A stretch of 64,000 nt of DNA, taken from positions 17,353-81,352 of the forward strand of contig JBDRHN010000023.1 of the NCBI GenBank assembly GCA_043816765.1. Reading direction: 5' to 3'. The notes beneath the pieces were generated by a model. The model was not told the origin of the DNA and searched no databases. It saw nothing but the letters and a program-made list of their open reading frames with translations. Position 1 is the stretch's first letter; the number at the start of each line of letters is the position of its first letter. The translations under genes were made by a program, and so were the position numbers. This document shows, piece by piece, positions 1-64,000 of this stretch. Source of the DNA: a bacterium. GTDB lineage: Bacteria; Patescibacteriota; Patescibacteriia; JBDRHN01.

Positions 1-34
1 GCCTTGTTAGCATATCTGCAATTGGATCAGTCAT
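1..34 (-). CDS. rpsH: ribosomal protein S8, N-terminal fragment (gene runs off window start)
   Basis: minus-strand ATG at 32-34 translates MTDPIADMLTR, the canonical S8 N-terminus; position downstream of S14 fits spc operon order. Confidence 0.75.
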   Translation of the reverse strand, partial: MTDPIADMLTR

Positions 35-130
35 AAATTAGTTTAAAATTAAAAGTTAAAAGTTAAAAGTTATAACGTTCAAAGTTGTAAAGTAAAAAAC
101 TTTATAACTTTGAACTTTCAACTTCGCTTT

Positions 131-325
131 CTACCATGAACTCTTAGTAATGCCCGGTATCGCGCCCGTTGACGCCAATTCGCCAAAACATATTCTGCAT
201 AAATTAAATTTTCTCATATATCCGTGTTTTCTGCCGCAACGCCAACATCTTCTAACAATCCTGGAAGAAAATTTCGGTTTCTTTAACGATTTATTTGATT
301 TAACAATTTGTCCTTGTGTAGCCAT
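131..325 (-). CDS. rpsN: 30S ribosomal protein S14 type Z (zinc-binding)
   Basis: 64 aa, CxxC...CxxC motif (CWRCGRKHGYMRKFNLCRICF); operon position after L5. Confidence 0.92.
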   Translation of the reverse strand: MATQGQIVKSNKSLKKPKFSSRIVRRCWRCGRKHGYMRKFNLCRICFGELASTGAIPGITKSSW

Positions 326-340
326 ATTTAATTAAATAAT

Positions 341-955
341 TTATTTAGATGCGGATGTGTTGGGTTTAGCGCTTTGTTGAAATTTAGATTTAGCCTTTTT
401 TTCTTTTTTCAAATCTTTATTAAAAGGAAATCCCAATAACTCAAACAATAAATAACCATCATTTTTGTTCTTTGCGGTGCTTACAATCGTTACTTCCAAA
501 CCATGAATCCGCTCTACCTCATCAGAACTAATTTCAGGAAAAGACAAGTGCTCTTTAAAACCAATGTTTAAATTTCCATTAGAATCAACAACCGATGTGC
601 GCAGTCCGCGAAAATCTCTTACACGAGGCAATGTGGCATTAATTAACTTGTCAACAAAATCATACATTCGTTTATTTCGCAAAGTTACTTTCATACCGAC
701 AACTGCGCCTTTCCTTAATTTAAAATTAGAAATTGATTTTTTAGCTATAGTATTTAATGGCTTCTGTCCAGTAATTCGCGCTAGAGTATCAATAATTGCT
801 TCTTGGTATTTTGACTCTTTTGTTTTTGAGCCAAAACCAACATTTACTACCACTTTATCTAATCGCGGCGCCATTAAATTATTGCTATAATTCAACTCTT
901 TCTTTAATTTAGGCAAAATTTTTTCTTTATATTTATTTTGCAATCTTGGCATCAT
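341..955 (-). CDS. rplE: 50S ribosomal protein L5 with Lys-rich C-terminal tail
   Basis: 204 aa, L5 homology (KYKEKI...NYSNNLMAPRLDKVVVN); operon context. Confidence 0.93.
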   Translation of the reverse strand: MMPRLQNKYKEKILPKLKKELNYSNNLMAPRLDKVVVNVGFGSKTKESKYQEAIIDTLARITGQKPLNTIAKKSISNFKLRKGAVVGMKVTLRNKRMYDFVDKLINATLPRVRDFRGLRTSVVDSNGNLNIGFKEHLSFPEISSDEVERIHGLEVTIVSTAKNKNDGYLLFELLGFPFNKDLKKEKKAKSKFQQSAKPNTSASK

Positions 956-1011
956 ACTTTAAACTTTATAACTTTTTATAAACTTTTGACTTTATGGACT
1001 TTTGACTTATT

Positions 1012-1344
1012 TTATAATACTTCTTTGCATTTATTGCAAATTCTTACTTTTTGACTTTTTTCTTTTTCGTCTTTAGGCTCTAATATTTTATAATTTACTC
1101 TTGCTTCTTTGTTGCATTTCGGACAAATTAATTTAACATTAGACGCGTTTAACGGCGCTGAAAGCTCAATAATTTGACCTTTTTGCCCCTCTCCTCTTGA
1201 TTTAATATTCTTCTTCAGCAAATTAGCGCCATCAACAACAACCTTATTTTTATCTCCTTTGCAAAAAACCTGTATAACCTTTCCGGTTTTCCCCTTGTCT
1301 TTGCCTGACAATATTTTTACTTTATCATTTTTATGTATTTTCAT
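1012..1344 (-). CDS. rplX: 50S ribosomal protein L24 (KOW) with C-terminal CxxC..CxxC zinc-ribbon extension
   Basis: MKIHKNDKVKILSGKDKGKTGKV KOW motif; C-terminus CPKCNKEA...ICNKCKEV. Confidence 0.9.
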   Translation of the reverse strand: MKIHKNDKVKILSGKDKGKTGKVIQVFCKGDKNKVVVDGANLLKKNIKSRGEGQKGQIIELSAPLNASNVKLICPKCNKEARVNYKILEPKDEKEKSQKVRICNKCKEVL

Positions 1345-1371
1345 AATTTAATTTTACTAAATTTTAACATT

Positions 1372-1743
1372 CTATAACACTTCAGGCGCTAATGAAACTA
1401 TTTTTTGATATCCGCGCTCTCGCAATTCTTTTGGAATCGGACCAAAAATACGCGTCCCTTTTGGCATTTTATTTTTAGGATCAATCAAAACGCAAGCATT
1501 CTCTTCAAATTTTATATAAACTCCATTGCTTCTTCTTTTTTCCTTTACTTGGCGAACAACTACAGCATGATATATCTCCCCTTTTTTAACAGAACTGTGC
1601 GGCTGAGCCTCTATTACGCTCACTTTAATTACATCTCCAAGTTGCGCAAATCTTTTTTTGTAACCGCCAAAAATATGGAAACATCGTAATAATTTTGCTC
1701 CTGTGTTATCAGCTGATTTTAATATTGTGCATTCTTGAATCAT
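1372..1743 (-). CDS. rplN: 50S ribosomal protein L14
   Basis: MIQECTILKSADNTGAK... typical L14; ORF-track N-extension trimmed to internal ATG at 1743. Confidence 0.92.
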   Translation of the reverse strand: MIQECTILKSADNTGAKLLRCFHIFGGYKKRFAQLGDVIKVSVIEAQPHSSVKKGEIYHAVVVRQVKEKRRSNGVYIKFEENACVLIDPKNKMPKGTRIFGPIPKELRERGYQKIVSLAPEVL

Positions 1744-1784
1744 AATTTTATCTAATATTCTAAATTTTGCCGCTTTTAATTTTT

Positions 1785-2036
1785 TTAATAAATAACTTTC
1801 CATCTTTTGTCCTTGCTTAATGGACGGCATTCTATAAAATCCACCTTATCTTCTGCGTGAAATTTATTCTGCGAATCATGAACTTTGTAATTCTTGCTGG
1901 TTTTAAAATGCTTTTTATACAATGGATGAATTTTACTTGTCACAACTTTGACCGTAATAGTCTTATCCATCTTATCGCCGACAACTATTCCGCTAAAGGT
2001 TTTTTTTATTATTTTTTTTGTCTCTTTATCGCTCAT
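1785..2036 (-). CDS. rpsQ: 30S ribosomal protein S17
   Basis: 83 aa, S17 homology (TFSGIVVGDKMDKTITVKV); operon order. Confidence 0.92.
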   Translation of the reverse strand: MSDKETKKIIKKTFSGIVVGDKMDKTITVKVVTSKIHPLYKKHFKTSKNYKVHDSQNKFHAEDKVDFIECRPLSKDKRWKVIY

Positions 2037-2054
2037 ATATTTTAGTAATTACTA

Positions 2055-2240
2055 TTACTTATTACTGTTTACTAGAGTTAAAATTCTCGCAATCGTCTTT
2101 TTGGCTTCTCTTATCGCTTGAACATTCTTCAACTGTTTATTGGCGTCTTTAAAACGGATATCTCTTAATTTTTCCCGCGTAAGAGCCAATAGACGTTTCA
2201 ATTCCGCCTCCGGTTTATTTTTTAATTCTAAAATTTCCAT
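2055..2240 (-). CDS. rpmC: 50S ribosomal protein L29
   Basis: 61 aa helical, ELKNKPEAELKRLL..; between L16 and S17. Confidence 0.9.
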   Translation of the reverse strand: MEILELKNKPEAELKRLLALTREKLRDIRFKDANKQLKNVQAIREAKKTIARILTLVNSNK

Positions 2241-2244
2241 ATAT

Positions 2245-2658
2245 TTATTCTTTAATAATCACTCTAGTTCTAACGGGTAATTTGTGTCCTGCCAACGTCA
2301 AAGCCTCTTTAGCGATTTTTTCTTCAACGCCATCCATTTCAAATAAAATCGCGCCAGGCTTAACAACAGCAACATAATACTCAACAGAACCCTTGCCGCT
2401 TCCCATGGTTGACTGTTCACCCTTTTGCGTTATCGGTTTATCCGGAAAAATTCTAACCCAATACTTGCCGCCCTTTTTGGTATAACGGGTTATTACGCGC
2501 CTAGCAGCTTCAATTTGTCTTGAAGATACCCAATGGTGGCTAGTCGCTTTTAACCCATAATTTCCAAAAGCTAAATCCAACAATCTTGAAGACTGCCCAA
2601 GGTTTCGCCGCCTGCCTTTGTGCCACTTTCTGTGTTTTACTTTTTTAGGAATCAACAT
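2245..2658 (-). CDS. rplP: 50S ribosomal protein L16
   Basis: [16 protein letters not shown]... canonical L16 N-terminus. Confidence 0.95.
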
Positions 2659-2661
2659 AAA

Positions 2662-3318
2662 TTATTTAAATTTCTCTCCTTTATAAATCCATACTTTTAC
2701 GCCAATAGCTCCAAAAATAGTTCTTGCTGTTCCCTTCGCATAATCAATTTTCGCCCGTATTGTCTGCAAAGGCAACTTTCCCGAGCTCAAACTTTCGCTT
2801 CTTGCTATCTCTACTCCATTTAGCCTTCCTGAAACATTAATTTTTACGCCTTTCGCGCCAGCCTTTTCAACGCGACCGATAGATTGTTTCATTACTTTTC
2901 TAAATAACACCCTCTTTTCCAGCTCAGCTATAATTCCTTGCAACACAATATTCGCATCAAGACTTGGTTTATCCACCTCTTTAACATCAATATTCAATAT
3001 ATACTTTTGACCAGTCCTGCTGGTAAATTTTTCAATAAATTTATTATATAACTCTTTTTTCAAATCTTCTATTCCAGCTCCGCCGCGACCTATAATAAGA
3101 CCGGGTTTCGCGGAATAAATAATAATATTAATATTATTGCGAAGACGTTCAATGTCTATGGCAGACATTGCGGAGTTCTTAAACTTAATTTCAAGATGAT
3201 CTCTTAATTTTACGTCTTGCTCCAATAAGACACTATAATCTTTTTTTGAAAACCAACGAGAACTCCAATTCACTGAAGCGCCTATGCGAAATAATTTTGG
3301 ATTAACTTTTCTTCCCAT
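2662..3318 (-). CDS. rpsC: 30S ribosomal protein S3
   Basis: MGRKVNPKLFRIG... KH domain GRGGAGIE. Confidence 0.95.
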   Translation of the reverse strand: MGRKVNPKLFRIGASVNWSSRWFSKKDYSVLLEQDVKLRDHLEIKFKNSAMSAIDIERLRNNINIIIYSAKPGLIIGRGGAGIEDLKKELYNKFIEKFTSRTGQKYILNIDVKEVDKPSLDANIVLQGIIAELEKRVLFRKVMKQSIGRVEKAGAKGVKINVSGRLNGVEIARSESLSSGKLPLQTIRAKIDYAKGTARTIFGAIGVKVWIYKGEKFK

Positions 3319-3366
3319 ATAATAATCATTTAAAACTTTAAACTTTTGAAATTTGAACTTTATATC

Positions 3367-3906
3367 CTATCCTGATTTCCTCTGAAACACTTTCTTTTTA
3401 AAACCCTTGTTCGCCCAATGACCTTTTGATTCCCTGTCAAACAATTTTTTGTCTTTGGCAGAAGAAACAACAGACCCGCCTTCGCCTTTAATATCTTTTT
3501 CTTTTATTTCACTTGATTTTGGCGAATCAGTGGCAACTTTTTCAGCTTTTTTAATATTTTTTAATTTTGTTGGAACTTTTTCATCTAAAACCAAATTAAT
3601 ATGGCTTGCTTTTTTTCTAATCATTGCCGCCCGCCCGAAAGCTCTTTGCGTCCATCTTTTTATGGTAATGCCGCCGTCAACTCTAATTTCTTTAATAAAT
3701 AAATTACTTTTCTGCAGACCAAAATTATTTTCACCATTGGCAATAGCCGAATTTAATAACTTTAAAACATCTTTTGCTGATCTTTTATTTAAAAAACTTA
3801 GCTGTTTCTGAGCCTCTTGCGCGTCCATTCCTTTGACTAAATTAACCACCAGCCTTACTTTTTTTGGACTAATTCTTAAATTTTTTATACTTGCTTTTAC
3901 TTGCAT
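3367..3906 (-). CDS. rplV: 50S ribosomal protein L22 with long charged C-terminal extension
   Basis: MQVKASIKNLRISPKKVRLVVNLVKGM typical L22; start trimmed to internal ATG 3906; possible longer start at 3945. Confidence 0.9.
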   Translation of the reverse strand: MQVKASIKNLRISPKKVRLVVNLVKGMDAQEAQKQLSFLNKRSAKDVLKLLNSAIANGENNFGLQKSNLFIKEIRVDGGITIKRWTQRAFGRAAMIRKKASHINLVLDEKVPTKLKNIKKAEKVATDSPKSSEIKEKDIKGEGGSVVSSAKDKKLFDRESKGHWANKGFKKKVFQRKSG

Positions 3907-3977
3907 AACTTTATTGAACGGTTTGAAAAAGCCAAACTCCGTCAAACCTGCCTCTTTTTTACAAAATGCGCCTTAAT

Positions 3978-4265
3978 TTATTTTCCTTTTGCTTTTTCCG
4001 CTTTTGCCATTTTACCGCCATGTTTTATAAACTTGCGGGTAGGCGAAAATTCACCCAATTTATGACCAACCATATTTTCAGTAATACTAACAGAAATAAA
4101 TTCTTTCCCATTATGAACGGCAAAAACAAAGCCAACCATTTCGGGAGTGATACTGCAAGCGCGCGACCACGTCTTAATCGCTGTTTTGTCGCCCTGCTTT
4201 AGATTGCCAATCTTCTTTAAAATATTTGGATCAACGAAAGGACCCTTTTTAAGACTTCTAGACAT
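3978..4265 (-). CDS. rpsS: 30S ribosomal protein S19
   Basis: [18 protein letters not shown]... canonical S19. Confidence 0.95.
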
Positions 4266-4358
4266 AATATTTTAGTAATCGGCAACAAGTCCTTCGCAAC
4301 TATAATAATTTTAAATTTACTGATTACTGATTACTGATTACTTATTACTTATTACTTA

Positions 4359-5201
4359 TTACTTTCTCTTGCTTTTCCTTCGCGAAACAATCATCTTGCT
4401 GGAAAATTTTTTCTTTTTTCTGGTTTTAACGCCAAGCGCGCATTTTCCCCATGGTGTCTTTGGTCCTTTCAAGCCAATAGACGTATTTCCCTCTCCTCCG
4501 CCATGCGGATGATCGCATGGATTCATCGCTTTTCCTCTTACTGACGGCCTAAAACCCCTATGGCGCAATCTTCCCGCCTTGCCCCAACGAATATTTTTAT
4601 AATCAAGATTGCTAACTACTCCAACTGTGGCTAAACATTCTTTTGGTATCATGCGGATTTCGCTTGAAGGCAATTTAATGTGCGTATATTTTCCTTCTGT
4701 TCCCAGTACTTTTATGCTGGTTCCAGCCCCTCTCCCTAATTCGCCGCCCTTTCCTGAAATTAACTCAACATTATGAACAAACATTCCTGTCGGAATAAAT
4801 TCAATAGGCATTCTGTTGCCATTTTTAATTTCAATATCTTTTTTGGAAGAAATAACAACATCATTAATTTTCAAACCGTTGGTTGCTATAATATAACTTC
4901 TTTCTCCGTTTTTGTAAAGCAACCTTGCTATTCTTGCGTTTCTATTTGGATCATATTCAATCGTTTCAATTTTTGCTGGAATATCAAATATATCCTGCTT
5001 AAAATCAATTAAACGAATTCGTCTTTTCGCTCCGCCCCCGCGATGCCTGATTGTAATCTTTCCGCTTGAATTGCGACCAGCCTTTCTTTTCTTTGCTATA
5101 GTTAATTTTTTTAATGGCGAGGCAATTGTGATATCGCTAAAATCATCAACGTTTGAAATGCGACGACCTGGCGATGTTGGCTTGTATCTCTTAATTCCCA
5201 T
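4359..5201 (-). CDS. rplB: 50S ribosomal protein L2
   Basis: MGIKRYKPTSPGRR... and C-terminal GGGEGNTSIG; ORF-track N-extension trimmed. Confidence 0.93.
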   Translation of the reverse strand: MGIKRYKPTSPGRRISNVDDFSDITIASPLKKLTIAKKRKAGRNSSGKITIRHRGGGAKRRIRLIDFKQDIFDIPAKIETIEYDPNRNARIARLLYKNGERSYIIATNGLKINDVVISSKKDIEIKNGNRMPIEFIPTGMFVHNVELISGKGGELGRGAGTSIKVLGTEGKYTHIKLPSSEIRMIPKECLATVGVVSNLDYKNIRWGKAGRLRHRGFRPSVRGKAMNPCDHPHGGGEGNTSIGLKGPKTPWGKCALGVKTRKKKKFSSKMIVSRRKSKRK

Positions 5202-5206
5202 ATTTT

Positions 5207-5704
5207 TTATATCCCTTCGTAAATTTGTATACTTTTGCCTTTTGGTAGAGTAATAATAGCTTTTTTCCAATCTTTTCTTTTTCCATAAACTCTTCCGAAA
5301 CGAACTTTTTTACCTTGAGCATTGATTATATTAACTTTAATAGGTTTAATTCCATATACAGCTTCAATCGCTTTTTTAATCTCAGGCTTATTCGCTCTTT
5401 TGCTAACTATAAAAATATATTGATTCATCTTTCCCGCCTCTGCGGCTTTCTCGCTAATCAATGGTTTGATTAAAACTTTATAAGCATCTTTTGTGTTTTC
5501 TTTCAACTCTTTTTTTGATTCTTTCTTTGCTTCCTTGCTGCTGGATTCTTTTAACAATTCTTTCTTTGTCTCTTTTGCGCCATCTTTTGCTTTATCATCC
5601 TTTTTTGGCTCAACCTCAATAATAGAAGCCTTTTTTTTTGCCTCTTTTTCTTCATCTTTGCCTTTAAACTTTAACGATTTTAATGTTTTATTTAAAAAAC
5701 CCAT
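5207..5704 (-). CDS. rplW: 50S ribosomal protein L23 with Lys/Glu-rich N-terminal extension
   Basis: core YKVLIKPLISEKAAEAGKMNQYIFIV..; 70-aa KE-rich N-terminus; true start uncertain. Confidence 0.85.
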   Translation of the reverse strand: MGFLNKTLKSLKFKGKDEEKEAKKKASIIEVEPKKDDKAKDGAKETKKELLKESSSKEAKKESKKELKENTKDAYKVLIKPLISEKAAEAGKMNQYIFIVSKRANKPEIKKAIEAVYGIKPIKVNIINAQGKKVRFGRVYGKRKDWKKAIITLPKGKSIQIYEGI

Positions 5705-5785
5705 TTTTGAAATTGTTATATAATTATATTGCTAATTAATTTTAGGACTTCCGCGTTTTTTGTTAAAATTTCAGAAATCAACTCA

Positions 5786-6526
5786 TTATTTTGCCGCCGG
5801 CTTCAGATAAGTCTTTTCAATCACTTTTAAACTATCCAACGGCATAATTAAATATTTATATTTCAACACATCAACAACATTCAAACTATCTGCCTTAATA
5901 ATTTCTATGTTTTTTAAGTTTCGCGCTGACAAAAGAATCGGCTCCTGTTTTTGGGGAATTATTATCAAAGATTTGGCAATTTCTTTGATTTCCAACATAT
6001 TTTTCTCAGCTTGTTTATTATTTAATTTCTTGTCTTTGGCTTTATTTATCGGTTTGATTTTTTTAACTTTTGTTTCAAAAACTGGCAATTTTTTTAAAAT
6101 ATCAAGAAGTCTTCCTGTCTTAGCCTTGTCTATATCCAAATCTTTAAGCAAAATAATCCAACCGCTTTTAGCCTTGTCGCTTAAACACATAAACAGAGCT
6201 TTTTTCTTCATCTTCTTATTAATCTGTTTTGTAAAATTCCTTGTGTTGCGCGGTCCGAATGTGACCCCTCCGCCTACCCATAACGGCGAACGAATAGAAC
6301 CATGCCTTGCTCGCCCAGTCCCTTTTTGCTTCCAAGGTTTTTTACCTCCGCCGCGCACTTCTCCGCGATCTTTTGTGTGCGCTAATATCTGCCTGGCATT
6401 CGCCAATTGAGCCTCCGCCGCTTGATGAACTAATCCGATGTTTAATTCAATATCAAAAATATTCGGATTTAATTCTATATCCTCAACAACTTCGCCATTT
6501 ATATTGTAAACTTTTGTCTTATTCAT
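5786..6526 (-). CDS. rplD: 50S ribosomal protein L4
   Basis: GGGKKPWKQKGTGRARHGSIRSPLWVGGG motif; start trimmed to 6526. Confidence 0.92.
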   Translation of the reverse strand: MNKTKVYNINGEVVEDIELNPNIFDIELNIGLVHQAAEAQLANARQILAHTKDRGEVRGGGKKPWKQKGTGRARHGSIRSPLWVGGGVTFGPRNTRNFTKQINKKMKKKALFMCLSDKAKSGWIILLKDLDIDKAKTGRLLDILKKLPVFETKVKKIKPINKAKDKKLNNKQAEKNMLEIKEIAKSLIIIPQKQEPILLSARNLKNIEIIKADSLNVVDVLKYKYLIMPLDSLKVIEKTYLKPAAK

Positions 6527-6613
6527 AATAATTAGTCGAAAGTCTGTAAAGTTGAAGGTCAATAAAGTCCTTAATGTTCAAAAGCCAGTGACTTTTTATA
6601 GACTTTATAGACT

Positions 6614-7225
6614 CTATAAACTAATCTCCACCAGTCCATTCCTTGCGCCTGGAACTGCTCCTTTTATAAAAATTATATTTTTATCTTTATCTATTTCTAT
6701 TACTTTTAAATTTTTAACAGTAATACGTTTATCTCCCATATGCCCAGGCATTCTCATTCCCTTAAAAACTCGAGCGGGACCTGTGGCTCCTATGGAACCA
6801 GGCATTCTTAATTGATCTTTGTGTCCATGAGAAGCCGGACTTCCTGAAAATCCATGTCTTCTAACTACCCCCTGAAACCCCTTACCCTTAGAAATTCCTG
6901 ATACTTGAACCATATCGCCAATTTCAAAATTTTCAACACTAATTTTATCACCCCGTTTCAATCCTTCTTTGTTGTCAAAATTATCAATCCTAAATTCTCT
7001 CAAATATCTAAACTTATCCAAATCTTTTAAGTGCCCAGTTTCTGGTTTGTTCAACTTATTTTTAGTCAAAAAACCAATCTGAATAGCGTTGTAACCATCC
7101 TTTTTGGTTGTCCTTATTTGAGTAATAACACACGGACCGACCAATACCGCAGTCACAGGAACAACTGTTCCATCATCCACAAATTTCTGCGTCATCTCTA
7201 ATTTTTTACCTAAGATAAATTTCAT
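6614..7225 (-). CDS. rplC: 50S ribosomal protein L3
   Basis: MKFILGKKLEMTQKFVDDGTVVPVT... L3 homology. Confidence 0.94.
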   Translation of the reverse strand: MKFILGKKLEMTQKFVDDGTVVPVTAVLVGPCVITQIRTTKKDGYNAIQIGFLTKNKLNKPETGHLKDLDKFRYLREFRIDNFDNKEGLKRGDKISVENFEIGDMVQVSGISKGKGFQGVVRRHGFSGSPASHGHKDQLRMPGSIGATGPARVFKGMRMPGHMGDKRITVKNLKVIEIDKDKNIIFIKGAVPGARNGLVEISL

Positions 7226-7469
7226 AATTTAGAGTAAATTAAAAACCAGAAACTTGTTTATATTTTTTAATATAAACAAGTTTCCAGTCCTTAAAATTTT
7301 AAACATTCAAAACTGTCAAAAGTTTTATTTTAAGTTTTTGTCTGTTTTCAAAATCTCCTTATCCAATCTATCTCTAAACAAAGTTTTTCACTTTCATTTA
7401 CACTTCAATTGATCTAGTGACTTCTCTTTGTTTTTTAAAAGATTAGTTTTTATCAAATATATTTTAATT

Positions 7470-7814
7470 TTACATTTTTATCTCTACATCAACTCCGGCA
7501 GGTAAATTCAAACTCATTAAATTATCAACTGTTTGCGACGTCGGATCAATAATATCAATCAGTCTTTTGTGGATTCTCATTTCATACTGATCGCGCGCGT
7601 CTTTGTGCACAAATGTTGATCGCATAACTGTATATTTACGCTTTTTGGTCGGCAAAGGAATCGGACCGCAAACTTTTGCCGCCGTTCTTTTGGCTGTTTC
7701 AATAATCGTATTGGTAGATTGATCTATGATCTTATGATCATAAGCCTTAATTTTAATTCTAATCCTCTGGTGATTGTCTTCTGCGTTTTCTTGTTCTTGT
7801 TTATTGTCCGGCAT
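7470..7814 (-). CDS. rpsJ: 30S ribosomal protein S10
   Basis: [17 protein letters not shown]...S10 homology; first gene of S10 operon. Confidence 0.94.
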
Positions 7815-7894
7815 CTTTATTTGAGTAATCGCAATCAGTAACTAGTAATTTTAAAATTACCGTTTACTAGTTACTGATTACTGATTACTTAATT

Positions 7895-9085
7895 TTACTT
7901 CAAAATTTTAGTTACCGCGCCGGCGCCGACTGTGTGTCCGCCCTCGCGAATAGCAAATCTCATCTGCTCTTCCATCGCAACCGGAGCAATCAATTTAATA
8001 ACCAGATTAACAGTATCACCAGGCATAACCATTTCAGTGCCTTCAGGCAAAACAACTTCTCCTGTCACATCTGTTGTTCTTACATAAAATTGAGGTTTGT
8101 AGCCTTTAAAAAACGGTTTGTGACGTCCGCCTTCGTCTTTTGTTAAAACATAAACTTGCGCCTCAAATTCGGTATGCGGCGTAATTGATCCCGGTTTAGC
8201 CAAAACTTGTCCCCGTTCTACTTCATCTTTCTTTGTTCCGCGAAGCAATACTCCTGCGTTATCGCCAGCCCTTCCTTCATCCAAAGATTTGTTAAACATT
8301 TCAATGCCTATTACTGTTGTCTTTTGCGTATCGCGCAAACCGACAATTTCTACTTCGTTGTTTATATTGACAACCCCTCTTTCAATTCTTCCTGTCACAA
8401 CAGTGCCGCGGCCTTCAATCGAAAAAATATCTTCAATCGGCATCAAGAAATCTTTTTCAACATCGCGTTTTGGCTCTGGGATAAAAGTGTCTAGAGCATT
8501 CATTAAATCTAAAATTGGTTTAGATGCCGCGTCATCATCCGGACTTTCTAACGCTTTTAGCGCCGAACCTCTGATAAACGGAGTATCTTCCCTTAAAAGT
8601 TCATATTTTTTAAGCAAATCTTTAATTTCTTCTTCTACCAAATCAATTAATTCAGCATCCTGAACTTGATCAACTTTGTTGATAAAAACAACAATATAAG
8701 GCACTCCAACCTGTTTTGCGAGCAAAATATGCTCTCTTGTCTGAGGCATAGGTCCGTCAGTGGCTGAAACCACTAAAATTGCTCCATCCATTTGGGCAGC
8801 GCCTGTGATCATGTTTTTAACATAATCCGCGTGTCCTGGACAATCAACATGGGCATAGTGTCTGTTTGCCGTTTGATACTCAACATGAGATGTATTAATA
8901 GTAATACCGCGCTCCTTTTCTTCAGGAGCATTGTCAATTTGATCAACGCTTTTGTTTTGCGCTATAAATCCTTTTGCGGATAAAACCTTTAGAATAGCCG
9001 CCGTTAACGTTGTCTTGCCATGATCAACATGGCCGATTGTGCCCACATTAATATGCGGTTTGCTTCTGTCAAATTGTTCTGCCAT
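7895..9085 (-). CDS. tuf: elongation factor Tu
   Basis: [15 protein letters not shown]1 motif, full-length EF-Tu; AAAGGAGAT SD upstream of ATG at 9085. Confidence 0.97.
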
Positions 9086-9174
9086 TTTTTTATCTCCTTT
9101 GAGCGACACCCCATTTTTGGAGTTTTGTATCCAATCGCCTTTATTTAATTATTTAATAAAAAATATTAATTTTC

Positions 9175-9492
9175 TTACTCATCCTCATCATCAACCGGCT
9201 CAAAATAATATTCATCTTCTTCTTCTTCTGTTTCTCTGATATTGTGAACAAAATTATCGCCCGCAACATCACTTTCGCCATATTCTTGCATGCTTTTCCA
9301 AATAGCTATATCACGATTTATTTTAGTCAATAATTCCTCTTCTGTCAAACCTTTCACATCTTTGCCGCTATTTATAACCTTTTCATATTCAGACAAACCC
9401 ATAATAACAAATTGCGGATCGATCTGCTCGTTCACAACTATAATATTCTCTCCTCTTGATAATAACTTTGTAATTTTCGCTAAATTATTCAT
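9175..9492 (-). CDS. hypothetical protein, acidic C-terminal tail; weak Phd/YefM-like N-terminal segment
   Basis: 105 aa; NIIVVNEQIDPQFVIMGLSEYEKV resembles YefM core; EEEEDEYYFEPVDDEDE tail; no partner toxin. Confidence 0.5.
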   Translation of the reverse strand: MNNLAKITKLLSRGENIIVVNEQIDPQFVIMGLSEYEKVINSGKDVKGLTEEELLTKINRDIAIWKSMQEYGESDVAGDNFVHNIRETEEEEDEYYFEPVDDEDE

Positions 9493-9702
9493 AGCTGTAT
9501 TGTCTTAAAATAAATCAAAATTAAATATCAATTTTTTTATACCGCGATAAAACAATAAAGTGCGCATATTATATTACAACGATTTTAAAAAGTCAAATTA
9601 TTTAAACGCTTTTTCATGACTTATCCACAACCAAGGACTTGAGAGAAAATAACTTGTTCAAATTATTTTAAATATTTTATCCGCAATCAAAGCCTAAACT
9701 TT

Positions 9703-10806
9703 TTAACCAATTATAACCTTTTGCGCCAAACTTTGAAAAAAATGAAACTTGGCGGTAATCAAAAAAATAATAATCGCAACTGCCGCCAAACTTTGAAAAA
9801 TAACAGCCGGATGTTGAATTTGAATTTTTATTAAAATATTTAAAATCAAAATCAATGCTAAAAAACCCAAACCAAAAAACATAAAATAATCAAAATATTT
9901 TAAAACGACGTTAATTAAACTAGACTTAAAATTCAAAGCAGATTGCTTTACTTCAACTTCTTTAACTTTTGGCTCAATCGGATAATTCTCCCCAAGATCA
10001 ATCTCCTCGCCCATAACTTCAATAGGCAAATTGTTTTCTTGATTTTCTTTCAAACCATCCAAGCCCGCAACCCCCCTTATTGGCGGGACTTCCCCCGTCG
10101 CGGGGACAGGTTCGGCGACGCCGCCGAACCTGCCCCCGCTTGTTTTCTTGATTTCTTGATTAACGTCCCGTTCCTTTCCAAACATCTCAACCATAACCAT
10201 AGTTTTCTTGCCATTCATCTCTCCAATTAAAACAGCTACTCCGATATCATTAAATTTTGGGTTGACAATATTTTTTTTATGAGTCGCGCTTGCCAAAAGA
10301 GCTAAATGCGCCACTTCGGCAGAAGTGAAATTCATTGCTAAATTCTCGCCGGCATTCGTATAGTCATATTCCTTTTTGTCAATCCACTGCCACGGTTTTT
10401 TGCCGTCTGACGTATCATGCGCGAAATATTGATTAAGTAACATATCTTGAGCTTTATCTTTTGCGGCCTTTTCTAAAATTGGGTTAACTTTCAAGGGGGG
10501 GACACCCTCTTCAATTCTTGTTTTATTGGCAAGCTCAATGATTTGATGATAAATATCTGTTGAAAGATAAACAAAATTAGGATATATAATAAACAAAAAC
10601 AGAGTTATAAAAACTTTAAACATAATTAAAAGAGCGACAATCGCGCTCAATGATTTTGAATGCAAAATTTTTGGGCAATAATCATTTTCGGCTGTGGGAA
10701 TTAACCCGTCTTTTGCCTTTTTTCTGATAGAATTGTTTAAAAATTTCGGTTTTTGAACACTTTTTTTCATAGATATAACTATAACAATTTTTTTGAATTT
10801 TGTCAA
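9703..10806 (-). CDS. membrane-anchored CAP (SCP/PR-1-like) domain protein carrying an in-frame GC-rich palindromic insertion
   Basis: N-terminal TM helix, CAP-like region (NQYFAHDT...GENLAMNF), Gly/Pro linker encoded by palindrome 10079-10142, C-terminal TM helices. Confidence 0.7.
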   Translation of the reverse strand: MTKFKKIVIVISMKKSVQKPKFLNNSIRKKAKDGLIPTAENDYCPKILHSKSLSAIVALLIMFKVFITLFLFIIYPNFVYLSTDIYHQIIELANKTRIEEGVPPLKVNPILEKAAKDKAQDMLLNQYFAHDTSDGKKPWQWIDKKEYDYTNAGENLAMNFTSAEVAHLALLASATHKKNIVNPKFNDIGVAVLIGEMNGKKTMVMVEMFGKERDVNQEIKKTSGGRFGGVAEPVPATGEVPPIRGVAGLDGLKENQENNLPIEVMGEEIDLGENYPIEPKVKEVEVKQSALNFKSSLINVVLKYFDYFMFFGLGFLALILILNILIKIQIQHPAVIFQSLAAVAIIIFLITAKFHFFQSLAQKVIIG

Positions 10807-10818
10807 ATTTTCAAAAAA

Positions 10819-12036
10819 TCAATACTGCTCCTCCCAATACTCCACCGTAATCACGGGCGAAAAATCGCTGCCGCCCAAAGTGTCAATAATAACAGAATCA
10901 TCATAACTTATATCCACGCCATTATATAATAACGCGAAATCAACACTTCTCGCTATTATGCCGCCATTTAAAGTAAAGTCGCTTGATAAATTTGTCAAAG
11001 ACAATTCATTTCCTGCATATATCACGCCATTTACAGAAATATCATTAACGCATCGCAAAAACTCTATATTGCTTTTTGAAAACATCCCCGCTGGATATTC
11101 ATCAATATGGTTGATATTTAAAGTGGCGCTATAATCAGGGCAAACTTGCCACCATTTCTTATCGCGCCCAACAGTTATTTTTCCGCTTGTCGCCAAAACC
11201 CCGTTTACTGTTAAATCATGATTGTCTTCTATAATAATATTGCCAGAGACATAAACTGCCCCATCAAACGTGACAGGACCCGAATCCAATAAAACGTTAA
11301 ATTCCGCTTTTGAATAATACTGTCCGAGCAATTGCGCTTGCGACTTGAATGAATCCGGATCAAAAGAATCAAAATCAACAGCCGGTATATCTAAATATTC
11401 AGGAGCGGGAGGATTCACATTTGCAGAATGCATTTCAGCGGCATTTATAGTTGAAAAACCCAAAATAAAAATATCATCCGCGGCTTGCGCCTTGTCCTGC
11501 GCGTCAACAACACTGGCAAGGGTTGCCACTATATCATCATTCGCAAAAATGCTTCCATTGTCAATATCAATATCCGCCGCCGCAACATCAATATCTTGAT
11601 CTGCCAAAATCGCGTTATTATCAATCGCGCTCTCCCCCAACGCTTTAAAAATTTTCGTTTTTATCACTCGCTTGGATTGCTTGTTTCCAAAAGACATCGC
11701 GCTTGCCGCGGTAACATCCGCTTTCGCAAGATCATAATTTTGTATTAAAATATCAAAACTTCCATTGGCGAACAATTCAGAACCACCGCTATAGCTTTGC
11801 GTCCAATTTGAATCTGTTTCAAAATTATTTTCCCATGCAGGATCGTTTTTTAATTTCCAAATAACATATTCAATCCCGGATTCCGCCATATAATACGTCT
11901 GCTGAGATATGGAATAACTGTCTGAAATCCGTTTTTCGCTTAACGTCGAAGTTAAAAAAAAACAACCCATTGTTATCAACAAAGAAGTAAAAAGAATAGC
12001 CGGGATAAGAGCGAAACCGCTGGAATATTTATTCAT
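10819..12036 (-). CDS. large secreted pilus-associated protein with pilin-like N-terminal hydrophobic segment
   Basis: MNKYSSGFALIPAILF.. prepilin-like leader lacking Glu5; Asp-rich beta-type repeats; heads pilin cluster. Confidence 0.55.
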   Translation of the reverse strand: MNKYSSGFALIPAILFTSLLITMGCFFLTSTLSEKRISDSYSISQQTYYMAESGIEYVIWKLKNDPAWENNFETDSNWTQSYSGGSELFANGSFDILIQNYDLAKADVTAASAMSFGNKQSKRVIKTKIFKALGESAIDNNAILADQDIDVAAADIDIDNGSIFANDDIVATLASVVDAQDKAQAADDIFILGFSTINAAEMHSANVNPPAPEYLDIPAVDFDSFDPDSFKSQAQLLGQYYSKAEFNVLLDSGPVTFDGAVYVSGNIIIEDNHDLTVNGVLATSGKITVGRDKKWWQVCPDYSATLNINHIDEYPAGMFSKSNIEFLRCVNDISVNGVIYAGNELSLTNLSSDFTLNGGIIARSVDFALLYNGVDISYDDSVIIDTLGGSDFSPVITVEYWEEQY

Positions 12037-12049
12037 AAAATTTTTTGAA

Positions 12050-12607
12050 TTACAGATTACGACCAGCAACTTTTGTTGTTATATAATTATTCTCCCCGTT
12101 TTTTGAAAAATTAGCCTCAATGTTTATAAGATTTGAAGTTCCAAAAAAAGAGAGTGAATTAATATATTCGCCGATCAAATTATCGCTGTCTATAATTTCT
12201 GTCGGTTCGCCGAATTCATCGACCGCATTCCAACGCACATAATTTTCTGGATCAGAACCAAAACAATAATGAAGCTCCTGTCTCATTAAATTGGCGCCGT
12301 CTGCATAATATTTTATATACATCACATTCAAAACATTGTGTCCGTTTTGGAACATAATTTCCGAAGGCGCTCCCAAGGCAATTTCCGGCAAAATTGTCGC
12401 CACTTCAAATGTCTGCTTAAGTTCTCTGGTAATTTTATCTGTAAAAACGCGCGCGTTTTGGATAAGTTCATACCGTGTTTGACTTTTTTGAAAAGTATAC
12501 TGGCATAAGATATAAATAGTCGCAATAAGCGAAAAAACCAGCAAAGACATATTCAAAATTATAATAATTTCGCTTAAAGTAAAACCTGACTGATTATTAT
12601 GAAACAT
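12050..12607 (-). CDS. type IV pilin-like protein (prepilin N-terminal methylation motif)
   Basis: MFHNNQSG/FTLSEIIIIL class III signal GFTLxE; start trimmed to 12607. Confidence 0.8.
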   Translation of the reverse strand: MFHNNQSGFTLSEIIIILNMSLLVFSLIATIYILCQYTFQKSQTRYELIQNARVFTDKITRELKQTFEVATILPEIALGAPSEIMFQNGHNVLNVMYIKYYADGANLMRQELHYCFGSDPENYVRWNAVDEFGEPTEIIDSDNLIGEYINSLSFFGTSNLINIEANFSKNGENNYITTKVAGRNL

Positions 12608-12648
12608 TGATATGGGAGTTAAATATTTAGGGCTTGAGAGAAAATAAG

Positions 12649-13074
12649 TCATCTTCGGCTTATCAATCTTTTCAATAAAAAACTTTTTTCCGTTCCGTCG
12701 TTCACATTCCAAAAAACGGTTGTTTCAATTTTTTTCATTCCTGTATCCGACACTTGTTCGGCAAGGTCTCCATCAACATAGGCTGTGATTGTTTCACGAT
12801 AAAAATTATATTTGCCGCCGAACGATCCTTGTTGCACTTTATGTTTTTCCTCTATGGTTCCAACATTTATCCCGTCATATCCAAAAGCTATTAATTCTTC
12901 CATTTTGTCTTGAGCGAGTGTTGCCGCGATTGTTTTATATTCGGAAAAACTGCTGATATTCATGCCAAAAGAAAACATATTTGCAATCGTCAAAATTCCA
13001 ACAGTAAAAAAAGTTATCGCGACAAGTATTTCAATTATAGAGAAACCAAATTCTATGGTTTTTTTATTTTTCAT
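12649..13074 (-). CDS. type IV pilin / pseudopilin
   Basis: MKNKKTIEFG/FSIIEILVAI prepilin motif. Confidence 0.8.
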   Translation of the reverse strand: MKNKKTIEFGFSIIEILVAITFFTVGILTIANMFSFGMNISSFSEYKTIAATLAQDKMEELIAFGYDGINVGTIEEKHKVQQGSFGGKYNFYRETITAYVDGDLAEQVSDTGMKKIETTVFWNVNDGTEKSFLLKRLISRR

Positions 13075-13075
13075 T

Positions 13076-13522
13076 TTAGTTATAACGTATGTATCCGGCT
13101 GGTTTTATTTCTATGGAAGACATAGCATTGGTTGACGTATTCACAAAAATAATTGTTCCAGATTCAATAGCGGCGCCGAAATAATTAAATCTAGCCTCAT
13201 TGTCAGTTAAGCCGTTGATTGAATAAAAATTTATTTCTGGGGGCAAAATTTTTTCTTTTATTATAGTTTCTGTTGATTCTTCAATTATACGATATTTATT
13301 TTCCTCCATTATAAATTGCGCGTAATAAAAAGTTTGTTCTGAAATTGTCTGTTGTTGGGCATTTCGCAAATCAGTTGTTATTTCTTTGACAACATTTGCC
13401 AAAACAATGTTTGATATTGATATTCTTATATAAGGCATAGTTATTGACGCGATCAACCCCAAAATTCCAATTGAAACCAAAAGTTCTATAAGAAGGCTGC
13501 CTTTTTGAAAATTTTTATACAT
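13076..13522 (-). CDS. type IV pilin / pseudopilin
   Basis: MYKNFQKG/SLLIELLVSIGILG prepilin-type N-terminus. Confidence 0.78.
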   Translation of the reverse strand: MYKNFQKGSLLIELLVSIGILGLIASITMPYIRISISNIVLANVVKEITTDLRNAQQQTISEQTFYYAQFIMEENKYRIIEESTETIIKEKILPPEINFYSINGLTDNEARFNYFGAAIESGTIIFVNTSTNAMSSIEIKPAGYIRYN

Positions 13523-13784
13523 ATACTCTGAAAAAAATTTTATTTTCTGATAATTTTAAATATTTTTTTAATAAAACTCATATAATTTATATTAGACTTG
13601 CCACGTAATTGGTTGCGCGACAAATCTATTATACCAAATTTTTGTTTAATCCGCAATCTTAAAAAATTTGCAAATTATTTTATTTATTGTAAAATATAAA
13701 AATATAATCTTTTAATTCTTATCATCTAGGTTCATAAAGACTTTATGCCTTTAAAATCTTTATGAACTTTTGACTAATTGTTCT

Positions 13785-14840
13785 ATGATCAACCACTTCA
13801 AACTTTACACAGTAGAAAGCGTCACCTCTGGACACCCTGACAAAATTTGCGATCAAATATCAGACGCCATCTTAGACGAATGCTTAACCCAAGACCCAAA
13901 AAGCCGAGTCGCGGCAGAATGCCTTGGGAGCCATGGTCTTTTGGTTATTGGCGGTGAAATAACCTCAATAGCAAAAGTTGACTTTGAACAAGTGGCAAAA
14001 AAAATATATGCAGACATCGGATATGATGATGATTTAAAAATAATTACACACATAACTCAACAATCCCCCGATATTGCGCAAGGCGTCAATACTGGCGGCG
14101 CCGGAGATCAAGGAATTATGTATGGTTATGCTACCGACGAAACTCCAGAATTTCTACAAAAAGGGGTTGTCCTTGTGCACAAATTAACAAAAGGACTGGA
14201 AGATCTACGAAAAAGCAAAGAGCTCCAATGGCTGCGACCCGATGGAAAAGCGCAAATTACGATAAACGAAAAAACTATTAATACCATTCTAGTCAGCACG
14301 CAACACGACGAAAAAGTTTCACAAACGGAAATACGCGAAGCTTTAATTGAAAAACTCATCGCTCCCCTTATTGATGATATGGCGGGAGTAAAAATTTTAA
14401 CAAACCCGACAGGAAAATTTGTCCAAGGGGGATTTGAGGCCGACGCAGGACTCACTGGGCGAAAAATTATGGTTGATACATACGGCGGGCTTATTCCTCA
14501 CGGCGGAGGATGCTTCTCTGGAAAAGACGCGACCAAGGTTGATCGTTCCGGCGCGTATATGGCGCGCTTTGCCGCCAAAAATATAGTAGCGGCAGGTTTT
14601 GCAAAAAAATGCTTGGTTTCTGTTGCTTACGCTATCGGCCAAGCAGAACCTGTTATGATAGAAGCTGTCAATGAAAAAGAAGAAGATATAAGCTCAATAG
14701 TTCAAGAAAAATTTGATTTCCGCCCCCTAGCTATTATTGAACGTTTAGGTCTGCGACGTCCAATCTATAAACAGACCGCCGCTTACGGACACCTTGGAAA
14801 GGCTGGGTTGCCATGGGAAGAGATTATTAAAAATTTTTAA
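13785..14840 (+). CDS. metK: S-adenosylmethionine synthetase (short form)
   Basis: ESVTSGHPDKICDQISDAILD and GGGCFSGKD motifs; start moved to ATG 13785. Confidence 0.88.
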   Translation: MINHFKLYTVESVTSGHPDKICDQISDAILDECLTQDPKSRVAAECLGSHGLLVIGGEITSIAKVDFEQVAKKIYADIGYDDDLKIITHITQQSPDIAQGVNTGGAGDQGIMYGYATDETPEFLQKGVVLVHKLTKGLEDLRKSKELQWLRPDGKAQITINEKTINTILVSTQHDEKVSQTEIREALIEKLIAPLIDDMAGVKILTNPTGKFVQGGFEADAGLTGRKIMVDTYGGLIPHGGGCFSGKDATKVDRSGAYMARFAAKNIVAAGFAKKCLVSVAYAIGQAEPVMIEAVNEKEEDISSIVQEKFDFRPLAIIERLGLRRPIYKQTAAYGHLGKAGLPWEEIIKNF

Positions 14841-14897
14841 AATAAAAACGTAGAGACACGCCATTGGCGTGTCTCTACGTTTTTATTTTAAATATTC

Positions 14898-16763
<1,866 letters not shown>

Positions 16764-16807
16764 TTATTAAAGTCCTAGCGGAAATTTTAGAATAGAACCA
16801 CTTTCAA

Positions 16808-16836
16808 CTTAGACGAGGCAGTGCCTCGTCTCTACA
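16808..16836. repeat. 29-bp palindrome family A (GTAGAGACGAGGCA[C/G]TGCCTCGTCTCTAC), copy in groES-groEL spacer
   Basis: TTAGACGAGGCAGTGCCTCGTCTCTACA. Confidence 0.8.
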
Positions 16837-16849
16837 TTCAATCATCGCG

Positions 16850-17140
16850 CTATTCCAATATCGCCAATATATCCCCCTCTTCCAACACAAGCACTTTTTC
16901 CCCTTCAACCTTAATCTCATCCGGAGAATATTTTTTAAATAAAACTTTATCGCCGACTTTTACAGACATCTGCGCGCGCTCCCCGTTTTCTAAAAGTTTA
17001 CCCGACCCAACAGCAATAATTTCACCCTGCTCAGGCTTTTCGCCCTCAACAGTATCAGGTAAAATAATTCCTGATTTTGTCTGTTCGGTTTTGGCGATCG
17101 GTTTGATAATCACGCGATCGCCCAGTGGTTTAATTTTCAT
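16850..17140 (-). CDS. groS: co-chaperonin GroES
   Basis: MKIKPLGDRVIIKP... 96 aa. Confidence 0.96.
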   Translation of the reverse strand: MKIKPLGDRVIIKPIAKTEQTKSGIILPDTVEGEKPEQGEIIAVGSGKLLENGERAQMSVKVGDKVLFKKYSPDEIKVEGEKVLVLEEGDILAILE

Positions 17141-17272
17141 AATTTTGATTAGCTTTTGCGAATTGTTGCCGTTTTTATAAATTGAGATTACACAAAATTA
17201 TCACTTTTGTCATTCCGACCGAAACTGAAAAATTAAACAACTTTTCGCTAAAGTATAAATTATTAATTAGTT

Positions 17273-17299
17273 CTGGCACTCTAACTCAAAGAGTGCTAA
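17273..17299 (-). promoter_or_regulatory. CIRCE-like HrcA operator upstream of groES
   Basis: CTGGCACTC-N9-GAGTGCTAA matches TTAGCACTC-N9-GAGTGCTAA at 16/18, about 135 nt upstream of groES ATG. Confidence 0.7.
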
Positions 17300-17636
17300 T
17301 TATGAGATCATTTTAGTATAACTAAAATTTATTGTCAAGGAGCAACAGTAACTGCTCACTGACCCCCCCCATAAAAGTATAAGATTTCAAGAATAATTGT
17401 GTATTAAATTTCTTTTGACCACAATATATTGATTAGGTTACGGCGAATAAAAGCATAAATGGGGGGTCGGTGGGCAGTTACGAGCAACACTTTCTAATTG
17501 CGCCTTGCAAAACCCATCCATTTCAATTATAATAATTTTAAATTAAACTTTTAAACGACTAGAGCTTTCGCGTTTGCAGAACTCAGTGTCATTCCTATTG
17601 GAATGCCAAAACGCGAAAATCCTACAAACAACTACA

Positions 17637-19616
17637 ATGAAAAATCTACTCAAAAATATCCTTATAATCGTTCTTGTTTTCTTGATAATCGCAAGCGTTT
17701 TTAGCTTGTATAACGACAAAGAAACCGAACGGACAGAAGTTGGAATCGCGACAATCGCTGAAAAAGTTGAAAATGAAGAGGTGAAAAAAATCGCTGTTGT
17801 TGGCAACAAAATTGAAGTTGACTTAAAAAACGGTGAAGAATTAGTCAGTCAAAAAGAACCAAACGAATCATTCAGCCAAGCTATGGCAAATTATGGAGTT
17901 GACACTCAAAAATCAAGACAAATTCCTACCGACATCAAAGAAGAGACAGGAGCCGCTTTTTGGCTCGGCACAATGCTCCCTGTATTTCTGCCAATAATTT
18001 TTATATTCCTGCTGTTTTGGTTCGTTATGCGCGGAGTCCAAGGGGCGAATAACAGAGCCATTTCTTTTGGACACACGACAGCAAAAGAAAACAAGACGGA
18101 AAAAGATAAAAAACCTGAAGTAACTTTTAAAGATGTGGCAGGTGTAAAAGAGGCAAAAGCAGAACTTGAAGAGGTTGTTGAATTTTTAAAAACTCCTAAA
18201 AAGTTTTCTGACATGGGCGCTAAAATACCAAAAGGGGTTCTTTTGGTCGGCCCTCCCGGAACAGGTAAAACATTGCTTGCAAAAGCGGTTTCAGGAGAAG
18301 CGCAAGTTCCATTTTTTCATATATCGGGTTCGGAATTTGTGGAAATGTTTGTAGGTGTCGGGGCATCGCGCGCTCGCGACTTGTTTAAAAAAGCGAAAAA
18401 GAACGCGCCTTGTATTGTTTTCATTGACGAAATGGACGCCGTCGGACGACGGCGAGGAGCCGGACTTGGCGGCGGTCACGATGAGCGAGAGCAGACTCTT
18501 AACCAAATCTTGGTTGAAATGGACGGCTTTGAATTAAATTCCGGCGTCATAGTTTTGGCCGCGACCAACAGACCGGATGTTTTAGACCCGGCGCTTTTGC
18601 GTCCGGGAAGATTTGACCGCCAAGTAGTTCTTGACAATCCCGATATTAATGACAGAGAAAAAATTCTAGAAATTCACGCCAGAAAAAAACCTTTAGGCAA
18701 AGATGTTTCATTGCGTCAAATAGCCGAACGAACGCCCGGATTTTCCGGAGCTGACTTGGCTAACTTGCTAAACGAATCAGCAATACTGGCAACCAGAAGA
18801 AATAAAAAAGAGGTTGCCCAAGATGAGATTCTAGAAAGTATAGACAAAGTTCTGCTTGGACCACAAAGAAAAAGCCATATTCTTTCTGATAAAGAGAAAA
18901 AAATCACAGCCTGCCATGAAGCAGGTCATGCTCTTGTTTCTCACATATTGCCAAACGCCGACCCTGTGCATAAAGTTTCTATCATCTCGCGCGGACAAGC
19001 GGCTGGTTTTACAATGAATCTTCCGACAACAGATAAATATATGCACACAAAAACGGAATTCATAGATAATTTGGCTGTTCTTTTGGCTGGACACACAGCA
19101 GAACAAGAAACTTTTAACGATGTTACAACGGGCGCGTCAAACGATTTGAAAAGAGCGACGCAATTGGCAAGAAACTTGATTACGCAATGGGGAATGAGCG
19201 AAAAACTTGCGCCGCGAACTTATGGCGAGCAGGGTGATATGGTGTTTTTAGGAAAATCAATTCATGAACAGCGCGATTACAGTGAAAAAATCGCTGAAGA
19301 AATTGACACCGAAATCGCTGAGTTAATTATGCAAGCTGTAAATACCGCTAAAAAAATTATTCATGAAAATAAAGATACCCTTAAAAAAATAGCCGAGGAA
19401 CTTTTAAAGCACGAAACTTTGGAAAAAGAACACTTTGAAGCGATTTTTGATCCTGAAAAATTAAAGGCGTTTGAAGAGAAGCTGAAAAAAGCTGAAGAAG
19501 AAAAAAAGAAACAGGCGGAACTGGAAGCGAAAATTGCTTTGGAAAAAGAGGCGAAAGAAAAATTGGATGCGGCGAAGGATGGGGCGAAGGTTAAGAAAGG
19601 GAAAGAGGACATATGA
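17637..19616 (+). CDS. ftsH: ATP-dependent zinc metalloprotease FtsH with charged coiled C-terminal tail
   Basis: Walker [18 protein letters not shown] zinc motif; N-terminal TM; start at ATG 17637. Confidence 0.96.
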
Positions 19617-19654
19617 AAACCACATAAACGCGCCAACAACACCCCCAATAAAAA

Positions 19655-19692
19655 ACTTAGCTCAAATTTAAAAGCTAAGTTTTTTTATTTTT
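19655..19692 (+). terminator. Rho-independent terminator after ftsH (possibly bidirectional)
   Basis: ACTTAGCT-loop-AGCTAAGT hairpin followed by T8. Confidence 0.65.
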
Positions 19693-19712
19693 ATCTTTTT
19701 GTTGTTTTTACC

Positions 19713-20138
19713 TTAAACCGCGCCAGCCAATCTTTCTAGTCTTATAACTCTTTTTTCTATCCTCTCAACTTCTTCAACATCTACCTTGCGGCGAAGCATA
19801 CTTTTAACCTCAGTTAAATCATCTTTAATTACTTCTTGTCCTTTTTCAAGATTAGCTTGTCCTTTTCCGAGATTAATTATTTTATCTTTAATTGTTTCTT
19901 GTCCGCTTTCAAGATTAATTATTTTATCTTTAATCACCGCTTGCCCATCTTCAAGATTCGCCTGCCCCTTTTTAAGACCAACTATTTCTATTTTTATTGT
20001 ATCTATGATTTCACTCTGTTTTTTTTGTTCAATAGCGACAACTTCAGTAAAATCACGGTTCATTTTAATACCCTCGCAAACTATATCTAACTTACTTCGA
20101 AAATCTTCAATTAAAGCTCCTATTTTATAATCCTCCAT
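19713..20138 (-). CDS. hypothetical coiled-coil protein with four tandem 11-aa repeats
   Basis: GQANLEDGQAVIKDKIINLESGQETIKDKIINLGKGQANLEKGQEVIKDD; 33-nt DNA repeats 19830-19990. Confidence 0.6.
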   Translation of the reverse strand: MEDYKIGALIEDFRSKLDIVCEGIKMNRDFTEVVAIEQKKQSEIIDTIKIEIVGLKKGQANLEDGQAVIKDKIINLESGQETIKDKIINLGKGQANLEKGQEVIKDDLTEVKSMLRRKVDVEEVERIEKRVIRLERLAGAV

Positions 20139-20195
20139 AAAATTTTTATTAAGTTAATTATGTTTTTATTGTATTATAACAATCTAATGATGTCA

Positions 20196-20339
20196 ATTTT
20201 TTTCATCCTCCTTGCCGTCAATAATATTATCTAAAAATTTAATCGCGTCGTCTGCATTATCAAAAGAGTAATAATCGCCATTTTTTCTTTCTTCTTCTGA
20301 TTCTTTTAAAATTTTAATCAAATAATCTGTTGGTTCCAT
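20196..20339 (-). CDS. possible small acidic protein (48 aa)
   Basis: ATG..TGA ORF MEPTDYLIKILKESEEERKNGDYYSFDNADDAIKFLDNIIDGKEDEKN, same strand and upstream of repeat protein; below 60-aa track cutoff. Confidence 0.25.
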
Positions 20340-20377
20340 ATAACAATTTTTAAATTAAGTAAAATAGATTATTTCAC

Positions 20378-21511
20378 TCAAGTCAAAATCTCCCCCAACC
20401 TCCCGCTTTCAATCCCCTCTTTTATTTCCATTCCAATCCTCTGGCCATAACTGATTGAACTTCCATGCAAATAAGAAGTATATGGGGTGAAAATTGTTCC
20501 GGGAGAACCGGGGATTCGCATGCTAATGTCAAATATTACAATCTCTTCTTTTCCGTCTTGCGCCGCCACGGCACCCTGCAAAGCAAACGGACCAATAATT
20601 CCCGGCGCGCATTCTTGTTTTGAAACTTTAATAAACTTTTCTCCCAGTTCATACATCTTTTCAATAATAGACTCTTTAGTCGTGCACGCTATGTGTCCGG
20701 TTTCGATAAGTGTCGGTTTTACTTTCCCAGAATTTAAAAGTTCAGCCTGAATATCTGCTGGCAAGCGAAGCAAACCGTCAAGATTTGTCTGTCTACGAGT
20801 ATCTGTTCCCATTAATTCAAGCTCATCATTTAAGTTTGAATAGAAGAAGTTTAAATTCAACTGCGCGCCAATGATGTATTCTTCAATAACAGCTTTTAAT
20901 AAACTTTCATCATTAATTTTTCCTGATCTAATCAAATCCCCAGATACTGTTCTATAAGAATCAAAATCAGTGGCAAAGAAAAAAGAACGTTCATAACTTC
21001 GCTCTAATTCATTAACTTTTACAATCACCAGACGATCAATTTTTTTGGGATCATTAAAAATCTTAGGCATCCTGATCTTTGCTTTCTGCATTAAATAATA
21101 TTGATTCTTAGGAACATCACGCTCTTCAAGTTTCAACATTGAACGAGTTCCGTAAATCGGAACTAAAAAATCATTTTCAATTTTTTTAAAATCAAAATAA
21201 ACCCAAAAATAACGGTTGTGAATAAAAATTGTGTTCTTTTTAATTAGTTTATTTTGAACCTCTTTTTTTGTAATATCGCTGAATTTATCCAAAATTATAG
21301 TCTCATCAACGCAACCTTTCCCGTTTCGAGTTTTGTAATATTTATCATAAGTTTTCTCTCTCCCCTTTTGACAAACAACCAAAGTTTTAAACCCCAATTT
21401 TTTCGCCCCATTACAAACATCCAAAGCCGAGTGCCCACCCAAAACGCCAATGGTTATATTGTTGGCATCGTAATTTTTGATAATGTCTTTGATTTTATTT
21501 TGTGTTATCAT
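20378..21511 (-). CDS. PurP-like ATP-grasp (FAICAR synthetase family paralog, divergent)
   Basis: ITIGVLGGHSALDVCNGAKKLGFKTLVV and C-terminal PurP-like region; ORF-track N-terminus (MGWRRGSASSLQ) is translated palindrome, trimmed. Confidence 0.75.
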   Translation of the reverse strand: MITQNKIKDIIKNYDANNITIGVLGGHSALDVCNGAKKLGFKTLVVCQKGREKTYDKYYKTRNGKGCVDETIILDKFSDITKKEVQNKLIKKNTIFIHNRYFWVYFDFKKIENDFLVPIYGTRSMLKLEERDVPKNQYYLMQKAKIRMPKIFNDPKKIDRLVIVKVNELERSYERSFFFATDFDSYRTVSGDLIRSGKINDESLLKAVIEEYIIGAQLNLNFFYSNLNDELELMGTDTRRQTNLDGLLRLPADIQAELLNSGKVKPTLIETGHIACTTKESIIEKMYELGEKFIKVSKQECAPGIIGPFALQGAVAAQDGKEEIVIFDISMRIPGSPGTIFTPYTSYLHGSSISYGQRIGMEIKEGIESGRLGEILT

Positions 21512-21525
21512 AAAGTTAGTGTTTT

Positions 21526-21584
21526 GTAGAGACGAGGCACTGCCTCGTCTCCAGCCCAAGACGCGGCAGTGCCTCGTCTCTACA
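21526..21584. repeat. family A palindrome, two adjacent copies between the purP paralogs
   Basis: GTAGAGACGAGGCACTGCCTCGTCTC and AAGACGCGGCAGTGCCTCGTCTCTACA. Confidence 0.85.
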
Positions 21585-21586
21585 AA

Positions 21587-22603
21587 TCATCCTAAAACCT
21601 TCTCCAACTTATCCTGCTCAATCGCCATCTTAATATCTCTCGCTATACGTCGACCAGTACTCATCGGTTCATCATAACGAAGCCAAGTATAAGGAGAACC
21701 ATTTACAAAAGGATTCGTGCCAGCCACAATACGAGCTGAAATTTCAAAAATATAAAAATCTAAATTTGGATCAATTACTCCTTCCAAACAAAAAGGACCG
21801 AACAGTTCGCGACCAGTCAATTTTTTCGCAACTTTCACAACCGCTTCGCCCATTTCAAAAATTTTAGGTAAAAGAGACTCGCGCACAACAAGCGGAATGT
21901 TTCCCGTCACAGTATAGCTTGTGCGAATATCAGCGGTAAGTTGATCGCGAGCGGCGATACGTCCGATTGAATCAGCGTTTGACTCATAACGACTATCAAA
22001 ACCCATTACTTCCAATTCTTTGGTTAATGGGGAATAAAAGTAATGGACATAAATAGGAACTCCGACAATATATTCCTGCGTAGTTTGCCGCCGCCCTTTC
22101 GCGTATTGAGCAACCCCTTCGTTGAATTCGTCTTGATTGTTGGCGATAAAATATCCCTTTCCGCCCGATGCGCCGTCATATTTTACAATAACAGCGCGAT
22201 CAATATCTTTTGGATCTTTATAAATCTTGGGTAATTTTAATCCCGCCTTTTCAAGCCACTGCCGTTCTTTTGTTCTGTCTGACTCCCATTCTAAAATCTC
22301 TTTGTTGCCGTAATACATTGCTTTAACTTTCTTAACATTTTGAAATCCCAAGTATGCGACAAAAGAACCATGCGGAATAATAATAGAATTTGATTTGATA
22401 ATCTGTTTTTCAATATTAAAATAATCTTTAAAAGAGTCAACTTCTATAAATTCATCGGCAACCTTATAACTTTGATAAGGCTTCATCTTTCCTTTTTCCG
22501 CTATGCAAACAGTTGAAAAACCCTCATCCTTTGCCCCCTTTAAAATCTGTAGAGCGCTATGGCTGCCCAAAGTAGCAATTTTATAATTAGAGATCTTGCC
22601 CAT
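21587..22603 (-). CDS. purP: 5-formaminoimidazole-4-carboxamide ribonucleotide synthetase (archaeal-type PurP)
   Basis: IATLGSHSALQILKGAKDEGFSTVCIA...HGSFVAYLG...ILEWESDR... aligns along full length with Methanocaldococcus PurP as recalled. Confidence 0.8.
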   Translation of the reverse strand: MGKISNYKIATLGSHSALQILKGAKDEGFSTVCIAEKGKMKPYQSYKVADEFIEVDSFKDYFNIEKQIIKSNSIIIPHGSFVAYLGFQNVKKVKAMYYGNKEILEWESDRTKERQWLEKAGLKLPKIYKDPKDIDRAVIVKYDGASGGKGYFIANNQDEFNEGVAQYAKGRRQTTQEYIVGVPIYVHYFYSPLTKELEVMGFDSRYESNADSIGRIAARDQLTADIRTSYTVTGNIPLVVRESLLPKIFEMGEAVVKVAKKLTGRELFGPFCLEGVIDPNLDFYIFEISARIVAGTNPFVNGSPYTWLRYDEPMSTGRRIARDIKMAIEQDKLEKVLG

Positions 22604-22752
22604 ATTGACTTTGTTAATATTTTCAATATTATATATTTTTTTATAAAAAATGGCAAATCGTTTTTAAAAAAGTTGAACTTTTAAGAGCAAATGCTATACT
22701 AAAAGAGTCAAAAGTTAGCGACCTTAAGGACTTTATAGGCTTTTGACTTTTT

Positions 22753-24222
22753 ATGACCATTGACGATTTACTGGAAATTGTTAAAAAAAATATTCCAAAT
22801 GCCGATCTGAATATGATTAGGCTTGCTTATGATTTCGCGGAAGAAGCCCATCGCGGACAGAAAAGAGCGAGCGGGGAAGATTATATTCAGCACTCGCTTC
22901 ACACAGCCAAAAATTTGGCGAAACTTCATTTGGATGAAACAATGGTAATAGCGGGAATATTGCATGATGTTCCCGAAGACACATCAAGAACAATAAATGA
23001 TATTAAAAAAAATTTTGGCGATGATATAGCTAATTTGGTAAATGGAATAACCAAGCTTGGGACTATTAAATACCGAGGCATTGAACGTTATATAGAAAAT
23101 TTGCGCAAAATGTTTGTAGCGGTGGCGGCAGACATTAGGGTTATCTTGATAAAATTCGCCGATCGCATTCACAATCTGCAAACCCTTTACGCGCTTCCGC
23201 GCGATAAACAACTGCGCATCGCAAGCGAAGTAATGCAAATTTACGCTCCGATTGCTAATCGTTTGGGAATGTGGGAGCTAAAAGGTCAAATGGAAGATGA
23301 AGCGTTTAAATATCTTCACCCAAAAGAATACGCCAAAATTAAAGATATTATTGATCCATACTACCAAAAAAGCGTTGATATTTTAGAAGAAATCAGAACC
23401 AAAATAGGCGAGATAAGCAAAAAAAATAATATTGAAATAAAAATTATTCAGGGCAGAGCCAAGCATTTATATAAAATTTATAAAAAACTTCAAAAGCACG
23501 ATAACGATATTAATAAAATTTATGATTTAATCGCGAATAGAATAATTGTTAATAGCATTTCTGATTGCTACGCTGTTTTGGGATTAATTCACGAGCAATG
23601 GAAACCGCTTAAGGGAAGAATTAAAGATTATATATCACAGCCAAAACCAAACGGATACCAGTCGCTTCACACAACAGTTTTCGGACCGGGAGGGCGGCCG
23701 ATTGAATTTCAGATCAGGACAAAAGAGATGCATGAAGAAGCCGAATACGGCATAGCGGCGCACTGGCATTATGACGAAACCTTTCACTCGGAAGAAGGAA
23801 CAAAATTATCCAATAAAAAATTAAGCTGGGTTAAAGAATTAACAAAATGGAAAAAAAATCTTGATGATAATAAACATTTTTTAGAAGATCTTAAATTGGA
23901 TGTATTTCAAAATAGAATTTTTGTGTTCACGCCAAAGGGGGACATTATTGATCTTGCAGAAGAGAGTACTCCTGTTGATTTTGCTTATCATATACACACA
24001 GAGATAGGGAATGGTTGCGTCGGCGCTATGATAAATAATCACATGGCGAGTCTTGATACCAAATTAAAAAGCGGCGATATGGTGGAAATTATTGTTGATA
24101 AACACAGAAAAAAACCAAGCCGCGACTGGCTTAAATTCGTTAAAAGCAATGTGGCTAAAAATCACATAAAACAAGCGACAAGAATAAAAATACCGTTTAT
24201 GGGGAAAAGGTATTTAAACTAA
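22753..24222 (+). CDS. rel: short bifunctional (p)ppGpp synthetase/hydrolase (HD + synthetase + TGS, no ACT)
   Basis: HD motif ILHDVPED, synthetase region YQSLHTTV, TGS-like C-terminus; 489 aa. Confidence 0.88.
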   Translation: MTIDDLLEIVKKNIPNADLNMIRLAYDFAEEAHRGQKRASGEDYIQHSLHTAKNLAKLHLDETMVIAGILHDVPEDTSRTINDIKKNFGDDIANLVNGITKLGTIKYRGIERYIENLRKMFVAVAADIRVILIKFADRIHNLQTLYALPRDKQLRIASEVMQIYAPIANRLGMWELKGQMEDEAFKYLHPKEYAKIKDIIDPYYQKSVDILEEIRTKIGEISKKNNIEIKIIQGRAKHLYKIYKKLQKHDNDINKIYDLIANRIIVNSISDCYAVLGLIHEQWKPLKGRIKDYISQPKPNGYQSLHTTVFGPGGRPIEFQIRTKEMHEEAEYGIAAHWHYDETFHSEEGTKLSNKKLSWVKELTKWKKNLDDNKHFLEDLKLDVFQNRIFVFTPKGDIIDLAEESTPVDFAYHIHTEIGNGCVGAMINNHMASLDTKLKSGDMVEIIVDKHRKKPSRDWLKFVKSNVAKNHIKQATRIKIPFMGKRYLN

Positions 24223-24405
24223 TATAATCATTTATCTTAAATTTAATCTTGCAATAGAATACTAACTTTATAATTTCTAAATCACAAATTATAATTCCTA
24301 ATAAAATTAGGACTTCCGCATTTTTTGTTAAAATGCCAAATTATCCAAAAATTAGACATTGAACACTTGGATTTTTATTAGAAATTAGAAATTGTAATTT
24401 AGAAA

Positions 24406-25407
24406 TTATCTAAAGACCTCTTTTGCCGCTTCCCACATCGTATCATCCCCTTTCTCCTCTTTAAGCCATCCCCACCATTCAACGCCCCACAAATAAACTG
24501 AGGAAAAGCCTATTTTTCGCGCATAATTAATGTTATCTTCAAATTTTTCCAAATTCATGCTTTTAAATTGTTCTTCCATATTCATGGTTGCGGCATTTTC
24601 TTGGTTTGAATACCATGGTTCCGCTTGCAGTTCAGAGACTATCATTTTGTCCCATGAGCGAAAATTTAATCTTGATTTAAACCTATAAAAAGAGGCTGGA
24701 ATAAAAAAATAACTCCAATAGCCAATAGTCGGATTGTGCACTATGCGATAAACCGTTGTGCCTAAATAATCGCCCGATTTGGAACTTTTTAACCACAAAC
24801 TCAACTCGCCGCTATCTGTTATTAGAATCGGACGGCTGTCTAATGATTTTACAAGATCAATCTCTTTTTTTAATAATTTCGGATTAACTTTTTCGCACTC
24901 GCCAAACAGTTTTAAAAACGGTTCGTTTTCAACTTGCCACATAACAATATTTTCGTATTTGCTGTATCTTTTTACAACATCGTCAATCCATATTAAAAGT
25001 TCCGAATCTTGATCTTCTTGTTCCATTGAATTGAGCCATTGCGGGCGATGGCATTCCGGCCATCTTGGAAGTCTTTGCCCGACGACAAAAACCGCCTCAA
25101 CGCCCGCTTTTTGCGCTTGTTCCATCATCCAATCATAATCGTCAAAATTATAAATATCTTTTTCTTTCTCAACATCATCCCAATATATCGGCAAGCGAAC
25201 TGCTTTTACACCCAAATCGTTTATCATATCATTAAATAATTTCCGCCAATCCAAACCCAATTCAACGGCATAAGGCTTGCTAAAAGCGACTCCCCATTTT
25301 ATATTTTTTTTGCTATCATGGCCGATGCGAACAATTGGTTCGTATATAATCAAAATTATTACAACTGCGACGGCGATTATTTTATATAACTTTTTTTTGT
25401 TTGCCAT
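24406..25407 (-). CDS. membrane-anchored clan GH-A (GH5-like TIM-barrel) glycoside hydrolase
   Basis: N-terminal TM, WQVENEP acid/base motif, W-rich barrel segments; family assignment uncertain. Confidence 0.6.
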   Translation of the reverse strand: MANKKKLYKIIAVAVVIILIIYEPIVRIGHDSKKNIKWGVAFSKPYAVELGLDWRKLFNDMINDLGVKAVRLPIYWDDVEKEKDIYNFDDYDWMMEQAQKAGVEAVFVVGQRLPRWPECHRPQWLNSMEQEDQDSELLIWIDDVVKRYSKYENIVMWQVENEPFLKLFGECEKVNPKLLKKEIDLVKSLDSRPILITDSGELSLWLKSSKSGDYLGTTVYRIVHNPTIGYWSYFFIPASFYRFKSRLNFRSWDKMIVSELQAEPWYSNQENAATMNMEEQFKSMNLEKFEDNINYARKIGFSSVYLWGVEWWGWLKEEKGDDTMWEAAKEVFR

Positions 25408-25802
25408 ATATGAAATGCTTTGAATAATAATGGCGCATTGCGAAGATAAAAGGCTGGTTTGCTGGTGCTAACCGTTCAATGTCATTTTAACATTCTTACA
25501 ATGAAGTCTGTCCGTATTTTTCCACGACTTCCCACGCCATTTCAAACATTGCTTTTTGAATATTCGCAAAAAACTGGCTTGTGATCATAATGCCCATTCT
25601 GTTGGGCTTTTGTGGCAGGACTATTACTACTTTGTCTTCATAAATATTTATCTCGCAATTAAATAGATAATTAATTTTTTAAATCATCATCATTATACTC
25701 CAAACACCAATGTTTGGCAAAAAATCAACACTCTTGACATATTTTTTAGTTATGTTATCCTATACATATATGCACAAGATAAACAAACTAAATACTGATA
25801 AA

Positions 25803-26342
25803 ATGGCTAATATAGCCCAAATAGGTGAAATTATGTTTCATGCCAAAGATTTGGCTGGTTTGTGGCGAATAGAAAATACAAATACTTTATATAATACAAT
25901 AGCAAGGTATGTGAAAAAAGGGGCATTATTTAGAATTTACAAAGGATTTTATTCCATAAAACCTATTGATGAAATTGACCCTTTTGTACTGGGAACCAAA
26001 GCCATTCATAAATATTGCTATATAAGCGCGGAAACTGTTTTGACAAACAAAGGGATTATTCAACAAAATATTGATCAAATTACTTTTATGGCAAGCAAGA
26101 CAAAAAAATTAAAAATAGGCGATAATAATTATTATGTGAGACAGCTTGATGAAAAATATTTATATAACTCGGAGGGGATAAACGCTAAAGATAATTTCAA
26201 AATAGCTTCATTGGAGCGAGCTGTTGCTGATATGCTTTATTTTAATCCAAAAACTTTTTTTGATGCTAAGAATTTAATTAACTGGCAAAAAATGAGGGCT
26301 ATCCAAAAAAAAATCGGATACCCTTTGACCGATAGACAATAA
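25803..26342 (+). CDS. abiEi: AbiEi-family antitoxin / transcriptional regulator
   Basis: AbiEi_4-like wHTH N-domain; immediately upstream and co-oriented with AbiEii; start trimmed to 25803. Confidence 0.6.
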   Translation: MANIAQIGEIMFHAKDLAGLWRIENTNTLYNTIARYVKKGALFRIYKGFYSIKPIDEIDPFVLGTKAIHKYCYISAETVLTNKGIIQQNIDQITFMASKTKKLKIGDNNYYVRQLDEKYLYNSEGINAKDNFKIASLERAVADMLYFNPKTFFDAKNLINWQKMRAIQKKIGYPLTDRQ

Positions 26343-26347
26343 ATGAT

Positions 26348-27136
26348 ATGATTATATCAAACTCAAAAGATGCAATTCATAAAGCATGGCTTTTCCGCTT
26401 GCTTAACGCAATTTATGATAATGCGTTTTTAGCTAATAATTTATATTTTAAGGGCGGAACTTGCGCGGCTATGCTTGGATATTTAGATCGGTTTTCAATT
26501 GATTTGGATTTTGATTTGGCTGCTGAAAACAAATCCCCCCAACCCCCCTTTGCGAGAGGGGGAAATATTGAAAAAAATTTGGAAATAATATTTAAAAAAT
26601 TGGGGCTTTCTATCAAAGACAGAAGCCAAAAAGCGCCTCAATATTTTTTAAAATATCCAAGAAAAGAAAACGAGAGAAATACAATTAAAATAGATATTAC
26701 AACAGATGCGCCAAAATCCAATATTTATAAACCAATGATTTTTAAAGATATTGATAGAATTATAAATTGCCAAACCATAGAAACGATGTTTGCAAATAAA
26801 TTGGTTGCGCTTATTGATAGGTTTGAAAAAAATGGATCTATCGCAGGACGTGGTTTATATGATATTCATCATTTTTTTATCAAAGGTTTTAGATATAACA
26901 AAGAGGTAATTATTGAAAGAAGAAAAAAAGATTTGATTTCTTTTTTTGATGAGTTGATTTTATTTATAGAAAAAAATATAAATGAAACTGTTATAAATCA
27001 GGATTTGAATTATCTTTTGCCAAATGATAAATTTCAGGCGATACGAAAAGTTTTAAAAAATGAAACAAAAATGTTTTTAGAAGACGAGATGGGGATATGC
27101 GAAAAAAAATTAATACCAATGTCTAATGCGGCATAA
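26348..27136 (+). CDS. abiEii: AbiEii/AbiGii nucleotidyltransferase toxin with in-frame GC-palindrome insertion
   Basis: LYFKGGTCAAMLGYLDRFSIDLDFD signature; insertion KSPQPPFARGG at 26531-26566. Confidence 0.75.
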   Translation: MIISNSKDAIHKAWLFRLLNAIYDNAFLANNLYFKGGTCAAMLGYLDRFSIDLDFDLAAENKSPQPPFARGGNIEKNLEIIFKKLGLSIKDRSQKAPQYFLKYPRKENERNTIKIDITTDAPKSNIYKPMIFKDIDRIINCQTIETMFANKLVALIDRFEKNGSIAGRGLYDIHHFFIKGFRYNKEVIIERRKKDLISFFDELILFIEKNINETVINQDLNYLLPNDKFQAIRKVLKNETKMFLEDEMGICEKKLIPMSNAA

Positions 27137-27143
27137 TAAAAAT

Positions 27144-29990
27144 ATGAACAAATATCATTTCTCATACCTCGGCGCGCAGAGAAATTCTCGACGAAAAAGC
27201 CGCAAAAAAAGCCGCAACTGGCTAAAAACAATATTGCTGGGGTTTTTTGTTTTATTTGTTGCAGGGTTTACCATCGGCGGGACTGTTATTTTAATTATAT
27301 TTAACAATGTGGCAAAAGACATGCCAAACCCGGAGCAACTTTCTGTCCGCGAAGTGGCGCAAAGCACTAAAATTTATGACAGAACTGGAAAAAATTTGCT
27401 TTATGAAATTCACGGGGAAGAGAAAAGAACATTGATAAAAATTGAAGAGATTCCAAAAACAGTTATACTCGCAACTATCAGCGCGGAAGACAGAAGTTTT
27501 TATCAACATCAAGGAATTAATTTTCGCGGTTTATTGCGGGCTGTTTATAATGATATTTTTCATGGCAAATTTGAAGGCGGCTCAAGCATTACACAACAGC
27601 TGGTAACTAATACTTTGCTTTCGCGCGGCACAACTAGTTGGCAAAAAATACAAAGAAAATTCCGCGAATGGATTTTGGCTTATCAAATTGAACAAAAATA
27701 TTCAAAGGAAAAAATCCTGCAAATGTATCTGAATGAAATTCCTTTTGGCTCCAACGCTTACGGAATAGAGGCGGCGACTAGGACTTTTTTTGGAAAATCG
27801 GCTAAAGATGTAACGATTGCCGAAGCCGCCCTGCTCGCGGCTTTGCCGAATAAGCCAAGCCGATATTCTCCTTATGGGAGCTATCAAGACGAAATGTATG
27901 ACAGACAAAAATGGATACTTCAGGAGATGAGAGATCAAAAATATATTACGCAAGAAGAGTATGATCAGGCGATAAAGCAAGAATTGATTTTTCGCCCTAA
28001 TATAAGCAATATCACGGCTCCGCATTTTGTTATGTTTGTAAAAGAATATTTATCTCAAAAATACGGGGAGCAATTGCTTGAGCGCGGAGGATTAAAAATT
28101 ACAACTACATTAGACTTATATCAACAACAAATCGCGGAAAAAATAATTACTGAAAAAACTGAAAATTATCAAAAAAAATATAACGCGAGCAATGCGGCGC
28201 TCTTGGCTTTGGACACAAAAACAGGACAAATATTGGCGATGGTTGGGTCAAGGAATTATTATGATGATGACATTGACGGACAAGTTAATGTTACCTTGCG
28301 TCCGCGTCAGCCCGGTTCGTCTTTCAAACCGATTGTTTACGTCGCCGCTTTTCAAAAAGGCTATACTCCTGATACAACTCTTTTTGACGTTGTAACAACT
28401 TTTAAATCTTATCCAAAAGACTATACTCCGCATAACTATGACGGCGGCGAGCATGGACCCGTAACAATACGCAAGGCGTTGCAGGGATCTTTAAATATCC
28501 CCGCGGTGAAGGCTATTTATCTGACAGGAATTGATAAGGTTTTAGATTTTGCTGATACGTTGGAATATTCAACCCTGAAAGACCGCAGTCGTTTTGGTTT
28601 ATCGCTAGTGCTTGGCGGCGGCGAGGTTGAAATGATTGAACATCTGGATGCGTTCGCGACTTTCGCGCGCGAAGGAATTTGGAAACCTGTTGCTTCTATT
28701 TTGAAAGTGGAAGATGCGAATGGAAATATTTTAGAAGAGTTTCAACTAAAAGAAAAAAAGAAATTTGACGCGCAGATTGGCAGACTTATTAATGATGTTT
28801 TATCTGACAATAATGCTCGCGCTTACGTTTTTGGAGTTAATAATAATCTAAACTTGGGAGATAGACCTGTTTGCGCTAAAACTGGAACTACCAATGATTA
28901 CCGAGACGGATGGACGTTTGGATATACGCCGTCGCTGGCGGTGGGTGTGTGGGTTGGAAATAATGATTTCACGCCAATGAAAGATGGCGCGTCAGGCGGA
29001 ACAATAGCGGCGCCGATTTGGCGCGAATTTATGAAAACCGTTTTGGGAAATACTCCGATTGAAGTTTTCAAAAAACCGGATCCGATTGAAACAACAAAGC
29101 CGGTTTTGAATGGCGAATATAGAGTGCCTTATGTTGTAAAAATTAATAAACTATCCGGCAAATTGGCTGCTGAAAATACTCCTCCTGAATACGTTGAAGA
29201 AAAAACTTTTTATCAATTTCATAACATTTTATATTATCTTGACAAAGATGATCCGCGAGGCGATGGCAATAGCATAGCTGACGAACAGTTTACGAACTGG
29301 GAAAATGCCGTTCAGCAGTGGGTGAAAAAACAAGCGGAAAAAAACGTCAACGAAGACGAGGAGAATCCGTATATAATAGAACTCCCTCCGCAAGAACAGG
29401 ATAATACTCAAGCCGCAAAAAAACCGATTGTAAATTTTACTAGTCCGAACAATAATTCAACAATAACCGATAGAGATTTTAAAGCAAATATCAGCTATTC
29501 AATTTTCGTTGGGGAACAACCTAAAAAAGTGAGATATTACCTTGATGAAAAATTGCTTAAAATTATTACCATGCTTCCTTTTACTGATTTTGATTATAAT
29601 TTCGCTGAAACGACAAACGGATTTCATACGCTTCGGGTTGAACTTTACGATGAGGCGGGAAATTATGGCGAGGATGAAAGGACTTTAAATCTGCTTTTCA
29701 ATGCTGAGCCGATTAATGTGAGCTGGGTAAGCCCTCTTTCCAGCAGCTCTTTTCCGATTTCTAATTTACCGACTTCTTTGAATATTAAAATTTCAAATTA
29801 CAACCAAGCCAACAAGATTGAATTTTATTCTAACGAGAGGTTGGTTGAAACAATAACTGATATTACCTCTGAAGATATTTCTGTATCGTGGGAAGAGAGT
29901 GATGTGGGGTCGTATGAGCTTTATGTTAAGGTGTATGGTAAGCAGGGGGAAGTTTATGAGAGCGGAAAGGCGGGGATTGTGTTGAGGTAA
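27144..29990 (+). CDS. class A penicillin-binding protein (transglycosylase + transpeptidase) with ~300-aa C-terminal extension
   Basis: GT51 motifs EDRSFYQHQGIN, RGGSSITQQL; transpeptidase SSFKP, KTGT. Confidence 0.92.
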   Translation: MNKYHFSYLGAQRNSRRKSRKKSRNWLKTILLGFFVLFVAGFTIGGTVILIIFNNVAKDMPNPEQLSVREVAQSTKIYDRTGKNLLYEIHGEEKRTLIKIEEIPKTVILATISAEDRSFYQHQGINFRGLLRAVYNDIFHGKFEGGSSITQQLVTNTLLSRGTTSWQKIQRKFREWILAYQIEQKYSKEKILQMYLNEIPFGSNAYGIEAATRTFFGKSAKDVTIAEAALLAALPNKPSRYSPYGSYQDEMYDRQKWILQEMRDQKYITQEEYDQAIKQELIFRPNISNITAPHFVMFVKEYLSQKYGEQLLERGGLKITTTLDLYQQQIAEKIITEKTENYQKKYNASNAALLALDTKTGQILAMVGSRNYYDDDIDGQVNVTLRPRQPGSSFKPIVYVAAFQKGYTPDTTLFDVVTTFKSYPKDYTPHNYDGGEHGPVTIRKALQGSLNIPAVKAIYLTGIDKVLDFADTLEYSTLKDRSRFGLSLVLGGGEVEMIEHLDAFATFAREGIWKPVASILKVEDANGNILEEFQLKEKKKFDAQIGRLINDVLSDNNARAYVFGVNNNLNLGDRPVCAKTGTTNDYRDGWTFGYTPSLAVGVWVGNNDFTPMKDGASGGTIAAPIWREFMKTVLGNTPIEVFKKPDPIETTKPVLNGEYRVPYVVKINKLSGKLAAENTPPEYVEEKTFYQFHNILYYLDKDDPRGDGNSIADEQFTNWENAVQQWVKKQAEKNVNEDEENPYIIELPPQEQDNTQAAKKPIVNFTSPNNNSTITDRDFKANISYSIFVGEQPKKVRYYLDEKLLKIITMLPFTDFDYNFAETTNGFHTLRVELYDEAGNYGEDERTLNLLFNAEPINVSWVSPLSSSSFPISNLPTSLNIKISNYNQANKIEFYSNERLVETITDITSEDISVSWEESDVGSYELYVKVYGKQGEVYESGKAGIVLR

Positions 29991-30057
29991 AATTTTTTAG
30001 CTCCTCCTGAACTATTTTAGCCGCTTTAAGCATATTTATAATTTATAATTTAGAACT

Positions 30058-31230
30058 TCACCTCGTGTCCTCTATCCTCCCAACAACAAACAAACCCGCC
30101 AGCATAAAAATTCCCAAAAATAAAAATAAATATTGAAGGGGATAAAATGCTAAAACAATAGACGCGATGAGCGGGGTAATAATATATCCGATCGGGCGCA
30201 TAAGGCGAAAAAAATTAATCAGGTCAATATCCCGCGCGTCAATCTGTTTATAAAAATAGCTTTCATCCATAACTTGAATCAACGAAATTCCTATCCTGTT
30301 GGCAAATAAAGCGACCGCCCATATCCAAACAACCGCTGAATTAATAAAGAAAATCAAACATGTGGTAATTCCGGCGAGAAGAAAGCCGAGCATTAGAATC
30401 TCTTTTTCTCCGCATTTGTTATCAGCCAACCATCCGGCGGGGTATTGGAAGATTACAAACGCGCTAAGCATGATTGTAAAAACCAAACCGATTTGCGTCC
30501 AATCCATTCCAATTTGACGCAAGTAGAGCGGCATATAAATTATCATAAAAGCGAAAAATATTTCCAGCCAAAGACTGCCAAGTATTATTTGAGATAAATT
30601 TTTATCTCTTTTTATTTTTCTAAAACTTTCCAAAAATTTTATTTTAGAATGATCATGGTCATAGTCCCCTTTCAGCCTTAGAAATACAGCAAAAGAAATA
30701 AATACCAAAATTCCCGCTATTAAAAACAGCAGATTGAAACCATAAGCGGCAAGTAAATATCCCGCGATAATAGGCGCGGCAACCCAAGCTAAATTTCTGA
30801 CCGTGAGCTGTTTGCCTTTTATGCTTCCCGTAGATTCATCGCACGAAAAAGTTTCAGTAAAAATATCAATGCCTATATATATGATAAATAATGTAACGAT
30901 GTAAAATAAAAAAAATAAAATCGCCAACGCTTTTTGTTTTACTGTCGCCAGTCCGACCAAGCTCAAAAGATGGATTAAAAAGAAAACAAAAAACAGTTTA
31001 TATCGTCCGAATTTCGCAACCCACGTAGAAAGCTTGAATATTAATATCGCGGATATAATATTTCCAAATACAAAAATATATCCTAAATATCTTATATCTA
31101 TATATTGTTCCAAAAAAGATGACGTGATATAGGCGAGCAGAGCGGCTTCAAGCGCTATAAAAAATGCGATTGAAATTATTGTGTTTAGTTTTTGAGAGTT
31201 TAATTGTTCAAGGTGTTTCTTTTTGGGCAT
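30058..31230 (-). CDS. MFS transporter
   Basis: 12 predicted TM helices, MFS-like loops. Confidence 0.8.
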   Translation of the reverse strand: MPKKKHLEQLNSQKLNTIISIAFFIALEAALLAYITSSFLEQYIDIRYLGYIFVFGNIISAILIFKLSTWVAKFGRYKLFFVFFLIHLLSLVGLATVKQKALAILFFLFYIVTLFIIYIGIDIFTETFSCDESTGSIKGKQLTVRNLAWVAAPIIAGYLLAAYGFNLLFLIAGILVFISFAVFLRLKGDYDHDHSKIKFLESFRKIKRDKNLSQIILGSLWLEIFFAFMIIYMPLYLRQIGMDWTQIGLVFTIMLSAFVIFQYPAGWLADNKCGEKEILMLGFLLAGITTCLIFFINSAVVWIWAVALFANRIGISLIQVMDESYFYKQIDARDIDLINFFRLMRPIGYIITPLIASIVLAFYPLQYLFLFLGIFMLAGLFVVGRIEDTR

Positions 31231-31343
31231 GGAAAATTGGTGTTAGTTGTTAATTATTTTTTATTATAAAAACATGAATCAATCTAATTTTTGGCTTTAT
31301 AAATAATAAAAATTGTTAGTGTTAAGAATTGGTTTCGGTGTAT

Positions 31344-31877
31344 TTATTTAAAATAAACTCCTGCATACATTGCACTTTCCAAAATCATAATAACCAAATA
31401 ATACTTTTCCATTAACTCAAGGGATGAGACAATATGTTTATACTTTATGTCTTCGCTTAAAGAGTTTATGATTACCTTGGAAACCAAATGCTCTTCATCG
31501 CCTATTTTTTCAATTATTGCCTCGGAGGCAGTAAAAGCAAGCTTTATATAATAAACATCTTGACTTGGATATTTACAAAAACCGTTGCCAAAATAATATC
31601 CACTTTCTCTGGGGTTGCTGTTGAAAGAACTTATTCCTGAATCATACCTAAATGGACTAATTTTTTTATTAAAATTACCCATTATATCATCAATTTCAAA
31701 CTCAAAAGTCTTCATAAATTCACGAATTATCTCATCGTTTACCTTTAATTCAGCAAACAAAGAGACACATTGGGATATCCAATCAAGCAACTCCTTCTCC
31801 TGAAAAACTGTCTTATTGTCAATAAACTGTTTAAGTGCTTCTGCTCTTTTTTTGTACTCTTGTGATTTTAAATTCAT
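31344..31877 (-). CDS. hypothetical protein
   Basis: 177-aa ORF, no recognised motif. Confidence 0.5.
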   Translation of the reverse strand: MNLKSQEYKKRAEALKQFIDNKTVFQEKELLDWISQCVSLFAELKVNDEIIREFMKTFEFEIDDIMGNFNKKISPFRYDSGISSFNSNPRESGYYFGNGFCKYPSQDVYYIKLAFTASEAIIEKIGDEEHLVSKVIINSLSEDIKYKHIVSSLELMEKYYLVIMILESAMYAGVYFK

Positions 31878-31938
31878 ATTTTATTTTTATACTCTTCCTT
31901 CAAAATAGTAAATAGGAGAGGATGGGTGGTGAATTTTT

Positions 31939-31967
31939 TTGACAATGTGGATAAAATTTGCTATATT
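31939..31967 (+). promoter_or_regulatory. consensus sigma70-type promoter (TTGACA-N17-TATATT)
   Basis: TTGACAatgtggataaaatttgcTATATT; near-identical architecture at 37371. Confidence 0.6.
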
Positions 31968-31974
31968 AAAAATA

Positions 31975-32073
31975 CAAAAACCTGTATCCTGAACTGTCAC
32001 CGGATGGTGGCGTGGCTGGGACTCCCAGCATAGGGACGTGGTTGGGAAAAGCCCTTTTTTAGGGCGTTTTTTT
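31975..32073 (+). ncRNA. candidate small RNA (~100 nt) ending at intrinsic terminator
   Basis: no CDS; GC-rich structured core; terminator GCCCTTTTTTAGGGC + T7 at 32051-32073. Confidence 0.4.
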
Positions 32074-32162
32074 GCTATTTAAACGCCACTCATTTTCAAT
32101 GCGATTTTTAATAATTTCTTTGTAAATTTAGGACTTTCGCATTTGAATAAAAACATCACCAT

Positions 32163-32410
32163 CTGTCATTCCAGAAAATTTTTTCCCACGGCATTTAACA
32201 ATAGTATTTTGCTCTGCTTAGAATGATATTAACAAAAACTTGGTTAAACTCACTGAAAAAATTTATCTGGAATCCAGGAGGCATTGCAATAACTCCTGGA
32301 TTCCAAATAAATTTTTTAATCTTATTGTTCTGGCTATTATTAAATAAAAAATATTATTTTATTTTAATTTGTTTTAATCAGCGCCGTGGAAAAAATTTTT
32401 TGGAATGACA
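32163..32410. mobile_element. MITE-like element (~250 bp) with 27-bp terminal inverted repeats and central palindrome
   Basis: TIR GTCATTCCAGAAAATTTTTTCCCACGGC / GCCGTGGAAAAAATTTTTTGGAATGAC; central CTGGAATCCAGGAG..CTCCTGGATTCCA; related partial copy 54760-54920. Confidence 0.6.
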
Positions 32411-32442
32411 CCTTTTTATTCGCAAACGCAAAAATCCTAAAG

Positions 32443-33444
32443 CTATAACGTCGTAATCGGCCTTGACTGCGTGATATAAAATTTACCTTTTGAAAAAGCC
32501 CATTCAATGTCTTGCGGTTTTTTGTAATGCTTTTCAATTTGACAGCAAATTTTGGACAGTTCAATTATTTGCTTGTTATTTAATTTCTGTTTTTCTTGTT
32601 TTGATTTTGAAACAGGTTGCCACACAATTCCTGAACTGGTTGAATTTTTGCGAACCAACATTTTTTCTTGCTCTGCAATATTTATATCTAAAATTTCAAA
32701 TTCTCCATCGTAGAGACGAGGCACTGCCTCGTCTCTATACTTGTTCACAATATAACTGTCCGGCGTTATCTGTCCTGAAACTATCGCCTCTCCCAGTCCG
32801 TATCCGGCTTCAATGATCATCTGATTTTTATCTTTTGTGATGGGGTGAACAGTGAAACAGACCCCTGATATTTCTGACTGGATCATTTTCTGAACCACAA
32901 CGGCAACGCCGATTTTTTGGTCAACTAAATTTTTTTCATAACGGTAAAAAATCGCTCTTGAGGTATAAAGCGATGACCAGCATTTCTTAACGTTTTTTAA
33001 AAGCGTTTTTTTTGTTGTGTTTAAATATGTTTCCAGCTCCCCGGCCCATGACGCTACTATTGAATCTTCTGCTGTGGCTGAACTGCGCACCGCCACAGAT
33101 TTTGCTTTAAGTTTTTTAAATTCCGCGTTAATTTCGTTAATTAAAACTTTCTGAATTTTGGTGTCGTTTATAATATCGCGAATAATATTAGACGCGCGGT
33201 CAATGGAATTTATGTCATCAAAATTTATTTGAGATAATTGGGCTTTTATTTCCAGCCCGACTTCCGCTGTCTCCGCGCGCGATCTCGCGCTTAAAAAATA
33301 ATCAAATGCGTCGGCTAAAATAACAAAACCATTCGGAACCGGAATTTTTACGTTAATCATTTCTCCGAGCGACGCGCCTTTCCCGCCGGCGGTTTTAATG
33401 TCTCTTGCGGAGATTTTTGAGAATGGGGAGGTGAATTTTGGCAT
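32443..33444 (-). CDS. PPDK_N-type ATP-grasp protein (PEP synthase / rifampin phosphotransferase N-domain family), stand-alone, with in-frame palindrome insertion
   Basis: GGKGASLGEM motif, RSSATAEDS, DIEWA..QSRPIT; insertion YRDEAVPRLYDGE at 32710-32738. Confidence 0.8.
   Translation of the reverse strand: MPKFTSPFSKISARDIKTAGGKGASLGEMINVKIPVPNGFVILADAFDYFLSARSRAETAEVGLEIKAQLSQINFDDINSIDRASNIIRDIINDTKIQKVLINEINAEFKKLKAKSVAVRSSATAEDSIVASWAGELETYLNTTKKTLLKNVKKCWSSLYTSRAIFYRYEKNLVDQKIGVAVVVQKMIQSEISGVCFTVHPITKDKNQMIIEAGYGLGEAIVSGQITPDSYIVNKYRDEAVPRLYDGEFEILDINIAEQEKMLVRKNSTSSGIVWQPVSKSKQEKQKLNNKQIIELSKICCQIEKHYKKPQDIEWAFSKGKFYITQSRPITTL
32710..32738. repeat. family A palindrome inside PPDK_N CDS (in frame)
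   Basis: GTAGAGACGAGGCACTGCCTCGTCTCTAT. Confidence 0.85.
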
Positions 33445-33448
33445 AGTT

Positions 33449-34687
33449 TTATTTTAAAATTTTTATTATTCCTTTATCTGCGTCAACTTCAACTACATCT
33501 CCAGTTTTAATAATTTTCGTAACATCTTTTATAGCAATAATACATGGGGTGCCGAGTTCTCTGGAAATTACCGCCGCATGCGTTGTAATGCCTCCGGTTT
33601 CAGTTAAAACAGCCGCGGCTTTTTTCATGGCTGGCACATATCTGGTTGATGTATATGCGGCAACTAAAATATCTCCTTTTTTTATTGAAGCAAGCGCGTC
33701 ATCTTTTCCGTTTGTTACAACTGCCTTTCCTTTTGTCTTGCCTGGCGATGCGGGTTGTCCTTTAAGCACTTTTTGATTCCCAACAGGAAATACTTCGGTT
33801 AGTTTCCCTTTTTCAAGAAAACGTTCCGCTTCATTTCCTTGATAAATTTGTAATTTTTTTCCTTGATAAAAAAGTATAGTCAATTTTTTGCGTTCTGAAA
33901 TAAGTTTTGTGGGGGGCGTTTTTGTTGCTATCATTTGTCTAATTTCTTTTGGTAAAAGAAATAACGTATCTTTAGTGTCTGAGAGTTTAATCCTGTTCGC
34001 AATCTGCAGAAGAAGTTTATTCCAAAAAACAGCGCGTTCTTCTGTAAATAAGGCGGATCCATCAGCTCTAATATACGCTCCGGCGCGCAATATTGTGCTT
34101 AAATTTTCCTCTTTTTTGTTTAAACGAAAAGCTCCATTTAATTTAGGCATGAGTATCTTTACATAACGAGTTTCGCGGAGCGGTTGTGTGTAGTAAATTT
34201 TATTTTGATCAACTTCTTTTGCATTATCGCTATATTCTGATAATGCCTCAAATAAATCTTCTCCAGTGAGAGAACTAAACATATAAAGCATATTACTTAC
34301 TGCGGCTATGGGAACGCTTAGTTCAAACCCCGAAAGAAATAATCTGCAAAGTTCGGCATCCGAAATATTGTCAAATTTTACAGAATTATTTTCTTTTAAA
34401 AATTTTCTTAGTTTTATTTTTTCTGCTTCATAAAAATTTAATACGTTTTTAATCCATTTGGTATCGTTTAATTTATTGCGAAAACATTTTGAAAGATGAA
34501 TAACATCATCCTCAAGCCCATATTTTTTCTGCTCCCCGTTTTTAATAATTGATAACAATCTATAACGACAACCGCACAAATTTTCAAATATTTCAAAAAA
34601 TTCTTCGCCCGCAAAAGCAACAGCCTGAAGCGGCACAATATCAACACTAAAAAATAATTCGTATTTTTTGTTTTTAAATTTGATCAT
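33449..34687 (-). CDS. PEP-utilizing-enzyme mobile (phosphohistidine swivel) domain protein with ~260-aa unknown N-terminal domain
   Basis: C-terminal ETGGITTHAAVISRELGTPCIIA swivel signature; no PEP-binding TIM barrel. Confidence 0.75.
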   Translation of the reverse strand: MIKFKNKKYELFFSVDIVPLQAVAFAGEEFFEIFENLCGCRYRLLSIIKNGEQKKYGLEDDVIHLSKCFRNKLNDTKWIKNVLNFYEAEKIKLRKFLKENNSVKFDNISDAELCRLFLSGFELSVPIAAVSNMLYMFSSLTGEDLFEALSEYSDNAKEVDQNKIYYTQPLRETRYVKILMPKLNGAFRLNKKEENLSTILRAGAYIRADGSALFTEERAVFWNKLLLQIANRIKLSDTKDTLFLLPKEIRQMIATKTPPTKLISERKKLTILFYQGKKLQIYQGNEAERFLEKGKLTEVFPVGNQKVLKGQPASPGKTKGKAVVTNGKDDALASIKKGDILVAAYTSTRYVPAMKKAAAVLTETGGITTHAAVISRELGTPCIIAIKDVTKIIKTGDVVEVDADKGIIKILK

Positions 34688-34829
34688 TTTTTTTTATATT
34701 AATTTTTTAAAAAAATATTCCGCTTAATCAAGAAACCGCTCGATCTTTTTTGAAACATATTTCGTTAATTGGACAAATTTGTCCATATACTGAAATGGTA
34801 TATTTTATTTTAAAAACATTGCCAAATTT

Positions 34830-36215
34830 TTAACTTAAAATTTTTATAATCCAAATTGGAAAAATATTTCGTTGCGCGGAAAATTCCAGTTTATCTTTTG
34901 AAATTATTGTATAAACATCGCCGGCTTTTTGCGCCTTTCGCCTGATAAATGCCATATCGCCCTCTTTAATGCTTGAAGTATGCTTCACTTCAAAATAGCG
35001 ATAACTTTTTTTGTCCATCAAATCTTTGGCGGCAATAAAGTCAAATTCTTCTTTTCTGATCCGGCAAAAAGCAATATATTGATACTGCTCCCGCAATATG
35101 TTGTAGAAATAATTTTCCACCAAGAAACCTGCTGCAGGAGAATCAACCGCCAAATAATCAAGACCGCGAAAAGCGGCATAAAAATTAACGCTTTCCAAAT
35201 AAATTTTTCTTAACAGCCTTCTGGATTTGCGGAAAGATTTAGAAAAATTATACACAAAGTGAATTAAAAAACTGTTTTCAAAATAACGCAAGTACTTATT
35301 GACTGTCTCTTTATTTAATCCTGCTTCGCTTGCCAAATTTCCAATCTCTATAATTGAGCCGATTTCACTAACCGCTATTTGAAATAAAAATTTCAATTCT
35401 TCTATTTTTTCCGCGCCATATATTTTAGGAATATCATATTCCAAAGTTTTTTTATAAACCGCTTCAATTAAATATTTTTTGCGCGTTTCTATGTCAGGCT
35501 CATTAACCAAAACCGGAAACTGGCCAAAAAATAAATAATCGTAAAAATTTTTTTTCAACTCATTCCCCCATTGATAAACTAATTTTTCAATTCCGGACTT
35601 ATCAATCTCTTGTTGCCCTGGCGCGACGGCAAATTGCTGAAAATCAGCAAGCAATTCACTTTGCGCTCCTTTGATAATTAAGTATTCTTCAAAACTTAAA
35701 ACCGGCAATTTAAATTCATAAATCCGTCCGGCTAAACTCTCCGTAGCTTGTTTTTTTATAAACAAAGACGACGATCCGCTGATTACAAACTTCAAATTAG
35801 GCTCCGTATCATAATAGCGCTTAATAATATGCTGCCACTTTAATGCGTATTGCACCTCATCAATAAAAATATACCTCTTTTTGCCGGAAACGTTTGTTTC
35901 CAAAAAAATATTAATATAATCGGTTAAACTTACTTTACTGCCTATCAAATCTTCATCAAGAGTAAGAAAAAAAATATTTTCCGGTTTTGTTTCCTTGATT
36001 ATTTTTTGAATTAGCTGTTTCAAGAGAACGGTTTTTCCGGTTCGGCGCAAACCGATAATTGAAACGATTTCCCTTTTTTCTAAATAAGGAATAATTTTAT
36101 TTAGTAACGTTCTGCTATGCTTTATGGTTTTTAGGTCGGCAAAAAATAAATCAGCATCTTTCCAGTGTTTATTCTGACGATAAATTTCCGCTAATATTAT
36201 ATCTTTTTTGTTCAT
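34830..36215 (-). CDS. AAA+ ATPase, COG1373/DUF4143 family
   Basis: Walker A GLRRTGKT, Walker B IFIDEVQ; family architecture. Confidence 0.8.
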   Translation of the reverse strand: MNKKDIILAEIYRQNKHWKDADLFFADLKTIKHSRTLLNKIIPYLEKREIVSIIGLRRTGKTVLLKQLIQKIIKETKPENIFFLTLDEDLIGSKVSLTDYINIFLETNVSGKKRYIFIDEVQYALKWQHIIKRYYDTEPNLKFVISGSSSLFIKKQATESLAGRIYEFKLPVLSFEEYLIIKGAQSELLADFQQFAVAPGQQEIDKSGIEKLVYQWGNELKKNFYDYLFFGQFPVLVNEPDIETRKKYLIEAVYKKTLEYDIPKIYGAEKIEELKFLFQIAVSEIGSIIEIGNLASEAGLNKETVNKYLRYFENSFLIHFVYNFSKSFRKSRRLLRKIYLESVNFYAAFRGLDYLAVDSPAAGFLVENYFYNILREQYQYIAFCRIRKEEFDFIAAKDLMDKKSYRYFEVKHTSSIKEGDMAFIRRKAQKAGDVYTIISKDKLEFSAQRNIFPIWIIKILS

Positions 36216-36269
36216 ATTACATTTATGAGGGTTATAACAGCTATAATTGTATCATTTATGCTTGTGTTG

Positions 36270-37334
36270 TCAAGCTAATTTTACGATCCTCACAATCCCC
36301 TTTTCCACGTCAACTTCCACTTTGTCGCCGTCTTTTAAAACTTTCGTAGCGATTTTTGTTCCGATGATGCAGGGGATTTTCAGTTCGCGGGCAATTATTG
36401 CGGCGTGGCAAGTTATTCCGCCGTCGTCAGTTATGATGGCGGCGGCTTTTTTCATGCCAACAAGGTGTTCGGGGCGAGTCATTGGCGCGACTAAAATATC
36501 TCCTTTTTCCACCTTGCCGATATTTTGAGCTGTCATAATAATTTTAACTTTTCCTGTGGCTTTGCCTATGGATACCGCAATTCCGCTTATTTCATTTACG
36601 TCTCCAAAATCCAGCCTGTTGACTATATTTAAAAAATTCTTAGCCTCTTGTCCTGCGTAAATATTCGTTATCTTTCCATTTCTATAAATAAACAAGCTCG
36701 CTTTTCTTCTATTTTTTAATTCAGAAACATTAAATTTTTTCGCTAAAATATTTTTGAATTCCCCAGAACAAGAATATCGCAACAGTTCATGATCTATTCC
36801 TGTCCTTCTGCTAATTTCTTTTAAAATTTTATCAGCCAAAGCAATAAAAGCTAAAGTATACACTTTTCTTTGATCCTGCCATTTGATAAATATTTCAGTA
36901 AGCCTTGAAATCGCTTTAATTTCCGGAGTAAATTTGTATTTTCCAAACAATTTTTCTTTTTCCCGTTTATGTTTTTCTAAAATTTTATTTTGCTTATGTT
37001 TAAATATTCTTTTTATTTCGTCTTCCATTTCTTTAAAGCTATATTCTTTGTGCCCGACATAACTTGATTTTATCCATGAATATTTTATCAAATGCGATTC
37101 CGCCAAAATAGCCAAATCTTTTTTCTTGCTAAGAAATTTTTTTAAACTCCCATTCTTGAATCCCGATTTTTTTATTTTAACCGCGATTTTTCTTAAATCA
37201 TCATCCTCTTGGTTTATAAATGACGGATCAATCGGCGCGCTTAAAACGGAAAATATTTTGTGATAATTTTTTATTTTATTTTCTTCGCAATATTTCTTGG
37301 TCAAAAAATCAAATCTTTTATCAGCGTAAAACAT
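36270..37334 (-). CDS. paralogous swivel (phosphohistidine) domain protein with unknown N-terminal domain
   Basis: DDGGITCHAAIIARELKIPCIIG; C-terminal ~150 aa collinear with 33449..34687. Confidence 0.75.
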   Translation of the reverse strand: MFYADKRFDFLTKKYCEENKIKNYHKIFSVLSAPIDPSFINQEDDDLRKIAVKIKKSGFKNGSLKKFLSKKKDLAILAESHLIKYSWIKSSYVGHKEYSFKEMEDEIKRIFKHKQNKILEKHKREKEKLFGKYKFTPEIKAISRLTEIFIKWQDQRKVYTLAFIALADKILKEISRRTGIDHELLRYSCSGEFKNILAKKFNVSELKNRRKASLFIYRNGKITNIYAGQEAKNFLNIVNRLDFGDVNEISGIAVSIGKATGKVKIIMTAQNIGKVEKGDILVAPMTRPEHLVGMKKAAAIITDDGGITCHAAIIARELKIPCIIGTKIATKVLKDGDKVEVDVEKGIVRIVKLA

Positions 37335-37370
37335 GTAGCCATCAATTGTCGTTATTTTGATAAAAAAAAA

Positions 37371-37398
37371 TAGAAAAAATTTGACACGATGAATTAAA
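37371..37398 (+). promoter_or_regulatory. consensus sigma70-type promoter (TTGACA-N16-TATATT)
   Basis: TTGACAcgatgaattaaattgcTATATTaaaaat, nearly identical to the promoter at 31939. Confidence 0.6.
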
Positions 37399-37404
37399 TT
37401 GCTA

Positions 37405-37522
37405 TATTAAAAATGAACGGCAAGCCCTATATGTGTCGTTTGGGCGCTCCCCTCTGTGAGGCTATGAGCTCAAACATCACAAACCCATAAGGCTCGTTCC
37501 CCCGAAGGGGGTTTTTATTTTT
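37405..37522 (+). ncRNA. candidate small RNA (~118 nt) ending at intrinsic terminator
   Basis: transcript between two minus-strand genes; terminator TCCCCCGAAGGGGGT + T-run at 37499-37524. Confidence 0.4.
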
Positions 37523-37571
37523 CTATAAATACTGCTTATCATAAACAATCTTGTCCTGAAAGATATTCACC

Positions 37572-38783
37572 CTATTCCAAAAATCCAAACAAATACAAAG
37601 GCATCTGTTTGCCGCCGGAAATTAAAATATCGTCTTTAACTAAATAAGAATTTTTGACCTCTTTTATTTGCTTACCCTTTTTGCCGGCTCCGCCGATCTC
37701 TAATGTATATCCATCGCAGATAATATCACCTTGCTTAGAAAAAAATACATTATATCCGGCATTCATCAGATGGCTTACGACAAACAACTCCCTGGTTTGT
37801 CCAAGATCAATCGGTTTGCCGATTGAATTATTGATTGCGCAAAACAAGTTCGTATTATTCAGATAAACTTTTTCTGTATTTCTAATCAAGGCATGTCCTT
37901 GTTTGTTTATTAACAAAAAACGCAATAGTCCGCTTTCTCTCAACATTTCAATATAGTCAGCAATGGTTGTGTGGTCTTTGCCTAAACTTTTAGACAAATT
38001 ATTGACATTTAAACTTCCCGGCTTGCTGGTGGCGAAAAAATAAATAATTTTCCTAAAAACGTCCAGATTATTTGTTTTCAATGAATAAAAAGAGCTGATA
38101 TCCTCAAAAACTGTTTTATTTATAATGCCAAGCAAGGCGTCTTTATAGTCATCATAATTTTCTAACTCCATAAAAATAGGATAATAACCCTGCTTATAAT
38201 ACTCTTTTAAATAACCGATTAATTTTGAAATGTCTGATAATTCTTTTGATATTTTAGAGCCGTCATTGATAATATTTTTTAAAGTAAAAACAGGAAATTC
38301 TTTTTTTAGTTTAACCTCAAGAAATTCCCGGAAAGAAAAGCCGCTCATATATTTTAAATTTGCCCTGCGAGATAAATCATATCTGCCCTTGACAAGATCA
38401 AGACTGGAACTGCCCGAAAAAATAATTTTCATTTTCGGATAAGAATCATAAATATTTTTTAGTTCTTGATTCCAATTTTTATAACGATGAATTTCATCAA
38501 TGCAAATAATTTCGCCGTTATATTCTTTGTGAAATCTGTCGGCTAAATCAATCAAACTATTTTCGGAAAAATAAAGATTGTCGGCAGACACATAAATACC
38601 TTTATCTGTTTTTTGGTATTTCTGTTTAAGGTAATTAAGCAAAAAAATGGTTTTGCCAACGCCTCGCGCGCCAACAACGCCGGTAATTCTGTTGGTTAAT
38701 TTAAAATCAGAAAAAAATTTTCTTTGATAAATAGAATCTATTGATTTTAATAATCTATGATAAGTTTCAATTAAGCTTTGCAT
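37572..38783 (-). CDS. AAA+ ATPase, COG1373/DUF4143 family (second paralog)
   Basis: Walker A GARGVGKT, Walker B ICIDEIH. Confidence 0.8.
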   Translation of the reverse strand: MQSLIETYHRLLKSIDSIYQRKFFSDFKLTNRITGVVGARGVGKTIFLLNYLKQKYQKTDKGIYVSADNLYFSENSLIDLADRFHKEYNGEIICIDEIHRYKNWNQELKNIYDSYPKMKIIFSGSSSLDLVKGRYDLSRRANLKYMSGFSFREFLEVKLKKEFPVFTLKNIINDGSKISKELSDISKLIGYLKEYYKQGYYPIFMELENYDDYKDALLGIINKTVFEDISSFYSLKTNNLDVFRKIIYFFATSKPGSLNVNNLSKSLGKDHTTIADYIEMLRESGLLRFLLINKQGHALIRNTEKVYLNNTNLFCAINNSIGKPIDLGQTRELFVVSHLMNAGYNVFFSKQGDIICDGYTLEIGGAGKKGKQIKEVKNSYLVKDDILISGGKQMPLYLFGFLE

Positions 38784-38902
38784 ATAATTTAGCTAAATAA
38801 TTAGTTTGGATATACTCAAATAATTATATAGTATTTTTTGGGTGCAGTCAAATTTTTAAAAAAAATAGCGGCTTGTCTGCCGCTATGTTGAGAAAAAAAA
38901 TT

Positions 38903-38944
38903 TTCGGGTAGGTTCGGCGACGTCGCCGAACCTACCCGAAAATT
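38903..38944 (-). terminator. 42-bp perfect GC-rich palindrome acting as efp terminator
   Basis: TTTTCGGGTAGGTTCGGCGACGTCGCCGAACCTACCCGAAAA; core shared with 10109-10130; T-run follows on minus strand. Confidence 0.6.
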
Positions 38945-38950
38945 TTTTTC

Positions 38951-39511
38951 TTAAACTCTCTCCACATACTCCCCCGTCTCCGTATTCACTCTGACCATCT
39001 CATCCTGCTCCACAAAAATCGGAACATTGATAATCGCTCCGGTTTCCAGTTTTGCTTTTTTTGTTACCGAGCCTTGCGCCGTATCGCCTCGCGTCGCCGG
39101 TTCGGTTTCGGTTATTTTGAGTTCAACTTTTGTCGGTAATATAATGCTGATTGGCCTGCTTTCATACAATAAAACACTCACCTCTTCACCTTCTTTCAAA
39201 AAATTAATCTGTTCTTCAACAACATCAAGCGGCAAAGCAATTTGTTCGTAGCTTTTGCTGTCCATAAAACAAACCTCATTACCATCAGAATACAAAAAAC
39301 TCGCTTTTGATCTTTCCATGTCAGCCCCTTCAACCTTATCAGAGGCGTTGAAAGTTTTTTCTATAGTAGAACCCGTGATAAGATTTTTCAGCTTAGTTCG
39401 CACGCAGGCCTTGCTGCGGGCGGATTTTGAGTGTTGCGATTCAACAACGACATGGGGTTCGTTGTTGATTTTTATCACTGTTCCTATCCTTTTGAGATCA
39501 TTCATTTCCAT
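38951..39511 (-). CDS. efp: elongation factor P
   Basis: 186 aa, KPGKGxA-region and three OB-like segments typical of EF-P. Confidence 0.9.
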   Translation of the reverse strand: MEMNDLKRIGTVIKINNEPHVVVESQHSKSARSKACVRTKLKNLITGSTIEKTFNASDKVEGADMERSKASFLYSDGNEVCFMDSKSYEQIALPLDVVEEQINFLKEGEEVSVLLYESRPISIILPTKVELKITETEPATRGDTAQGSVTKKAKLETGAIINVPIFVEQDEMVRVNTETGEYVERV

Positions 39512-39629
39512 ACTTTTCTAAAGATACAAAGATACAAGATACAATAACCAAAAAATAATCAAACGTTCAGAATTTTTTTTACATCTTATATTCTTGTGTT
39601 TTTTATTTTAAAATTATTATTACTGACAT

Positions 39630-39690
39630 CAAACGAGGCAATGCCTCATCTCTACAATCTTGGCGTATCGCAATACGCCTCTACAATAAC
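39630..39690. repeat. family A variant palindrome plus GGCGTATCGCAATACGCC hairpin, upstream of efp
   Basis: CAAACGAGGCAATGCCTCATCTCTACA. Confidence 0.7.
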
Positions 39691-39750
39691 GACTTTCGAC
39701 TTTATAGACTTTACAGACTTTCGACTTATTGGACTTTATGGACTTTCAAC

Positions 39751-39990
39751 TTACTTCGTTGTTATCGGCAAAAGCGCCATGACGCGAGCGCGTTTTATGG
39801 CAGTTTTCAGTTTTCTTTGATGTTTAGCGCATACATTGCTCCTTCTCGGGGGAACAATTTTAGCGTAAGAAGAGATAAATCTTCGCAAAATTGTTGTGTC
39901 TTTGTAATCAATTTCATCAATTTGATTAACGCAAAAATAACAATATCTTTTTTTATCCAACGTATTATTTGTTTTATTGTTTTTATTCAT
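39751..39990 (-). CDS. rpsR: 30S ribosomal protein S18
   Basis: CYFCVNQIDEIDYKDTTILRRFIS... S18 signature. Confidence 0.93.
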   Translation of the reverse strand: MNKNNKTNNTLDKKRYCYFCVNQIDEIDYKDTTILRRFISSYAKIVPPRRSNVCAKHQRKLKTAIKRARVMALLPITTK

Positions 39991-40040
39991 AATAAGACAA
40001 CAAAATTTTTAATTTAAAAAATTAAAACATTAAAAATTGT

Positions 40041-40514
40041 TTAAAAGGGTATATTTTCTACCTGTATTTCTTCTGTGTTGTCGTTAGTTTCTTGTTGCGG
40101 AGCTGGCTGAAACTGCGGAGCCGGAGCGGCTTGCGCGGCACCTCCTTGATATTGCTGTCCTGCCGGCTGTCCTGCGTTTGCACCTGCTCTGTCAAGCATA
40201 ATCATATTTTCGACGTTTATTTCAGTGCGATAATGTTTTACTCCGTTTTGGTCGTCCCAACTGTTTGTCTGCAATCTGCCTTCAATGTAAACCTTGCTTC
40301 CCTTTTTTAAATATTGTCCGCAAATTTCTCCCAATCTTCTCCATGCCACAATATTATGATATTCTACTTGGGTTTTTTGCTCGCCGGTTTGAGAATCTTT
40401 CCATACAAAATTTGTGGCTATGCCAAATTTGGCAACTGTATGTCCTGATGGAATTGTTTTGACCTCTGGATCTCTTGTGAGATTTCCTATGATCATTGCT
40501 CGATTTAAGTTCAT
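40041..40514 (-). CDS. ssb: single-stranded DNA-binding protein
   Basis: OB-fold N-domain, Gly/Gln/Pro-rich linker, acidic tail ending IPF. Confidence 0.93.
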   Translation of the reverse strand: MNLNRAMIIGNLTRDPEVKTIPSGHTVAKFGIATNFVWKDSQTGEQKTQVEYHNIVAWRRLGEICGQYLKKGSKVYIEGRLQTNSWDDQNGVKHYRTEINVENMIMLDRAGANAGQPAGQQYQGGAAQAAPAPQFQPAPQQETNDNTEEIQVENIPF

Positions 40515-40535
40515 AGATTTTATTTATTTTTTTAA

Positions 40536-41138
40536 TTAAATAAGATTGTCGTTGATTATTGTATCAAGTTTTTCGTCCAAATCTTCTAATTTAATTTTCT
40601 TTTCTTCTTTTTTTCTAAAAAAGGCGAGTTTTTTAACCTCTGTTTCTTCCTTTTTTTCCTGTTCTGCTTCAATCTTTTCCTCATTTTGCTCTGTTTGCTT
40701 TTCGTTTTCTTCAATTTTTTTTGGTGTTTCTGTTTTGATATTGCTATCTTCTAACTGTTTTTCAATATCAAATTGTTCTGTCATTTTTATTTTTTTATAT
40801 TCTTTTCTCTCTCTTTTTTCTTTTGCCTTTTTCCGTTCTTCTTCTGTTATTTTTTTCTTTTTAAAAACTAAATGCCTGATAACTTCTGACATTAGTTTGA
40901 TTTTTTCGTTCACAGATTTAATTTTGTCTGATTCAATATCAAACTCATTAATAATATAAAATCCTTGCGAGTTGCGCTTGATCGCATAGCTGAATTTTTT
41001 CTTTCCTAAATTTTCTTCATAAGCAATCTGCCCGCCCTCTTTTTGAATTACTTCTTTGATTTTATTTTGAATTTTCTCAAATTCTTTTCCCGAAAATTTT
41101 ACAGGAATGATATAAATTAGTTCGTAATATTGCATCAT
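40536..41138 (-). CDS. rpsF: 30S ribosomal protein S6 with ~100-aa Lys/Glu-rich C-terminal extension
   Basis: MMQYYELIYII.. S6 N-domain; rpsF-ssb-rpsR order. Confidence 0.9.
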   Translation of the reverse strand: MMQYYELIYIIPVKFSGKEFEKIQNKIKEVIQKEGGQIAYEENLGKKKFSYAIKRNSQGFYIINEFDIESDKIKSVNEKIKLMSEVIRHLVFKKKKITEEERKKAKEKRERKEYKKIKMTEQFDIEKQLEDSNIKTETPKKIEENEKQTEQNEEKIEAEQEKKEETEVKKLAFFRKKEEKKIKLEDLDEKLDTIINDNLI

Positions 41139-41314
41139 AGTATTAATTTCCCGCTCGCGCGAATTGCCAAAAGGCTAAAGTTATTTAAAATTTCTCGCCA
41201 GACGGAGAGGTTCTTTTAAAAATAGTTTAACAGAAAGGATATTTTTGTCAATAGACAAATTTTTTTGCATATTTTAAACAAAAAAGATACAATAATTGAA
41301 CTTTAGAATAAATT

Positions 41315-42925
41315 ATGTCCCCAAAAAACAACCCAATAAAATACTTCTTTATTTTAGGCAACAACCCCGCTCTTTCGTTGGCTGAAATTTTCGGGTTGCT
41401 TAATTCTGGAGATAAAGACTTCCGCCTCGCGGGAGTCTCTCCGCAGAGGACTCCCGCGAGACAAGGTTGTCATACTCCCACGTCGGAGTCCCCCGCCTGC
41501 GGGCGGGGAGACTCCGACGGAGCACCGAGTCAAAATTTTAATTTACATAAAAATGCCAGAATAATAACTTTTTGTAAAGATTTTTTGATTATTGAATTAG
41601 ATAAAAAAATTGACGCGAATAAGTTGATGGGGGTTTTGGGCGGGACTATTAAAATAGGGATTATTTTAGAAAGCCAAAATGCAAATATTGAAACGCGCGA
41701 TTTGATTGAAAAAATTAATATTGATAAAAATAAAAAATTTTATTTTGGTTTTAGCGCTTATGGTAAAATTGGCGCGAATTTTAAACGGCTTGCAATGGAA
41801 ATAAAAAAAAAATTAAAGCAAGATGGGACATCTTCGCGCTGGGTAATCTCGCGCGAAAAGCAGTTGTCTTCTGTCGTTGTTAAAAAAAATAAATTAGTTG
41901 GTGAAAATGGAACGGAGTTTTGTGTTTTGAAAAATAAAGATAAAATTTTTTGGGGCAAGACTTTGGCTGTTCAGGAATTTGAAGATTATGGACAAAGAGA
42001 TTTTTATCGACCCGCAAGAGATCCGAAATCAGGGATGATTCCCCCAAAACTTGCGAATATGATGATCAATTTAGCGCGCGCTGAATTGGACTTTAAAACA
42101 AAAAACGGCATAACTCTTTTAGATCCGTTTTGCGGAAGCGGGACGATTTTGCAAGAAGCGGCGATTTTGGGGATTAATAAAATAATCGGGAGCGACTTGA
42201 GCGAAAAGGCGACGCGAGATTCGGAACAAAATTTGAAATGGCTGGAAGAACGTATTGACATTTCACCGCAGTCCGCTAACGGAAAAAGTGGTATTGCGCG
42301 GATAGATGCGACGACGTCGCCGCATGCGGGAAAGAGGCTGAACACCCCGCTGGACGTTCAGCGCCTAGGGCGCGAGGACTCCTGCGCAATTTCAATTTTT
42401 AATTCTGACGTCAGAAAAATAAGCGAACTAATTCCCGCCGGTTCTGTTGATTTAATAGTTGCCGAACCTTATCTGGGACCGCCTTTATCTGGGGGTGAAA
42501 ACGAAAATAGAATTAGCCAAATTGTTCAAGAGCTAAGCGAGTTATATTTATCAGCTTTTAAAGAGTTTAAAAAAATTCTAAAAAAAGACGGGTGTATTTG
42601 CATGGTCTGGCCGGTCTTTGCTATTTGCAAAAAAAATATATTTCTGCCGATTTTGGGTGAGGTAGAGAAACTGGGGTTTAGGCAGGTTAGGTTTGATAGC
42701 GGCAATTATGTTAATTTAATTTTTGATGGCGGTTGTAAAACGCAATTTGCCGCTCCCGCGCCGCAGTCCCCTGACGGGAGACTGCGGCGGAGCACAGGTA
42801 ATGATGGCGATGAATTAAAAAATTTTAAAAAAAATCTCGCTGATAATTTTAGCGAGCGTGGAAATATTGTTTACGGACGAGATAGGCAGATTGTCAAAAG
42901 AGAGATTGCGATTTTTAAAATATAA
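41315..42925 (+). CDS. THUMP-domain SAM-dependent RNA methyltransferase (UPF0020/Trm11-like) with three in-frame GC-rich palindromic insertions
   Basis: LLDPFCGSGTILQEAAILG SAM motif, DLIVAEPY; insertions at 41423-41528, 42300-42385, 42748-42810. Confidence 0.75.
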   Translation: MSPKNNPIKYFFILGNNPALSLAEIFGLLNSGDKDFRLAGVSPQRTPARQGCHTPTSESPACGRGDSDGAPSQNFNLHKNARIITFCKDFLIIELDKKIDANKLMGVLGGTIKIGIILESQNANIETRDLIEKINIDKNKKFYFGFSAYGKIGANFKRLAMEIKKKLKQDGTSSRWVISREKQLSSVVVKKNKLVGENGTEFCVLKNKDKIFWGKTLAVQEFEDYGQRDFYRPARDPKSGMIPPKLANMMINLARAELDFKTKNGITLLDPFCGSGTILQEAAILGINKIIGSDLSEKATRDSEQNLKWLEERIDISPQSANGKSGIARIDATTSPHAGKRLNTPLDVQRLGREDSCAISIFNSDVRKISELIPAGSVDLIVAEPYLGPPLSGGENENRISQIVQELSELYLSAFKEFKKILKKDGCICMVWPVFAICKKNIFLPILGEVEKLGFRQVRFDSGNYVNLIFDGGCKTQFAAPAPQSPDGRLRRSTGNDGDELKNFKKNLADNFSERGNIVYGRDRQIVKREIAIFKI

Positions 42926-42926
42926 A

Positions 42927-43385
42927 TCAGGTGGTAATATAAATTAAACAAATAATAATAACCAATTGCAACAATAAGCCCTGCTTGACTGTCATTTTTG
43001 AGGGTATATAATTATGAATATAGCCATGAAAACTGCTAAAAGGCTTTAAAAATTTGGGTTTAAAAATTTGATAATATATATTTAAAACATCTGGTAAAAT
43101 ACTGCCGAGAACAGCCCAAAAAATATGAGCTGATTTTGGAATTATTGTATATGTAAAAATATAAAGAAGATAAAAAATAGTAATGAAAGCGTCAAGAATG
43201 TTTAGACTCAAAATCAAATCTCTATTAATGCGGCGGCTAAACCAATGCATTAAATTTCCGTCTCCATGGGGGATGAAATCTAAAACAAAATGAGAAACGA
43301 CCGCTAAAAGAAAAATTCCAGTAGCTGATGTTGTTATGCTCTTGGCGATAATAACGCCGATGGCTGTGTGAACGGAGATTAACAT
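42927..43385 (-). CDS. membrane protein, YdjM/DUF457-like metal-dependent hydrolase (tentative)
   Basis: 4-5 TM helices, HFVLDFIPHGD motif. Confidence 0.45.
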   Translation of the reverse strand: MLISVHTAIGVIIAKSITTSATGIFLLAVVSHFVLDFIPHGDGNLMHWFSRRINRDLILSLNILDAFITIFYLLYIFTYTIIPKSAHIFWAVLGSILPDVLNIYYQIFKPKFLKPFSSFHGYIHNYIPSKMTVKQGLLLQLVIIICLIYITT

Positions 43386-43471
43386 AATTTAGTAATTAGT
43401 AACTAGTAATCAGTAACTAGTAAATTCCTATCCCTTATTACTGATTACTAGTTACTAATTACTAAAACATG

Positions 43472-43545
43472 TAGCAGGAGTGGGGCTTGAACCCACGACC
43501 TTGGCGTTATGAGTGCCACGCTCTAACCAGCTGAGCTATCCTGCC
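43472..43545 (-). tRNA. tRNA-Met (anticodon CAU; Ile-lysidine not excluded)
   Basis: manual cloverleaf: acceptor GGCAGGA/TCCTGCT, D-arm GCTC/GAGC, anticodon loop CTCATAA, T-arm GTGGG-TTCAAGC-CCCAC. Confidence 0.75.
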
Positions 43546-43769
43546 ATTTATGCTTTTAAGCAACATAGAATATAATAGCAAATAAGAAAAAAAATACAAT
43601 ACTAAACTTTATATAAAATAATTAACTGGACTTTGATTTGACAATATAAACAGCTTTATATATAATATAAACAACCACTTAAAAAATAGTGGTCTTTAAA
43701 AAAATAAGAAACCAAAACTTCTCAAAGACACTGTAAATATGGTGTTTTAGAAGTTCGGTCCACAAAGAA

Positions 43770-44102
43770 ATGGCAGAAAAATTTTCAGACCAAGAGTTTG
43801 TTGAGTACATCATCAAACAAATTGTCGGTCATCCAGAAGACGTGTCTACGCAAAGAATTGTAGACGAAAGAGGCGTACTTATCACACTTAACATCAACCT
43901 CGCAGACATGGGTTATGTAATCGGTCGGCAAGGTCAAACAGCAAGAGCTGTTCGCACTTTGCTAAAAATCGTAGGCGCTAAGAACAACGCTCGAGTTAAT
44001 TTAAAGATTAACGAGCCAGAAGGTTCAACGCGCATGCCTAGGGAATCATCACCAAGAAGAGAGCCGATTGACACAACAGTAGTAGATGATTTAAAAATAT
44101 AA
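43770..44102 (+). CDS. khpA: KH-domain RNA-binding protein (KhpA/YlqC-like) with C-terminal extension
   Basis: VIGRQGQTARAVRTLLKIVGAK KH_4 signature. Confidence 0.75.
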   Translation: MAEKFSDQEFVEYIIKQIVGHPEDVSTQRIVDERGVLITLNINLADMGYVIGRQGQTARAVRTLLKIVGAKNNARVNLKINEPEGSTRMPRESSPRREPIDTTVVDDLKI

Positions 44103-44121
44103 ATTAATCGCTCATACAAAC

Positions 44122-44148
44122 AACCCGCAATCAGCGGGTTGTTTTTTT
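44122..44148 (+). terminator. Rho-independent terminator
   Basis: AACCCGC-aatca-GCGGGTT + T7. Confidence 0.7.
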
Positions 44149-44203
44149 GATTTGCTATATTGTGGTATTGTTAGTAAAATAGGGTTATAATTTGTACGCG
44201 AAT

Positions 44204-44453
44204 TGTCATTCCGACCGGAGTTGAAAAAATTTAAAAACACAATGGTGCCCATTCAATATAACTACTAAATAAAAATACAAAAAAAATTTATATTACAATT
44301 TAGTTTCATAGTTCAATATTAAAAAAATATTTTCAATCAGTAGAATAGATTAGCTCAATCATCAAGGGATTCCTCCGCTCCGCAAATATTGAATAGAAAA
44401 TTTTATGTCTTCGACAAAAATTTTCTATTCAATATTTGCTCCGGTCGGAATGA
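44204..44453. mobile_element. MITE-like element with perfect 18-bp terminal inverted repeats TTGTCATTCCGACCGGAG
   Basis: TIRs at 44204-44221 and 44436-44453; internal palindrome AATATTGAATAGAAAATTTT..AAAATTTTCTATTCAATATT; solo terminus-like copy at 17205-17225. Confidence 0.6.
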
Positions 44454-44501
44454 CAGTGTTTTAAAATTTAAAATTTGTGTAATTTAAAATTTACCTAACA
44501 T

Positions 44502-46061
44502 ATGCCAAAAAAAACCAAAATACTATTTCTACTACTCCTCTGTCCTCTGCTCTTTGTGCAACCGATTTTTGCGCAAGAAAAAACGGAACAACAAAAAGAC
44601 GCGTCGGTTGAGTCTGAGGAATCTAAAGCCGAAGAAAACACTGAGGAAGAAAATCAAGAAATAGAACCCATAATAACTTCTGAGGGCGCTATTTTTGTGG
44701 AGAAAAAAATACTGTTTGACGCTTCTGATTCGGTTCTTTTGAATATTCCGGCGCAAGTCAGTTATATTTGGAAATTTGACGACGGAACTTCCGCGAACGG
44801 TAAAGAGGTTTTGCATAGTTTCAAAAAAACGGGAAAGCATAAGGTGGAACTTACAATACAACAAGGCGCGCAAATTAAAGCAGCCGAAAAAGAAATTTTT
44901 ATTTATGATAAAAAGGTTTTATTAATCACAGACAGCGACAAACAAAGCGGACTTGAATTGATTACGGAACAAGCGGCGGATAATGGGGTCTTTCTTAAAA
45001 TGATTTCTGTAACAGAAGAAGAAACCGGATTTTTAACTGAAGAAAAACTTGTCCAAATTATTAAAGAAAACAGCGAATTTATTAATACGGCGGATGTGCT
45101 GATTTTTCACACTAAAACATCTTTAGGGTTGCAATCGTTTACTCGATATTGGCAACTCGCTGAAACCAAACCTGATTTGAAAAATAAATTAGTCGTTAAA
45201 ATTAGCGATGAAAGCATGCTTGTGGCGTCAAAAATCGCGCAACAAAATTTTGATGTTATTACGCCTAATTATATTTTACTGACAAGAAAAGAGGCGTTAA
45301 ATCCTATTTTTGAAACGAAAGATTATACTAAAATCGTTGAAAATCTGAAAAGCAGAGGTATTGAATATCAAATTATTGATGAGAGAACCGAGAGATCAAG
45401 ATTTTTTATTTTATCAAACTGGATTACAAACTTTATCGCAAACGGAATTCCGGCCAATACGATTTATCTTATTTTAGCAATTCCGTTTATCACTTTTATT
45501 ATCGCTTTCGCGCGCCAAGTCGTGGGAATTTCAACTTTCGGGGTTTATACTCCCACGGTTCTCGCGCTTACTTTTTTAATCTTGGGGATATATTTTGGAT
45601 TGGGGGCTTTGCTGATTGTGGTTTTTGTAAGTTATATGCTGAGGCTGGTTTTGCAAAGAATAGAACTTTTGTATACTCCGCGTCTGAGTTTGGCTCTTTC
45701 AACCATCAGCCTTTCTCTGCTCGCCATTATTTGGTTTTTGATAAAATTTGGCAGTCCGATATCGATTCCTCTTGCGATTTTTCCTTTGATTGTTATGTCG
45801 ACAATGTCGGAAAAATTTACCGCGGCGCAGTCTGAAGAAGGTTTGCGCGGAGCTCTCTTTGGCGCTTTTCAAACCATTCTAGTTGCCGTTGCCGCTTATT
45901 ATCTGGTGATTTGGACAGCTTTTTCTAACCTTCTAATGTATCTTCCCGAGCTTATATTTGTTCCTCTTGCCGGAAATATTTTGTTGGGCAAATTTACAGG
46001 TCTGCGCTTGACGGAATATTTCAGGTTTCGCGCGCTGTTCAAGGAACATACTGAAGAATAG
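44502..46061 (+). CDS. secreted/membrane protein: signal peptide, PKD-like ectodomain, C-terminal multi-TM (7TM-like) domain
   Basis: signal peptide LLLLCPLLFVQPIFA; PKD-like YIWKFDDGTSANGKEVLHSFKKTGKHKVELTI; ~7 TM helices in C-terminal 230 aa. Confidence 0.75.
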   Translation: MPKKTKILFLLLLCPLLFVQPIFAQEKTEQQKDASVESEESKAEENTEEENQEIEPIITSEGAIFVEKKILFDASDSVLLNIPAQVSYIWKFDDGTSANGKEVLHSFKKTGKHKVELTIQQGAQIKAAEKEIFIYDKKVLLITDSDKQSGLELITEQAADNGVFLKMISVTEEETGFLTEEKLVQIIKENSEFINTADVLIFHTKTSLGLQSFTRYWQLAETKPDLKNKLVVKISDESMLVASKIAQQNFDVITPNYILLTRKEALNPIFETKDYTKIVENLKSRGIEYQIIDERTERSRFFILSNWITNFIANGIPANTIYLILAIPFITFIIAFARQVVGISTFGVYTPTVLALTFLILGIYFGLGALLIVVFVSYMLRLVLQRIELLYTPRLSLALSTISLSLLAIIWFLIKFGSPISIPLAIFPLIVMSTMSEKFTAAQSEEGLRGALFGAFQTILVAVAAYYLVIWTAFSNLLMYLPELIFVPLAGNILLGKFTGLRLTEYFRFRALFKEHTEE

Positions 46062-46064
46062 TTT

Positions 46065-46093
46065 GTAGAGACGAGGCACTGCCTCGTCTCTAC
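46065..46093. repeat. family A palindrome between 7TM gene and ATP-grasp gene
   Basis: GTAGAGACGAGGCACTGCCTCGTCTCTACA. Confidence 0.85.
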
Positions 46094-46109
46094 ATTATTT
46101 TATTAATTT

Positions 46110-48458
46110 ATGTCTTTTAGAAAAACAAAAAAAGAAATTTTAGGCATTAACGCGAGGAATTTGCTTTATATTTCCAAATATAATTCCAGAGCGGCCAAAA
46201 AATTTGCTGATGATAAAATTTATACAAAAAATTATCTGCAGTCCCGCGATATGCCCGCCGCGCGGTTGTATCAAGTTATTCGGTCTTATACTGAATTGGA
46301 TAATTTTAATCCAGAAAGTCTTCCCGGCAGTTTTGTGATAAAACCAAACAAGGGATATGGCGGCGAAGGGATTATTGTTGTTGTGGATAAAAAAAATGAT
46401 AAATACATATCAGTTGACGGCACTAAATACAGATGGGATGGCGAGCTGTATCGCCATTGCGAAAGTATCCTAAGCGGACGTTATTCAATTTCCGGATTGC
46501 ATGATCAGATTATCTTTGAAGAATATTTAATCCGTCATGATTATTTTGATAAATTCACAAGCAAGGGTCTGCCGGATGTTCGCATTATTGTTTTTAATCT
46601 GATTCCCGTGATGGCGATGCTCCGGCTTCCAACGGAAGAATCTAAAGGAAAAGCAAATGTTCATTTGGGCGGGATTGGTCTTGGTATTGATATGAAAAGC
46701 GGAAAAACAACTTATGGTGTTACGCAAAAAAGCGTTTACAAAAATGAATTTATAAAAATCTTGCCAAATGGGGATCCTACAAACAGTATAACAATCCCCT
46801 ATTGGGATGAGATATTGCTAATGTCAGCTAAAGCTCAGGCCGCGAGCAAAATTGGTTATTTGGCGGCTGATTTGGCGATTACAAAAACAGGTGTAAAAAT
46901 TTTAGAATTAAACGCGCGCGCGGGGCTGGCTCTGCAAATTGCCAACCTCTCCCCTCTTCGGGCGCGTTTGGATAAGATTGTTGATTTGAAAGTTCTTACT
47001 CCCGAGCAAGGGGTTGAGATAAGTAAAACATTATTTACCAAAACCGCTTTACCTGCAAAAAAGGATGAAAATAAAACAGAAAGTTCAAAGCAGATTATCG
47101 GACTATATGAAAAAATAGAGATTTTGAATACTAAACATAAATCTATTTTAGCAAAAATCGATCCATGGGCAAAAGAAAATATTATTGATCAAGACATGGA
47201 TATTGAAGGACAAGACAAAATAGCGACAATTAAACTTTTAAACAAAAGAGTTACTTTTCCCTTTGTGAAAAAAAAACTCGGAGACGTTAATTATAAAGTT
47301 GTTATCGCGGGAAAATATTTAACGGATTTTTTGATTGACGCTAGCATCAGCAAACCGCAAGAACGAAAGGGTAAAAGCAATGTTGAGCAGGATGAAAAAA
47401 TTGCCATCAATGTTGATAAAAAAATCTGCCAAATTGATGAGGCTGTTCATCTGTTATCGTATTTACGTCCTTTAAATTTAGACGAGGAAAAAACAGCTTT
47501 TTTTGAGCATGCTAATTACAACCCTAAATTCATTTACCGCAAAGTCGCTATTGATGTTGAGCAACTTAAAAAAGATTTAAAAAAAATCCCGACTAAATTC
47601 AAACATCCTTTGGCTCCACTTTTTGTAAATAAAATAAAAGAGGTTGATAATAAATTATCTTTGATTGAGTCGGTTGATACTCCGAAACTTCAATTTTTTT
47701 CAGAAAAGCTTTATAGCGGCGTTGATAAAAATTTATATGATCAGGCTGTTGAATATATAAAACAGAATCCTATTACCAAAGATGAGAGTAAGATTTTAAA
47801 TTTTAAGACGAGCATAAAAAAAATCGAAAAATCGTTGAAAGAAAATAAATTGCATGGCTGGAAAATAAAAATAGTTGAAGGGGTGGCTGTTGATATGCAG
47901 GTTAATAAATCGGGGACTATTTTTGTTAAAAAAGGAGCGGAATTTTCGGTCAACAGATTGGAAAGTTTGATAGCGCACGAAATTAAAACCCATATTTTTA
48001 GGTTGGAAAATGGACGTTTGCAAAAATATAGAATTTTTGAAAGGGGCACTGCTGAGTATCTGACAACGGAAGAGGGGTTATCTATTTACAACCAAAACGC
48101 TTTAGGGATTCATTTGGGAGACAAACAGATATGGCCGGCGTTAAATGTTATTGCGGTATATATGGGATCGAAAATGAGTTTTCGCGAGTTACATAATTAT
48201 TTGATGGAAAACTATTTTATCAGCGCTGAATCGGCATGGAAAACATGCGTTAAGGCGAAAAGGGGTTATACGGACACGGGAGAACATCTGGTTTTCGCCA
48301 AAGACCATATTTATTTTAAAGGTTTGATGATGGTTGAAAAATTTGTTAAAAATTATGGGAAAGAGAAGTTGAAAGATTTGTATATTGGTAAAATCGGGGT
48401 TAATGAATTGAAATATGTTAAAAATATAAAGGATTATAGGGTGAAGTATTTGCCTTGA
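46110..48458 (+). CDS. fusion protein: RimK/alpha-L-glutamate-ligase-like ATP-grasp (N) + DUF1704 (QEGLA/MATCAP-like putative metallopeptidase) (C)
   Basis: N-terminus ILGINARNLLYISKYNSRAAKKFADDKIYTK matches TIGR02291-type ATP-grasps; C-half has HEIKTH and TEEGLS (QEGLA-like) motifs. Confidence 0.65.
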   Translation: MSFRKTKKEILGINARNLLYISKYNSRAAKKFADDKIYTKNYLQSRDMPAARLYQVIRSYTELDNFNPESLPGSFVIKPNKGYGGEGIIVVVDKKNDKYISVDGTKYRWDGELYRHCESILSGRYSISGLHDQIIFEEYLIRHDYFDKFTSKGLPDVRIIVFNLIPVMAMLRLPTEESKGKANVHLGGIGLGIDMKSGKTTYGVTQKSVYKNEFIKILPNGDPTNSITIPYWDEILLMSAKAQAASKIGYLAADLAITKTGVKILELNARAGLALQIANLSPLRARLDKIVDLKVLTPEQGVEISKTLFTKTALPAKKDENKTESSKQIIGLYEKIEILNTKHKSILAKIDPWAKENIIDQDMDIEGQDKIATIKLLNKRVTFPFVKKKLGDVNYKVVIAGKYLTDFLIDASISKPQERKGKSNVEQDEKIAINVDKKICQIDEAVHLLSYLRPLNLDEEKTAFFEHANYNPKFIYRKVAIDVEQLKKDLKKIPTKFKHPLAPLFVNKIKEVDNKLSLIESVDTPKLQFFSEKLYSGVDKNLYDQAVEYIKQNPITKDESKILNFKTSIKKIEKSLKENKLHGWKIKIVEGVAVDMQVNKSGTIFVKKGAEFSVNRLESLIAHEIKTHIFRLENGRLQKYRIFERGTAEYLTTEEGLSIYNQNALGIHLGDKQIWPALNVIAVYMGSKMSFRELHNYLMENYFISAESAWKTCVKAKRGYTDTGEHLVFAKDHIYFKGLMMVEKFVKNYGKEKLKDLYIGKIGVNELKYVKNIKDYRVKYLP

Positions 48459-48511
48459 TTCTTTTTGTATAACAAGGTAATATAAACTAGGTATAAAAAG
48501 CTAAGATTATT

Positions 48512-49450
48512 ATGAAAAAAATAATTGCGATTTATTTTTCCGACCCTGAGCCAATGGGATATCCTTTTGGAAAATCTCAATATTTAGAAATATACAAAGA
48601 AATTATTAGCAAAATTGAAAGCCACGGAATTGATGTTTTTATTGTGCGAGGAGACAGCTATATTTCAGATGGGCGCTTTAAAAGGGCATGGCAATTTATA
48701 GACGGAAACTTAAAAGAATCTAAAGGAGAAATTCGCGCTGATCTTATTTTCAATAGAGATGATAAAAACACCATACCTCTTATCCATGATTGTAAAATCA
48801 TAAATAAGCCGGAATTTGATCAAATGTGTGTTGATAAAATAAAAACATTTGAAGCCTTTCCCGATATTTCTCCGAAAACCGCATATATACATTCTTATCA
48901 AGCATTTTTAGAACAAATTGGTGAATGGCAAATGGAACCTGAGGAAATGATTGTTTTGAAAAAAAATTTTGAAACAGAGGGGCGCGGTATTTTTATAGTT
49001 CCGGTTTCGAATGTAAAAAAAGAATTATACTCAGATTGGAATGATATAATAATTCAGGAATTTTTAGACAGCTCAATTGGCATTCCGAATATTACAAATG
49101 GTTTACATGATTTGCGCGTAACAGTAATTAATGGCAGGCCGATAAATTCATTTCTTCGTGTTCCAAAAGAAGGGAGTTATCTTGCAAATGTTTCTCAGGG
49201 CGGACAGGGCACATCAATTGATCTTGATAATGTTCCGAAGGATGTTATTGATCTTGTTTGTCGCATTGACGAAAAAGTAAAAAAATATTTCCCGGCAATT
49301 TATGCCGCGGATTTTATCAATTCACCTAAGGGATATAAACTTCTTGAGTTGAATTCTCGTCCGGGGGTACAGCATCCTGATTGGTCAAAAACTTATAAAA
49401 AATTTAATGATGCTATAATTGATATGCTTGCGGAAGCGATAAAAGAATAA
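48512..49450 (+). CDS. ATP-grasp ligase (RimK/GshB-like)
   Basis: HDLRVTVINGRPI, SQGGQGTSIDLD, YKLLELNSRPG ATP-grasp C-domain motifs. Confidence 0.7.
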   Translation: MKKIIAIYFSDPEPMGYPFGKSQYLEIYKEIISKIESHGIDVFIVRGDSYISDGRFKRAWQFIDGNLKESKGEIRADLIFNRDDKNTIPLIHDCKIINKPEFDQMCVDKIKTFEAFPDISPKTAYIHSYQAFLEQIGEWQMEPEEMIVLKKNFETEGRGIFIVPVSNVKKELYSDWNDIIIQEFLDSSIGIPNITNGLHDLRVTVINGRPINSFLRVPKEGSYLANVSQGGQGTSIDLDNVPKDVIDLVCRIDEKVKKYFPAIYAADFINSPKGYKLLELNSRPGVQHPDWSKTYKKFNDAIIDMLAEAIKE

Positions 49451-49462
49451 AATTAAAAATAT

Positions 49463-50647
49463 ATGCAACAAAAAGGAAAATTCGGACAATACGGCGGGGT
49501 GTTCTCGCCGGAAACATTGATGCCCGCTTTGGAAGAGCTTGAAGCGGCTTATTTTAATATTGTTAAAAAAGATAAAAAGTTTAATGCTGAATTAAATTAT
49601 TTATTGCAACAATACGCGGGCAGACCGACGCCGCTTTATTTTGCGGAGAATTTGTCAAAAAAATTGGGACGTAAAATTTATCTCAAACGAGAAGACTTGT
49701 TGCATGGCGGAGCGCATAAGACTAACAATGGTTTGGGGCAAGGTTTGCTTGCCAAATATATGGGAAAGAAAAGGATTATAGCGGAAACGGGGGCGGGGCA
49801 GCATGGGTTTGCCGTAGCGATGATTGGCGCGTTTTTGGGGATACAGACGGAAGTATATATGGGCGTGGAAGATATAGAAAGGCAAAGAATGAATGTTCTG
49901 CGAATGAGGATGTGCGGGGCGAAAATTAATCCGGTTGAAATTCGTCCGGGGGTTGGTTCCCTCAAAGACGCGACTAACGAGGCGATGCGCGACTGGATAA
50001 CAAATGTTCGCACTACTTATTATATAATCGGTTCAGCGGTCGGGCCTCATCCGTATCCAACTATGGTGGCGCAATTTCAGAGAGTTATCAGCAAAGAGAT
50101 AAAAAAGCAGAGCATAAAACAGATCGGTAAATTGCCTGATACTGTGATTGCTTGCGTTGGCGGAGGCAGTAACGCAATCGGCGCTTTTTATGAATTTATT
50201 AATGATAAAAAAGTAAAGTTAATAGGCGTTGAGCCTGCCGGTTTGGGTGTTAATACGACTAAAACCGGAGCGTCAATCGGCAAAGGACGAGATGGAATAT
50301 TGCACGGTTCGCTGTCTAAAGTTCTTCAAGATAAAGACGGGCAAATTAAAGAGGCGTATAGCGTTTCCGCGGGGCTTGATTATCCGGGGGTTGGTCCGCA
50401 ACATGCTCATCTCGCAAAAACAGGGCGCGCGAAATACGAGGCTGTTACCGACAAAGAGGCGTTGGACGCGTTTGAATTGTTGTCAAAGTGCGAAGGAATC
50501 ATTCCCGCGCTTGAATCGGCTCATGCTGTTGCTTATGCTGTGAAATATGCTAAAATATGTCGGAAGGATGAGGTTGTGGTGGTTAATTTGTCGGGGCGGG
50601 GAGATAAAGATATGGAACATGTGAGCTCTCTAATAGGACACAGATAA
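49463..50647 (+). CDS. trpB: tryptophan synthase beta chain
   Basis: full-length TrpB (PLP Lys region [17 protein letters not shown]). Confidence 0.96.
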
Positions 50648-50740
50648 ACACAGACTAAAGCGCAGATAAACACAGATAAAATTATAAAAAATCAGTGTTC
50701 ATCTGCGCCCGAATGGTCAGTGTTTATTTGTGTGCTATTA
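50638..50740 (+). repeat. ~100-bp CAGATAAACACAG-family repeat, copy 1 (overlaps trpB stop)
   Basis: near-identical to 51138-51240; internal imperfect palindrome GCGCAGATAAACAC...GTGTTCATCTGCGC. Confidence 0.85.
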
Positions 50741-50747
50741 TATAAAT

Positions 50748-51155
50748 ATGCAAAATTATCAACACTCAGAATTGACCAAAAAAATTATTTCCTGTTTTTA
50801 TCAAGTCTACAATACTCTCGGTTATGGGTTTTTAGAAAAGGTCTATGAAAATTCTTTAATAAAAGAGTTGAATAAAAATGGATTAAAACCAGTTCAACAA
50901 ATGCCGATTAAGGTTTATTATGAAGGTGAATTGGTTGGTGATTATTTTGCAGATATTGTTGTTGAAAATTTGGTGATATTAGAACTAAAAGCGCAGGAAC
51001 TTCTATGCCCTGAGAACGAAGCTCAGCTATTGAACTATTTAAAAGCAACGAAGTATGAGATTGGTTTATTGTTAAATTTTGGAACAAAGCCAGAGATAAG
51101 GCGAAAAATATATAGCAATAATTTAAAGAATTCAACACAGATAAACACAGACTAA
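50748..51155 (+). CDS. GxxExxY protein (predicted PD-(D/E)xK nuclease fold)
   Basis: LGYGFLEKVYENSL motif plus DIVVEN..LELK; flanked by direct repeats; start at ATG 50748. Confidence 0.75.
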   Translation: MQNYQHSELTKKIISCFYQVYNTLGYGFLEKVYENSLIKELNKNGLKPVQQMPIKVYYEGELVGDYFADIVVENLVILELKAQELLCPENEAQLLNYLKATKYEIGLLLNFGTKPEIRRKIYSNNLKNSTQINTD

Positions 51156-51240
51156 AGCGCAGATAAACACAGATAAAATTATAAAAAATCAGTGTTCATC
51201 TGCGCCCGAAGGGTCAGTGTTTATTTGTGTGCTATTTAAA
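51138..51240 (+). repeat. ~100-bp repeat, copy 2 (direct repeat of copy 1)
   Basis: approximately one mismatch over ~100 bp relative to copy 1. Confidence 0.85.
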
Positions 51241-51243
51241 GAT

Positions 51244-52041
51244 ATGTCATTGATAGATAAAAAATTCAAACCAAACCAAGGAACGCTTGCCATTGGTACT
51301 GTTCCCGGATATCCCGACATGGAAACGAGTTTTGAAATCGTTAAGGCTATTGTTTCCGGCGGGGCGGATATTTTGGAGATGTCTTCTTCTTTTTCTGATC
51401 CTATTGCTGATGGTCCGACACTGCAACAAGCGCACGCGCAAATTTTAAAACATGGCGTTACAAAAGCGCAAGTGTTTAATTTTTATAAAAAAATAAAAAA
51501 AAATTATCCTGAAATTCCAATATTTGTGATTGAGTATTCTAATATTGTTTATACCAACGGCATTGATAATTATTATAAAAAATTAAAAGAGGGCGGGGTT
51601 GATTTGCTTTTAATTCCGGATGTTCCGCTTGAGGAGCTAAAGCCCTACAGCGCGGCGGCTAAAACATACGGAATCGGCCAGTCTTATATAGCGGCGCCGA
51701 CAACGGATAATGAAAGGCTGAAAAAAATTATTCCAAATGTTAACGGTTTTATATATGTGGCAACGGTAACAGGGATTACCGGCGCGAGAAAAAATGTTGA
51801 GGATGAGACTAAAAAGCTTTTGCGAAGAATTAAAACACAGACAAAAATTCCATTGGTCGCGGGGTTTGGAATCAGTAAGCCGGAACACGTAAAAACAGCT
51901 TTGAAATCTGGCGCAGATGGGGTTGTGATCTGTTCGCAGATTATTAATATTATTAATAAAAATTTGAAAAATAAGAAGAAGATGTTGAGTGAGGTTGAGG
52001 GGTTTGTGAAGGAAATGAAAAAAGCCTGCAGTCATTACTAA
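51244..52041 (+). CDS. trpA: tryptophan synthase alpha chain
   Basis: TrpA TIM barrel; start at ATG 51244, because the ORF-track N-terminus lies in the repeat. Confidence 0.92.
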   Translation: MSLIDKKFKPNQGTLAIGTVPGYPDMETSFEIVKAIVSGGADILEMSSSFSDPIADGPTLQQAHAQILKHGVTKAQVFNFYKKIKKNYPEIPIFVIEYSNIVYTNGIDNYYKKLKEGGVDLLLIPDVPLEELKPYSAAAKTYGIGQSYIAAPTTDNERLKKIIPNVNGFIYVATVTGITGARKNVEDETKKLLRRIKTQTKIPLVAGFGISKPEHVKTALKSGADGVVICSQIINIINKNLKNKKKMLSEVEGFVKEMKKACSHY

Positions 52042-52079
52042 GATGTAAAAACGACGATGCAGGCTCTTTCTTATTTTTT
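52024..52079 (+). terminator. hairpin + T-tract downstream of trpA, convergent with small minus-strand ORF
   Basis: GCCTGCA ...TGCAGGC stem with long loop, then CTTTCTTATTTTTT. Confidence 0.4.
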
Positions 52080-52166
52080 GTCTTGAGATGTTGCAACCTC
52101 AGACAAAAAATAAAAAATCTTTATCGCCACACCTGTGGCGATAAAATATAAAAATATTTTTTCCAT
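52072..52166 (-). CDS. small hydrophobic peptide (31 aa) with consensus SD
   Basis: AAAGGAGGTGAAAGAAATG; MEKIFLYFIATGVAIKIFYFLSEVATSQDKK; putative TTGACA promoter upstream. Confidence 0.5.
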
Positions 52167-52337
52167 TTCTTTCACCTCCTTTCAATGGAAAAATATTTAA
52201 TCACAAATTAAATTATATTATGATTTTTGTCAAGAGAAAATAAAACACCTGTCATTCTGAGCGACTTTTACCGCGAACTTGAAGAAATAAAAAAATTTAA
52301 TAATTGCATAAAATTGAAAAACAATCAGAATTAAGCG

Positions 52338-52495
52338 AAGAATCCCGCGGTTGTTGCAGGAACAACGAGATTCTACTCGTCGGCTCCATAGTCCCGAACG
52401 AAGTGAGGGCTATGGAGCCGATATGCGCGCGATAGCAAAACATGCCGGCTCCATAGCCCCCGCTGGCGCGGGGGACTATGGAGCCAACGCGTATT
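52338..52495. repeat. GC-rich palindrome cluster (GGCTCCATAG..CTATGGAGCC hairpins x2 and others)
   Basis: hairpins at 52383-52420 and 52447-52485; partial copy 62137-62150. Confidence 0.8.
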
Positions 52496-52627
52496 AAATC
52501 TAAAATAAATACCAAGCAAGGTGCTGGACACCCAAGGGGGTGTTTGGTTGGCGGTTGAAAAATTTATAAAATAAATAAAGCCCCCGCAAGCTTGAAGTGA
52601 AAATAAGACATTGCGGGGGGGGGGCGG

Positions 52628-52753
52628 TCAACAGCTCAGCATGCCTACTACGCATGCTATGGCGGTTAAACCGCCCGCCATTTCGGATTGAGTCAACAAA
52701 AAAAATAAAAACCCAATCCCGACTAAAAAATAAAAAAAATAAAATCTTCCCAT
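52628..52753 (-). CDS. small hydrophobic peptide (41 aa) with consensus SD, paralog of 52072..52166
   Basis: AGAAAGGAGGTGAGAAAAATG; MGRFYFFYFLVGIGFLFFLLTQSEMAGGLTAIACVVGMLSC; 3' half overlaps GC palindromes. Confidence 0.45.
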   Translation of the reverse strand: MGRFYFFYFLVGIGFLFFLLTQSEMAGGLTAIACVVGMLSC

Positions 52754-52813
52754 TTTTCTCACCTCCTTTCTGGAAAAGACTTAAAAGATCAATATAATTT
52801 TATACATTAAATT

Positions 52814-54040
52814 ATGCCTTTTGTCAAGAAAAAAAATAAAAAATTTTTCCACGCACTTCTATTGCTCTGCGCTTTTTTAATTCTTCTGCCATCAGCAATA
52901 CTAGCCGAATACAAGACTCCCCTATCCGTATTTGTCCGCGAAGGATGCGGGCATTGCTCCCATGAAGAAGAATTTATAACCGAACTCCAAAACAAACGTT
53001 CTGATTTTGAGGTTTTTTATTATGATATCAATACCGAAACCGGCCGTGAAAAATTTTTAGAAATTACAAAGCTTGAAAATCTGCAACAAGGCACGCCGAT
53101 TGCTTTAGTCGGGAACACAATAGTTCAGGGATTTGGGACAGCTGAAACAACAGGGAAAGAGATTGAAGAATTATTAGATTTAAGTTGCGGAAAACAGACT
53201 TTAAATTTTGAAGAATATTTGTCAAAAGGAGGATCAAAAGGCGGGGTAAAGCCGATTGAAAGCGAGAACCAAGAAGAATGCGACGCCAATTCAAATAAAT
53301 TTTTGGTAGATGTTCCTTTTTACGGAGTCGTAAATTTAAAATCATTTTCACTCCCCATGATTGCCACTATTTTAGGCTTTGTTGATGGGTTCAATCCATG
53401 CGCGATGTGGGTTTTAATAACTTTCTTGCTTGTGCTGATGCAAATTGGCGACAAAAAAAGGATGTGGCAAATCGCGGGACTGTTTATTGCCGCTGAAACA
53501 ATAATGTATTTTTTGATTTTGAATCTATGGTTCACGACATGGAATTTTATCGGACTTGATCGTATTGTTACTCCCATCATAGGGATTGTGGCAATCGGCG
53601 GAGGAATTTTCTTTTTGTGGGAAGCGAAAAAAAATGATGGCACTTGCCATGTTACAAATCCGGAACAGCGGAAAAAAACTCATAATAAAATAAAAGATCT
53701 CGCGGCTCGTCCGATGACTATTGCAACAGCCATCGGCGTTATCGGTCTTGCGCTTTCGGTAAATATTATTGAATTTGCCTGTTCAATAGGAATCCCTCAG
53801 GCTTTTACTAAAATTTTAGAAATCAACCGTTTGTCTTGGGGAGCTAATCAAGGATTAATATTGCTATATACTCTCTTCTATATGATTGATGATATCATTG
53901 TTTTCGGGCTTGCGCTTTGGAGCTTTGAACATCTTCATTTAACTCAAAAATACGCAAGATGGTGCAATATCATCGGCGGGATTTTGATGATAATTTTGGG
54001 ACTTCTCTTAATATTTAATCCGGCGATGTTGAGATTTTGA
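52814..54040 (+). CDS. thioredoxin-like (CGHC) periplasmic domain fused to CcdA/DsbD-type transmembrane thiol-disulfide transporter
   Basis: signal peptide, CGHC redox motif, TM domain with NPC (GFNPCAMW) and second Cys (EFACSIG). Confidence 0.8.
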   Translation: MPFVKKKNKKFFHALLLLCAFLILLPSAILAEYKTPLSVFVREGCGHCSHEEEFITELQNKRSDFEVFYYDINTETGREKFLEITKLENLQQGTPIALVGNTIVQGFGTAETTGKEIEELLDLSCGKQTLNFEEYLSKGGSKGGVKPIESENQEECDANSNKFLVDVPFYGVVNLKSFSLPMIATILGFVDGFNPCAMWVLITFLLVLMQIGDKKRMWQIAGLFIAAETIMYFLILNLWFTTWNFIGLDRIVTPIIGIVAIGGGIFFLWEAKKNDGTCHVTNPEQRKKTHNKIKDLAARPMTIATAIGVIGLALSVNIIEFACSIGIPQAFTKILEINRLSWGANQGLILLYTLFYMIDDIIVFGLALWSFEHLHLTQKYARWCNIIGGILMIILGLLLIFNPAMLRF

Positions 54041-54045
54041 TTTGT

Positions 54046-54150
54046 TGAATAGCACACAGATGAACACTGACCCTGCGGGCGCAGATTAACACTAATTTTT
54101 TATAATTTTAAATCTGTGTTTATCTGCGCTTTAGTCTGTGTTAATCTGTG
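54046..54150 (-). repeat. ~100-bp CAGATAAACACAG-family repeat, copy 3 (inverted orientation)
   Basis: ATCTGTGTTTATCTGCGCTTTAGTCTGTGTTAATCTG is the reverse complement of copy-1 5' part. Confidence 0.8.
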
Positions 54151-54166
54151 TCCTATTTTTTTAATT

Positions 54167-54703
54167 ATGTATTTTGTAAAATTAAAAACCAAAAAAGATA
54201 CTGTTGGTTTTGCTAATCAAATAGCTAATATTTGCAACAATCAAACCCCCCAACCCCCCTTGTCAGGGGGGCTATATGTTGTTGCCCTCATTGGCGAGCT
54301 TGGGGTTGGGAAGACTTTTTTTACGAAAGCTTTGGGAAAGGCGCTTGGGGTTAAAGAAACGATTAAAAGTCCGAGTTTTAATTTGATGAAAGTTTATGAA
54401 ATACCGGGCAGACGAACCGTAGAGACGAGGCAGTGCCTCGTCTCTACACAAATCAAAACGTTAGTTCATGTTGATTGTTATCGTTTGAATAGTGCTGAGG
54501 AGTTAATTGATATTGGGCTTTTGGATTATTTTGGATATAATAATACTCTTATTGTTATTGAGTGGGCTGATAAAATAAAAAAAATCTTGCCGAAAGATGC
54601 AGTTTGGGTAAAATTTAAAATGGGAAAAGATGGGGTGAGAATGGCGGCGGTGAATTTAAAACCAATGTCATTCCAAAAAATTTTTTCCATCAATATTAGT
54701 TAA
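54167..54703 (+). CDS. tsaE: tRNA t6A biosynthesis ATPase TsaE with two in-frame palindromic insertions
   Basis: Walker A GELGVGKT; SPSFNLMKVYE...LVHVDCYRL TsaE signature interrupted by RRTVETRQCLVST (54419-54448); QTPQPPLSGG insertion at 54243-54272; start at ATG 54167. Confidence 0.78.
   Translation: MYFVKLKTKKDTVGFANQIANICNNQTPQPPLSGGLYVVALIGELGVGKTFFTKALGKALGVKETIKSPSFNLMKVYEIPGRRTVETRQCLVSTQIKTLVHVDCYRLNSAEELIDIGLLDYFGYNNTLIVIEWADKIKKILPKDAVWVKFKMGKDGVRMAAVNLKPMSFQKIFSINIS
54419..54448. repeat. family A palindrome inside tsaE (in frame)
   Basis: GTAGAGACGAGGCAGTGCCTCGTCTCTACA. Confidence 0.85.
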
Positions 54704-54759
54704 CGTAAACCAAAATAGAATAATATTACTTTAGTAAAAATCTATATTAATGAGATTAA

Positions 54760-54920
54760 AAAATTTATTTGGAATCCAGGAGGAATTGCACAAACCCCTG
54801 GATTCCAGATAAATTTTTTCAGTGCATTAATTAATTTTTTGTTAATATTAGATTTTAATCAAAGTAAAAATGTTTGCTTAAGGGCGATGGAAAAAATTTT
54901 CTGGAATGACAGGCTTTGGT
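54760..54920. mobile_element. partial MITE-like element (central palindrome + right TIR), related to 32163-32410
   Basis: TTTGGAATCCAGGAGG..CCCTGGATTCCAGA and GCGATGGAAAAAATTTTCTGGAATGACAGG. Confidence 0.5.
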
Positions 54921-54960
54921 TATTTTTAATTGTTCGTGCCATATTAGAATTTAATAACTT

Positions 54961-55878
54961 ATGTATAACAAATCAAAAACAGAAACAATCGGCATTATTC
55001 TGGTTTTAACTGGTGCGGCATTATGGGGAATGTTCCCTGTGTTTGTTAATAGGGGCGCGAAAATTATTCCGCCGCTAATATTTGCGGCTTGTTCTGCAAT
55101 GATAGCGGCGATTGGGTCTTTTGTGTACTTAATAAAACAAGGAAAATTATTTGAACTTAAAAAAAGAGAATCGTATTTTTCATTAGCAATGATAACACTT
55201 TGCATTGTTGTTATACCATATAGTCTGTTTTTCATCGGCGCGAGCAAAACCTCGGGGGTTAACAGCTCAATGCTTCTTTTGGCTGAAATTATATTTACTC
55301 TTATTTTCACCCCTTTCATTGGTGAAAAAAATACAAAATATAAAATTCTTGGGGCTGGCGGAATTTTTGCTGGAGCGTGTTTTATTATGTATAATGGAAC
55401 ATTTACTTTGAACACTGGCGATATATTGATTATTCTAAGTACTATTACATATCCAATAGGAAATTTTTACGGAAAAAAAGTTTTAAACTTAATTTCCCCG
55501 TCAGTTATTTTGTTTGTTCGTTTTTTCTTTGGCGGATTGTTTATTCTAACATTTTCTTTAATGGCTGAAAGAGGAATAAATATTGGACAGATTATTTATA
55601 ATAACTGGCCTTTATTTATTTTTAACGGTCTTGTTTTGCTTGGCATTTCTAAGATTTTATGGTATGAGTCGTTAAAAAGAATTGATATATCAAAAGCTGT
55701 TTCTTTGGGGATGACCTTTCCGCTATTTAGCTTAATAATCTTGATTGTCTATTTTAATGAAAAAATTTCAGTTTATCAAGGAATTGGGGTTGCAATTATG
55801 ATAATCGGAGTATATTATTCTATTCGGCGGTCATCAGTGGATCCAAAACTAACCAAGTATTCTCCTTGCAAAACCTAA
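54961..55878 (+). CDS. EamA/DMT-family transporter
   Basis: 10 TM helices, two EamA-like repeats. Confidence 0.8.
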   Translation: MYNKSKTETIGIILVLTGAALWGMFPVFVNRGAKIIPPLIFAACSAMIAAIGSFVYLIKQGKLFELKKRESYFSLAMITLCIVVIPYSLFFIGASKTSGVNSSMLLLAEIIFTLIFTPFIGEKNTKYKILGAGGIFAGACFIMYNGTFTLNTGDILIILSTITYPIGNFYGKKVLNLISPSVILFVRFFFGGLFILTFSLMAERGINIGQIIYNNWPLFIFNGLVLLGISKILWYESLKRIDISKAVSLGMTFPLFSLIILIVYFNEKISVYQGIGVAIMIIGVYYSIRRSSVDPKLTKYSPCKT

Positions 55879-55939
55879 AAAAAAGTGTTAAATTATTTGC
55901 AACGTAATTAATGTGTGGAAATTGGATTTTCACGCTTAC

Positions 55940-56012
55940 GCACCAATAACTCAGTGGTGAGAGTGCCACCCTTATAAGGTGGAAGTCGATGGTTCAAATC
56001 CATCTTGGTGCA
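55940..56012 (+). tRNA. tRNA-Ile (anticodon UAU)
   Basis: acceptor GCACCAA/TTGGTGC, D-arm ACTC-AGTGGTGA-GAGT, anticodon stem CCACC/GGTGG loop CTTATAA, T-arm GATGG-TTCAAAT-CCATC. Confidence 0.8.
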
Positions 56013-56093
56013 CAATATTGAACTTCTCTTTATGAAAAACGCCGAGGATTTTGGCGTTGGTTTAGATTATCTAACATTACATCCCCACTGGCA

Positions 56094-56330
56094 ATGTCAG
56101 GCAAAGCTCATTTCGGCAGTATGGCTTTAAGATTATTTATAGAAAAATATCAGCCTTATGCAACTCTGCATGGTCATATTCACGAAACGGTTGATATGTC
56201 TGGAGAATTTAAACAAAAAATCGGCGATACTTTATGTTTGGCGTCGGGCAATAATAATGTTGGCGACAATTTGACGGTGTTGGTTTTTGAGATAGATAAA
56301 ATACAGGACGCGAGAAGAATTATTGTTTAA
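56094..56330 (+). pseudogene. C-terminal fragment of a calcineurin-like metallophosphoesterase
   Basis: 78-aa ORF with ATLHGHIHETVD (GHxH) motif only; sits beside tRNA. Confidence 0.45.
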
Positions 56331-56449
56331 AAATTGTTGCTGAAATTTTGTAAGTTTGGTAGTATTGTATTAAATATTCAAAAAAATCAATAAATTAGAC
56401 GCTAACGCGCGCATTGTCTAGAGGAAAAGCAGGTTTGTGGAAACTTATT

Positions 56450-57496
56450 ATGAAAAAAGATAATCAAAAATCTCAAATTATTATTTATAAAACAGAGGAT
56501 GGGCGGACTAAAATTGATGTTCGCTTTGAGGATGAAACTGTTTGGCTTACGCAAAACACGCTGGCGGAACTTTTTCAGACTACAAAACAAAATATAAGCC
56601 AACATATAAAGAATATCTTTGAAGAGGGCGAACTTAAGCCAAATTCAGTTGTAAAGGATTTCTTGACAACTGCCGCTGACGGTAAAAATTATACAACAAA
56701 CTATTATAATTTAGATCTTATTATTTCTGTCGGCTATCGCGTTAAAAGCGGTATTGCCACAGCTTTTCGCCAGTGGGCGACCGAACATTTAAGAGAATAT
56801 ATTATAAAAGGTTTTGTATTGGATGACGAACGTTTGAAAAATCCCGATTTGCCTTTTGATTATTTTGAAAATTTAACGCGCCGTATTGCGGACATTCGCA
56901 CCTCTGAAAAAAGATTTTATAGAAAAATTACTGATATTTACGCTACCAGCGTTGATTATGATCCGACAGATGAGCAAAGCATTTTATTTTTTCAAACGGT
57001 TCAAAATAAAGTTCACTACGCCGTAACAGGAAATACCGCGGCAGAAATAATCGCAAATAGAGCCGACGGCGACAAGCCGAATGCCGGTCTTACATATTTC
57101 CGCGGGACAAAACCGACAAAAGAAGAGGCGCTGATAGCTAAAAATTATTTAAGCGAACAGGAACTTCTTGTTTTAAATAATATTGTTGAGCAGTATCTTG
57201 TATTTGCCGAAGGGCAAGCGATGCAAAGAATTCCAATGTATATGAAAGATTGGATTGATAAGCTGCATAGTTTTTTGCAGATTAATAATAAGGAAATTCT
57301 AAAAGACGCGGGAAAAATTTCGCATGATTTGGCGGTGGAAATAGCTGAAAAAAAACTTGCGGAGTATAAAAAAATTGAATCAAAAAAAATAGATGGTGAT
57401 TTTGATGTTTTTGCGAATAAGGCGATTAAGCTGGTTGGCGGGAATAAAATTTTGTCAATCTATTTTACAAACCATTTGACAAATATTTTTACATAA
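56450..57496 (+). CDS. RhuM-family (virulence-associated) protein
   Basis: IIIYKTEDGRTKIDVRFEDETVWLTQNTLAELFQ typical RhuM N-terminus. Confidence 0.7.
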   Translation: MKKDNQKSQIIIYKTEDGRTKIDVRFEDETVWLTQNTLAELFQTTKQNISQHIKNIFEEGELKPNSVVKDFLTTAADGKNYTTNYYNLDLIISVGYRVKSGIATAFRQWATEHLREYIIKGFVLDDERLKNPDLPFDYFENLTRRIADIRTSEKRFYRKITDIYATSVDYDPTDEQSILFFQTVQNKVHYAVTGNTAAEIIANRADGDKPNAGLTYFRGTKPTKEEALIAKNYLSEQELLVLNNIVEQYLVFAEGQAMQRIPMYMKDWIDKLHSFLQINNKEILKDAGKISHDLAVEIAEKKLAEYKKIESKKIDGDFDVFANKAIKLVGGNKILSIYFTNHLTNIFT

Positions 57497-57498
57497 AT

Positions 57499-57527
57499 TA
57501 TACTACCAATAAGGTAGTATTTTTTAT
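57499..57527 (+). terminator. Rho-independent terminator after RhuM gene
   Basis: ATACTACC-aat-AAGGTAGTAT + T6. Confidence 0.6.
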
Positions 57528-57537
57528 ACATTTATAT

Positions 57538-57592
57538 GGGTAGATGGAAGCCCTCGCTTCCACCGGCGCGAGCGAGGGCTCGCGCCTACCCG
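57538..57592. repeat. GC-rich palindromic element (GGGTAG...CTACCCG family)
   Basis: outer arms shared with 38903-38944 element; inner GCGAGCGAGGGCTCGCGC. Confidence 0.7.
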
Positions 57593-57617
57593 GATAAAAA
57601 TTTCTCTGCAAAAATTT

Positions 57618-58400
57618 ATGCTCTCAAAATTCATCCAACAACAACGAAAAAAGAATAATCTAACCCAAGAATTTTTGGCGACAAAGATTGGGGTGTCCCG
57701 CCCTACATATATGCAGATAGAACAAGGCGGACGGGATTTGACTGTTACAGAAGCGAAGAAGCTCGCGGATATTTTTGGCATCTCATTTGAAGATTTTGTG
57801 CAGGAAAAGGAGGAATCAACTCCTGTTGTTGAAATTCAAAAAAGCAAAATGAAAAAAATAATAAAAAAAGAAGAGATTCGCATTCACGTTCCGCAAGAAA
57901 AAGCGGAAAAATTTGAGCAAACCTTTTTGCATATTTTAGCAAAAATAGGCAGCAAACAAAATATCGGGCAAACTGTGCTTTATAAACTGCTATATTTTAT
58001 TGATTTTGATTATTATGAAAAATACGAAGAGCAATTAATTGGCGCAAAATATATTAAAAACATGTATGGACCAACTCCTCTGATGTTCGCAAAAATTATT
58101 GATAAACTTGAAAGAGAGGGAAAAATAGAAAAGATAAAAAGCAAATTTTACACGCGAGAGCAAACAAAATATCTAATAAATCCATCAAATACTCAAGATG
58201 TTTCTGCTCTCTCATCTCAGGAGCTCGCTCATATTGATTGGGAAATAGATCGGCTTGGCGGTATGACGGCGGTGCAAATTTCAGCATTGTCTCATCTTGA
58301 TACTCCTTGGGTTGTGGCCAAGGAAAAAGAACTGCTAGAGTATGAACATGTATTTTATAGGCCGGATGAAACTTCGGTAAGACAATATGAGGAACTTTGA
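57618..58400 (+). CDS. HTH (XRE-family) + DUF4065/Panacea-domain protein, putative antitoxin
   Basis: N-terminal LTQEFLATKIGVSRPTYMQIEQG HTH; LYKLLYFIDFDYY...MYGPTP Panacea-like core; 14-nt overlap with next gene. Confidence 0.6.
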   Translation: MLSKFIQQQRKKNNLTQEFLATKIGVSRPTYMQIEQGGRDLTVTEAKKLADIFGISFEDFVQEKEESTPVVEIQKSKMKKIIKKEEIRIHVPQEKAEKFEQTFLHILAKIGSKQNIGQTVLYKLLYFIDFDYYEKYEEQLIGAKYIKNMYGPTPLMFAKIIDKLEREGKIEKIKSKFYTREQTKYLINPSNTQDVSALSSQELAHIDWEIDRLGGMTAVQISALSHLDTPWVVAKEKELLEYEHVFYRPDETSVRQYEEL

Positions 58401-58728
58401 TTCTCTACAAGAATTTGAAAAGGAGTTTAAGCGACTTTTCAAAAAATACAAAACACTGCGTGATGATTTGGAAAAGTTTAAAAATGTGCTCGAAAGTTGC
58501 CCTGCTGGCGTTGGAAAAAATTTTGTTATTATTCATTCAACTGAGACTATAAAAATAGTAAAAGCGCGCATGTCATGCCGCGCGCTTTGCGATAGATCTC
58601 TCCGTGTGATATATGGATATTTTCAACGAGAAGAAAAAATTATTTTCATTGAGATATATTTCAAGGGTGAGAAAGAAAACGAAAACCGCAAAAGAATTAA
58701 AGAGTATTTAAAAAACTCGCTAAACTGA
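58387..58728 (+). CDS. RelE/ParE-superfamily toxin (putative)
   Basis: RSLRVIYGYFQREEKIIFIEIYFKG C-terminal beta-sheet pattern of RelE/ParE/YafQ-like toxins. Confidence 0.55.
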   Translation: MRNFDSLQEFEKEFKRLFKKYKTLRDDLEKFKNVLESCPAGVGKNFVIIHSTETIKIVKARMSCRALCDRSLRVIYGYFQREEKIIFIEIYFKGEKENENRKRIKEYLKNSLN

Positions 58729-59010
58729 ATTTAACCATTTCACATATTCCCTACTCCCCTCGGCTTCAATTTTAATAACGCACGGAGTTTCATAACTAAT
58801 TAGTTATTGTGTAAAAACTCGTTTTTAACGTAAAATTAAGTTTGGGGCTTTGCTAATGTTAGCATCATTACGCAGAACTAAGCAGAATTTGACGCAGAAA
58901 AACGCAGAAATTACACAGGAACTAATTAGCAAAAATGGACAAATTGTCATTCTGATTGACAATTTGTCCATTTTTCTATAAACTTAAAATATAATAAATA
59001 ATAAAAAAAT

Positions 59011-60174
59011 ATGTATATAGATAGAACACTGGAGAAAAAAATCAAACAATTAGCTAAAACTTATCCCGTTGTTGCGTTAACCGGACCCAGACAATCTGGA
59101 AAAACAACAATGGTTAAAAAAATATTTTCTGGAAAAAAATATATATCATTGGAAAATTTAGACAACAGAGCCTTTGCCAAAAATGATCCCAGGGGATTTT
59201 TAAAAACTTATAAAAATGGAGCAGTCATAGACGAAGCGCAAAATGTTCCTGAATTATTTTCTTACATTCAGGAAATTGTAGACACAAACAAAAAACCAGG
59301 GGAATTTATTTTGACGGGTTCGCAAAATTTTTTATTGATGGAAAAAATTAATCAAAGTCTGGCGGGCAGAATAGCTATAACCACCCTTCTGCCTCTTAGT
59401 ATGGAAGAAATCAGTAAAAAGACAAAAAAATTACAGCTAAATCAATTAATGCTTAATGGACAATATCCGATTATTTATGAAAAAAAAATAGACGCAAATG
59501 AATGGTATCAAAATTATATTAAAACATATATTGAAAGGGATGTCAGACTAATGAAAAATATAACTGACTTAAATTTATTCCAAAAATTCGTTAAACTATG
59601 CGCGGGGCGAATTGGACAAATTTTGAACCTAACTTCAATCGCAAATGATTGCGGGGTAAGCCATAATGTTATCAGGGGATGGATATCTATCTTGGAAGCA
59701 AGTTATATAATTTTTCTCTTGCACCCCTATTATGAAAATTTTAACAAACGTCTTATCAAAATGCCAAAAATATATTTTTATGACACAGGGCTTGCGGCAT
59801 CATTGCTTGGCATAGAAGATAAAGACAAGTTTGATATTAATCCGTTTAAAGGGGGTCTGTTTGAATCATTTGTTATTTCAGAAATTATGAAAAAAGAATA
59901 TAACAAAGGCAGAACTCCAAACATATATTTTTGGAGGGATAAAACCGGGCATGAAATAGATTGTTTATATGAAAATAAAAGAAAAAAATACGCGATAGAA
60001 ATAAAATCAGCGAAAACGATAAACAGTGATTTTTTTGACAACTTAAATTATCTGCAAAAAATTTCAAAAAATAATTTTACGAATTCTGTTTTAATTTACG
60101 GTGGAAACGAAAAACAGAACAGAAATGACGCAACTGTCTTGGGCTGGAACAACTTTGTTTCCAAATTGAATTAG
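59011..60174 (+). CDS. AAA+ ATPase, COG1373/DUF4143 family (third paralog)
   Basis: Walker A GPRQSGKT, Walker B VIDEAQ. Confidence 0.8.
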   Translation: MYIDRTLEKKIKQLAKTYPVVALTGPRQSGKTTMVKKIFSGKKYISLENLDNRAFAKNDPRGFLKTYKNGAVIDEAQNVPELFSYIQEIVDTNKKPGEFILTGSQNFLLMEKINQSLAGRIAITTLLPLSMEEISKKTKKLQLNQLMLNGQYPIIYEKKIDANEWYQNYIKTYIERDVRLMKNITDLNLFQKFVKLCAGRIGQILNLTSIANDCGVSHNVIRGWISILEASYIIFLLHPYYENFNKRLIKMPKIYFYDTGLAASLLGIEDKDKFDINPFKGGLFESFVISEIMKKEYNKGRTPNIYFWRDKTGHEIDCLYENKRKKYAIEIKSAKTINSDFFDNLNYLQKISKNNFTNSVLIYGGNEKQNRNDATVLGWNNFVSKLN

Positions 60175-62072
60175 ACTTGTATAATCACCGGCAACACCAT
60201 CGGGCGACGTTTTGTTTTTGAGAACAGGAATTGCCCGATGTCGTTTCTTATTTTATCTTTTGTGTATGCTTCAAAAGTCGGGGATTTTTTATCGCTGTCT
60301 TGAAGAATTTTTTTCGCTTTTTTTCTGGTCTGTTCTATCAGCTCTTTGCTCTCTTTCATATAAACAAACCCGCGGGAAATGATGTCGGGGTTGCCGACTA
60401 ATTCCCCTGTTTTATGCCGCAATGTGGCGATAATAACAACCATTCCGTCTTCCGACATCATTCGTCGGTCTCGCAGAACGATATTAGAAACATCGCCGAC
60501 GCCAAGTCCGTCAACCATCACATAATCGGTCGGCACTTTTTTATTTGTCAATTTTCCGATCGTTTCATCGCCCTGTTTATAAAATTCCATTATCTGCCCA
60601 TTGTCCGCAACCATAATATTGGAACGCGGGATGCCAATGCTGTGGGCGTGATCGGCGTGAATGCGCAACATATAGTGATACGCCTCTATCGGAATAAAAT
60701 ATTTAGGCTTTATCAAATTTATCATCAATTTTGCATCTTCTGCCTTTGCGTGTCCTCCCGCGTGAACGTCCATCATTTGATAATTTATAACTTTCGCCCC
60801 CTTGCGATAAAAAGTATCGTTTAACGCCTGAATTGTTCTTTCATTGCCGGGAATTACTGAAGATGAAAAAACGACTAGGTCGCTGGGGGCTACTGCTAAA
60901 AATCTATGGTCGCCGGATGCGAAACGGGTTAAAAACGCGTTCTGCTGTCCTTGCGCTCCTGTTCCCACGACAACAACTTTGTTGTCCGGCAAGCTTTTAA
61001 CTTCTTCATAACTATTGATTAGAGTATTTGGTCTGAATTTTAAATAGCCAAGTTTGTGAGCGATTTCTACATTGTCTTTCATGCTGCGGCCTTCCAGTAA
61101 AATCCTGCGGCCATGTTTTTCCGCAATATCAACAATCAGTTGAATTCTGGAAATCATGCTCGCAAATGTGCCGATTATAATTCTCCCTTCGGCCATTTCA
61201 AATATTTTATCAATATCAATACCAATGTCTTTTTCTGAAAGCTGGTGTCCCGGGTGTTCGGCGTTTGTGCTGTCAGACATTAAAGCTAATACGCCGCTGG
61301 ATCCATACTGCGCTATTTTTGAAAGATCAGCCGGAGTGTCATTGACAGGAGTATGATCAAATTTATAATCGCCGGTGTGAATAATTTGCCCCACTGGGGT
61401 TTTAATCGCCAGCCCAAAACTGTCGGGGATGCTGTGATTAATTTTGAAAAATTCCACCTGAAAACTATTTCCCATGCGCGCGCGATAGCCGTCTAAAACT
61501 ATTTGGATATTTAATTTCGGCGCGTCGCGGTATTCTTCCTGACGTTTATTCATGAGTCCTGCGGATAATCTGCCGGCATACATAAGCGGGTTGCCGAGTT
61601 TTGGCATCAGGTGCGGCACGGCGCCGATGTGATCCATATGTCCATGGGTAATAATCACACCTTTGATATTTTTTTCTTTTCCTTTTAGGTAACTAATATT
61701 AGGAATTACATAATCAATTCCAGGCATATCTTCATCCGGAAACTGCATCCCCATGTCAATGATAATTATATCGTCATTGAATTCCATGACTGTCATATTG
61801 CGTCCGACTTCTTCCAGTCCGCCTAAAACTATTACTTTTAATCTGTTTCTCGCGTCATTTTCAACATGACTGCTAAATTGTTCTATGTCTTGTCTTGATT
61901 CAACTTTTTGATCAACATGCGGTCGGCGATTTATAATATTAAATTTCCTCCGATCACCAGTTCCCCTTTTCACGTCAACCGCGGCGGATGCTTGATCTGC
62001 TGTTTTTCTTTCTGTTTTTGTTTTGGACAAATTTGGCAAAACTTTTCTTGCCCATGTTGTTTTTGTTTCCAT
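60171..62072 (-). CDS. rnj: ribonuclease J
   Basis: metallo-beta-lactamase HGHMDHIG, beta-CASP region, ~630 aa. Confidence 0.9.
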   Translation of the reverse strand: METKTTWARKVLPNLSKTKTERKTADQASAAVDVKRGTGDRRKFNIINRRPHVDQKVESRQDIEQFSSHVENDARNRLKVIVLGGLEEVGRNMTVMEFNDDIIIIDMGMQFPDEDMPGIDYVIPNISYLKGKEKNIKGVIITHGHMDHIGAVPHLMPKLGNPLMYAGRLSAGLMNKRQEEYRDAPKLNIQIVLDGYRARMGNSFQVEFFKINHSIPDSFGLAIKTPVGQIIHTGDYKFDHTPVNDTPADLSKIAQYGSSGVLALMSDSTNAEHPGHQLSEKDIGIDIDKIFEMAEGRIIIGTFASMISRIQLIVDIAEKHGRRILLEGRSMKDNVEIAHKLGYLKFRPNTLINSYEEVKSLPDNKVVVVGTGAQGQQNAFLTRFASGDHRFLAVAPSDLVVFSSSVIPGNERTIQALNDTFYRKGAKVINYQMMDVHAGGHAKAEDAKLMINLIKPKYFIPIEAYHYMLRIHADHAHSIGIPRSNIMVADNGQIMEFYKQGDETIGKLTNKKVPTDYVMVDGLGVGDVSNIVLRDRRMMSEDGMVVIIATLRHKTGELVGNPDIISRGFVYMKESKELIEQTRKKAKKILQDSDKKSPTFEAYTKDKIRNDIGQFLFSKTKRRPMVLPVIIQV

Positions 62073-62287
62073 AATTTTGTAATGCTAAAAATAGACAATT
62101 TGCGGAAAAAAATATTTCGCGCGTTCCCCCTCCCGCAGATGGGGCTATGGAGATGGTTTTGGTTGTCGTGTAATTAACAAGAGTTCTTTTTTTCCCGTCC
62201 GCAAGTTTGCGGAATGGATTAATTGTTATTTAAGTTGTTAAAATTTATTTTGAGGTAATTGGGATTAAATATATTCAGTGCCAAATG

Positions 62288-62410
62288 CAGACTATCTAAA
62301 AATCATATCTGTGTTAATCTTCGCTTTAGTCTGTGTTCATCTGTGTCCTATTTTCAATCAACCCAAGCTAAAAAATAATTAGACGCAGATTAACACTGAC
62401 CCTTCGGGCG
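62288..62410 (-). repeat. CAGATAAACACAG-family repeat, copy 4 (rearranged, inverted)
   Basis: ATCTGTGTTAATCTTCGCTTTAGTCTGTGTTCATCTGTG ... AGACGCAGATTAACACTGACCCTTCGGGCG. Confidence 0.7.
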
Positions 62411-62818
62411 CTGAAAAACACAGATTTTAGATAAAAACTTTTTTAATTCAGGAACAATATCATCTATGTTCTCGTATTCAATCACAATATCGGTAATACC
62501 TTTTGCGGTATCTTTCAATAAAACTCCGCGCTTCACAAGAACTATTATTTTTTTATTCATTGCATAAGCAATTCCCGCTTCTATGGCGCGCCCTGTTGAC
62601 TTATGCGTGAGATCAATCAATAGCGCGTCGCATGATTTAATCTCCTGTTTTGTTATTGCCATCATTTCCAACGGATTATCAAAAAAATTTTGATAATTTT
62701 CTATATCACGAATAAAACAAAAATCATTAAATCCTGCTTGCTTTGCAATATTGCAAAGATGTTCTATCTCGGATTGGTTTTCACCGTGCTTAAAAGTGGC
62801 TGTAATAAATAACTTCAT
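62390..62818 (-). CDS. nucleoside 2-deoxyribosyltransferase-like protein
   Basis: HKSTGRAIEAGIAYAMNKKIIVL resembles the NDT-family active-site region; C-terminus overlaps the repeat. Confidence 0.5.
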   Translation of the reverse strand: MKLFITATFKHGENQSEIEHLCNIAKQAGFNDFCFIRDIENYQNFFDNPLEMMAITKQEIKSCDALLIDLTHKSTGRAIEAGIAYAMNKKIIVLVKRGVLLKDTAKGITDIVIEYENIDDIVPELKKFLSKICVFQRPKGQC

Positions 62819-62860
62819 CGTGTTTCCAAATGTTAATAAAATAACCTAACGACGCATTTT

Positions 62861-62888
62861 GTAGAGACGCATTGCAATGCGTCTCTAC
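62861..62888. repeat. family A variant palindrome (GTAGAGACGCATTGCAATGCGTCTCTAC)
   Basis: perfect 14-bp arms with altered core. Confidence 0.75.
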
Positions 62889-62942
62889 ATTGGACGCTCG
62901 GTTTTCACGAACCGTTCAATGTTAAAATTCCTTTGCAACAAA

Positions 62943-64000
62943 TTATCTATAAATCATCTGCCCCCTGTTCATTCCAACTCCGATAAAATTGATCGGCGTT
63001 CCGAGCAGGTCTTCCAGTTTTAAAATATAATTTTGAGCGTTTAATGGCAGGTCGCTAAAATTTTTAGCATTAGTAATATCGTCATTCCAACCCGGCATTT
63101 CTATGTATTCAACTTCAACTTTTCCAAAATCTTTAAGAGACGCAGGGACAAATTGTATCGGCTCGCCGTTTAGTTTGTAACCTGTTCCGATTTTTATTGT
63201 TTCAAATCCTGTTAAAACATCCAGCTTTGTTAAATTCAAGCTATTGATTCCGTTAATCGCGATGGCATTTTTAACTAAAACAGTATCAAACCATCCGCAA
63301 CGACGCGGTCTTCCTGTTGTCGCGCCAAATTCTCCGCCGGCTTTTCGCAATTCTTCTCCGGTTTCGTCAATCAATTCTGTTGGAAACGGTCCCTCTCCTA
63401 CTCTGGTTGTGTATGCTTTTACTATTCCTACAATGGAATTAATTTTGTTTGGCGGAAAACCAAGTCCGCTTGAGGCTCCCGCGCTTGTTGTATTTGAAGA
63501 TGTTACAAAAGGGTAAGTTCCGATATCAATATCAAGATGCGTTCCTTGCGCGCCTTCAATTAAAATTGTTTTTTTATTGTTATATTCATTATATAAATAC
63601 TCTGTTGTATTTGTGATATAATCTTTAATTTTTTTAATCGCTTCGCGGTGGGTTTCAATCTCTTTTTCAACATCAAAAGAAAATCCGTAAGTTTTGATAT
63701 GCTTTTCGGCGTTGCTTTTTAATTTTTTAAAAAATTCTTCAAAATCTAATAGGTCGCCCACCCTCAAACCTATTCGGTTTATTTTGTCCGCGTAAGCGGG
63801 TCCGATGCCGCGTTTTGTTGTTCCGACTTTTGCGTCGGCTTTTGAATATTCTTGAATCCCGTCAATTATTTTATGATATTCAAAAATCAGGTGCGCGCGG
63901 TCGCTTATTTTCAGTTTATCCGCAATTTCAATCCCCTGCTTTTTAAGGCTTTCAATCTCTTCAAGCAATGTTGGAAGATGTATAACCGTGCCGTTTCCGA
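62943..64000 (-). CDS. purA: adenylosuccinate synthetase, partial (N-terminus beyond window end)
   Basis: GNGTVIHLPTLLEEIE..., TTKRGIGPAYADK, GTTGRPRRCGW motifs. Confidence 0.9.
   Translation of the reverse strand, partial: GNGTVIHLPTLLEEIESLKKQGIEIADKLKISDRAHLIFEYHKIIDGIQEYSKADAKVGTTKRGIGPAYADKINRIGLRVGDLLDFEEFFKKLKSNAEKHIKTYGFSFDVEKEIETHREAIKKIKDYITNTTEYLYNEYNNKKTILIEGAQGTHLDIDIGTYPFVTSSNTTSAGASSGLGFPPNKINSIVGIVKAYTTRVGEGPFPTELIDETGEELRKAGGEFGATTGRPRRCGWFDTVLVKNAIAINGINSLNLTKLDVLTGFETIKIGTGYKLNGEPIQFVPASLKDFGKVEVEYIEMPGWNDDITNAKNFSDLPLNAQNYILKLEDLLGTPINFIGVGMNRGQMIYR

Follow-up and report, generated by a model that had tools for sequence, protein, structure and literature searches.

What has placed short GC-rich palindromes inside the protein genes of this locus? 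The window (the whole stretch of DNA analysed, 64 kb) belongs to an AT-rich Patescibacteria/CPR genome of 36% GC. The GC-rich segments are repeated, are inserted relative to orthologues, remain in frame and lie in loops. The best explanation, and a quite probable one, is that they represent several families of selfish REP-type palindromes, selected for in-frame, stop-free copies in tolerant loops. All the GC-rich palindromes cited in an initial annotation are present where it placed them, and its reading of these as in-frame insertions that create lineage-specific peptide segments holds well: orthologues either lack the inserts or carry other ones in the same loops, and every host open reading frame is intact.

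The elements are 27–45 bp in length across families. Family A, (G)TAGAGACGAGGCA[S]TGCCTCGTCTCTA(C), has five matches in the window with up to three mismatches, where none is expected, and the arms of family D (CGCCGCAGTCYCC) have seven matches against 0.6 expected. Copies of family B (CCCCCCAACCCCCCTT) in the AbiEii and tsaE genes are identical at 16 of 16 positions. Similarly, the family C sequence (AGGTTCGGCGACGYCGCCGAACCT) in a CAP-domain protein gene is identical to an intergenic copy at 38910. The families are repeated at unrelated loci far above chance, and they form stable hairpins, albeit weak ones in family B. DNA folding z values range from −5 to −13 for families A, C and D and the elements at sites 1 and 3 of a methyltransferase gene; they are −1.4 and −1.6 for family B and −1.2 for the degenerate methyltransferase site 2. 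Families A and C have the GTAG...CTAC ends of GTAG-tagged REPs. Families B, D and E show neither GTAG ends nor an associated enzyme. About a third of the viral-contig matches of family B are in one phage gene family.

The tsaE gene (54167–54703), whose TsaE domain is confirmed by Pfam, contains two inserts. A family B element at 54246–54271 (plus strand) encodes PQPPLSGG directly before the P-loop strand, and a family A palindrome at 54419–54447 (plus strand, z −7.1) encodes VETRQCLVST; the predicted translation gives GRRTVETRQCLVSTQIK as a TsaE peptide across an insert junction. Both segments are insertions relative to orthologues, and both are also evident from PDB alignment. The family A site has 30 nt more than its empty counterpart in the syntenic relative L001, and different elements occupy the insert site in other relatives (alignments A1 and A2); L003 carries a variant with a nested or extended core. 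In the AlphaFold model, residues 21–40 (family B insert) are coil with lowered pLDDT and residues 81–100 (family A insert) are coil with low pLDDT.

The methyltransferase gene had been assigned a THUMP domain with palindromes at three sites. Pfam detects no THUMP domain and places the protein in the Trm11/UPF0020 type. The three regions stand, but the count of elements is higher, at least five. Site 1 consists of a palindrome at 41416–41460 (plus strand, CTCGCGGGAGTC..GACTCCCGCGAG, z −5.2) and a CGTC-tagged palindrome at 41481–41519 (plus strand, CGTCGGAGTCCCC..GGGGAGACTCCGACG, z −6.0), the latter 97% identical to its counterpart in L123. Site 2, at 42264–42388 (plus strand), is a composite of a degenerate family D element, a palindrome at 42306–42325 and an E-like element at 42337–42362 (z −1.2). 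Site 3 is a family D palindrome at 42759–42789 (plus strand, z −5.0) that encodes PQSPDGRLRRS. Alignment with orthologues (A3 and A4) shows that the segments are inserted, and occupancy of the three sites is lineage-specific. The AlphaFold model has pLDDT values below 50 at residues 34–78 (site 1), 317–356 (site 2) and 473–498 (site 3). The AlphaFold2 models of both TsaE and the methyltransferase are otherwise confident, their sole low-pLDDT segments coinciding with the inserts. Structural mapping thus places the inserts in low-confidence loops of well-folded cores.

Orthologue alignment also reveals insertions in two further proteins, both confirmed by Pfam. The AbiEii gene (26348–27136) has a family B element at 26535–26562 (plus strand, z −1.4) that encodes PQPPFARGG, and the resulting insert of 7–8 amino acids is missing from the 13 closest representatives. 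The PPDK_N (PEP-synthase N-domain) gene (32443–33444) contains a family A palindrome at 32710–32738 (minus strand, z −7.4) encoding YRDEAVPRLYD; alignment with the solved PEP synthase 8a8e_A shows a clean gap of 11 amino acids. In the gene of the CAP-domain protein (9703–10806, minus strand), the presence of a palindrome and the CAP domain itself (by Pfam) are both upheld, but what had been described as a single element at 10079–10142 is, over 10063–10144 (minus strand), a composite of three hairpins: a head resembling family B, a small hairpin of CCCCG and, at 10100–10139, a palindrome of family C with degenerate GTAG ends (z −6.6). It encodes about 27 residues of the linker after the CAP domain. 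This segment is a putative insertion, the basis being the identity of its palindrome to the intergenic copy.

The same families are found intergenically, also as terminator-like hairpins, as had been suggested from the outset. At 38894–38949, downstream of efp, A/T runs flank a perfect palindrome of 56 nt (z −11.3) whose core, GTAGGTTCGGCGAC|GTCGCCGAACCTAC, is of family C; it looks like a bidirectional terminator. The remaining copies are additional to those first annotated. A GTAG-tagged palindrome, GTAGAGACACGCCATTGGCGTGTCTCTAC, at 14843–14885 lies between metK and groEL, which are convergent, and is flanked by A/T runs and terminator-like (z −12.9). The groES-groEL spacer contains a family E palindrome at 16670–16701 (GGTGCTGGACACC..GGTGTCCAGCACC), a family D palindrome at 16715–16744 (CGCCGCAGTCTCC..GGGGACTGCGGCG) and a degenerate family A copy at 16808–16835. 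Two adjoining family A copies (21526–21553 and 21559–21583) separate two tandem purP paralogues, and another at 46064–46094, between 7TM-transglutaminase-like and ATP-grasp/MATCAP genes, is terminator-like on both strands. Of all terminator-like sites in the window, those at 14843, 38894 and 46064 are the best. Further intergenic sites are two hairpins with common arms GGCTCCATAG..CTATGGAGCC at 52381–52486 (z −6.0), a pair of GC-rich hairpins at 57545–57596 between RhuM-family and HTH/SocA-Panacea genes (z −5.0), and a GTAGAGACG-type palindrome with a differing core, GTAGAGACGCATTGCAATGCGTCTCTAC, at 62861–62888. The sequence of the last recurs in L027, L055 and L058, with a close variant in L065, and L199 has a GTAGAGAC-type match at the corresponding position.

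By hairpin count and manual inventory, the window holds about 22 elements, of which about 11 are intergenic and 10–11 genic. As 86% of the window is coding, this represents an intergenic enrichment of about 6–7 fold. Strict GC-rich perfect hairpins number 13, against 0–4 in Markov shuffles, and L001 has one such hairpin in 20 kb. The hairpin expansion is lineage-specific when the window is compared with L001. The initial annotation considered several families in one window unusual; for this lineage that is probably not so, because the corresponding sites in orthologues of relatives hold other inserts (alignments A1 and A3), and peptides encoded by repeats abound in the CPR glycosyltransferases of the recovered loci.

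Family A is not confined to one lineage. A scan of species genomes finds its 11-nt arms in more than 10 phyla among the matches listed. Open reading frames were clustered from 119 loci among these matches, which were recovered by means of the palindrome alone, and about 10 of the 119 encode a Y1_Tnp family. Its best NCBIfam match is ‘REP-associated tyrosine transposase’, with a score below the curated cut-off. These RAYT-like proteins conserve an HUH motif, a WQxRFYDHIIR motif and a Y...N motif, and these correspond to the positions reported to contact GTAG and to be catalytic in E. coli TnpA-REP (PMC6006769). In several loci, L102, L064 and L081, the layout is REPtron-like, with both flanks occupied by one palindrome variant, and RAYT-like open reading frames contain the family A palindrome in frame, between the HUH and Tyr motifs. 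The clade comprises 2753 clusters, with source names of RayT or of transposases from Moranbacteria/Parcubacteria. Other genomes thus tie family A to RAYT-like genes.

These observations suggest how the elements might have spread. Small REP-type repeats of several families would have moved through the AT-rich CPR genome, family A and probably also the other GTAG-tagged families being mobilized by a RAYT-like HUH-Y1 (IS200-like) transposase whose recognition sites on single-stranded DNA would be the hairpin and the GTAG tetranucleotide. The 64-kb window encodes no transposase of any kind, and the RAYT-like gene would reside elsewhere in the genome. Survivors would be mostly intergenic, some doubling as terminator hairpins. 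Selection would act as a filter on genic copies, which might persist only if the net insertion is a multiple of three, if the reading frame is one of the two on each strand that are free of the element's TAG, and if they fall in a surface loop that tolerates 8–40 extra, mostly disordered, residues. Between them, the two genic family A copies of the window occupy both stop-free frames, and the 25 in-frame copies in other genomes use only those two. It should be pointed out that element length (28–29 nt) and net insertion (21–33 nt) differ, which counts against this explanation, as do the lack of a transposase in the window, the lack of target-site duplications, the untagged families B, D and E with no associated enzyme, the weak hairpin of family B and the highly conserved methyltransferase palindrome cores described below.

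Unlikely, although it partly overlaps with the selfish REP-type explanation through domestication, is that the palindromes are selected functional nucleic-acid elements (terminators, hairpins for mRNA stability or translation pausing, or protein-binding sites) whose translation is incidental. The methyltransferase palindrome cores are 97–100% identical between the window and L123, where the gene overall is 85% and its third codon positions 77% identical, and L124 has a compensatory double change at site 3; either observation speaks for constraint at the nucleotide level or for concerted evolution, and against neutral junk. In family A, the inner stems also co-vary across genomes with pairing kept, and intergenic copies are the strongest terminator-like sites. 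However, gene conversion or recent re-insertion could equally give high identity, and the same sequences turn up in genes that are unrelated, use both stop-free frames and vary in position among close relatives. Moreover, genic copies have no T-runs, and copies at methyltransferase site 2 and at 16808 are decaying. A good deal less probable is that the hairpins arose and spread in the absence of a dedicated transposase, for example through template switching or fold-back synthesis at the palindromes and subsequent gene conversion among copies. Identical sequences of 27–29 nt occur at many loci with unrelated flanks, the elements have GTAG ends, and RAYT-like genes are strongly associated with them physically, REPtron-like layouts included. 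Such a process would nevertheless fit the absence of a transposase from the window and the nested or extended cores exemplified by L003, as well as the 15 of 123 family A copies that centre longer palindromes (flanks extending by at least 4 nt), where about 0.6 are expected. It would also fit the target sites, at which no target-site duplication or conserved motif was seen, only a T(−1)/A(+1) bias.

That the elements go untranslated, either cut out of the transcript or skipped over by the ribosome in the manner of mitochondrial byp elements and T4 gene 60, is very improbable. A 29-nt copy in L026 divides a RAYT-like open reading frame between two frames, which is not direct evidence. All genic copies of the window are open, and 25 of 32 copies elsewhere that have long open frames on both sides remain open in one frame; net insert lengths are multiples of three and the two stop-free frames alone are in use. 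As for ancestral low-complexity linkers or artefacts of assembly or binning, the inserts are rich in Gly, Pro, Arg and Ala as many linkers are, and the L123 contig ends in a duplicated stretch at a palindrome. This possibility is effectively refuted by nucleotide-identical copies in unrelated genes and intergenic DNA, by the many orthologues (most of them) without inserts, and by orthologous copies common to independent assemblies from different samples.

GTAG-tagged REPs/REPINs and their RAYT (TnpA-REP) transposases were reportedly described by Nunvar in 2010 and by Bertels and Rainey in 2011. The window elements resemble them as hairpins of 20–40 bp with a GTAG 5′ end, present in many copies that are mostly intergenic and near gene 3′ ends but sometimes in frame within genes. 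They are also alike in having HUH-Y1 RAYT genes flanked by the repeat, with GTAG-contact residues conserved in the associated protein. They differ in that their GTAG is itself paired with CTAC, so that the element is a perfect palindrome, in the high genic fraction, in the untagged families B, D and E, and in clade members that hold the repeat inside their own open reading frame. REPs have been described as species-specific (Quentin 2018, PMC6006769), unlike the cross-phylum family A.

The initial annotation likened the elements to Rickettsia palindromic elements (RPEs). The likeness stands with regard to selfish palindromes in frame in conserved genes of a small AT-rich genome (Ogata et al. 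2000, cited in PMC3733652); in both cases the open reading frame is spared, a peptide segment is gained and the same families are also intergenic. RPE-1 elements are 100–150 bp long and Rickettsia-specific, with no evident sequence kinship to those of the window, and the window elements are better grouped with REPs because of their size (27–45 bp) and GTAG/CGTC ends. RPE-4 and RPE-6 are CGTC REPs without a known transposase, and intragenic REPs are found in several species (Di Nocera 2013, PMC3733652); family A, unlike RPE-4 and RPE-6, has a candidate RAYT. Bacterial MITEs such as Correia, RUP and Nezha are 70–300 bp in length, with terminal inverted repeats and target-site duplications, neither of which was found for the elements here, but they too are short non-autonomous repeats mobilized in trans and sometimes in frame within genes (PMC10969869).

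The copies at 14843, 38894 and 46064 resemble intrinsic (Rho-independent) terminators, with a GC-rich stem followed by a T-run, often on both strands; ordinary terminators, however, are not sequence-identical at unrelated loci, nor in frame inside genes. In fungal mitochondria, mobile GC clusters and byp elements are short GC-rich hairpins that colonize AT-rich genomes, coding genes included. The ribosome skips byp elements, for which in-frame insertion is not required. Those elements are organellar, whereas the window copies keep an open frame and are presumably translated. The phenomenon as such is already known from RPEs in Rickettsia and intragenic REPs in other bacteria; what is new is the CPR host, a REP sequence shared across phyla and the finding of REPs inside RAYT genes.

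The window has a GC content of 35.8% and carries, among other genes, a ribosomal-protein cluster, EF-Tu, groES/EL, ftsH, two archaeal-type purP, tsaE and efp. The nearest named homologues of its proteins are from Patescibacteria/CPR (Parcubacteria, Falkowbacteria, Kuenenbacteria and Moranbacteria). All the palindromes quoted in the initial annotation were found where it had placed them, and they belong to families that recur at unrelated loci. Family A, (G)TAGAGACGAGGCA[C/G]TGCCTCGTCTCTA(C), is present at positions 16808 (degenerate), 21526 and 21559 (an adjacent pair), 32710, 46064 and 54419, and its pattern gives five matches in the window where none is expected. A-related elements, which read GTAGAGAC...GTCTCTAC with other cores, are at 14850 and 62861. 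Family B (CCCCCCAACCCCCCTT..GGGGG) is shared by the AbiEii gene and tsaE, with 16 of 16 positions identical, and has a degenerate copy in the CAP-domain gene. The CAP-domain gene also contains family C (AGGTTCGGCGACGYCGCCGAACCT), found intergenically at 38910. Family D (CGCCGCAGTCYCC..GGRGACTGCGGCG) is at 16715 and 42759, with a CGTC-tagged variant at 41481, and family E (GGTGCTGGACACC..) is at 16670, with degenerate copies at 42337 and 52520.

There are eight GTAGAGAC-type copies and approximately 22 GC-rich palindromes overall within the 64 kb. Counted strictly, perfect GC-rich hairpins number 13, compared with 0–4 in Markov shuffles. The elements are 27–45 bp in length. DNA folding gives z values of −5 to −13 for families A, C and D and for the elements at sites 1 and 3 of the methyltransferase gene; the family B hairpin is weak (z of about −1.5), as is the decayed element at methyltransferase site 2 (z = −1.2). 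GTAG is found at the 5′ foot of family A (GTAGAGACG...), of the copies at 14850 and 62861 and of family C (GTAGGTTCGG...), and families B, D and E have no GTAG tag. Two GC-rich candidates were set aside. The hairpin at 58561–58588 inside a RelE-like ORF was left out of the system because it has no second copy and no evidence of insertion, and the GC-rich stretch of FtsH at 18431–18492 is the conserved AAA motif region and no insert.

An Rfam search of the window returned two tRNAs and a DUF3800-IX RNA only, none of which overlaps any palindrome. The DUF3800-IX sRNA motif (31979–32047, + strand; 52.9 bits, gathering score 36.8) adjoins a 177-aa ORF (31344–31877) that has no Pfam match. A tRNA-Ile with a UAU anticodon, probably uncommon in bacteria, is at 55940–56013 (+ strand; ARAGORN) and is 95% identical in a syntenic relative (L001). 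A 35-nt AT-rich inverted repeat (TAGTAATTAGTAACTAGTAATCAGTAA...; 43382–43472) directly adjoins tRNA-Met. Cumulative GC skew has its minimum at about 41200, and the genes change there from the minus to the plus strand, with rpsF on one side and the methyltransferase gene on the other. The position could mark an origin-like switch; no dnaA is found within the window. Between trpB and trpA (50730–51155) lies a gene of the 23S rRNA-intervening-sequence protein family, in the same arrangement as in L001.

A hairpin count combined with a manual inventory places some 10–11 elements in coding sequence and about 11 in the intergenic 14% of the window, an intergenic enrichment of about six- to sevenfold. 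Intergenic copies are found between convergent or tandem genes and between the purP paralogues, and three are in the groES–groEL spacer. The initial annotation regarded intergenic copies as terminator-like hairpins, and the copies at 14843, 38894 and 46064 bear this out: no other site in the window is as strongly terminator-like, and two of the three are so on both strands. In L001, the syntenic relative, 20 kb contain a single comparable hairpin, and therefore the window lineage underwent an expansion of palindromes.

Other repeats are also dispersed in this region. A separate AT-rich palindromic repeat, CCTGGATTCCARATAAATTT, occurs in intergenic inverted pairs (32256–32317 and 54737–54840), with four arm matches vs none expected. 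AT-rich AAAGTT-type repeats (AAAGTTATAAAGTT...) are at non-orthologous intergenic positions in the window (29–126 and 981–1011) and in relatives (L001:2851–2957, L002:6084–6112 and L089:6661–6691), and constitute another dispersed family.

The proposal that the elements are inserted in frame into conserved genes is upheld by orthologues that have no such segments (TsaE, the methyltransferase and AbiEii) and by gaps against solved structures (TsaE and PPDK_N). In TsaE, alignment with 18 orthologues shows both GC-rich segments to be insertions relative to the usual 140–150 aa protein, and the second site leaves a gap of 13–14 residues against solved TsaE structures. At the DNA level this second site is empty in L001 and contains family A in the window, with a net gain of 30 nt. 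Another relative, L003, has a longer variant whose arms are identical, GTAGAGACGAG-TCCGTCGGTTGACGGA-CTCGTCTCTAC, and a third, L002, has an unrelated palindrome. For the TsaE of the window, the predicted junction peptide is ...RRTVETRQCLVSTQIK... Downstream of tsaE, L001 (10488–10521) and L003 (1145–1178) share an orthologous terminator-like palindrome with compensatory differences (GTTCAAC/GTTGAAC vs GTCCAAC/GTTGGAC), and the window has an AT-rich palindrome pair in this position.

The UPF0020/Trm11-like methyltransferase is 536 aa in length, vs approximately 390–430 in most homologues, and has three insert regions. Site 1 has two palindromes, common only to a relative with 80% identity (L123) and missing from L124, L125 and L002. 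Elements at site 2 differ by lineage: the window and L123 have D/E-type elements, L124 a B dimer and L125 other sequence. Site 3 has a D element, present also in L123 and L124, with the predicted insert-spanning peptide ...APQSPDGRLRR... Alignment with orthologues thus shows the segments of both TsaE and the methyltransferase to be lineage-specific insertions. In AbiEii, an insert of 7–8 residues follows the DLDFD motif and is absent from 13 of the 13 closest representatives. In the PPDK_N protein, YRDEAVPRLYD forms a clean 11-residue loop gap relative to PEP synthase 8a8e_A, with the predicted junction peptide ...NKYRDEAVPRLYDGEF... In the CAP-domain gene, an 82-nt composite is a candidate insertion. 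The PPDK_N gene (32443–33444) is part of a region, 32443–37334, where PEP-synthase-like functions are distributed over separate ORFs, the PEP-utilizers domains being at 33449–34687 and 36270–37334. An AAA_14/DUF4143 ATPase gene lies between the split ORFs, one of three such paralogues in the window (34830, 37572 and 59011).

The possibility that the host genes are frameshifted pseudogenes was looked at, and all host ORFs are intact; every genic copy in the window is open and in frame. Structure models have a pLDDT of 83.6 for TsaE and 74.5 for the methyltransferase. The two TsaE inserts fall in two coil blocks of lowered pLDDT (residues 21–40 and 81–100), and the model has no other internal block of this kind; those of the methyltransferase (residues 34–78, 317–356 and 473–498, also coil) are the only long segments below 50. 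The remainder of both models is confidently folded. Together with the PPDK_N loop gap, these predictions agree with the surface-loop placement expected by the initial annotation, and would put the inserts on the outside of the protein, off the catalytic core. The inserts are presumably translated.

The palindromes may be constrained in sequence. Their cores in sites 1 and 3 of the methyltransferase gene show 97–100% identity between the window and L123, compared with 85% for other methyltransferase sequence and 77% for third codon positions. At site 3, L124 has a compensatory double change that keeps the pairing (CGCCGCAG/CTGCGGCG to CGACGCAG/CTGCGTCG). As far as sequence comparison goes, core identity and compensatory change argue for structural constraint, gene conversion or re-insertion and not for neutral drift; any function of the hairpin would be putative. 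In L123, at about 3000–3106, the contig terminates in a duplication that surrounds the family D palindrome; the palindrome probably broke the assembly here.

Family A is not confined to this lineage. A scan with GTAGAGACGAG-N(3–30)-CTCGTCTCTAC over one genome per GTDB species gave at least 119 stretches, where a rough estimate expects about one by chance. Among the matches listed, the 28–29-nt palindrome with these arms is found in metagenome-assembled genomes of more than ten phyla, in contigs of 27–63% GC. Hosts among these matches include several Patescibacteria lineages, Omnitrophota, Ignavibacteria/Melioribacteraceae, Bacteroidales and Chloroflexota, and also Acidobacteriota, Planctomycetota, Gammaproteobacteria, Cyanobacteria, WOR-3 and Calditrichaceae. 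The inner stems vary yet remain complementary, and in the matches listed the variants are lineage-biased: GGCATGCC in Ignavibacteria and Bacteroidetes, GGCA[N]TGCC in CPR, GCCGNCGGC in Anaerolineae and GGCTTGCC in Acidobacteria. Fifteen of the copies listed are centred in longer palindromes, vs 0.6 expected.

Most listed family A copies elsewhere (91 of 123) are intergenic or at gene edges, and the genic minority is large. Thirty-two of the 123 lie between long open frames (an ORF with at least 80 open codons on either side of the copy), and 25 of these are in frame, some in host ORFs of 1000–2000 aa. Examples of long ORFs are in L073 (2064 aa), L114 (two copies, 1941 aa), L099 and L117. These 25 copies use only the two stop-free frames, which give VETR(H/Q)CLVST or VETRHASSLQ and (C/R)RDEA(L/M/V)PRLY, and the two genic family A copies of the window are read in exactly these frames.

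A byp-like translational bypass, or removal of the element as an excised intervening sequence, would call for an element that breaks the frame or contains stops. This is not what is seen, because the genic copies of the window are all open and in frame, as are 25 of the 32 elsewhere. Spread by a phage vector is unsupported for families A and C, since scans of viral contigs (IMG/VR) for these two families gave no matches. Family B-like sequences (CCCCCAACCCCCCTT..AGGGGGG) are found in 50 IMG/VR contigs of 37–68% GC, mostly inside ORFs, where they encode PP(N/Q/T)PPLxKGG-type peptides; 18 of the 50 fall within a single phage replication-protein gene family, in its linker and with a DnaB-like helicase gene downstream, and no transposase is enriched in the neighbourhoods of these viral matches. 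The flanks of the family A copies listed have no target-site duplication, direct repeats or target motif, and show only a T/A bias and, occasionally, an extension of the palindrome.

No transposase is encoded in the 64-kb window. When all ORFs of 119 palindrome-anchored loci were clustered, one recurrent ORF family appeared, among the matches listed, in about ten loci of different phyla. It matches Pfam Y1_Tnp with up to 35 bits (cut-off 23), and its best NCBIfam match is ‘REP-associated tyrosine transposase’ at 51–62 bits, below the cut-off of 80 and mostly in two stretches. Conserved motifs of this RAYT-like family are HUH, W-Q-x-R-F-Y-D-H-I-I-R and Y-x3-N. In the E. coli TnpA-REP, residue N119 presumably lies four residues past the catalytic tyrosine. 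The GTAG contacts of that protein are made by W94, Q95, E100, H101 and R104, and N119 is essential (PMC6006769). Judged by spacing, the motifs would correspond to W94, Q95, E100 (replaced by D), H101, R104 and N119.

Family A palindromes are associated with these genes in two ways. Cognate palindromes flank the gene on both sides in L102 and L064, and one is just upstream of it in L081. In addition, a palindrome of the same variant is found inside the ORF itself, in the segment that separates the HUH from the WQ motif, and is in frame (L075:1157–1714, L081:2298–2891, L064:2530–3252, L050:283–852, L065:3946–4563, L105:381–1019, L102:893–1639 and L026:4900–5688). Most of the best 120 of 2753 homologous clusters have a palindrome-encoded peptide in this position, some two or more; many of these 120 are named RayT (JGI) or ‘transposase [Moranbacteria/Parcubacteria]’ (NCBI), and three (P0252, P0264 and P0336) have RDEAVPRLY, the same variant as the PPDK_N insert of the window. 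Family A is tied to a RAYT-like clade, and REP-type repeats are the class that fits the elements best; we infer that they were mobilized in the window genome. The one clear case of a split gene is in L026, where a RAYT-like gene (1516–2150) is broken into two frames at the very position of a 29-nt family A copy; it may be a pseudogene or have the copy out of frame.

Families C and E were not found in the other fetched loci, and family D was found there only at the orthologous methyltransferase site of the close relatives L123 and L124. Family D is rare in metagenomes, with 23 stretches. AT-rich contigs account for about eight, and several of the eight are inside long ORFs. CPR glycosyltransferases (L037:569–1870 and L101:192–1517) contain more repeat-encoded segments, e.g. 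VIAREQGDRSNP and EIATVAKLPRNDT, and suggest that there are more insert families of cosmopolitan distribution.

The finding is real, and the interpretation of the initial annotation is essentially right. A broader reading, on balance somewhat doubtful, is that a cosmopolitan RAYT-like clade has family A as its cognate repeat and keeps this REP, its own, within the transposase gene and in frame, that GTAGAGACGAG...CTCGTCTCTAC has spread over more than ten bacterial phyla and is actively seeding disordered loops in CPR housekeeping proteins, and that the core is held by nucleotide-level selection or concerted evolution though translated, i.e. is dual-coding DNA. If true, a sizeable share of the ‘extra’ protein segments of CPR/Patescibacteria would be mobile-element debris and not adaptive domains, and annotation, phylogenomics and structure prediction would be affected across much of the bacterial tree. 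Extra segments make CPR proteins longer and harder to align, and these repeats would be a concrete source from which new disordered loops keep arising. A 29-nt substrate and a compact protein of approximately 190 aa would then offer a simple system for biochemistry. The palindromes also break assemblies and yield spurious peptide motifs that can be recognized (e.g. VETRHASSLQ, RDEALPRLY and PPNPPLxKGG), which could serve to flag inserts automatically.

In-frame palindromic repeats are themselves well established, with the RPEs of Rickettsia and the intragenic GTAG/CGTC REPs of Opitutus terrae, R. conorii (RPE-4 and RPE-6) and others (PMC3733652). What is surprising is that one REP sequence is conserved across phyla and that REPs lie in frame in transposase genes. 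Among the top-ranked papers of a literature search, none linked RAYT or REPIN with CPR and none contained the palindrome or its peptides. REPs have been described as species-specific (PMC6006769), and REPIN–RAYT systems as vertically inherited (PMC5581495). A cross-phylum repeat within its own transposase gene would, if true, challenge the view of REPs as species-specific, extragenic and strictly vertical.

MITEs have terminal inverted repeats around an unrelated core and a target-site duplication, whereas here the whole element is one hairpin and the flanks have no direct repeats. With RPEs the elements share in-frame insertion into conserved ORFs that stay intact, and the RPE-like behaviour that had been proposed holds for this and for the predicted surface loops. 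It does not hold for length or type, as RPE-1 is 100–150 bp and the elements here are 27–45 bp and REP-type. GTAG...CTAC ends are the hallmark of GTAG-tagged REPs (PMC3733652), and the likeness to GTAG-tagged REPs and REPIN–RAYT systems extends to the short hairpin (stable in families A, C and D, weak in B), the GTAG foot of families A and C and a mostly extragenic location. As in REPIN–RAYT systems, a cognate RAYT gene with the repeat is found, here in other carriers of family A (L102, L064, L081, L050, L075, L105, L065 and L026), with repeats on both flanks in L102 and L064. The repeats of those systems are species- or genus-specific and vertically inherited, whereas the arms of family A are found, among the matches listed, in more than ten phyla.

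Follow-up and report, generated by a model that had tools for sequence, protein, structure and literature searches.

A dispersed 29-bp palindrome in a 64-kb stretch of bacterial DNA is probably the GTAG-headed REP of a REP-RAYT system, with a candidate transposase in related genomes

The REP-RAYT systems, known mainly from Proteobacteria, are the best-studied mostly vertically inherited, ‘domesticated’ mobile DNA. The GTAG-type REPs are defined by a GT(A/G)G head (PMC3733652, PMC2817692), which is single and unpaired in the classical REP (PMC3733652), REPs are reported to follow the 3′ ends of genes and to occupy spacers of the unidirectional or convergent kind (PMC3733652), and TnpA-REP is described as requiring the hairpin plus GTAG and as cleaving single-stranded DNA at CT or CA (PMC8266576, PMC3479197). 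The CGTC-type repeats, including RPE-4 and RPE-6, are reported as lacking association with transposase genes (PMC3733652). Here we describe a palindrome family in a 64-kb stretch of bacterial DNA (the window) and consider it probable that this palindrome is a GTAG-headed REP, the 29-bp non-autonomous hairpin element of a REP-RAYT system.

The consensus in the window is GTAGAGACGAGGCA-N-TGCCTCGTCTCTAC, exactly 29 bp in length. Each strand begins with GTAG as its GT(A/G)G head, which is paired with CTAC. A first-pass annotation had reported a dispersed 29-bp palindrome, which is real, since every coordinate it listed has a consensus, degenerate or variant-centre copy. A search of the window for the 29-mer with up to 3 mismatches gave matches at 21526, 32710, 46065 and 54419 (0/100 shuffles match), and the 23-bp core GAGACGAGGCANTGCCTCGTCTC, also with up to 3 mismatches, added 16810, 21558 and 39630 at a chance expectation of 0. 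Of the copies listed in the annotation, only 46065 and 54419 match the full consensus, the others being degenerate or variant; its list had missed two units, 14850-14878 (GTAGAGACACGCCATTGGCGTGTCTCTAC) and 39662-39684. In total there are 10 units at 9 loci spanning 48 kb, where none is expected by chance, and their irregular spacing of 2–11 kb excludes a CRISPR array.

The gene contexts given by the annotation (the groES-groEL spacer, between purP paralogs, after the 7TM gene, two copies inside CDSs) proved correct. The perfect consensus copy at 46065-46093 is located 4 nt past the end of a 7TM_transglut/PKD gene and 17 nt before an ATP-grasp/MATCAP gene, and the one at 54419-54447 is inside tsaE (54116-54703, plus strand), in frame as VETRQCLVST. 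The other in-CDS copy (32710-32738), which ends in CTAT, lies in a PPDK_N (PEP/pyruvate-binding) gene (32443-33444, minus strand), in frame as YRDEAVPRLY. In the groES-groEL spacer, the copy at 16808-16835 retains its core and 3′ tag intact, but its 5′ tag is degenerate (CTTAGACG...). Between the two purP-like paralogs, which are DUF1246/DUF1297 proteins, there is a doublet: unit 1 (21526-21554) has an intact 5′ tag and a degenerate inner 3′ tag (CTCCAG, so that the copy ends in CCAG), and unit 2 (21558-21583), which ends 3 nt from the upstream purP-like stop codon, has a degenerate inner 5′ tag (AAGACGCGGCA) and an intact outer 3′ tag. The only other adjacent doublet in the window is found downstream of rpsR (39751-39990, minus strand) and upstream of efp, where a degenerate copy at 39630-39655 (CAAACGAGGCAATGCCTCATCTCTAC), with 3 mismatches in the core, is next to the unit at 39662-39684, which has a different stem (GGCGTATCGCAATACGCC) and the family 3′ tail TCTAC. 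In addition, two members have variant centres. That at 14850-14878 lies between convergent metK and groEL, has A- and T-runs on its flanks and is perfectly palindromic over its 29 bp (GTAGAGAC-ACGCCATTGGCGT-GTCTCTAC); the variant at 62861-62888, downstream of purA (62943-63968, minus strand), already noticed in the annotation, is a perfect 28-bp palindrome with the centre GCATTGCAATGC (GTAGAGAC-GCATTGCAATGC-GTCTCTAC) and is also found inside a RAYT-like gene of a related genome (locus L116).

The central base is free: window copies have either C or G there, and among 111 copies elsewhere it is A in 37, T in 33, G in 22 and C in 19. The two orientations of an asymmetric centre distinguished by the annotation therefore carry no information. 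GTA/TAC is kept in 89–104 of the 111 copies (about 90), and beyond it the complementarity of the flanks is at chance level (36 observed vs 33 expected in these copies), by which insertion into pre-existing palindromes was rejected. A pyrimidine is directly 5′ of GTAG in 76% of the flanks; this −1 preference was all that was seen there, the CT dinucleotide, cf. the E. coli cleavage site, showing no conservation. Direct-repeat flanks were tested for k = 1–6 and no target-site duplication was found. Half-sites are almost confined to palindromes (14 of 258 outside, nearly all of them degenerate palindromes). The label MITE-like, proposed by the annotation, does not suit an element with no TIR-bounded internal segment, no solitary half-sites and no target-site duplication, and neither does BIME-like, since there are only two short doublets and orientation is undefined for a symmetric unit. 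As single-stranded DNA, the 29-nt element is predicted to fold into a hairpin with a stem of 13–14 bp and a loop of 1–3 nt (−15.5 kcal/mol, z = −9; 0/200 shuffles fold as well), and the 21526/21558 doublet is predicted to be able to form a single 64-nt hairpin (−32.1 kcal/mol). An Rfam scan of the window copies gave no family, and a literature string search with the DNA and peptide motifs returned unrelated primers only.

The family is not a purely local duplication, as the exact 23-bp core occurs at no fewer than 111 loci in at least 59 other assemblies (species-representative genomes), with identity at 28 of 29 positions across 59 assemblies. Most of these genomes are CPR/Patescibacteria, and others are labelled Omnitrophota, WOR-3 and Calditrichaceae, the phylum names being the labels of the MAG records. 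The other core-bearing genomes have about 2.2 further copies per 64 kb, and the observed density is about 1 per 6–30 kb, which suggests tens to about 100–150 copies per Mb, where the annotation had extrapolated from the window to hundreds per genome; doublets are a handful among 117 copies outside the window. Several contigs begin at the repeat, which means that it breaks assemblies. In a viral contig collection, the exact core was not found and there was no sign of a phage vehicle.

Each of the six intergenic loci of the window comes after the 3′ end of a gene, and the spacers are unidirectional or convergent, never divergent, which agrees both with the gene-end association proposed by the annotation and with the location reported for REPs. 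Independently evolved intrinsic terminators or mRNA-stabilising hairpins, alike by coincidence, would also lie after 3′ ends, and copy 14850, with its A/T-run flanks, is scored as bidirectional-terminator-like and looks like such a terminator. However, it is the only window copy with a T-tail, two window copies and 43% of those elsewhere are inside CDSs, and the 28/29-position identity over 59 assemblies cannot arise independently. We give this coincidence hardly any credence; the in-CDS copies and the cross-genome identity have effectively refuted it already.

Both in-CDS copies of the window (2 of 9 loci, in tsaE and the PPDK_N gene) are translated in frame. When the related-genome loci and the window are taken together, 52 of 121 copies (43%) sit at least 30 codons inside long ORFs, which departs from the predominantly extragenic location of REPs, and the in-frame host genes elsewhere are real genes (LigA, LepA, KsgA, MetH, aaRS). 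Two of the three reading frames of the element are stop-free, on both strands, and the encoded peptide is about 10 aa, VETR[HQ]CLVST or RDEA[LMV]PRLY; because of these open frames, copies can persist as protein loops of that length. In the case of PPDK_N, 321-aa homologues are without the 11-aa stretch at the copy site, an orthologue at 84.6% nucleotide identity retains 27/27 nt of the copy, and an 81%-identical relative has an unrelated 33-nt AAAGTC repeat at the same site instead. The apparent insert size differs by gene (+11 aa in PPDK_N, about +8 in the LepA linker, +13–16 in KsgA), thus no single length of the mobile unit follows from these values, and a clean empty site, sought among the homologues of these three, was not found.

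Orthologous in-CDS copies are intact though their host genes have fallen to 65–84% nucleotide identity (third positions 47–77%), a conservation that is overestimated because the pairs were picked via the exact core. This persistence, together with an identical 29-mer common to genomes labelled as several phyla, could also be understood if the palindrome were a selected host motif that does not move, either a DNA uptake signal or a host-protein binding site or structural hairpin, whose perfect copies selection or biased conversion would maintain or regenerate; DNA uptake is generally considered a necessity for CPR bacteria. Known uptake signals, however, are denser than about 1 per 6–30 kb, and perfect 29-bp palindromes in loops of LigA, LepA, KsgA and TsaE are reached far more easily by insertion than by point mutation. 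Furthermore, as described below, the variants co-vary with RAYT clades and are found within RAYT genes and next to them, and we regard a host motif as improbable.

The RAYT-like genes were drawn from loci of related genomes selected by the exact core. These loci encode Y1_Tnp proteins (Pfam PF01797, 25.9–47 bits vs a cut-off of 23), and the invariant residues include H82, H84 and Y172, corresponding to the HUH motif and the catalytic tyrosine. Their best and only NCBIfam match is the REP-associated tyrosine transposase NF047646, at 56.7 and 64 bits, which is below the equivalog cut-off of 80, and the sole match in a PDB sequence-profile search is 4ER8, the E. coli TnpA-REP (E = 4e-6); many homologues are named ‘REP element-mobilizing transposase RayT’ by JGI. 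The AlphaFold model resembles IS608/ISDra2 TnpA and 4ER8 (TM 0.63, rmsd 3.7 Å). The fold search puts IS608/ISDra2 at the top by E-value, whereas 4ER8 leads in query-normalised TM (TMq 0.54) and has the lowest rmsd (3.7 Å); the target-normalised TM of 4ER8 (0.63) is surpassed by several ISDra2/IS608 chains. At least three RAYT-like ORFs are present across two 8-kb loci (L011 and L036) of one Komeilibacteria assembly, which hints that such genes are multiple per genome there. The cognate RAYT for which the annotation had proposed a search was found in these related genomes and not in the 64-kb window, where hmmsearch with the family profile gave no match at E ≤ 10. The small ORFs beside the window copies were rejected as RAYT candidates, as they are EF-P, SSB, S6, TsaE and KhpA. 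Exact look-ups of the EF-P and SSB proteins gave no record, and MFH1564447.1 is the one NCBI protein accession recovered for the genome of the window. Judging from the sequences of related genomes, the RAYT-like subfamily is the candidate enzyme for the window's own genome.

The palindrome and the RAYT-like gene are closely linked. In 68 of the 77 RAYT-like genes a GC-rich palindrome is located between the HUH and WQxRF motifs, where palindrome density is 4.69/kb vs a background of 0.26/kb; it is clearly GTAG...CTAC in 47 of the 68 and maps to a disordered loop after the HUH motif. Palindromes are also found upstream of 38 and downstream of 32 of the 77 genes, flank and internal copies have a common arm at 27 of 44 loci, and copies of the same variant surround the RAYT-like gene, for example, at L114, L116, L065, L026, L120, L146 and L153. 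With the loop masked, a RAYT and its nearest neighbour agree in their internal variant in 79 of 104 cases vs 22.7 by permutation; RAYT clades and palindrome variants co-vary. A term search of the REP/RAYT papers gave no mention of a copy inside the RAYT coding sequence. The REP-like reading of the annotation is upheld by the GC-rich hairpin, the GT(A/G)G head, the dispersal over 48 kb and this linkage to TnpA-REP-like Y1/HUH genes elsewhere.

The same data bear on the alternative that a DDE transposase (IS630/Tc1-mariner-like) moves the element as a minimal MITE, whose inverted-repeat core of 23–25 bp would have TA as its target and, by duplicating it, produce G-TA-[core]-TA-C. The element does parse as TA plus a 23-bp core plus TA, and this built-in repeat is indistinguishable from a TA duplication. 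But target duplication leaves unexplained the G before and the C after TA, which are equally conserved (89–104 of 111); the half-sites bound no longer element, and there are no other direct-repeat flanks. Moreover, a 25-bp insertion would always shift the frame, whereas in-frame copies within ORFs make up 43% of the total, and the strong variant-matched association is with genes for Y1 transposases. A DDE origin therefore appears very improbable to us.

For the REP-RAYT system, a mechanism can be proposed by analogy with TnpA-REP of E. coli, Stenotrophomonas and Marinomonas and with IS608. On DNA in single-stranded form, as at replication forks, the element would fold into its 13–14-bp stem, and the Y1/HUH REP-associated tyrosine transposase would recognise the hairpin plus the GTAG foot; since the two strands of this fully symmetric element both carry GTAG, either would give an identical substrate. 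The enzyme would then cut and rejoin single-stranded DNA, by which the element might be copied or moved without target duplication. After insertion, some copies would persist as 3′ or intercistronic hairpins of mRNAs, and others as loop insertions of roughly 10 aa in proteins. As a more tentative possibility, which we think rather doubtful, the RAYT clade may form a self-contained REPtron, a gene that has its cognate REP in its own reading frame and usually more copies at its ends. The embedded copy could then serve as a heritable master template and/or an autoregulatory hairpin, and moving one gene of about 600 bp could seed a new genome with enzyme and substrate. Such transfer would explain the presence of an identical 29-mer in CPR, Omnitrophota, WOR-3 and Calditrichota alike and its continual renewal, and the stop-free symmetric design would permit the element to colonise coding genes of streamlined genomes as 10-aa loops.

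A full-text literature search found no report of REP-RAYT in CPR/Patescibacteria, and the present family would place a REP in very small genomes that are densely packed with genes and offer little intergenic space, a shortage that the element appears to have overcome through two translatable frames on each strand. Essential proteins (TsaE, LigA, LepA, KsgA) are decorated by it, and the inserted 10-aa peptides should be recognised by annotation pipelines and in alignments of CPR proteins. The near-universal internal copy is a testable handle on RAYT-REP matching and on the crossing of lineages.

Like the GTAG REPs and REPtrons of Escherichia, Pseudomonas and Stenotrophomonas (PMC2817692, PMC3733652, PMC3333891, PMC8266576), the present family has a short, GC-rich hairpin headed by GT(A/G)G, dispersed and probably numerous copies, several variant sub-families per genome, no target duplication, intergenic copies after gene 3′ ends (in the window; mostly so in classical REPs) and, in related genomes, a Y1/HUH gene that is flanked by its own REP variant and whose clades co-vary with REP. 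The differences are that GTAG is paired and on both strands of a perfect 29-bp palindrome with a 1–3-nt loop, that the units are mostly single and form no BIME arrays, that 43% are in frame inside genes whereas classical REPs are overwhelmingly extragenic, that 68 of 77 RAYT-like genes have a copy inside the CDS, and that the sequence is identical across phylum-level lineages, while classical REPs are shared within a genus or order. Unlike classical RAYT, the RAYT-like proteins also fall below the NCBIfam equivalog cut-off. The doublet 21526-21583 resembles REPINs, which are inverted REP doublets (PMC3116915, PMC3337134), in its intact outer and degenerate inner tags and its potential to fold as one long hairpin, features expected of a doublet that moves as a unit; in contrast to REPINs, doublets here are a minority (2 of 9 window loci and a handful of 117 copies elsewhere), and the single 29-mer is itself symmetric. 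With IS200/IS605 (IS608, ISDra2) the system shares the transposase fold, the lack of target duplication and, in the proposed mechanism, hairpin recognition and a 5′ tetranucleotide guide, but no transposase is carried between two distinct ends and the hairpin by itself appears to be the mobile unit. Bacterial MITEs that have TIRs and duplicate TA, such as the Correia elements, are likewise small palindromes, dispersed and often near the ends of genes; unlike them, the present element lacks an internal segment and solitary TIRs, and apart from the ambiguous built-in TA it shows no duplication. RPE-1 of Rickettsia is about 100–150 bp long. As in the Rickettsia RPE and the intragenic REPs of Opitutus terrae (PMC3733652), in-frame palindromes are tolerated in housekeeping proteins, including those for DNA repair and translation. 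In contrast to RPE, the unit described here codes for about 10 aa and can be paired with a candidate RAYT.

Pattern searches bore out the 29-bp palindrome GTAGAGACGAGGCACTGCCTCGTCTCTAC at the coordinates claimed for it in the first-pass annotation. With up to three mismatches, the 29-mer matches the window at 21526, 32710, 46065 and 54419, and its 23-bp core GAGACGAGGCANTGCCTCGTCTC additionally at 16810, 21558 and 39630; shuffled sequence gave no match in either search. The copy at 62861 has the ends of the family (GTAGAGAC/GTCTCTAC) around a different self-complementary centre, and a general scan of the window for GTAG...CTAC palindromes (0.06 expected per shuffle) revealed an extra member at 14850-14878. 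A second degenerate unit, at 39662, directly follows the 39630 copy. Only the copies at 46065 and 54419 are consensus-perfect, the others having lost part of one terminal tag and kept the core. The repeat family is real and non-random. In this window, with a GC content of 33-40% and proteins whose closest database homologues are mostly labelled Patescibacteria/CPR, which suggests a CPR-type genome, the intergenic copies lie at gene ends and two copies lie inside CDSs, as had been described. The copy at 14850, in the convergent metK/groEL spacer, is flanked by A/T runs and is the sole terminator-like one; the others are located in the groES-groEL spacer (16808), between two purP-like paralogs (21526/21558), 3' of rpsR and 5' of efp (39630/39662), 4 nt past the end of the 7TM_transglut gene (46065), after purA (62861) and, in frame, within tsaE (54419) and the PPDK_N gene (32710). 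No window locus lies in a divergent spacer, and this gene context agrees with the distribution of repetitive extragenic palindromes (REPs) published in PMC3733652. The perfect copy at 46065 occupies the 48-bp spacer of a gene pair (44502-48458) encoding a PKD + 7TM_transglut membrane protein and then an ATP-grasp (ATPgrasp_ST) fused to a MATCAP-like carboxypeptidase domain.

Several other features were seen in the window. A second palindrome family, built on AGGTTCGGCG (8 motif matches vs 1.6 expected), is present at 38908-38935 and 10100-10139, with a half-site at 8561; GTAGGTTCGGCGACGTCGCCGAACCTAC (38908-38935) lies directly downstream of efp, inside an inverted repeat of 70 bp that has A/T runs, and the related GGGGACAGGTTCGGCG...CGCCGAACCTGCCCCC within ORF 9703-10806 (-). 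An intergenic imperfect inverted repeat at 57531-57598 (GGGTAGATGGAAGCCCTCGCT...AGCGAGGGCTCGCGCCTACCC, 79% complementary) contains GTAG, its stem being unrelated to the element. The Rfam DUF3800-IX RNA motif at 31979-32047 (+) (52.9 bits vs a gathering score of 36.8) adjoins an unannotated 177-aa ORF, 31344-31877 (-), without Pfam match. In most bacteria AUA codons are read by a lysidine-modified CAU tRNA, and a tRNA-Ile with anticodon TAT (UAU) at 55940-56013 (+) looked unusual.

The family is not a duplication confined to the window, since scanning one genome per species for exact matches located the core at no fewer than 111 loci from at least 59 assemblies. By submitter labels, at least 35 of these assemblies are CPR/Patescibacteria lineages, with Moranii-, Falkow-, Buchanan-, Komeili-, Magasanik- and Saccharibacteria and Wirthbacteria among the matches listed. 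The labels among these matches also include five Omnitrophota assemblies, one Bdellovibrionales, one Bacteroidales and five Gammaproteobacteria, as well as one WOR-3 and one Calditrichaceae MAG with the core on 6 and 7 contigs, respectively. Several of the listed contigs start at the repeat, as expected because repeats break assemblies. The viral contig collection gave zero exact matches to the core. Under a stricter definition of the family, core-carrying genomes have about 2.2 additional copies per 64 kb; in the window, 5 copies besides the first qualify, or 9 when counted leniently. These densities imply between tens and about 150 copies per Mb. The identity across genomes, together with the copies within CDSs, excludes terminators that evolved independently. 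The core was also found in locus L023 (OW818689.1, a 7.2-Mb 'metagenome chromosome'), from an assembly too large for CPR, with degenerate loop-less copies (GAGACGAGGCATGCCTCGTCTC) close to it.

The anatomy of the element was derived from 111-121 exact-core copies listed from other genomes, plus the window. Among the exact-core copies listed, GTA...TAC marks the exact limits of conservation, and the adjacent outer positions pair at chance level (36 observed vs 33 expected). The base at the centre is free, and a pyrimidine precedes GTAG in 76% of flanks. The same copies have no direct-repeat flanks for k = 1-6, which answers the proposal to look for target-site duplications. The half-site is almost exclusively part of a palindrome, and the unit is therefore the hairpin rather than a pair of ends bounding some longer element. 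The folding energy of the single-stranded DNA is -15.5 kcal/mol (z = -9). The three frame translations of the element are identical on both strands: frame 1 reads VETR[HQ]CLVST, frame 3 reads RDEA[LMV]PRLY and frame 2 is interrupted by TAG.

Of these copies (exact-core copies listed plus the window), 52/121 lie at least 30 codons inside long ORFs and always use one of the two open frames; their hosts include genes for NAD-dependent DNA ligase, a class I aminoacyl-tRNA synthetase, LepA, MetH, KsgA and radical-SAM enzymes. In the window PPDK_N protein, 11 residues, YRDEAVPRLY among them, are absent from 321-aa homologues. A TA-duplicating MITE, one version of the MITE-like alternative in the first-pass annotation, is contradicted by such in-frame copies, by the conserved outer G/C and by the absence of solitary ends. 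Orthologous positions keep their copies though the host genes are only 65-84% identical in nucleotides (third positions 47-77%), the 29-mer being intact but for its free centre or one end base; these pairs were ascertained via the exact core, which overestimates conservation. Such retention speaks for selection acting on the element, for re-homogenisation or for the same sites being targeted repeatedly. In L112, an orthologue of the window PPDK_N gene (32443-33444; 81% amino acid identity), an unrelated 33-nt AAAGTC-type repeat (SKVKSLKSKVS) of equal length occupies the exact site of the palindrome, which is present there in a third relative, L113. Among LepA homologues (P0244-P0363), many CPR members have REP-like peptides (VETRQCLVST, VETQDFASL, VETRHGASL, VGTRHASFL, VETSNGASL) in the linker that joins VPAP to LRALIFDS, in some carriers with no net length change, a pattern suggestive of either recurrent insertion at a hot spot or one ancient insertion in decay.

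The cognate transposase that the annotation had proposed to seek is lacking in the 64-kb window, and RAYT (REP-associated tyrosine transposase)-like ORFs were found in core-carrying loci elsewhere. A search of core-selected loci, seeded with an E. coli YafM sequence used as a lead only, returned Y1 transposase-like ORFs that passed Pfam Y1_Tnp; in NCBIfam they matched REP-associated tyrosine transposase alone, scoring 57-64 bits where the equivalog cut-off is 80. A 31-sequence profile matched solely 4ER8 (E. coli TnpA-REP) in the PDB, and an AlphaFold model (pLDDT 79.7) resembles IS608/ISDra2/IS200 transposases and 4ER8. The subfamily comprises 1331 homologues (E <= 1e-10), many named RayT by JGI, with NCBI names including Moranbacteria, Patescibacteria, Parcubacteria, Magasanikiibacteriota, WOR-3, KSB1 and Flavobacteriales.

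The RAYT reading frame itself contains the palindrome in L031, L036, L050, L065 and L098, where it is translated as (C/R)RDEA[LM]PRLY directly past the HUH strand, and a palindrome-encoded peptide follows this strand in almost all of the 113 homologues having both motifs. Its centre varies (RDEALPRLY, VETQHCCVST, VETQNFASL, RDALQCVST, RDAINRVST, VETLQCNVST and others), RDALQCVST being the variant found in the window at 62861. In the protein P0001, the model shows the encoded residues, 98-117, as a disordered loop that connects the HUH strand to the following helix. Among 77 RAYT loci analysed (80 of the candidates came from a metagenome scan), the HUH-to-WQxRF interval holds a GC-rich palindrome in 68, a density of 4.69/kb vs 0.26/kb in the surrounding DNA; in 47 genes it is clearly GTAG...CTAC. 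A palindrome also lies just upstream in 38 and just downstream in 32 of the 77, and flanking and internal copies share the same arm in 27 of the 44 loci having both. The cleanest case is L114, where one variant occurs at -45 nt, in the middle of the gene and over the stop codon, these three being the sole copies in 20 kb. With the loop masked, the nearest relative of a RAYT had the same internal variant in 79/104 cases vs 22.7 by permutation. Selection for a host motif (an uptake signal or a protein site, for example) may add a further layer; it leaves the RAYT linkage unexplained. In nine RAYT homologues (P0013, P0014, P0016, P0029, P0033, P0040, P0042, P0048, P0068) the loop has two half-degenerate copies, outer ends intact and inner ends degenerate, with 30-70 aa of repeats (such as QHQDAI) or low-complexity sequence in between, as though DNA had been accumulating inside the gene between a pair of REP copies. 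The window doublet 21526/21558 shares this pattern.

The element fits the structural definition of a GTAG-type REP and a RAYT-like enzyme is linked to it, which supports the REP-like reading of the annotation; the two probably constitute a REP-RAYT system. By analogy with TnpA-REP, for which hairpin-plus-GTAG recognition and single-strand cleavage and rejoining were demonstrated biochemically (PMC8266576), the enzyme would recognise the hairpin and GTAG and then cleave and rejoin single strands. A full-text literature search returned no REP report for CPR, such absence being no proof of novelty; in the RepRanger paper the search covered terms for CPR and RAYT. Nunvar 2010, Bertels 2017 and the 2018 HUH survey, searched by term, and the section of Di Nocera 2013 on RAYTs yielded no mention of a REP lying within a RAYT gene. 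The same kind of linkage between element and enzyme is described for REPtrons, RAYT genes flanked by REPs, in PMC2817692 and PMC3733652. Unlike classical REPs, the element is fully symmetric, with GTAG paired on both strands, its single units predominate, its in-gene fraction is high, one sequence is common to phylum-labelled lineages, and a copy is located inside the RAYT gene.

Follow-up and report, generated by a model that had tools for sequence, protein, structure and literature searches.

The locus and its host

The window, by which we mean the whole stretch of 64,000 nucleotides analysed, contains two adjoining minus-strand open reading frames, here termed geneA and geneB, which both encode ATP-grasp proteins of the PurP family and are separated by a spacer of 75 nt (21512..21586). 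Their coordinates, and those of the features associated with them, are collected in Table 1. The pair has relA/spoT and ftsH as neighbours, and bacterial ribosomal operons, EF-Tu, GroEL/ES and FtsH are all encoded in the window. GroEL is closest to the Falkowbacteria and Parcubacteria proteins, and the host bacterium is a Parcubacteria-like member of the CPR. A chimeric assembly or archaeal contamination was considered and ruled out, because the flanking genes are bacterial, the GC content of geneA and geneB is that of their flanks, the order relA-geneA-geneB recurs in one independent assembly, and a palindrome of the host lies inside the spacer. The operon belongs to the resident genome of this Parcubacteria-like CPR bacterium.

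Table 1. Features of the PurP-family locus and the associated purine gene
Feature	Position	Strand	Basis
geneB: PurP-family ATP-grasp, cluster II / PurP III type, 377 aa from ATG at 21511	20378..21511	-	Pfam, NCBIfam, residues, AlphaFold2
Intercistronic hairpin, two units of a genome-wide REP-like palindrome (21529..21551, 21558..21580)	21521..21588	-	RNA fold and palindrome scan
geneA: PurP-family ATP-grasp, cluster Ib / PurP II type, 338 aa	21587..22603	-	Pfam, NCBIfam, PDB, residues, tree
Promoter-like site upstream of geneA, TTGCCA-17-TATAAT, 11/12 matches	22628..22656	-	Consensus scan only; no significant enrichment over shuffled sequence
purA, adenylosuccinate synthetase, N-terminus cut by the window end	62943..63968	-	Pfam Adenylsucc_synt, E 1.5e-136

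The palindrome GAGACGAGGCAsTGCCTCGTCTC occurs twice in the spacer, at 21529 and 21558; six copies with no more than 3 mismatches occur in the window (0 expected), together with a seventh at 4 mismatches. Folding of the spacer RNA gave about 30 base pairs (dG -55.5 kcal/mol, z-score -10.6), and since no T-tract follows it, the predicted hairpin is unlike an intrinsic terminator. The consensus scan for promoters returned the site upstream of geneA and none in the spacer. As this promoter match is not enriched over shuffled sequence, co-transcription is something that we infer, and geneA and geneB probably form a single operon. No Rfam family scored above threshold near the pair in the window or in four related loci (L001, L080, L085 and L109), and no ZTP or purine riboswitch was found at the same five loci. 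A permissive Rfam scan of 20000..23000 produced only spurious, sub-threshold microRNA-hairpin matches, which fell on the palindrome. The TGA stop codon of geneA is in frame with the ATG of geneB, and recoding or read-through of UGA was considered as a candidate; other long open reading frames of the window also stop at TGA, and the homologues of geneA terminate where it does, so this was judged to be a coincidence.

Cluster Ib and cluster II proteins and their relatives

Full-length matches to both DUF1246 and DUF1297 of Pfam were obtained far above gathering thresholds with geneA (E 4e-45, 153 bits and E 2e-69, 234 bits, respectively) and with geneB (E 3e-40, 138 bits and E 6e-58, 196 bits). 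Three PurP structures have been solved, and these are the best PDB matches of the pair. For geneA the best was PF1517 (E 5e-118, 397 bits), with MJ0136 also matched (E 3e-110, 372 bits), while geneB matched MJ0136 best (E 6e-68). With an AlphaFold2 model of geneB (pLDDT 75.5) the best fold match was again PurP (2R7M, E 7e-33, TM-score 0.81), the next family being PurK at E about 2e-9. The purK model TIGR01161 scored 19 bits on geneA against a cutoff of 318 and did not match geneB. On these results geneA and geneB are members of the PurP family, as the original prediction had stated, and not of PurK or PurT. Within NCBIfam, the two proteins scored below equivalog level with their top models, geneA reaching 449 bits with NF009779 (cutoff 580) and geneB 292 bits with NF009780 (cutoff 556). 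An NCBI MAG protein entered as "DUF1297 domain-containing protein [bacterium]" has the same sequence as the geneB product (100% identity).

Subfamily hallmarks were read in 37 cluster I and 91 cluster II sequences, and those seen here agree with the cluster definitions of Brown et al. 2011 (PMC3261824). Cluster I is marked by Asn at position 258 of MJ0136 and by a Gly-rich (K/R)GG(K/R)G loop at 161-165. Both are present in geneA, as Asn235 and SGGKG, although the first loop residue is Ser and not K/R; His15, Ser80, Ser243 and Arg291, equivalent to H27, S94, S266 and R314 of MJ0136, are also retained. Being nearer to PF1517 than to MJ0136, and adjoining a cluster II gene, geneA is of the cluster Ib type, and it groups with PF1517 and the DPANN clade in a neighbour-joining tree calculated without bootstrap support. 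Neither cluster I feature is found in geneB, where His273 replaces Asn258 and the loop, NELERSYERS, is two residues longer and has no glycines. Four further changes, S94Y, S123E, E230Q and E310D, accompany these in geneB, and all of them, including His at 258 and the longer loop, are invariant in 91 of the 91 cluster II sequences. The formyl contacts His27 and Arg314 are kept in geneA and geneB alike, and cluster II as a whole retains both, as well as Ser266 and the ATP-grasp core residues.

The description of geneB as a divergent paralogue of geneA was borne out by an identity of 32% over the whole length (E 4e-57). In the same tree, again without bootstrap, the PurP family parts most deeply into two clades, and geneA (cluster Ib) lies in one and geneB (cluster II) in the other. 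Cluster II sequences are about 70% identical among CPR bacteria, DPANN archaea and Thermoplasmatota, with a mean column identity of 78% over 21 of them. While geneB is equally close to DPANN sequences (68-72%) and to bacterial ones (61-70%), geneA is nearer to its bacterial relatives; among its best 120 matches, drawn from at least 8000 candidates, all those with a named organism are bacterial and nearly all are CPR. That an archaeal copy had replaced geneB was considered and dropped, since in the neighbour-joining tree such an event is not separable from differences in evolutionary rate. Between geneA and its counterpart at locus L001 the non-synonymous difference is 0.07, and such differences span 0.07-0.08 overall, with synonymous sites saturated, which speaks for selection on the operon.

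With respect to gene order, cluster Ib lies upstream of cluster II on the same strand in all 48 loci that hold both genes, taken from DPANN archaea and CPR bacteria. The two genes overlap or abut in 13 of the 48, and the spacer is at most 66 nt in 29. Judged from these loci, the Ib-then-II operon is conserved across many CPR bacteria and DPANN archaea, and because the arrangement is shared between them an old inter-domain transfer of the Ib-II unit is likely. Among archaea, PurP II and PurP III occur in the same 61 taxa, with one exception (PMC6486802).

The original prediction had described the pair as tandem PurP paralogues, arisen by a duplication that the palindromes may have mediated or followed, and as part of a partial purine salvage route in a host likely to lack de novo synthesis. 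In this reading one archaeal-type purP would have been copied recently. The genes are indeed adjoining and co-oriented with two palindromes between them, and purA is the sole companion purine gene in the 64 kb. The affinities of the host GroEL also favour salvage, as nucleotide synthesis is usually missing in the Falkowbacteria/Parcubacteria group. A precedent exists in Korarchaeum cryptofilum, which has an adjacent Ib/II pair and no de novo pathway (PMC3261824). Duplication is nevertheless contradicted by the low identity between the two proteins and by their place in separate clades, the family's deepest; each has relatives about 70-90% identical elsewhere, the copies are not each other's closest relatives, and their order is the same across two domains. 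The palindromes cannot be given the part proposed for them, being absent from all 140 related loci examined, and the corresponding spacer of the nearest relative contains another inverted repeat instead. The duplication part of this reading is refuted, and the reading as a whole is extremely improbable. On the relationships just described, the pair is best taken as ancient Ib and II paralogues inherited as a unit and not derived by local duplication, and the palindrome as a host-specific element, inserted into the spacer later than the pair's apparent origin.

Purine linkage and proposed function

A tblastn search of the window with PurH, PurL, PurN, PurF, PurD, GuaA and PurA queries recovered purA alone, and neither an IMP cyclohydrolase nor a source of AICAR was found in the window. 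The purA gene had been correctly predicted, and PurA is a possible consumer of the IMP made; a nucleoside deoxyribosyltransferase-like gene cited alongside it proved a weak match, scoring 28.0 bits where the gathering score is 28.8. Purine genes do lie around the pair in relatives. DPANN loci link it to guaA, purF, purD and purA, and Peregrinibacteria-like CPR loci have the order purH-bacA-[Ib-II]...purN, with a full-length PurH encoded 3-9 kb from the pair and purL also nearby in CPR relatives. On L109, a bacterial contig of 766 kb, the pair adjoins purA-guaA-purB-purC-purM and there is no purH within 10 kb. The cluster II genes of Thermoplasmatota sit with genes for ThrRS, GcvT, GcvH and 5-formyl-THF cyclo-ligase and not with pur genes. 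Since the pairs of relatives adjoin purH/purN or purA-guaA-purB-purC-purM, the idea that the host has no de novo synthesis is unsupported.

We consider it probable, with some reservation, that the pair is a Ib plus II operon for folate-independent, ATP- and formate-dependent formylation of AICAR, inherited as a unit in its CPR host. By homology with M. jannaschii PurP, ATP would activate formate and the formyl group would pass to the 5-amino group of AICAR, yielding FAICAR without folate; an enzyme would then cyclise FAICAR to IMP, which would feed PurA. The two proteins probably act together, either as a hetero-oligomer or in consecutive steps, and archaea appear to use such Ib/II paralogues in place of, or in addition to, the folate-dependent formyltransferase PurH. 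AICAR formylation is the most likely function, but it is unproven, as both P. furiosus proteins, Ib and II, are reported to be inactive in isolation in the account given by Brown et al. 2011 (PMC3261824, citing Zhang et al. 2008). Also against formylation, neither protein reaches any NCBIfam equivalog cutoff, so that both score below the level of PurP sensu stricto (cluster Ia). Because S94Y and N258H are invariant at substrate-contact positions, with S123E and E230Q nearby, the substrate or reaction of cluster II may differ. In CPR relatives that bear PurH the pair would be redundant unless it provides a folate-independent bypass. No fused Ib-II protein, and no protein longer than 417 aa, occurs among the best 150 of 612 family representatives, and a physical Ib-II complex therefore gets no support from gene fusion.

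The two proteins could instead take different steps, cluster Ib formylating AICAR and cluster II acting either as the IMP cyclohydrolase that archaea with neither PurO nor the cyclohydrolase domain of PurH are missing, or as a ligase on a related ribonucleotide, which would make the operon a self-contained folate-independent AICAR-to-IMP module. We hold this to be possible, if only tentatively. It accords with the invariant active-site changes in cluster II, made while His27, Arg314, Ser266 and the ATP-grasp core are kept, with the extreme conservation of cluster II across CPR, DPANN and Thermoplasmatota, and with the L109 pair standing in a pur cluster. Ring closure to IMP requires no ATP, however, and the ATP-grasp architecture is kept in cluster II. 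A duplicate purP does correspond with an absent purO or PurH cyclohydrolase domain, but this phyletic correlation is called imperfect by Brown et al. (PMC3261824), and many CPR relatives, like the Methanosarcinales (PMC3261824), have PurH with a cyclohydrolase domain besides the pair. A bolder version, which we judge unlikely, makes the operon an obligate two-component module from AICAR to IMP, exchanged as a unit between DPANN and CPR, with cluster II contributing a new activity or an essential partner subunit; if its Parcubacteria-like host makes no purines de novo, the module would serve salvage, turning AICAR (ZMP) taken from other cells into IMP for PurA. If true, this would explain why each Pyrococcus protein is inactive alone.

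That same reported inactivity in vitro (PMC3261824) can be turned against any purine role, the pair then being an ATP-grasp ligase for another one-carbon or cofactor-related substrate, kept beside PurH for a different job. Coexistence with PurH in CPR relatives, the gene neighbours of cluster II in Thermoplasmatota, and relA/spoT and ftsH as neighbours in the window all lean in this direction. We nevertheless find it quite improbable, as PF1517 was crystallised with AICAR and nucleotides bound (according to the PDB titles), the formyl- and phosphate-contact residues are conserved in geneA, and linkage to pur genes recurs in DPANN archaea and bacteria. Moreover, archaea that lack PurH and have PurP II and PurP III only are nevertheless able to synthesise purines, and formate enters IMP in extracts of Sulfolobus (PMC3261824).

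Returning to AICAR formylation as the preferred reading, the pair suggests a folate-independent route to IMP in CPR organisms unable to make folate. PurP has so far counted as a mark of archaea, and was called characteristically archaeal in the original prediction. This agrees with the published description, a 2019 survey of 1,403 complete genomes having found purP in archaea only and none in bacteria (PMC6486802), but not with the many CPR bacterial matches in sequence databases; this locus and its many relatives show the Ib/II pair to be widespread in CPR bacteria, where it is often wired into bacterial purine clusters beside PurH. No discussion of PurP in CPR turned up in a literature search that paired PurP or FAICAR synthetase with CPR, Patescibacteria or DPANN. 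The finding is incremental, a modest extension of a known system whose genes annotation pipelines already label. For the question, standing since 2008, of what PurP II and PurP III do, small bacterial genomes that have the pair with or without purH offer natural contrasts and new proteins to test.

Comparison with known systems

The M. jannaschii FAICAR synthetase MJ0136 (cluster Ia / PurP I, PDB 2R7K-2R7N) shares its Pfam architecture and ATP-grasp fold with the pair. It aligns end to end with geneA, which keeps the contact residues and Gly-rich loop listed above, and the predicted model of geneB superposes on it. In contrast to the pair, MJ0136 functions alone, with no second gene; geneA is nearer to cluster Ib, and geneB differs by His at 258, Tyr at 94 and a longer, glycine-free loop. 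PurH, the AICAR formyltransferase / IMP cyclohydrolase, catalyses the step presumed for the pair, but has an unrelated fold, depends on folate and was not found in the window by tblastn. PurK and PurT have the same superfamily fold and are the next-best structural matches to the geneB model, although these matches are far weaker, and the purK model stays well below its cutoff on geneA. Another close counterpart is the archaeal Ib plus II pair (PurP II and PurP III), for example PF1517 and PF0421 of P. furiosus; PF1517 is the best match of geneA, and geneB has every published cluster II hallmark. As with geneA and geneB, such pairs are adjoining and co-oriented in Sulfolobales, Pyrobaculum, Korarchaeum (PMC3261824 for Crenarchaeota and Korarchaeum) and DPANN, whereas here the host is bacterial and the spacer carries host-specific palindromes.

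Family and cluster assignment

Both PurP-like genes of the window, geneA and geneB, encoded the complete PurP architecture (Pfam DUF1246 plus DUF1297, E 3e-40 to 2e-69), and the NCBIfam formate--phosphoribosylaminoimidazolecarboxamide ligase models aligned with both end to end, all equivalog cutoffs being missed (449 bits versus 580 for geneA, 292 versus 556 for geneB). The only related solved structures were three PurP structures, which an AlphaFold2 model of geneB (pLDDT 75.5) matched at E 7e-33, with PurK the next family at 2e-9. Pfam, NCBIfam alignment and structure matches thus agreed with the original prediction of PurP rather than another ATP-grasp family. Both genes were under strong purifying selection (non-synonymous differences 0.07-0.08, synonymous sites saturated).

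Archaeal PurP-like proteins form three groups, Ia (the active M. jannaschii enzyme), Ib (PF1517) and II (PF0421), cluster II being defined by replacement of Asn258 (MJ0136 numbering) with His and by a 161-165 loop extended by two residues and devoid of the (K/R)GG(K/R)G motif (Brown et al. 2011, PMC3261824). In an alignment of 128 sequences these hallmarks were perfectly bimodal, with Asn in 37/128 and His in 91/128. While geneA carried Asn235 and an SGGKG loop, with PF1517 closest, geneB carried His273, the loop NELERSYERS and further changes invariant in cluster II (S94Y, S123E, E230Q, E310D and a two-residue deletion). His27 and Arg314, described in the published account as formyl-group contacts, were retained in both proteins. 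On these grounds geneA (cluster Ib) and geneB (cluster II) are the ancient Ib/II pair. The predicted paralogy stood (32% identity between the two), but not as a tandem local duplication.

Coordinates of features in the window
Feature	Position	Strand	Description
geneA	21587..22603	-	ORF, 338 aa, PurP-family; TGA stop 21587..21589
geneB	20378..21511	-	ORF, 377 aa counted from ATG (21511) common to homologues
Defence or toxin-antitoxin genes	25710..27136; 56414..58400		AbiEii toxin and upstream partner gene; RhuM-family protein; HTH and SocA/Panacea antitoxin-like protein
DUF3800-IX sRNA motif	31979..32047	+	Rfam, 52.9 bits (gathering score 36.8)
PEP synthase/PPDK-like gene	32443..37334		Apparently split: PPDK_N piece, two PEP-utilizers pieces
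AAA_14/DUF4143 ATPase genes	34830..36215; 37572..38783; 59011..60174		First interrupts the PPDK-like gene
Three-gene cluster	44502..49450		7TM_transglut/PKD protein; ATP-grasp_ST and MATCAP (tyrosine carboxypeptidase-like) fusion, 782 aa; RimK-like ATP-grasp protein
trpB and trpA	49463..52041		Other trp genes absent
PD-(D/E)XK nuclease-family gene	50730..51155		Between trpB and trpA
In-frame palindromes	32713..32735; 54422..54444		Within intact PPDK_N and TsaE ORFs
Further palindromes	16810; 39630; 46068		

Distribution, gene order and host

Clusters Ib and II, also named PurP II and PurP III (Zhang et al. 2008; PMC6486802), co-occur in the same 61 archaeal taxa (PMC6486802), and their genes adjoin in Sulfolobales, Pyrobaculum and Korarchaeum (PMC3261824). 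Ib lay upstream of II on the same strand in 48/48 loci with both genes, from DPANN-labelled archaea and CPR bacteria; the two overlapped or abutted in 13/48, with a spacer of <=66 nt in 29/48. No Ib-II fusion protein was observed among the best 150 of 612 family representatives (50% clustering). The geneA stop and geneB start share a reading frame with 25 sense codons between, probably a coincidence since other loci overlap by -4 or -1 nt. In Thermoplasmatota the cluster II gene stood alone and always followed ThrRS; in these loci (L003-L078) it lay directly 3' of the archaeal ThrRS gene, often with GcvT and GcvH upstream, and with a convergent 5-formyl-THF cyclo-ligase downstream, a one-carbon metabolism neighbourhood and not a pur cluster.

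Searching with geneA gave at least 8000 candidates, the best 120 at 66-91% identity. While the comparative literature confines PurP to archaea (PMC6486802), and the original prediction called it characteristically archaeal, the organism-named proteins among these 120 were bacterial (Patescibacteria, Peregrinibacteria or Gracilibacteria, plus one Nitrospirae MAG). Matches to geneB at ~70% identity were named Thermoplasmatota or Woesearchaeota, and its profile found 448 relatives in species-representative genomes, the best 80 being archaeal MAGs and two bacteria. In a neighbour-joining tree without bootstrap support, with which pairwise identities were consistent, the bacterial geneA clade was sister to a DPANN clade and bacterial geneB sequences intermingled with DPANN ones; given that lack of support, we infer transfer of the pair from archaea to CPR bacteria only tentatively. 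No open-access paper on PurP in CPR bacteria was found, although thousands of these CPR proteins already carry the label in sequence databases and from PGAP.

The gene content of the window is clearly bacterial: two ribosomal operons (S10 and spc) were present, along with genes for EF-Tu, GroES/EL, FtsH, a class A PBP and RelA/SpoT. The GroEL was 100% identical to a MAG protein from the same 88,428-bp contig. Because the nearest named GroEL relatives were Falkowbacteria and Parcubacteria (75-79% identity), the host is, on this comparison, a Parcubacteria-like CPR bacterium. The predicted purA was present, the sole other purine gene within the 64 kb. At least nine Peregrinibacteria-like contigs showed a purH-bacA-[Ib-II]...purN arrangement (one additionally with purL), a 766-kb bacterial contig carried purA-guaA-purB-purC convergent with the pair, followed by purM, and DPANN loci linked it to guaA, purF, purD and purA. 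As pair-bearing relatives carry nearby purine genes and Peribacteria have essentially complete nucleotide synthesis, with folate synthesis absent (PMC4736985), the proposed reading as a salvage-only route lacks support across the family.

The spacer and the proposed role

The 75-nt geneA-geneB spacer held two copies of a palindrome (complete unit GTAGAGACGAGGCAsTGCCTCGTCTCTAC) of which the window has seven, where none would be expected. These two form a predicted hairpin of ~30 bp (dG -55.5 kcal/mol, z-score -10.6) with no T-tract 3' of it. The palindrome was found in 0/140 related loci, and in L001, the closest relative with DNA (87% geneA identity, relA-geneA-geneB synteny kept), the spacer was 333 nt with a different inverted repeat. 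Of the suggestion that palindromes mediated or followed the duplication, mediation thus fell and later arrival held: by this comparison they colonised a pre-existing spacer and did not create the pair. The L001 repeat also suggests that small palindromic elements land in this spacer repeatedly. In L001 the spacer spans 11018..11350, and its long inverted repeat, TGTCATTCCGACCCGCCGGGAGGAATCCC ... GGGATTCCTCCCTGCGGGTCGGAATGACA, differs from the window palindrome. With a promoter-like site predicted ahead of geneA but not within the spacer, co-transcription is plausible.

MJ0136 is reported to formylate AICAR to FAICAR with ATP and formate, without folate (Ownby et al. 2005). By homology, the pair would activate formate with ATP and pass the formyl group to AICAR, needing no folate; a cyclohydrolase would then convert FAICAR to IMP, supplying PurA. 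We moderately favor a purine-formylation role. Strict co-occurrence, universal gene order (often overlapping) and a report that the Pyrococcus proteins are each inactive when assayed singly (PMC3261824) suggest that the two proteins work together. The invariantly remodelled cluster II pocket leaves room for a second, distinct activity and speaks for a two-step module, which we nevertheless consider unlikely; a role outside purine synthesis seems more doubtful still. Least credible is the duplication originally proposed, against which stand both the ancient Ib/II ancestry and a spacer older than its palindromes. The original prediction spotted the pair correctly but partly misread it. With purine formylation as the favored putative role, geneA and geneB are a new bacterial instance of a known archaeal enzyme pair.

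Other palindromes and genes

The three-gene cluster that includes two ATP-grasp proteins might serve to ligate and trim peptide tails. One palindrome copy lay between groES and groEL. Within the two intact ORFs the 29-nt palindrome was translated in frame (...YRDEAVPRLY... in PPDK_N, ...VETRQCLVST... in TsaE). Rickettsia palindromic elements insert in frame into genes, and the window palindrome resembles them in lying in frame within genes.

Follow-up and report, generated by a model that had tools for sequence, protein, structure and literature searches.

A DUF3800-IX RNA gene and a second candidate small RNA gene under near-identical promoters in a variable island of a Patescibacteria genome

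The DUF3800-associated RNAs comprise 11 structures unrelated to one another, all linked to a single RNase H-like protein domain. Several of these motifs carry terminators, and they lie close to their genes, on the same or the opposite strand (Weinberg et al., 2017; PMC5737381). Neither cis-regulatory nor ribozyme activity was detected for these motifs, and a trans-acting, protein-bound RNA role was suspected for them (Weinberg et al., 2017; PMC5737381). In the literature that we searched, to mid-2026, they have no assigned function. DUF3800 proteins themselves recur, without an assigned role, in retron, Cas12a2/a3 and Cas13-kinase loci (PMC7736814; PMC10910872; PMC13594972; bioRxiv 10.64898/2026.08.25.746378), and type VII retrons combine a reverse transcriptase and DUF3800 with an msr-msd RNA (PMC7736814).

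Here we describe two small units in a 64-kb window (positions 1-64000, the whole stretch of DNA analysed) of a Patescibacteria chromosome. A preliminary description had placed them on the plus strand between minus-strand genes, and the genes that flank both units are indeed all on the minus strand. The features of the two units are as follows.

31939..31967, plus strand: promoter 1, with TTGACA at 31939-31944, a 17-nt spacer, TATATT at 31962-31967 and a TG extended -10
31974..32073, plus strand: predicted transcript RNA1, ~100 nt, with +1 inferred 7 nt past the -10 hexamer
31979..32047, plus strand: DUF3800-IX core (Rfam RF02968), from covariance-model match and covariation
32051..32073, plus strand: intrinsic terminator 1, GCCCTTTTTTAGGGC followed by the T-run GTTTTTTT
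37381..37408, plus strand: promoter 2, with TTGACA at 37381-37386, a 16-nt spacer, TATATT at 37403-37408 and a TG extended -10
37415..37522, plus strand: predicted transcript RNA2, ~105 nt, with +1 inferred
37415..37499, plus strand: structured core of RNA2, a long interrupted hairpin, from its fold and a sub-threshold resemblance to DUF3800-V
37498..37522, plus strand: intrinsic terminator 2, TCCCCCGAAGGGGG followed by the T-run TTTTTATTTTT; the hairpin is (T)CCCCCGAAGGGGG

Both sites carry TTGACA, a spacer of 16-17 nt and TGCTATATT. The first promoter begins at 31939 as had been reported, whereas the second -35 box, previously placed at 37371, lies 10 nt further on at 37381; the near-identity of the two consensus promoters stands, since TTGACA and TATATT occur at both and the -10 region is shared at 16 of 16 positions. 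This common 16-mer, TTGCTATATTAAAAAT (31958-31973 and 37399-37414), has exactly two perfect copies in the window, both at these -10 regions, and no copy with one or two mismatches elsewhere in the 64 kb. Because Markov-1 simulations yield about six repeated 16-mers per window, the repeat by itself is weak evidence; its identical register relative to the -35 and -10 boxes at both sites is unlike chance. From the 16/16 identity, it is reasonable to suppose that RNA1 and RNA2 are co-regulated through their common promoter. A recent segmental duplication was considered as the origin of the shared promoter and rejected, the neighbouring ATPases being 27% identical and the PEP-utilizers 36%.

It is very improbable that AT-rich intergenic DNA merely mimics promoters and terminators here. 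Such mimicry would fit the relaxed promoter-like hexamer pairs, of which this AT-rich window holds 57 against 48 expected, and the random emergence of repeated AT-rich 16-mers, but the exact pattern TTGACA-N15-18-TATAWT occurs four times against 0.08 expected from shuffles, site 1 matches RF02968 with E=1.4e-8, and at both sites promoter, GC island, significant fold and terminator follow one another in the right order on one strand. For site 1, a chance origin is effectively refuted.

Downstream of the promoters, the hairpins and T-runs reported to end each unit were recovered at 32051-32073 and 37498-37522, with 5-7 T at both sites; the RNA1 terminator stem has 5 bp only, of which 4 are GC pairs. 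The segments in between had been called GC-richer and structured over ~100-120 nt, which agrees with a GC content of 0.59 for RNA1 and 0.53 for RNA2 (window, 0.358; its two tRNAs, 0.49-0.59) and with folds that beat those of shuffled sequences (RNA1, z = -2.5, 3 of 200 shuffles equally good; RNA2, z = -2.7, 0 of 200). ARAGORN finds no tRNA or tmRNA at either site, the two tRNAs of the window lying elsewhere, and SRP, 6S and RNase P give no Rfam match at either site even at E<=10. No ORF of at least 40 aa overlaps 31974-32073 or 37415-37522, and a mechanical 46-aa ORF (37220-37360) stops just 5' of promoter 2, inside the intergenic gap. The reported absence of tRNA, SRP and coding features thus holds for tRNA, SRP and ORFs of this length, but a short ORF of 25 aa, which opens with the ATG at 37413, does overlap RNA2.

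That ORF raises the question of whether site 2 encodes a cysteine-containing peptide of 25 aa, MNGKPYMCRLGAPLCEAMSSNITNP (37413-37490), on a leaderless mRNA, since the ATG lies 5 nt past the -10 hexamer and transcription from A37413 would leave no leader. We consider this improbable: if site 1 is a guide, +1 should fall at G37415, within the ATG itself; site 1 has the same promoter and no such ORF; a 29-bp interrupted hairpin running from +1 to the terminator would occlude translation; and there is no Shine-Dalgarno sequence. By in-silico signals (promoter, Rho-independent terminator, no overlapping CDS, stable fold), both sites qualify as independent bacterial sRNA genes.

RNA1 matches RF02968 at 52.9 bits (gathering score 36.8; E=1.4e-8) over model positions 1-67 of 67. 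Like other DUF3800-IX RNAs (Weinberg et al., 2017; PMC5737381), it shows the full model with its three helices and conserved nucleotides, namely a closing helix P1 and two hairpins with GAACUGUC...GGCGU and UAGG. Members of the family were also found on three distinct IMG/VR viral contigs, adjoining terminase genes and in either orientation relative to neighbouring genes, with scores of 55-56 bits against 52.9 for RNA1. In an alignment of these three phage members with the window, 85.9% of cells are paired and 9 of 23 pairs are altered on both sides, with none of 500 shuffles as high and slid controls at 38-52%, figures that lean towards structure because the alignment was fitted to the model. 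Judged by this comparison, RNA1 is a bona fide DUF3800-IX member whose three helices covary with those of three phage-borne members. It differs from the latter in being a predicted autonomous gene on a Patescibacteria chromosome, with its own promoter and terminator, neither of which could be seen by eye in the 50-60 nt flanking the three phage members. Two 17-bit matches from a looser viral DUF3800-IX scan overlap long ORFs and were not counted as members. The earlier proposal of a candidate sRNA at site 1 is therefore strengthened by the full-length match and the covariation, but its designation as an orphan falls, the family being catalogued; and where the same description had counted a fragment of a known family or the leader of a longer mRNA against its reading, site 1 does belong to a known family, but at full length and not as a leader.

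The case of RNA2 is different. Its closing stem, GAACG/CGUUC, opens at the predicted +1 and closes just before the terminator, its apical hairpin is CCUC-UGU-GAGG, and the fold energy is -36.8 kcal/mol (106 nt, 37415-37520, terminator hairpin included). The Rfam scan proposed in the preliminary description, which puts site 1 above its gathering score, yields at site 2 a sub-threshold best match to DUF3800-V (RF02964; 23.5 bits, gathering score 37.4), with E of 0.0099 in a 221-nt search and 2.9 window-wide. Among the sub-threshold matches to the 221-nt region, it is the sole full-model, promoter-strand match from a bacterial structured-sRNA motif collection. In broad outline DUF3800-V and RNA2 look alike, each an elongated hairpin of ~90 nt that is closed by a stem, interrupted by internal loops and capped by a short GC hairpin, and some conserved loop nucleotides align (CCU-UAUG, AAGGC-CG), but about one third of the model pairs are non-canonical in the RNA2 alignment and the register of the outer stem differs. 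Membership of RNA2 in DUF3800-V is thus not established. DUF3800-I, drum and skipping-rope RNAs are, like both units, stand-alone structured RNAs with 3' intrinsic terminators (PMC5737381), and none of the three gives an Rfam match at either site even at E<=10.

The search for homologous loci and covariation, productive for RNA1 with its three phage members, found no homologue of RNA2 in related loci totalling ~0.8 Mb, in a single metagenome scan or in three viral scans. The metagenome scan for GCCCTATATG-N46-62-CCATAAGGCTC returned three loci, rejected as chance matches lacking promoter or model match; the three viral-contig scans with RNA2 anchors gave nothing or chance matches, and BLAST of RNA2 against phage and plasmid collections nothing meaningful. 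Among the loci and collections searched, RNA2 stands as a singleton; it is unclassified, and its predicted gene architecture is that of RNA1. Reading site 2 as an sRNA gene is plausible from its promoter, its terminator, the closing stem at +1 and the significant fold, and is unproven because no homologue was found and the resemblance to DUF3800-V is below threshold.

On balance, we lean towards reading both units as independent genes for ~100-nt structured ncRNAs with a trans-acting, protein-binding role linked to mobile elements or defence. Each would be transcribed from a promoter of the sigma-70 type, close to consensus and with an extended -10, and would end at its intrinsic terminator. 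The common promoter may drive strong and roughly equal expression of RNA1 and RNA2; pairing of the 5' and 3' ends, together with the terminator hairpin, would stabilise them. They may then act in trans as a protein-bound cofactor, regulator or decoy in mobile-element or defence conflicts, the protein-binding role being suggested by the precedent of the DUF3800-associated motifs. A base-pairing sRNA or cis leader role is probably not theirs. Predicted duplexes between RNA1 and RNA2, and between these RNAs and every translation-start region, did not surpass those of shuffled sequences, and the top duplex matches were discarded because they are GC-rich repeat hairpins.

Two other kinds of structured RNA invite comparison. 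The msr-msd RNA of type VII retrons is also a structured ncRNA with a functional link to a DUF3800 protein, in the setting of defence (PMC7736814), but neither a reverse transcriptase nor a DUF3800 gene was found in the 64-kb window, and no a1/a2 inverted repeats were identified flanking RNA1 or RNA2. Type III toxin-antitoxin RNAs (ToxI-like) are small, highly expressed, terminator-ended, protein-binding and found in defence islands. ToxI-type antitoxins consist of ~36-nt tandem direct repeats upstream of the toxin gene on the same strand; a ToxI-like identity was rejected, as neither RNA has a tandem repeat and the adjoining genes are convergent.

RNA1 departs from the described DUF3800-IX RNAs in having no DUF3800-domain gene within the 64 kb: the domain (PF12686) is found in none of the 50 ORFs of at least 120 aa in 1-64000, a set that excludes ORFs nested in a longer ORF of the opposite strand. 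The association that gave DUF3800-IX its name is therefore missing here, although proximity to a DUF3800 gene is how the motif was named and no property of the RNA itself. The assumed need for a local DUF3800 partner is thereby weakened, and the protein partner of RNA1 or RNA2 need not be a DUF3800 protein. The locus offers a clean example of a predicted self-contained, promoter-to-terminator DUF3800-IX gene on a Patescibacteria chromosome, accompanied by another RNA of a different kind whose promoter is nearly the same. For expression or pull-down work it supplies a pair of constructs whose 5' and 3' ends are well defined. The gain is incremental, amounting to one member of a known family and one unverified singleton. 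A wider and speculative view, to which we give little credence, is that RNA2 is the first of a new class of structured RNA, that the "DUF3800" RNAs are interchangeable mobile-element modules with other partners, perhaps the ATPases described below, and that further members lie unsampled in candidate-phyla genomes.

Both RNAs reside in a variable island whose features are as follows.

31233..38940, unstranded: variable island of 7.7 kb between conserved MFS and EF-P genes, holding both RNAs
31344..31877, minus strand: 177-aa near-orphan gene, divergent from RNA1
34830..36215, minus strand: ATPase #1 (AAA_14 + DUF4143), a PDC-S01 match, 27% identical to ATPase #2
36270..37346, minus strand: PEP-utilizer gene truncated at its 5' end, encoding 354 aa where all close homologues have 490 aa
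37347..38860, unstranded: ~1.5 kb block with RNA2 and a convergent AAA_14/DUF4143 gene that has its own promoter
37572..38783, minus strand: ATPase #2 (AAA_14 + DUF4143), a match to PDC-S01, which PADLOC lists as a phage-defence candidate; convergent with RNA2

In one relative (L074), unrelated sequence of 1.6 kb with a radical-SAM gene takes the place of the island, and the RNA2/ATPase block is missing from the closest relative, where ~8.3 kb stands instead. The homology of the PEP-utilizer gene stops at 37346, 35 nt from the -35 box of RNA2. Compared with their relatives, these segments show the RNA2 block to be an insertion or replacement with a precise junction, truncating the PEP-utilizer gene. 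The 177-aa gene has no Pfam, PHROG or PADLOC match and, through an internal deletion, is a shortened copy of a 265-aa protein, which in the sole homologue found (L072) sits in a type I restriction-modification operon; an AlphaFold model of that protein, in which a hidden DUF3800 or RNase H fold was sought, had a pLDDT of 36 and was unusable. L072 too has a divergent consensus promoter, and its contig stops 46 nt into the transcript; these 46 nt are not DUF3800-IX and have no Rfam match. On these comparisons, the host island is hypervariable and combines candidate defence ATPases (PDC-S01) with decayed genes in a Patescibacteria genome.

Such surroundings bear on whether RNA2, and possibly RNA1, might be a functionless relic, a promoter with a structured leader or sRNA fragment, brought in by an inserted cassette or left by a deletion and transcribed to no present purpose. 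We judge this unlikely. The gene-truncating junction 35 nt from RNA2, the internal deletion of the adjoining 177-aa gene, the lack of an RNA2 homologue in the loci, metagenome and viral sequences searched and the lack of a DUF3800 partner gene in 64 kb would all suit a relic, but the -35 and -10 boxes, terminators and helices of both units are intact, RNA1 scores on par with the phage members and has no sign of decay, and the identical 16-nt -10/discriminator on two different RNAs argues for selection or a very recent origin.

Both RNAs are convergent with the next gene, RNA1 with PPDK_N and RNA2 with ATPase #2, and the stop codon of ATPase #2 lies ~50 nt from the RNA2 terminator. Together with the short stem of the RNA1 terminator, this arrangement would allow convergent transcription to be the main role, read-through of the terminators tuning PPDK_N and ATPase #2 by antisense or interference and the structure serving as stabiliser or terminator context. 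That role appears slightly less likely still than a relic origin, as both terminators are canonical with T-runs, 370 nt with a MITE-like element and a 31-nt palindrome separate RNA1 from PPDK_N, and the DUF3800-IX structure is conserved in unrelated contexts, phage contigs included, in either orientation. Because the structure is kept across such contexts, a function of the DUF3800-IX RNA itself is indicated.

Relatives of the neighbouring genes were surveyed for both RNAs. None of the 54 genome loci with PPDK_N relatives has a DUF3800-IX or RNA2-like sequence, and RNA1 and RNA2 are therefore not syntenic with their neighbours. Both are likewise absent beside relatives of the PEP-utilizer at 67-89% identity (L067-L071), of ATPase #1 at >90% (L073), of EF-P at >90% (L074 and L080, the latter examined with the RNA2 model only) and of ATPase #2 at 77-81% (L059-L063); since the last lack RNA2, RNA2 is not an obligate partner of ATPase #2. 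The sequence TATATTAAAAAT was considered as a general mark of ATPase cassettes and rejected. It has eight other occurrences in the fetched loci; three of the five contexts read have no promoter in front, and the others amount to a single site, conserved in L067-L070, that precedes an AAA_14 gene.

The unit starting from the promoter at 31939 (RNA1) belongs to a catalogued RNA family: the Rfam scan matched it to DUF3800-IX (RF02968) over the full model, with 52.9 bits against a gathering score of 36.8 (E=1.4e-8). A pattern drawn from its conserved core retrieved four viral contigs from IMG/VR, of which three are distinct; their RNAs all scored 55-56 bits. When the window RNA and these viral members were aligned with a covariance model, standard pairs filled 85.9% of cells (23 pairs, three helices) and both sides had changed in 9 pairs; this level was reached by 0/500 shuffles, and partner-slid controls gave 38-52%. 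The preliminary description, which presented RNA1 and a second unit with its promoter at 37381 (RNA2) as orphan candidate small RNAs, held that they might prove to be fragments of a known family. The family is known, yet RNA1 is a full-length, intact member, as the full-model match and covarying helices indicate. What RNA1 adds to this catalogued family is one more member, with a host and a context that are new. Eleven dissimilar DUF3800-associated motifs, several with terminators, have been described with no functional hypothesis offered (Weinberg et al., PMC5737381), and later functional work on them was not found in the searchable literature.

On balance, we lean modestly towards two autonomous small RNAs, each of which would be made from its own promoter, strongly and to a level similar to the other, and stabilized by its structure; they would act in trans, most likely bound to protein, in a role tied to mobile-element or defence biology. 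Their anatomy is as follows.

31939 to 31967, plus strand: site 1 promoter, TTGACA, 17-nt spacer, TATATT
31979-32047, plus strand: RNA1, DUF3800-IX match
32051-32073, plus strand: terminator, GC hairpin and T-run
37381 to 37408, plus strand: site 2 promoter, TTGACA, 16-nt spacer, TATATT
37415-37499, plus strand: RNA2, interrupted hairpin
37498-37522, plus strand: terminator, GC hairpin and T-run

Both promoters and both terminators are present as first described, with a TG at the extended -10 of site 1 besides, and only the start of the site 2 promoter, formerly placed at 37371, needed correction. Across the 64 kb the strict pattern TTGACA-N15-18-TATAWT is matched four times, where 0.08 matches would be expected; the other copies lie at 43638, upstream of what reads in the sequence as an ordinary small ORF, and at 61342, within a minus-strand RNase J ORF. 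Chance is regarded as a scarcely credible source of the pair. From -35 to +1 the two promoters are identical at ~30/36 positions and have in common the exact 16-mer TTGCTATATTAAAAAT, which has no near-copies elsewhere in the window. Repeated AT-rich 16-mers arise ~6 times per simulated window, so that such a repeat is not rare by itself; this one is meaningful because its register to both hexamers is the same at the two sites, and the units would probably be co-regulated. The shared promoter as a by-product of segmental duplication was ruled out, since neither the island's two AAA_14/DUF4143 ATPases (27% identity) nor its pair of PEP-utilizers (36%) arose by recent duplication. The predicted transcripts are GC-richer (0.59 at site 1 and 0.53 at site 2 vs 0.358 for the window), give more stable folds than shuffled sequence (z = -2.5 and -2.7, respectively) and overlap no ORF of at least 40 aa. 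A 25-aa ORF with its ATG at 37413 does overlap RNA2, which could make site 2 a leaderless message for this peptide; however, no such ORF follows the twin promoter of site 1, the ATG contains the start expected for RNA2 (G37415), and this reading is judged improbable.

RNA2 is predicted to fold into a 29-bp interrupted hairpin whose closing stem, GAACG/CGUUC, begins at the predicted +1 and reaches the terminator. It resembles DUF3800-V (RF02964), its best Rfam match, at 23.5 bits, below the gathering score of 37.4 and hence short of family membership; the E-value was 0.0099 in a 221-nt search vs 2.9 in the whole window, amid miRNA-model noise. In the 221-nt search, DUF3800-V was the sole full-model, promoter-strand match from a bacterial structured-sRNA motif collection, the other four being the eukaryotic models mir-1276 and SNORD35, a 5′-truncated minus-strand match to STnc630, and a full-model plus-strand match of 12.2 bits to the alphaproteobacterial sRNA ar15. 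That this one match is again a DUF3800 motif is suggestive, on a reading formed post hoc, after the match had appeared. No RNA2 homologue was found by any route tried, i.e., a single-sequence covariance model over 0.79 Mb of related loci, one metagenome pattern scan and three of viral contigs, BLAST of phage and plasmid collections, and contigs carrying the nearest relatives of each flanking gene. RNA2 is kept as an orphan candidate, perhaps distantly related to DUF3800-V, perhaps a new class. The locus would be of wider interest were RNA2 part of a conserved family, or were DUF3800 absent from the whole MAG.

The DUF3800 domain (PF12686) had no match among ORFs of at least 120 aa in the whole window, and was likewise absent from the scanned ORFs adjoining the phage-borne DUF3800-IX RNAs, which lie in high-GC contigs.

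L055, 685-755: DUF3800-IX RNA
L056, 9731-9802: DUF3800-IX RNA
L057, 5813-5876: DUF3800-IX RNA
L058, 11363-11433: DUF3800-IX RNA

All three distinct cases are near packaging genes, within ~1 kb of terminase genes: in one the large terminase gene starts 8 nt downstream of the RNA, in another the small terminase gene lies ~330 nt downstream, and in the third the RNA is on the strand opposite to a gpA-type terminase gene and ~750 nt past that gene's end. The viral neighbours comprise small and large terminase subunits, with a P22-type portal downstream; reading the flanks by eye showed neither a sigma-70 promoter nor a terminator.

The loci nearest to this genome are from Patescibacteria, e.g., Candidatus Buchananbacteria. 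In the related locus L074 the EF-P and MFS/PBP genes are conserved neighbours, and relative to it 31233-38940 of the window is a replaced segment of 7.7 kb, with the following gene order.

177-aa gene
RNA1, plus strand
PPDK_N gene
PEP-utilizer gene
34830..36215, minus strand: ATPase #1
36270..37346, minus strand: truncated PEP-utilizer
RNA2, plus strand
37572..38783, minus strand: ATPase #2

Homology of the PEP-utilizer to L067, the nearest relative at 90.6% nucleotide identity, ends at 37346, leaving 354 aa vs 490 aa in L067, and no accession of the NCBI protein series (MFH1564445-51) is assigned to the truncated gene, which is consistent with a pseudogene call. The block from 37347 to ~38860 stands in place of 8.3 kb of L067; within it are RNA2 and, convergent to it, ATPase #2, which has a promoter of its own. 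The RNAs could be relics left by rearrangement, which we consider unlikely; convergent-transcription or antisense control, with PPDK_N and ATPase #2 as targets, is rated slightly lower still. The two ATPases each match PDC-S01, a phage-defence candidate in PADLOC (E=1.5e-58 and 3e-31). A single homologue was found for the 177-aa gene beside RNA1. This protein has 265 aa and belongs to a type I restriction-modification operon (HsdS, HsdR); relative to it the window copy has lost 89 internal residues.

In L072 (1-80, minus strand of the locus), this sole homologue is accompanied by a divergent consensus promoter, TTGACA-N14-TGCTATACT, pointing into a GC-rich transcript (GGUGUUUGGAGGGUUCGCCCUGUCACGGCUAUCC...) that meets the contig end after 46 nt; these 46 nt are not DUF3800-IX and have no Rfam match. 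L072 may offer a second instance in which a gene of the 177-aa family is paired with a small RNA transcribed divergently. In L067, an extra 417-aa AAA_14/DUF4143 gene sits between two copies of the PEP-utilizer 3′ end (9390-9471 vs 10804-11005; window 36158-36359), which suggests that such genes insert as cassettes duplicating or restoring the end of the target gene. Relatives carry long PEP-utilizer paralogue arrays interspersed with AAA_14, AbiEii, HAD and 2′-5′ RNA ligase genes.

Several repeats also occur in the window.

32164-32410, 44204-44455, 54666-54911: MITE-like element (~245 nt), complete inverted pairs
17208, 17587, 52250, 58945: MITE-like element, single ends
16811-16838, 21523-21551, 32710-32737, 46062-46096, 54418-54448: REP-like palindrome GTAGAGACGAGGCACTGCCTCGTCTCTAC (at least five sites)
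50638-50739, 51135-51236: direct repeat (~101 nt)
54127-54159, 62322-62354: direct repeat, partial copies
16668-16702, 52519-52550: intergenic GC-rich hairpins GGTGCTGGACACCC...GGGTGTCCAGCACC
52380-52490: intergenic tandem palindromes GGCTCCATAG...CTATGGAGCC
38887-38956: perfect-type palindrome, 35-nt arms

The terminal inverted repeats of the MITE-like element start with TGTCATTCC, a motif found 10 times against 0.66 expected; one copy, with a 31-nt perfect-type palindrome inside (32256-32317), lies 90 nt downstream of the RNA1 terminator. The REP-like copy at 32710-32737, within the PPDK_N frame (...RDEAVPRLYDGE...), appears to be an in-frame insertion, and the same element stands at the contig end of the relative L068. 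The direct repeats are on both sides of a 141-aa PD-(D/E)XK_3 gene (50730-51155), itself between a PALP (pyridoxal-phosphate-dependent) enzyme gene and trpA (tryptophan synthase alpha-chain), and gene and repeats look like a small mobile cassette with target or ends duplicated. The GC-rich hairpins and tandem palindromes form the window's highest GC peaks. The palindrome at 38887-38956 follows the EF-P stop codon and precedes the conserved EF-P terminator; L067 lacks it, and it looks like a bidirectional, terminator-like hairpin that has been inserted.

Outside the island, defence and toxin-antitoxin genes are found at 25710-27136, 56414-58400 and 59011-60174, comprising an AbiEi/AbiEii pair, a RhuM-family gene, an HTH and SocA/Panacea antitoxin-like gene and a third AAA_14/DUF4143 ATPase. 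A tRNA-Ile with anticodon UAU (tat), an uncommon bacterial route to decoding AUA, is encoded at 55940-56013.
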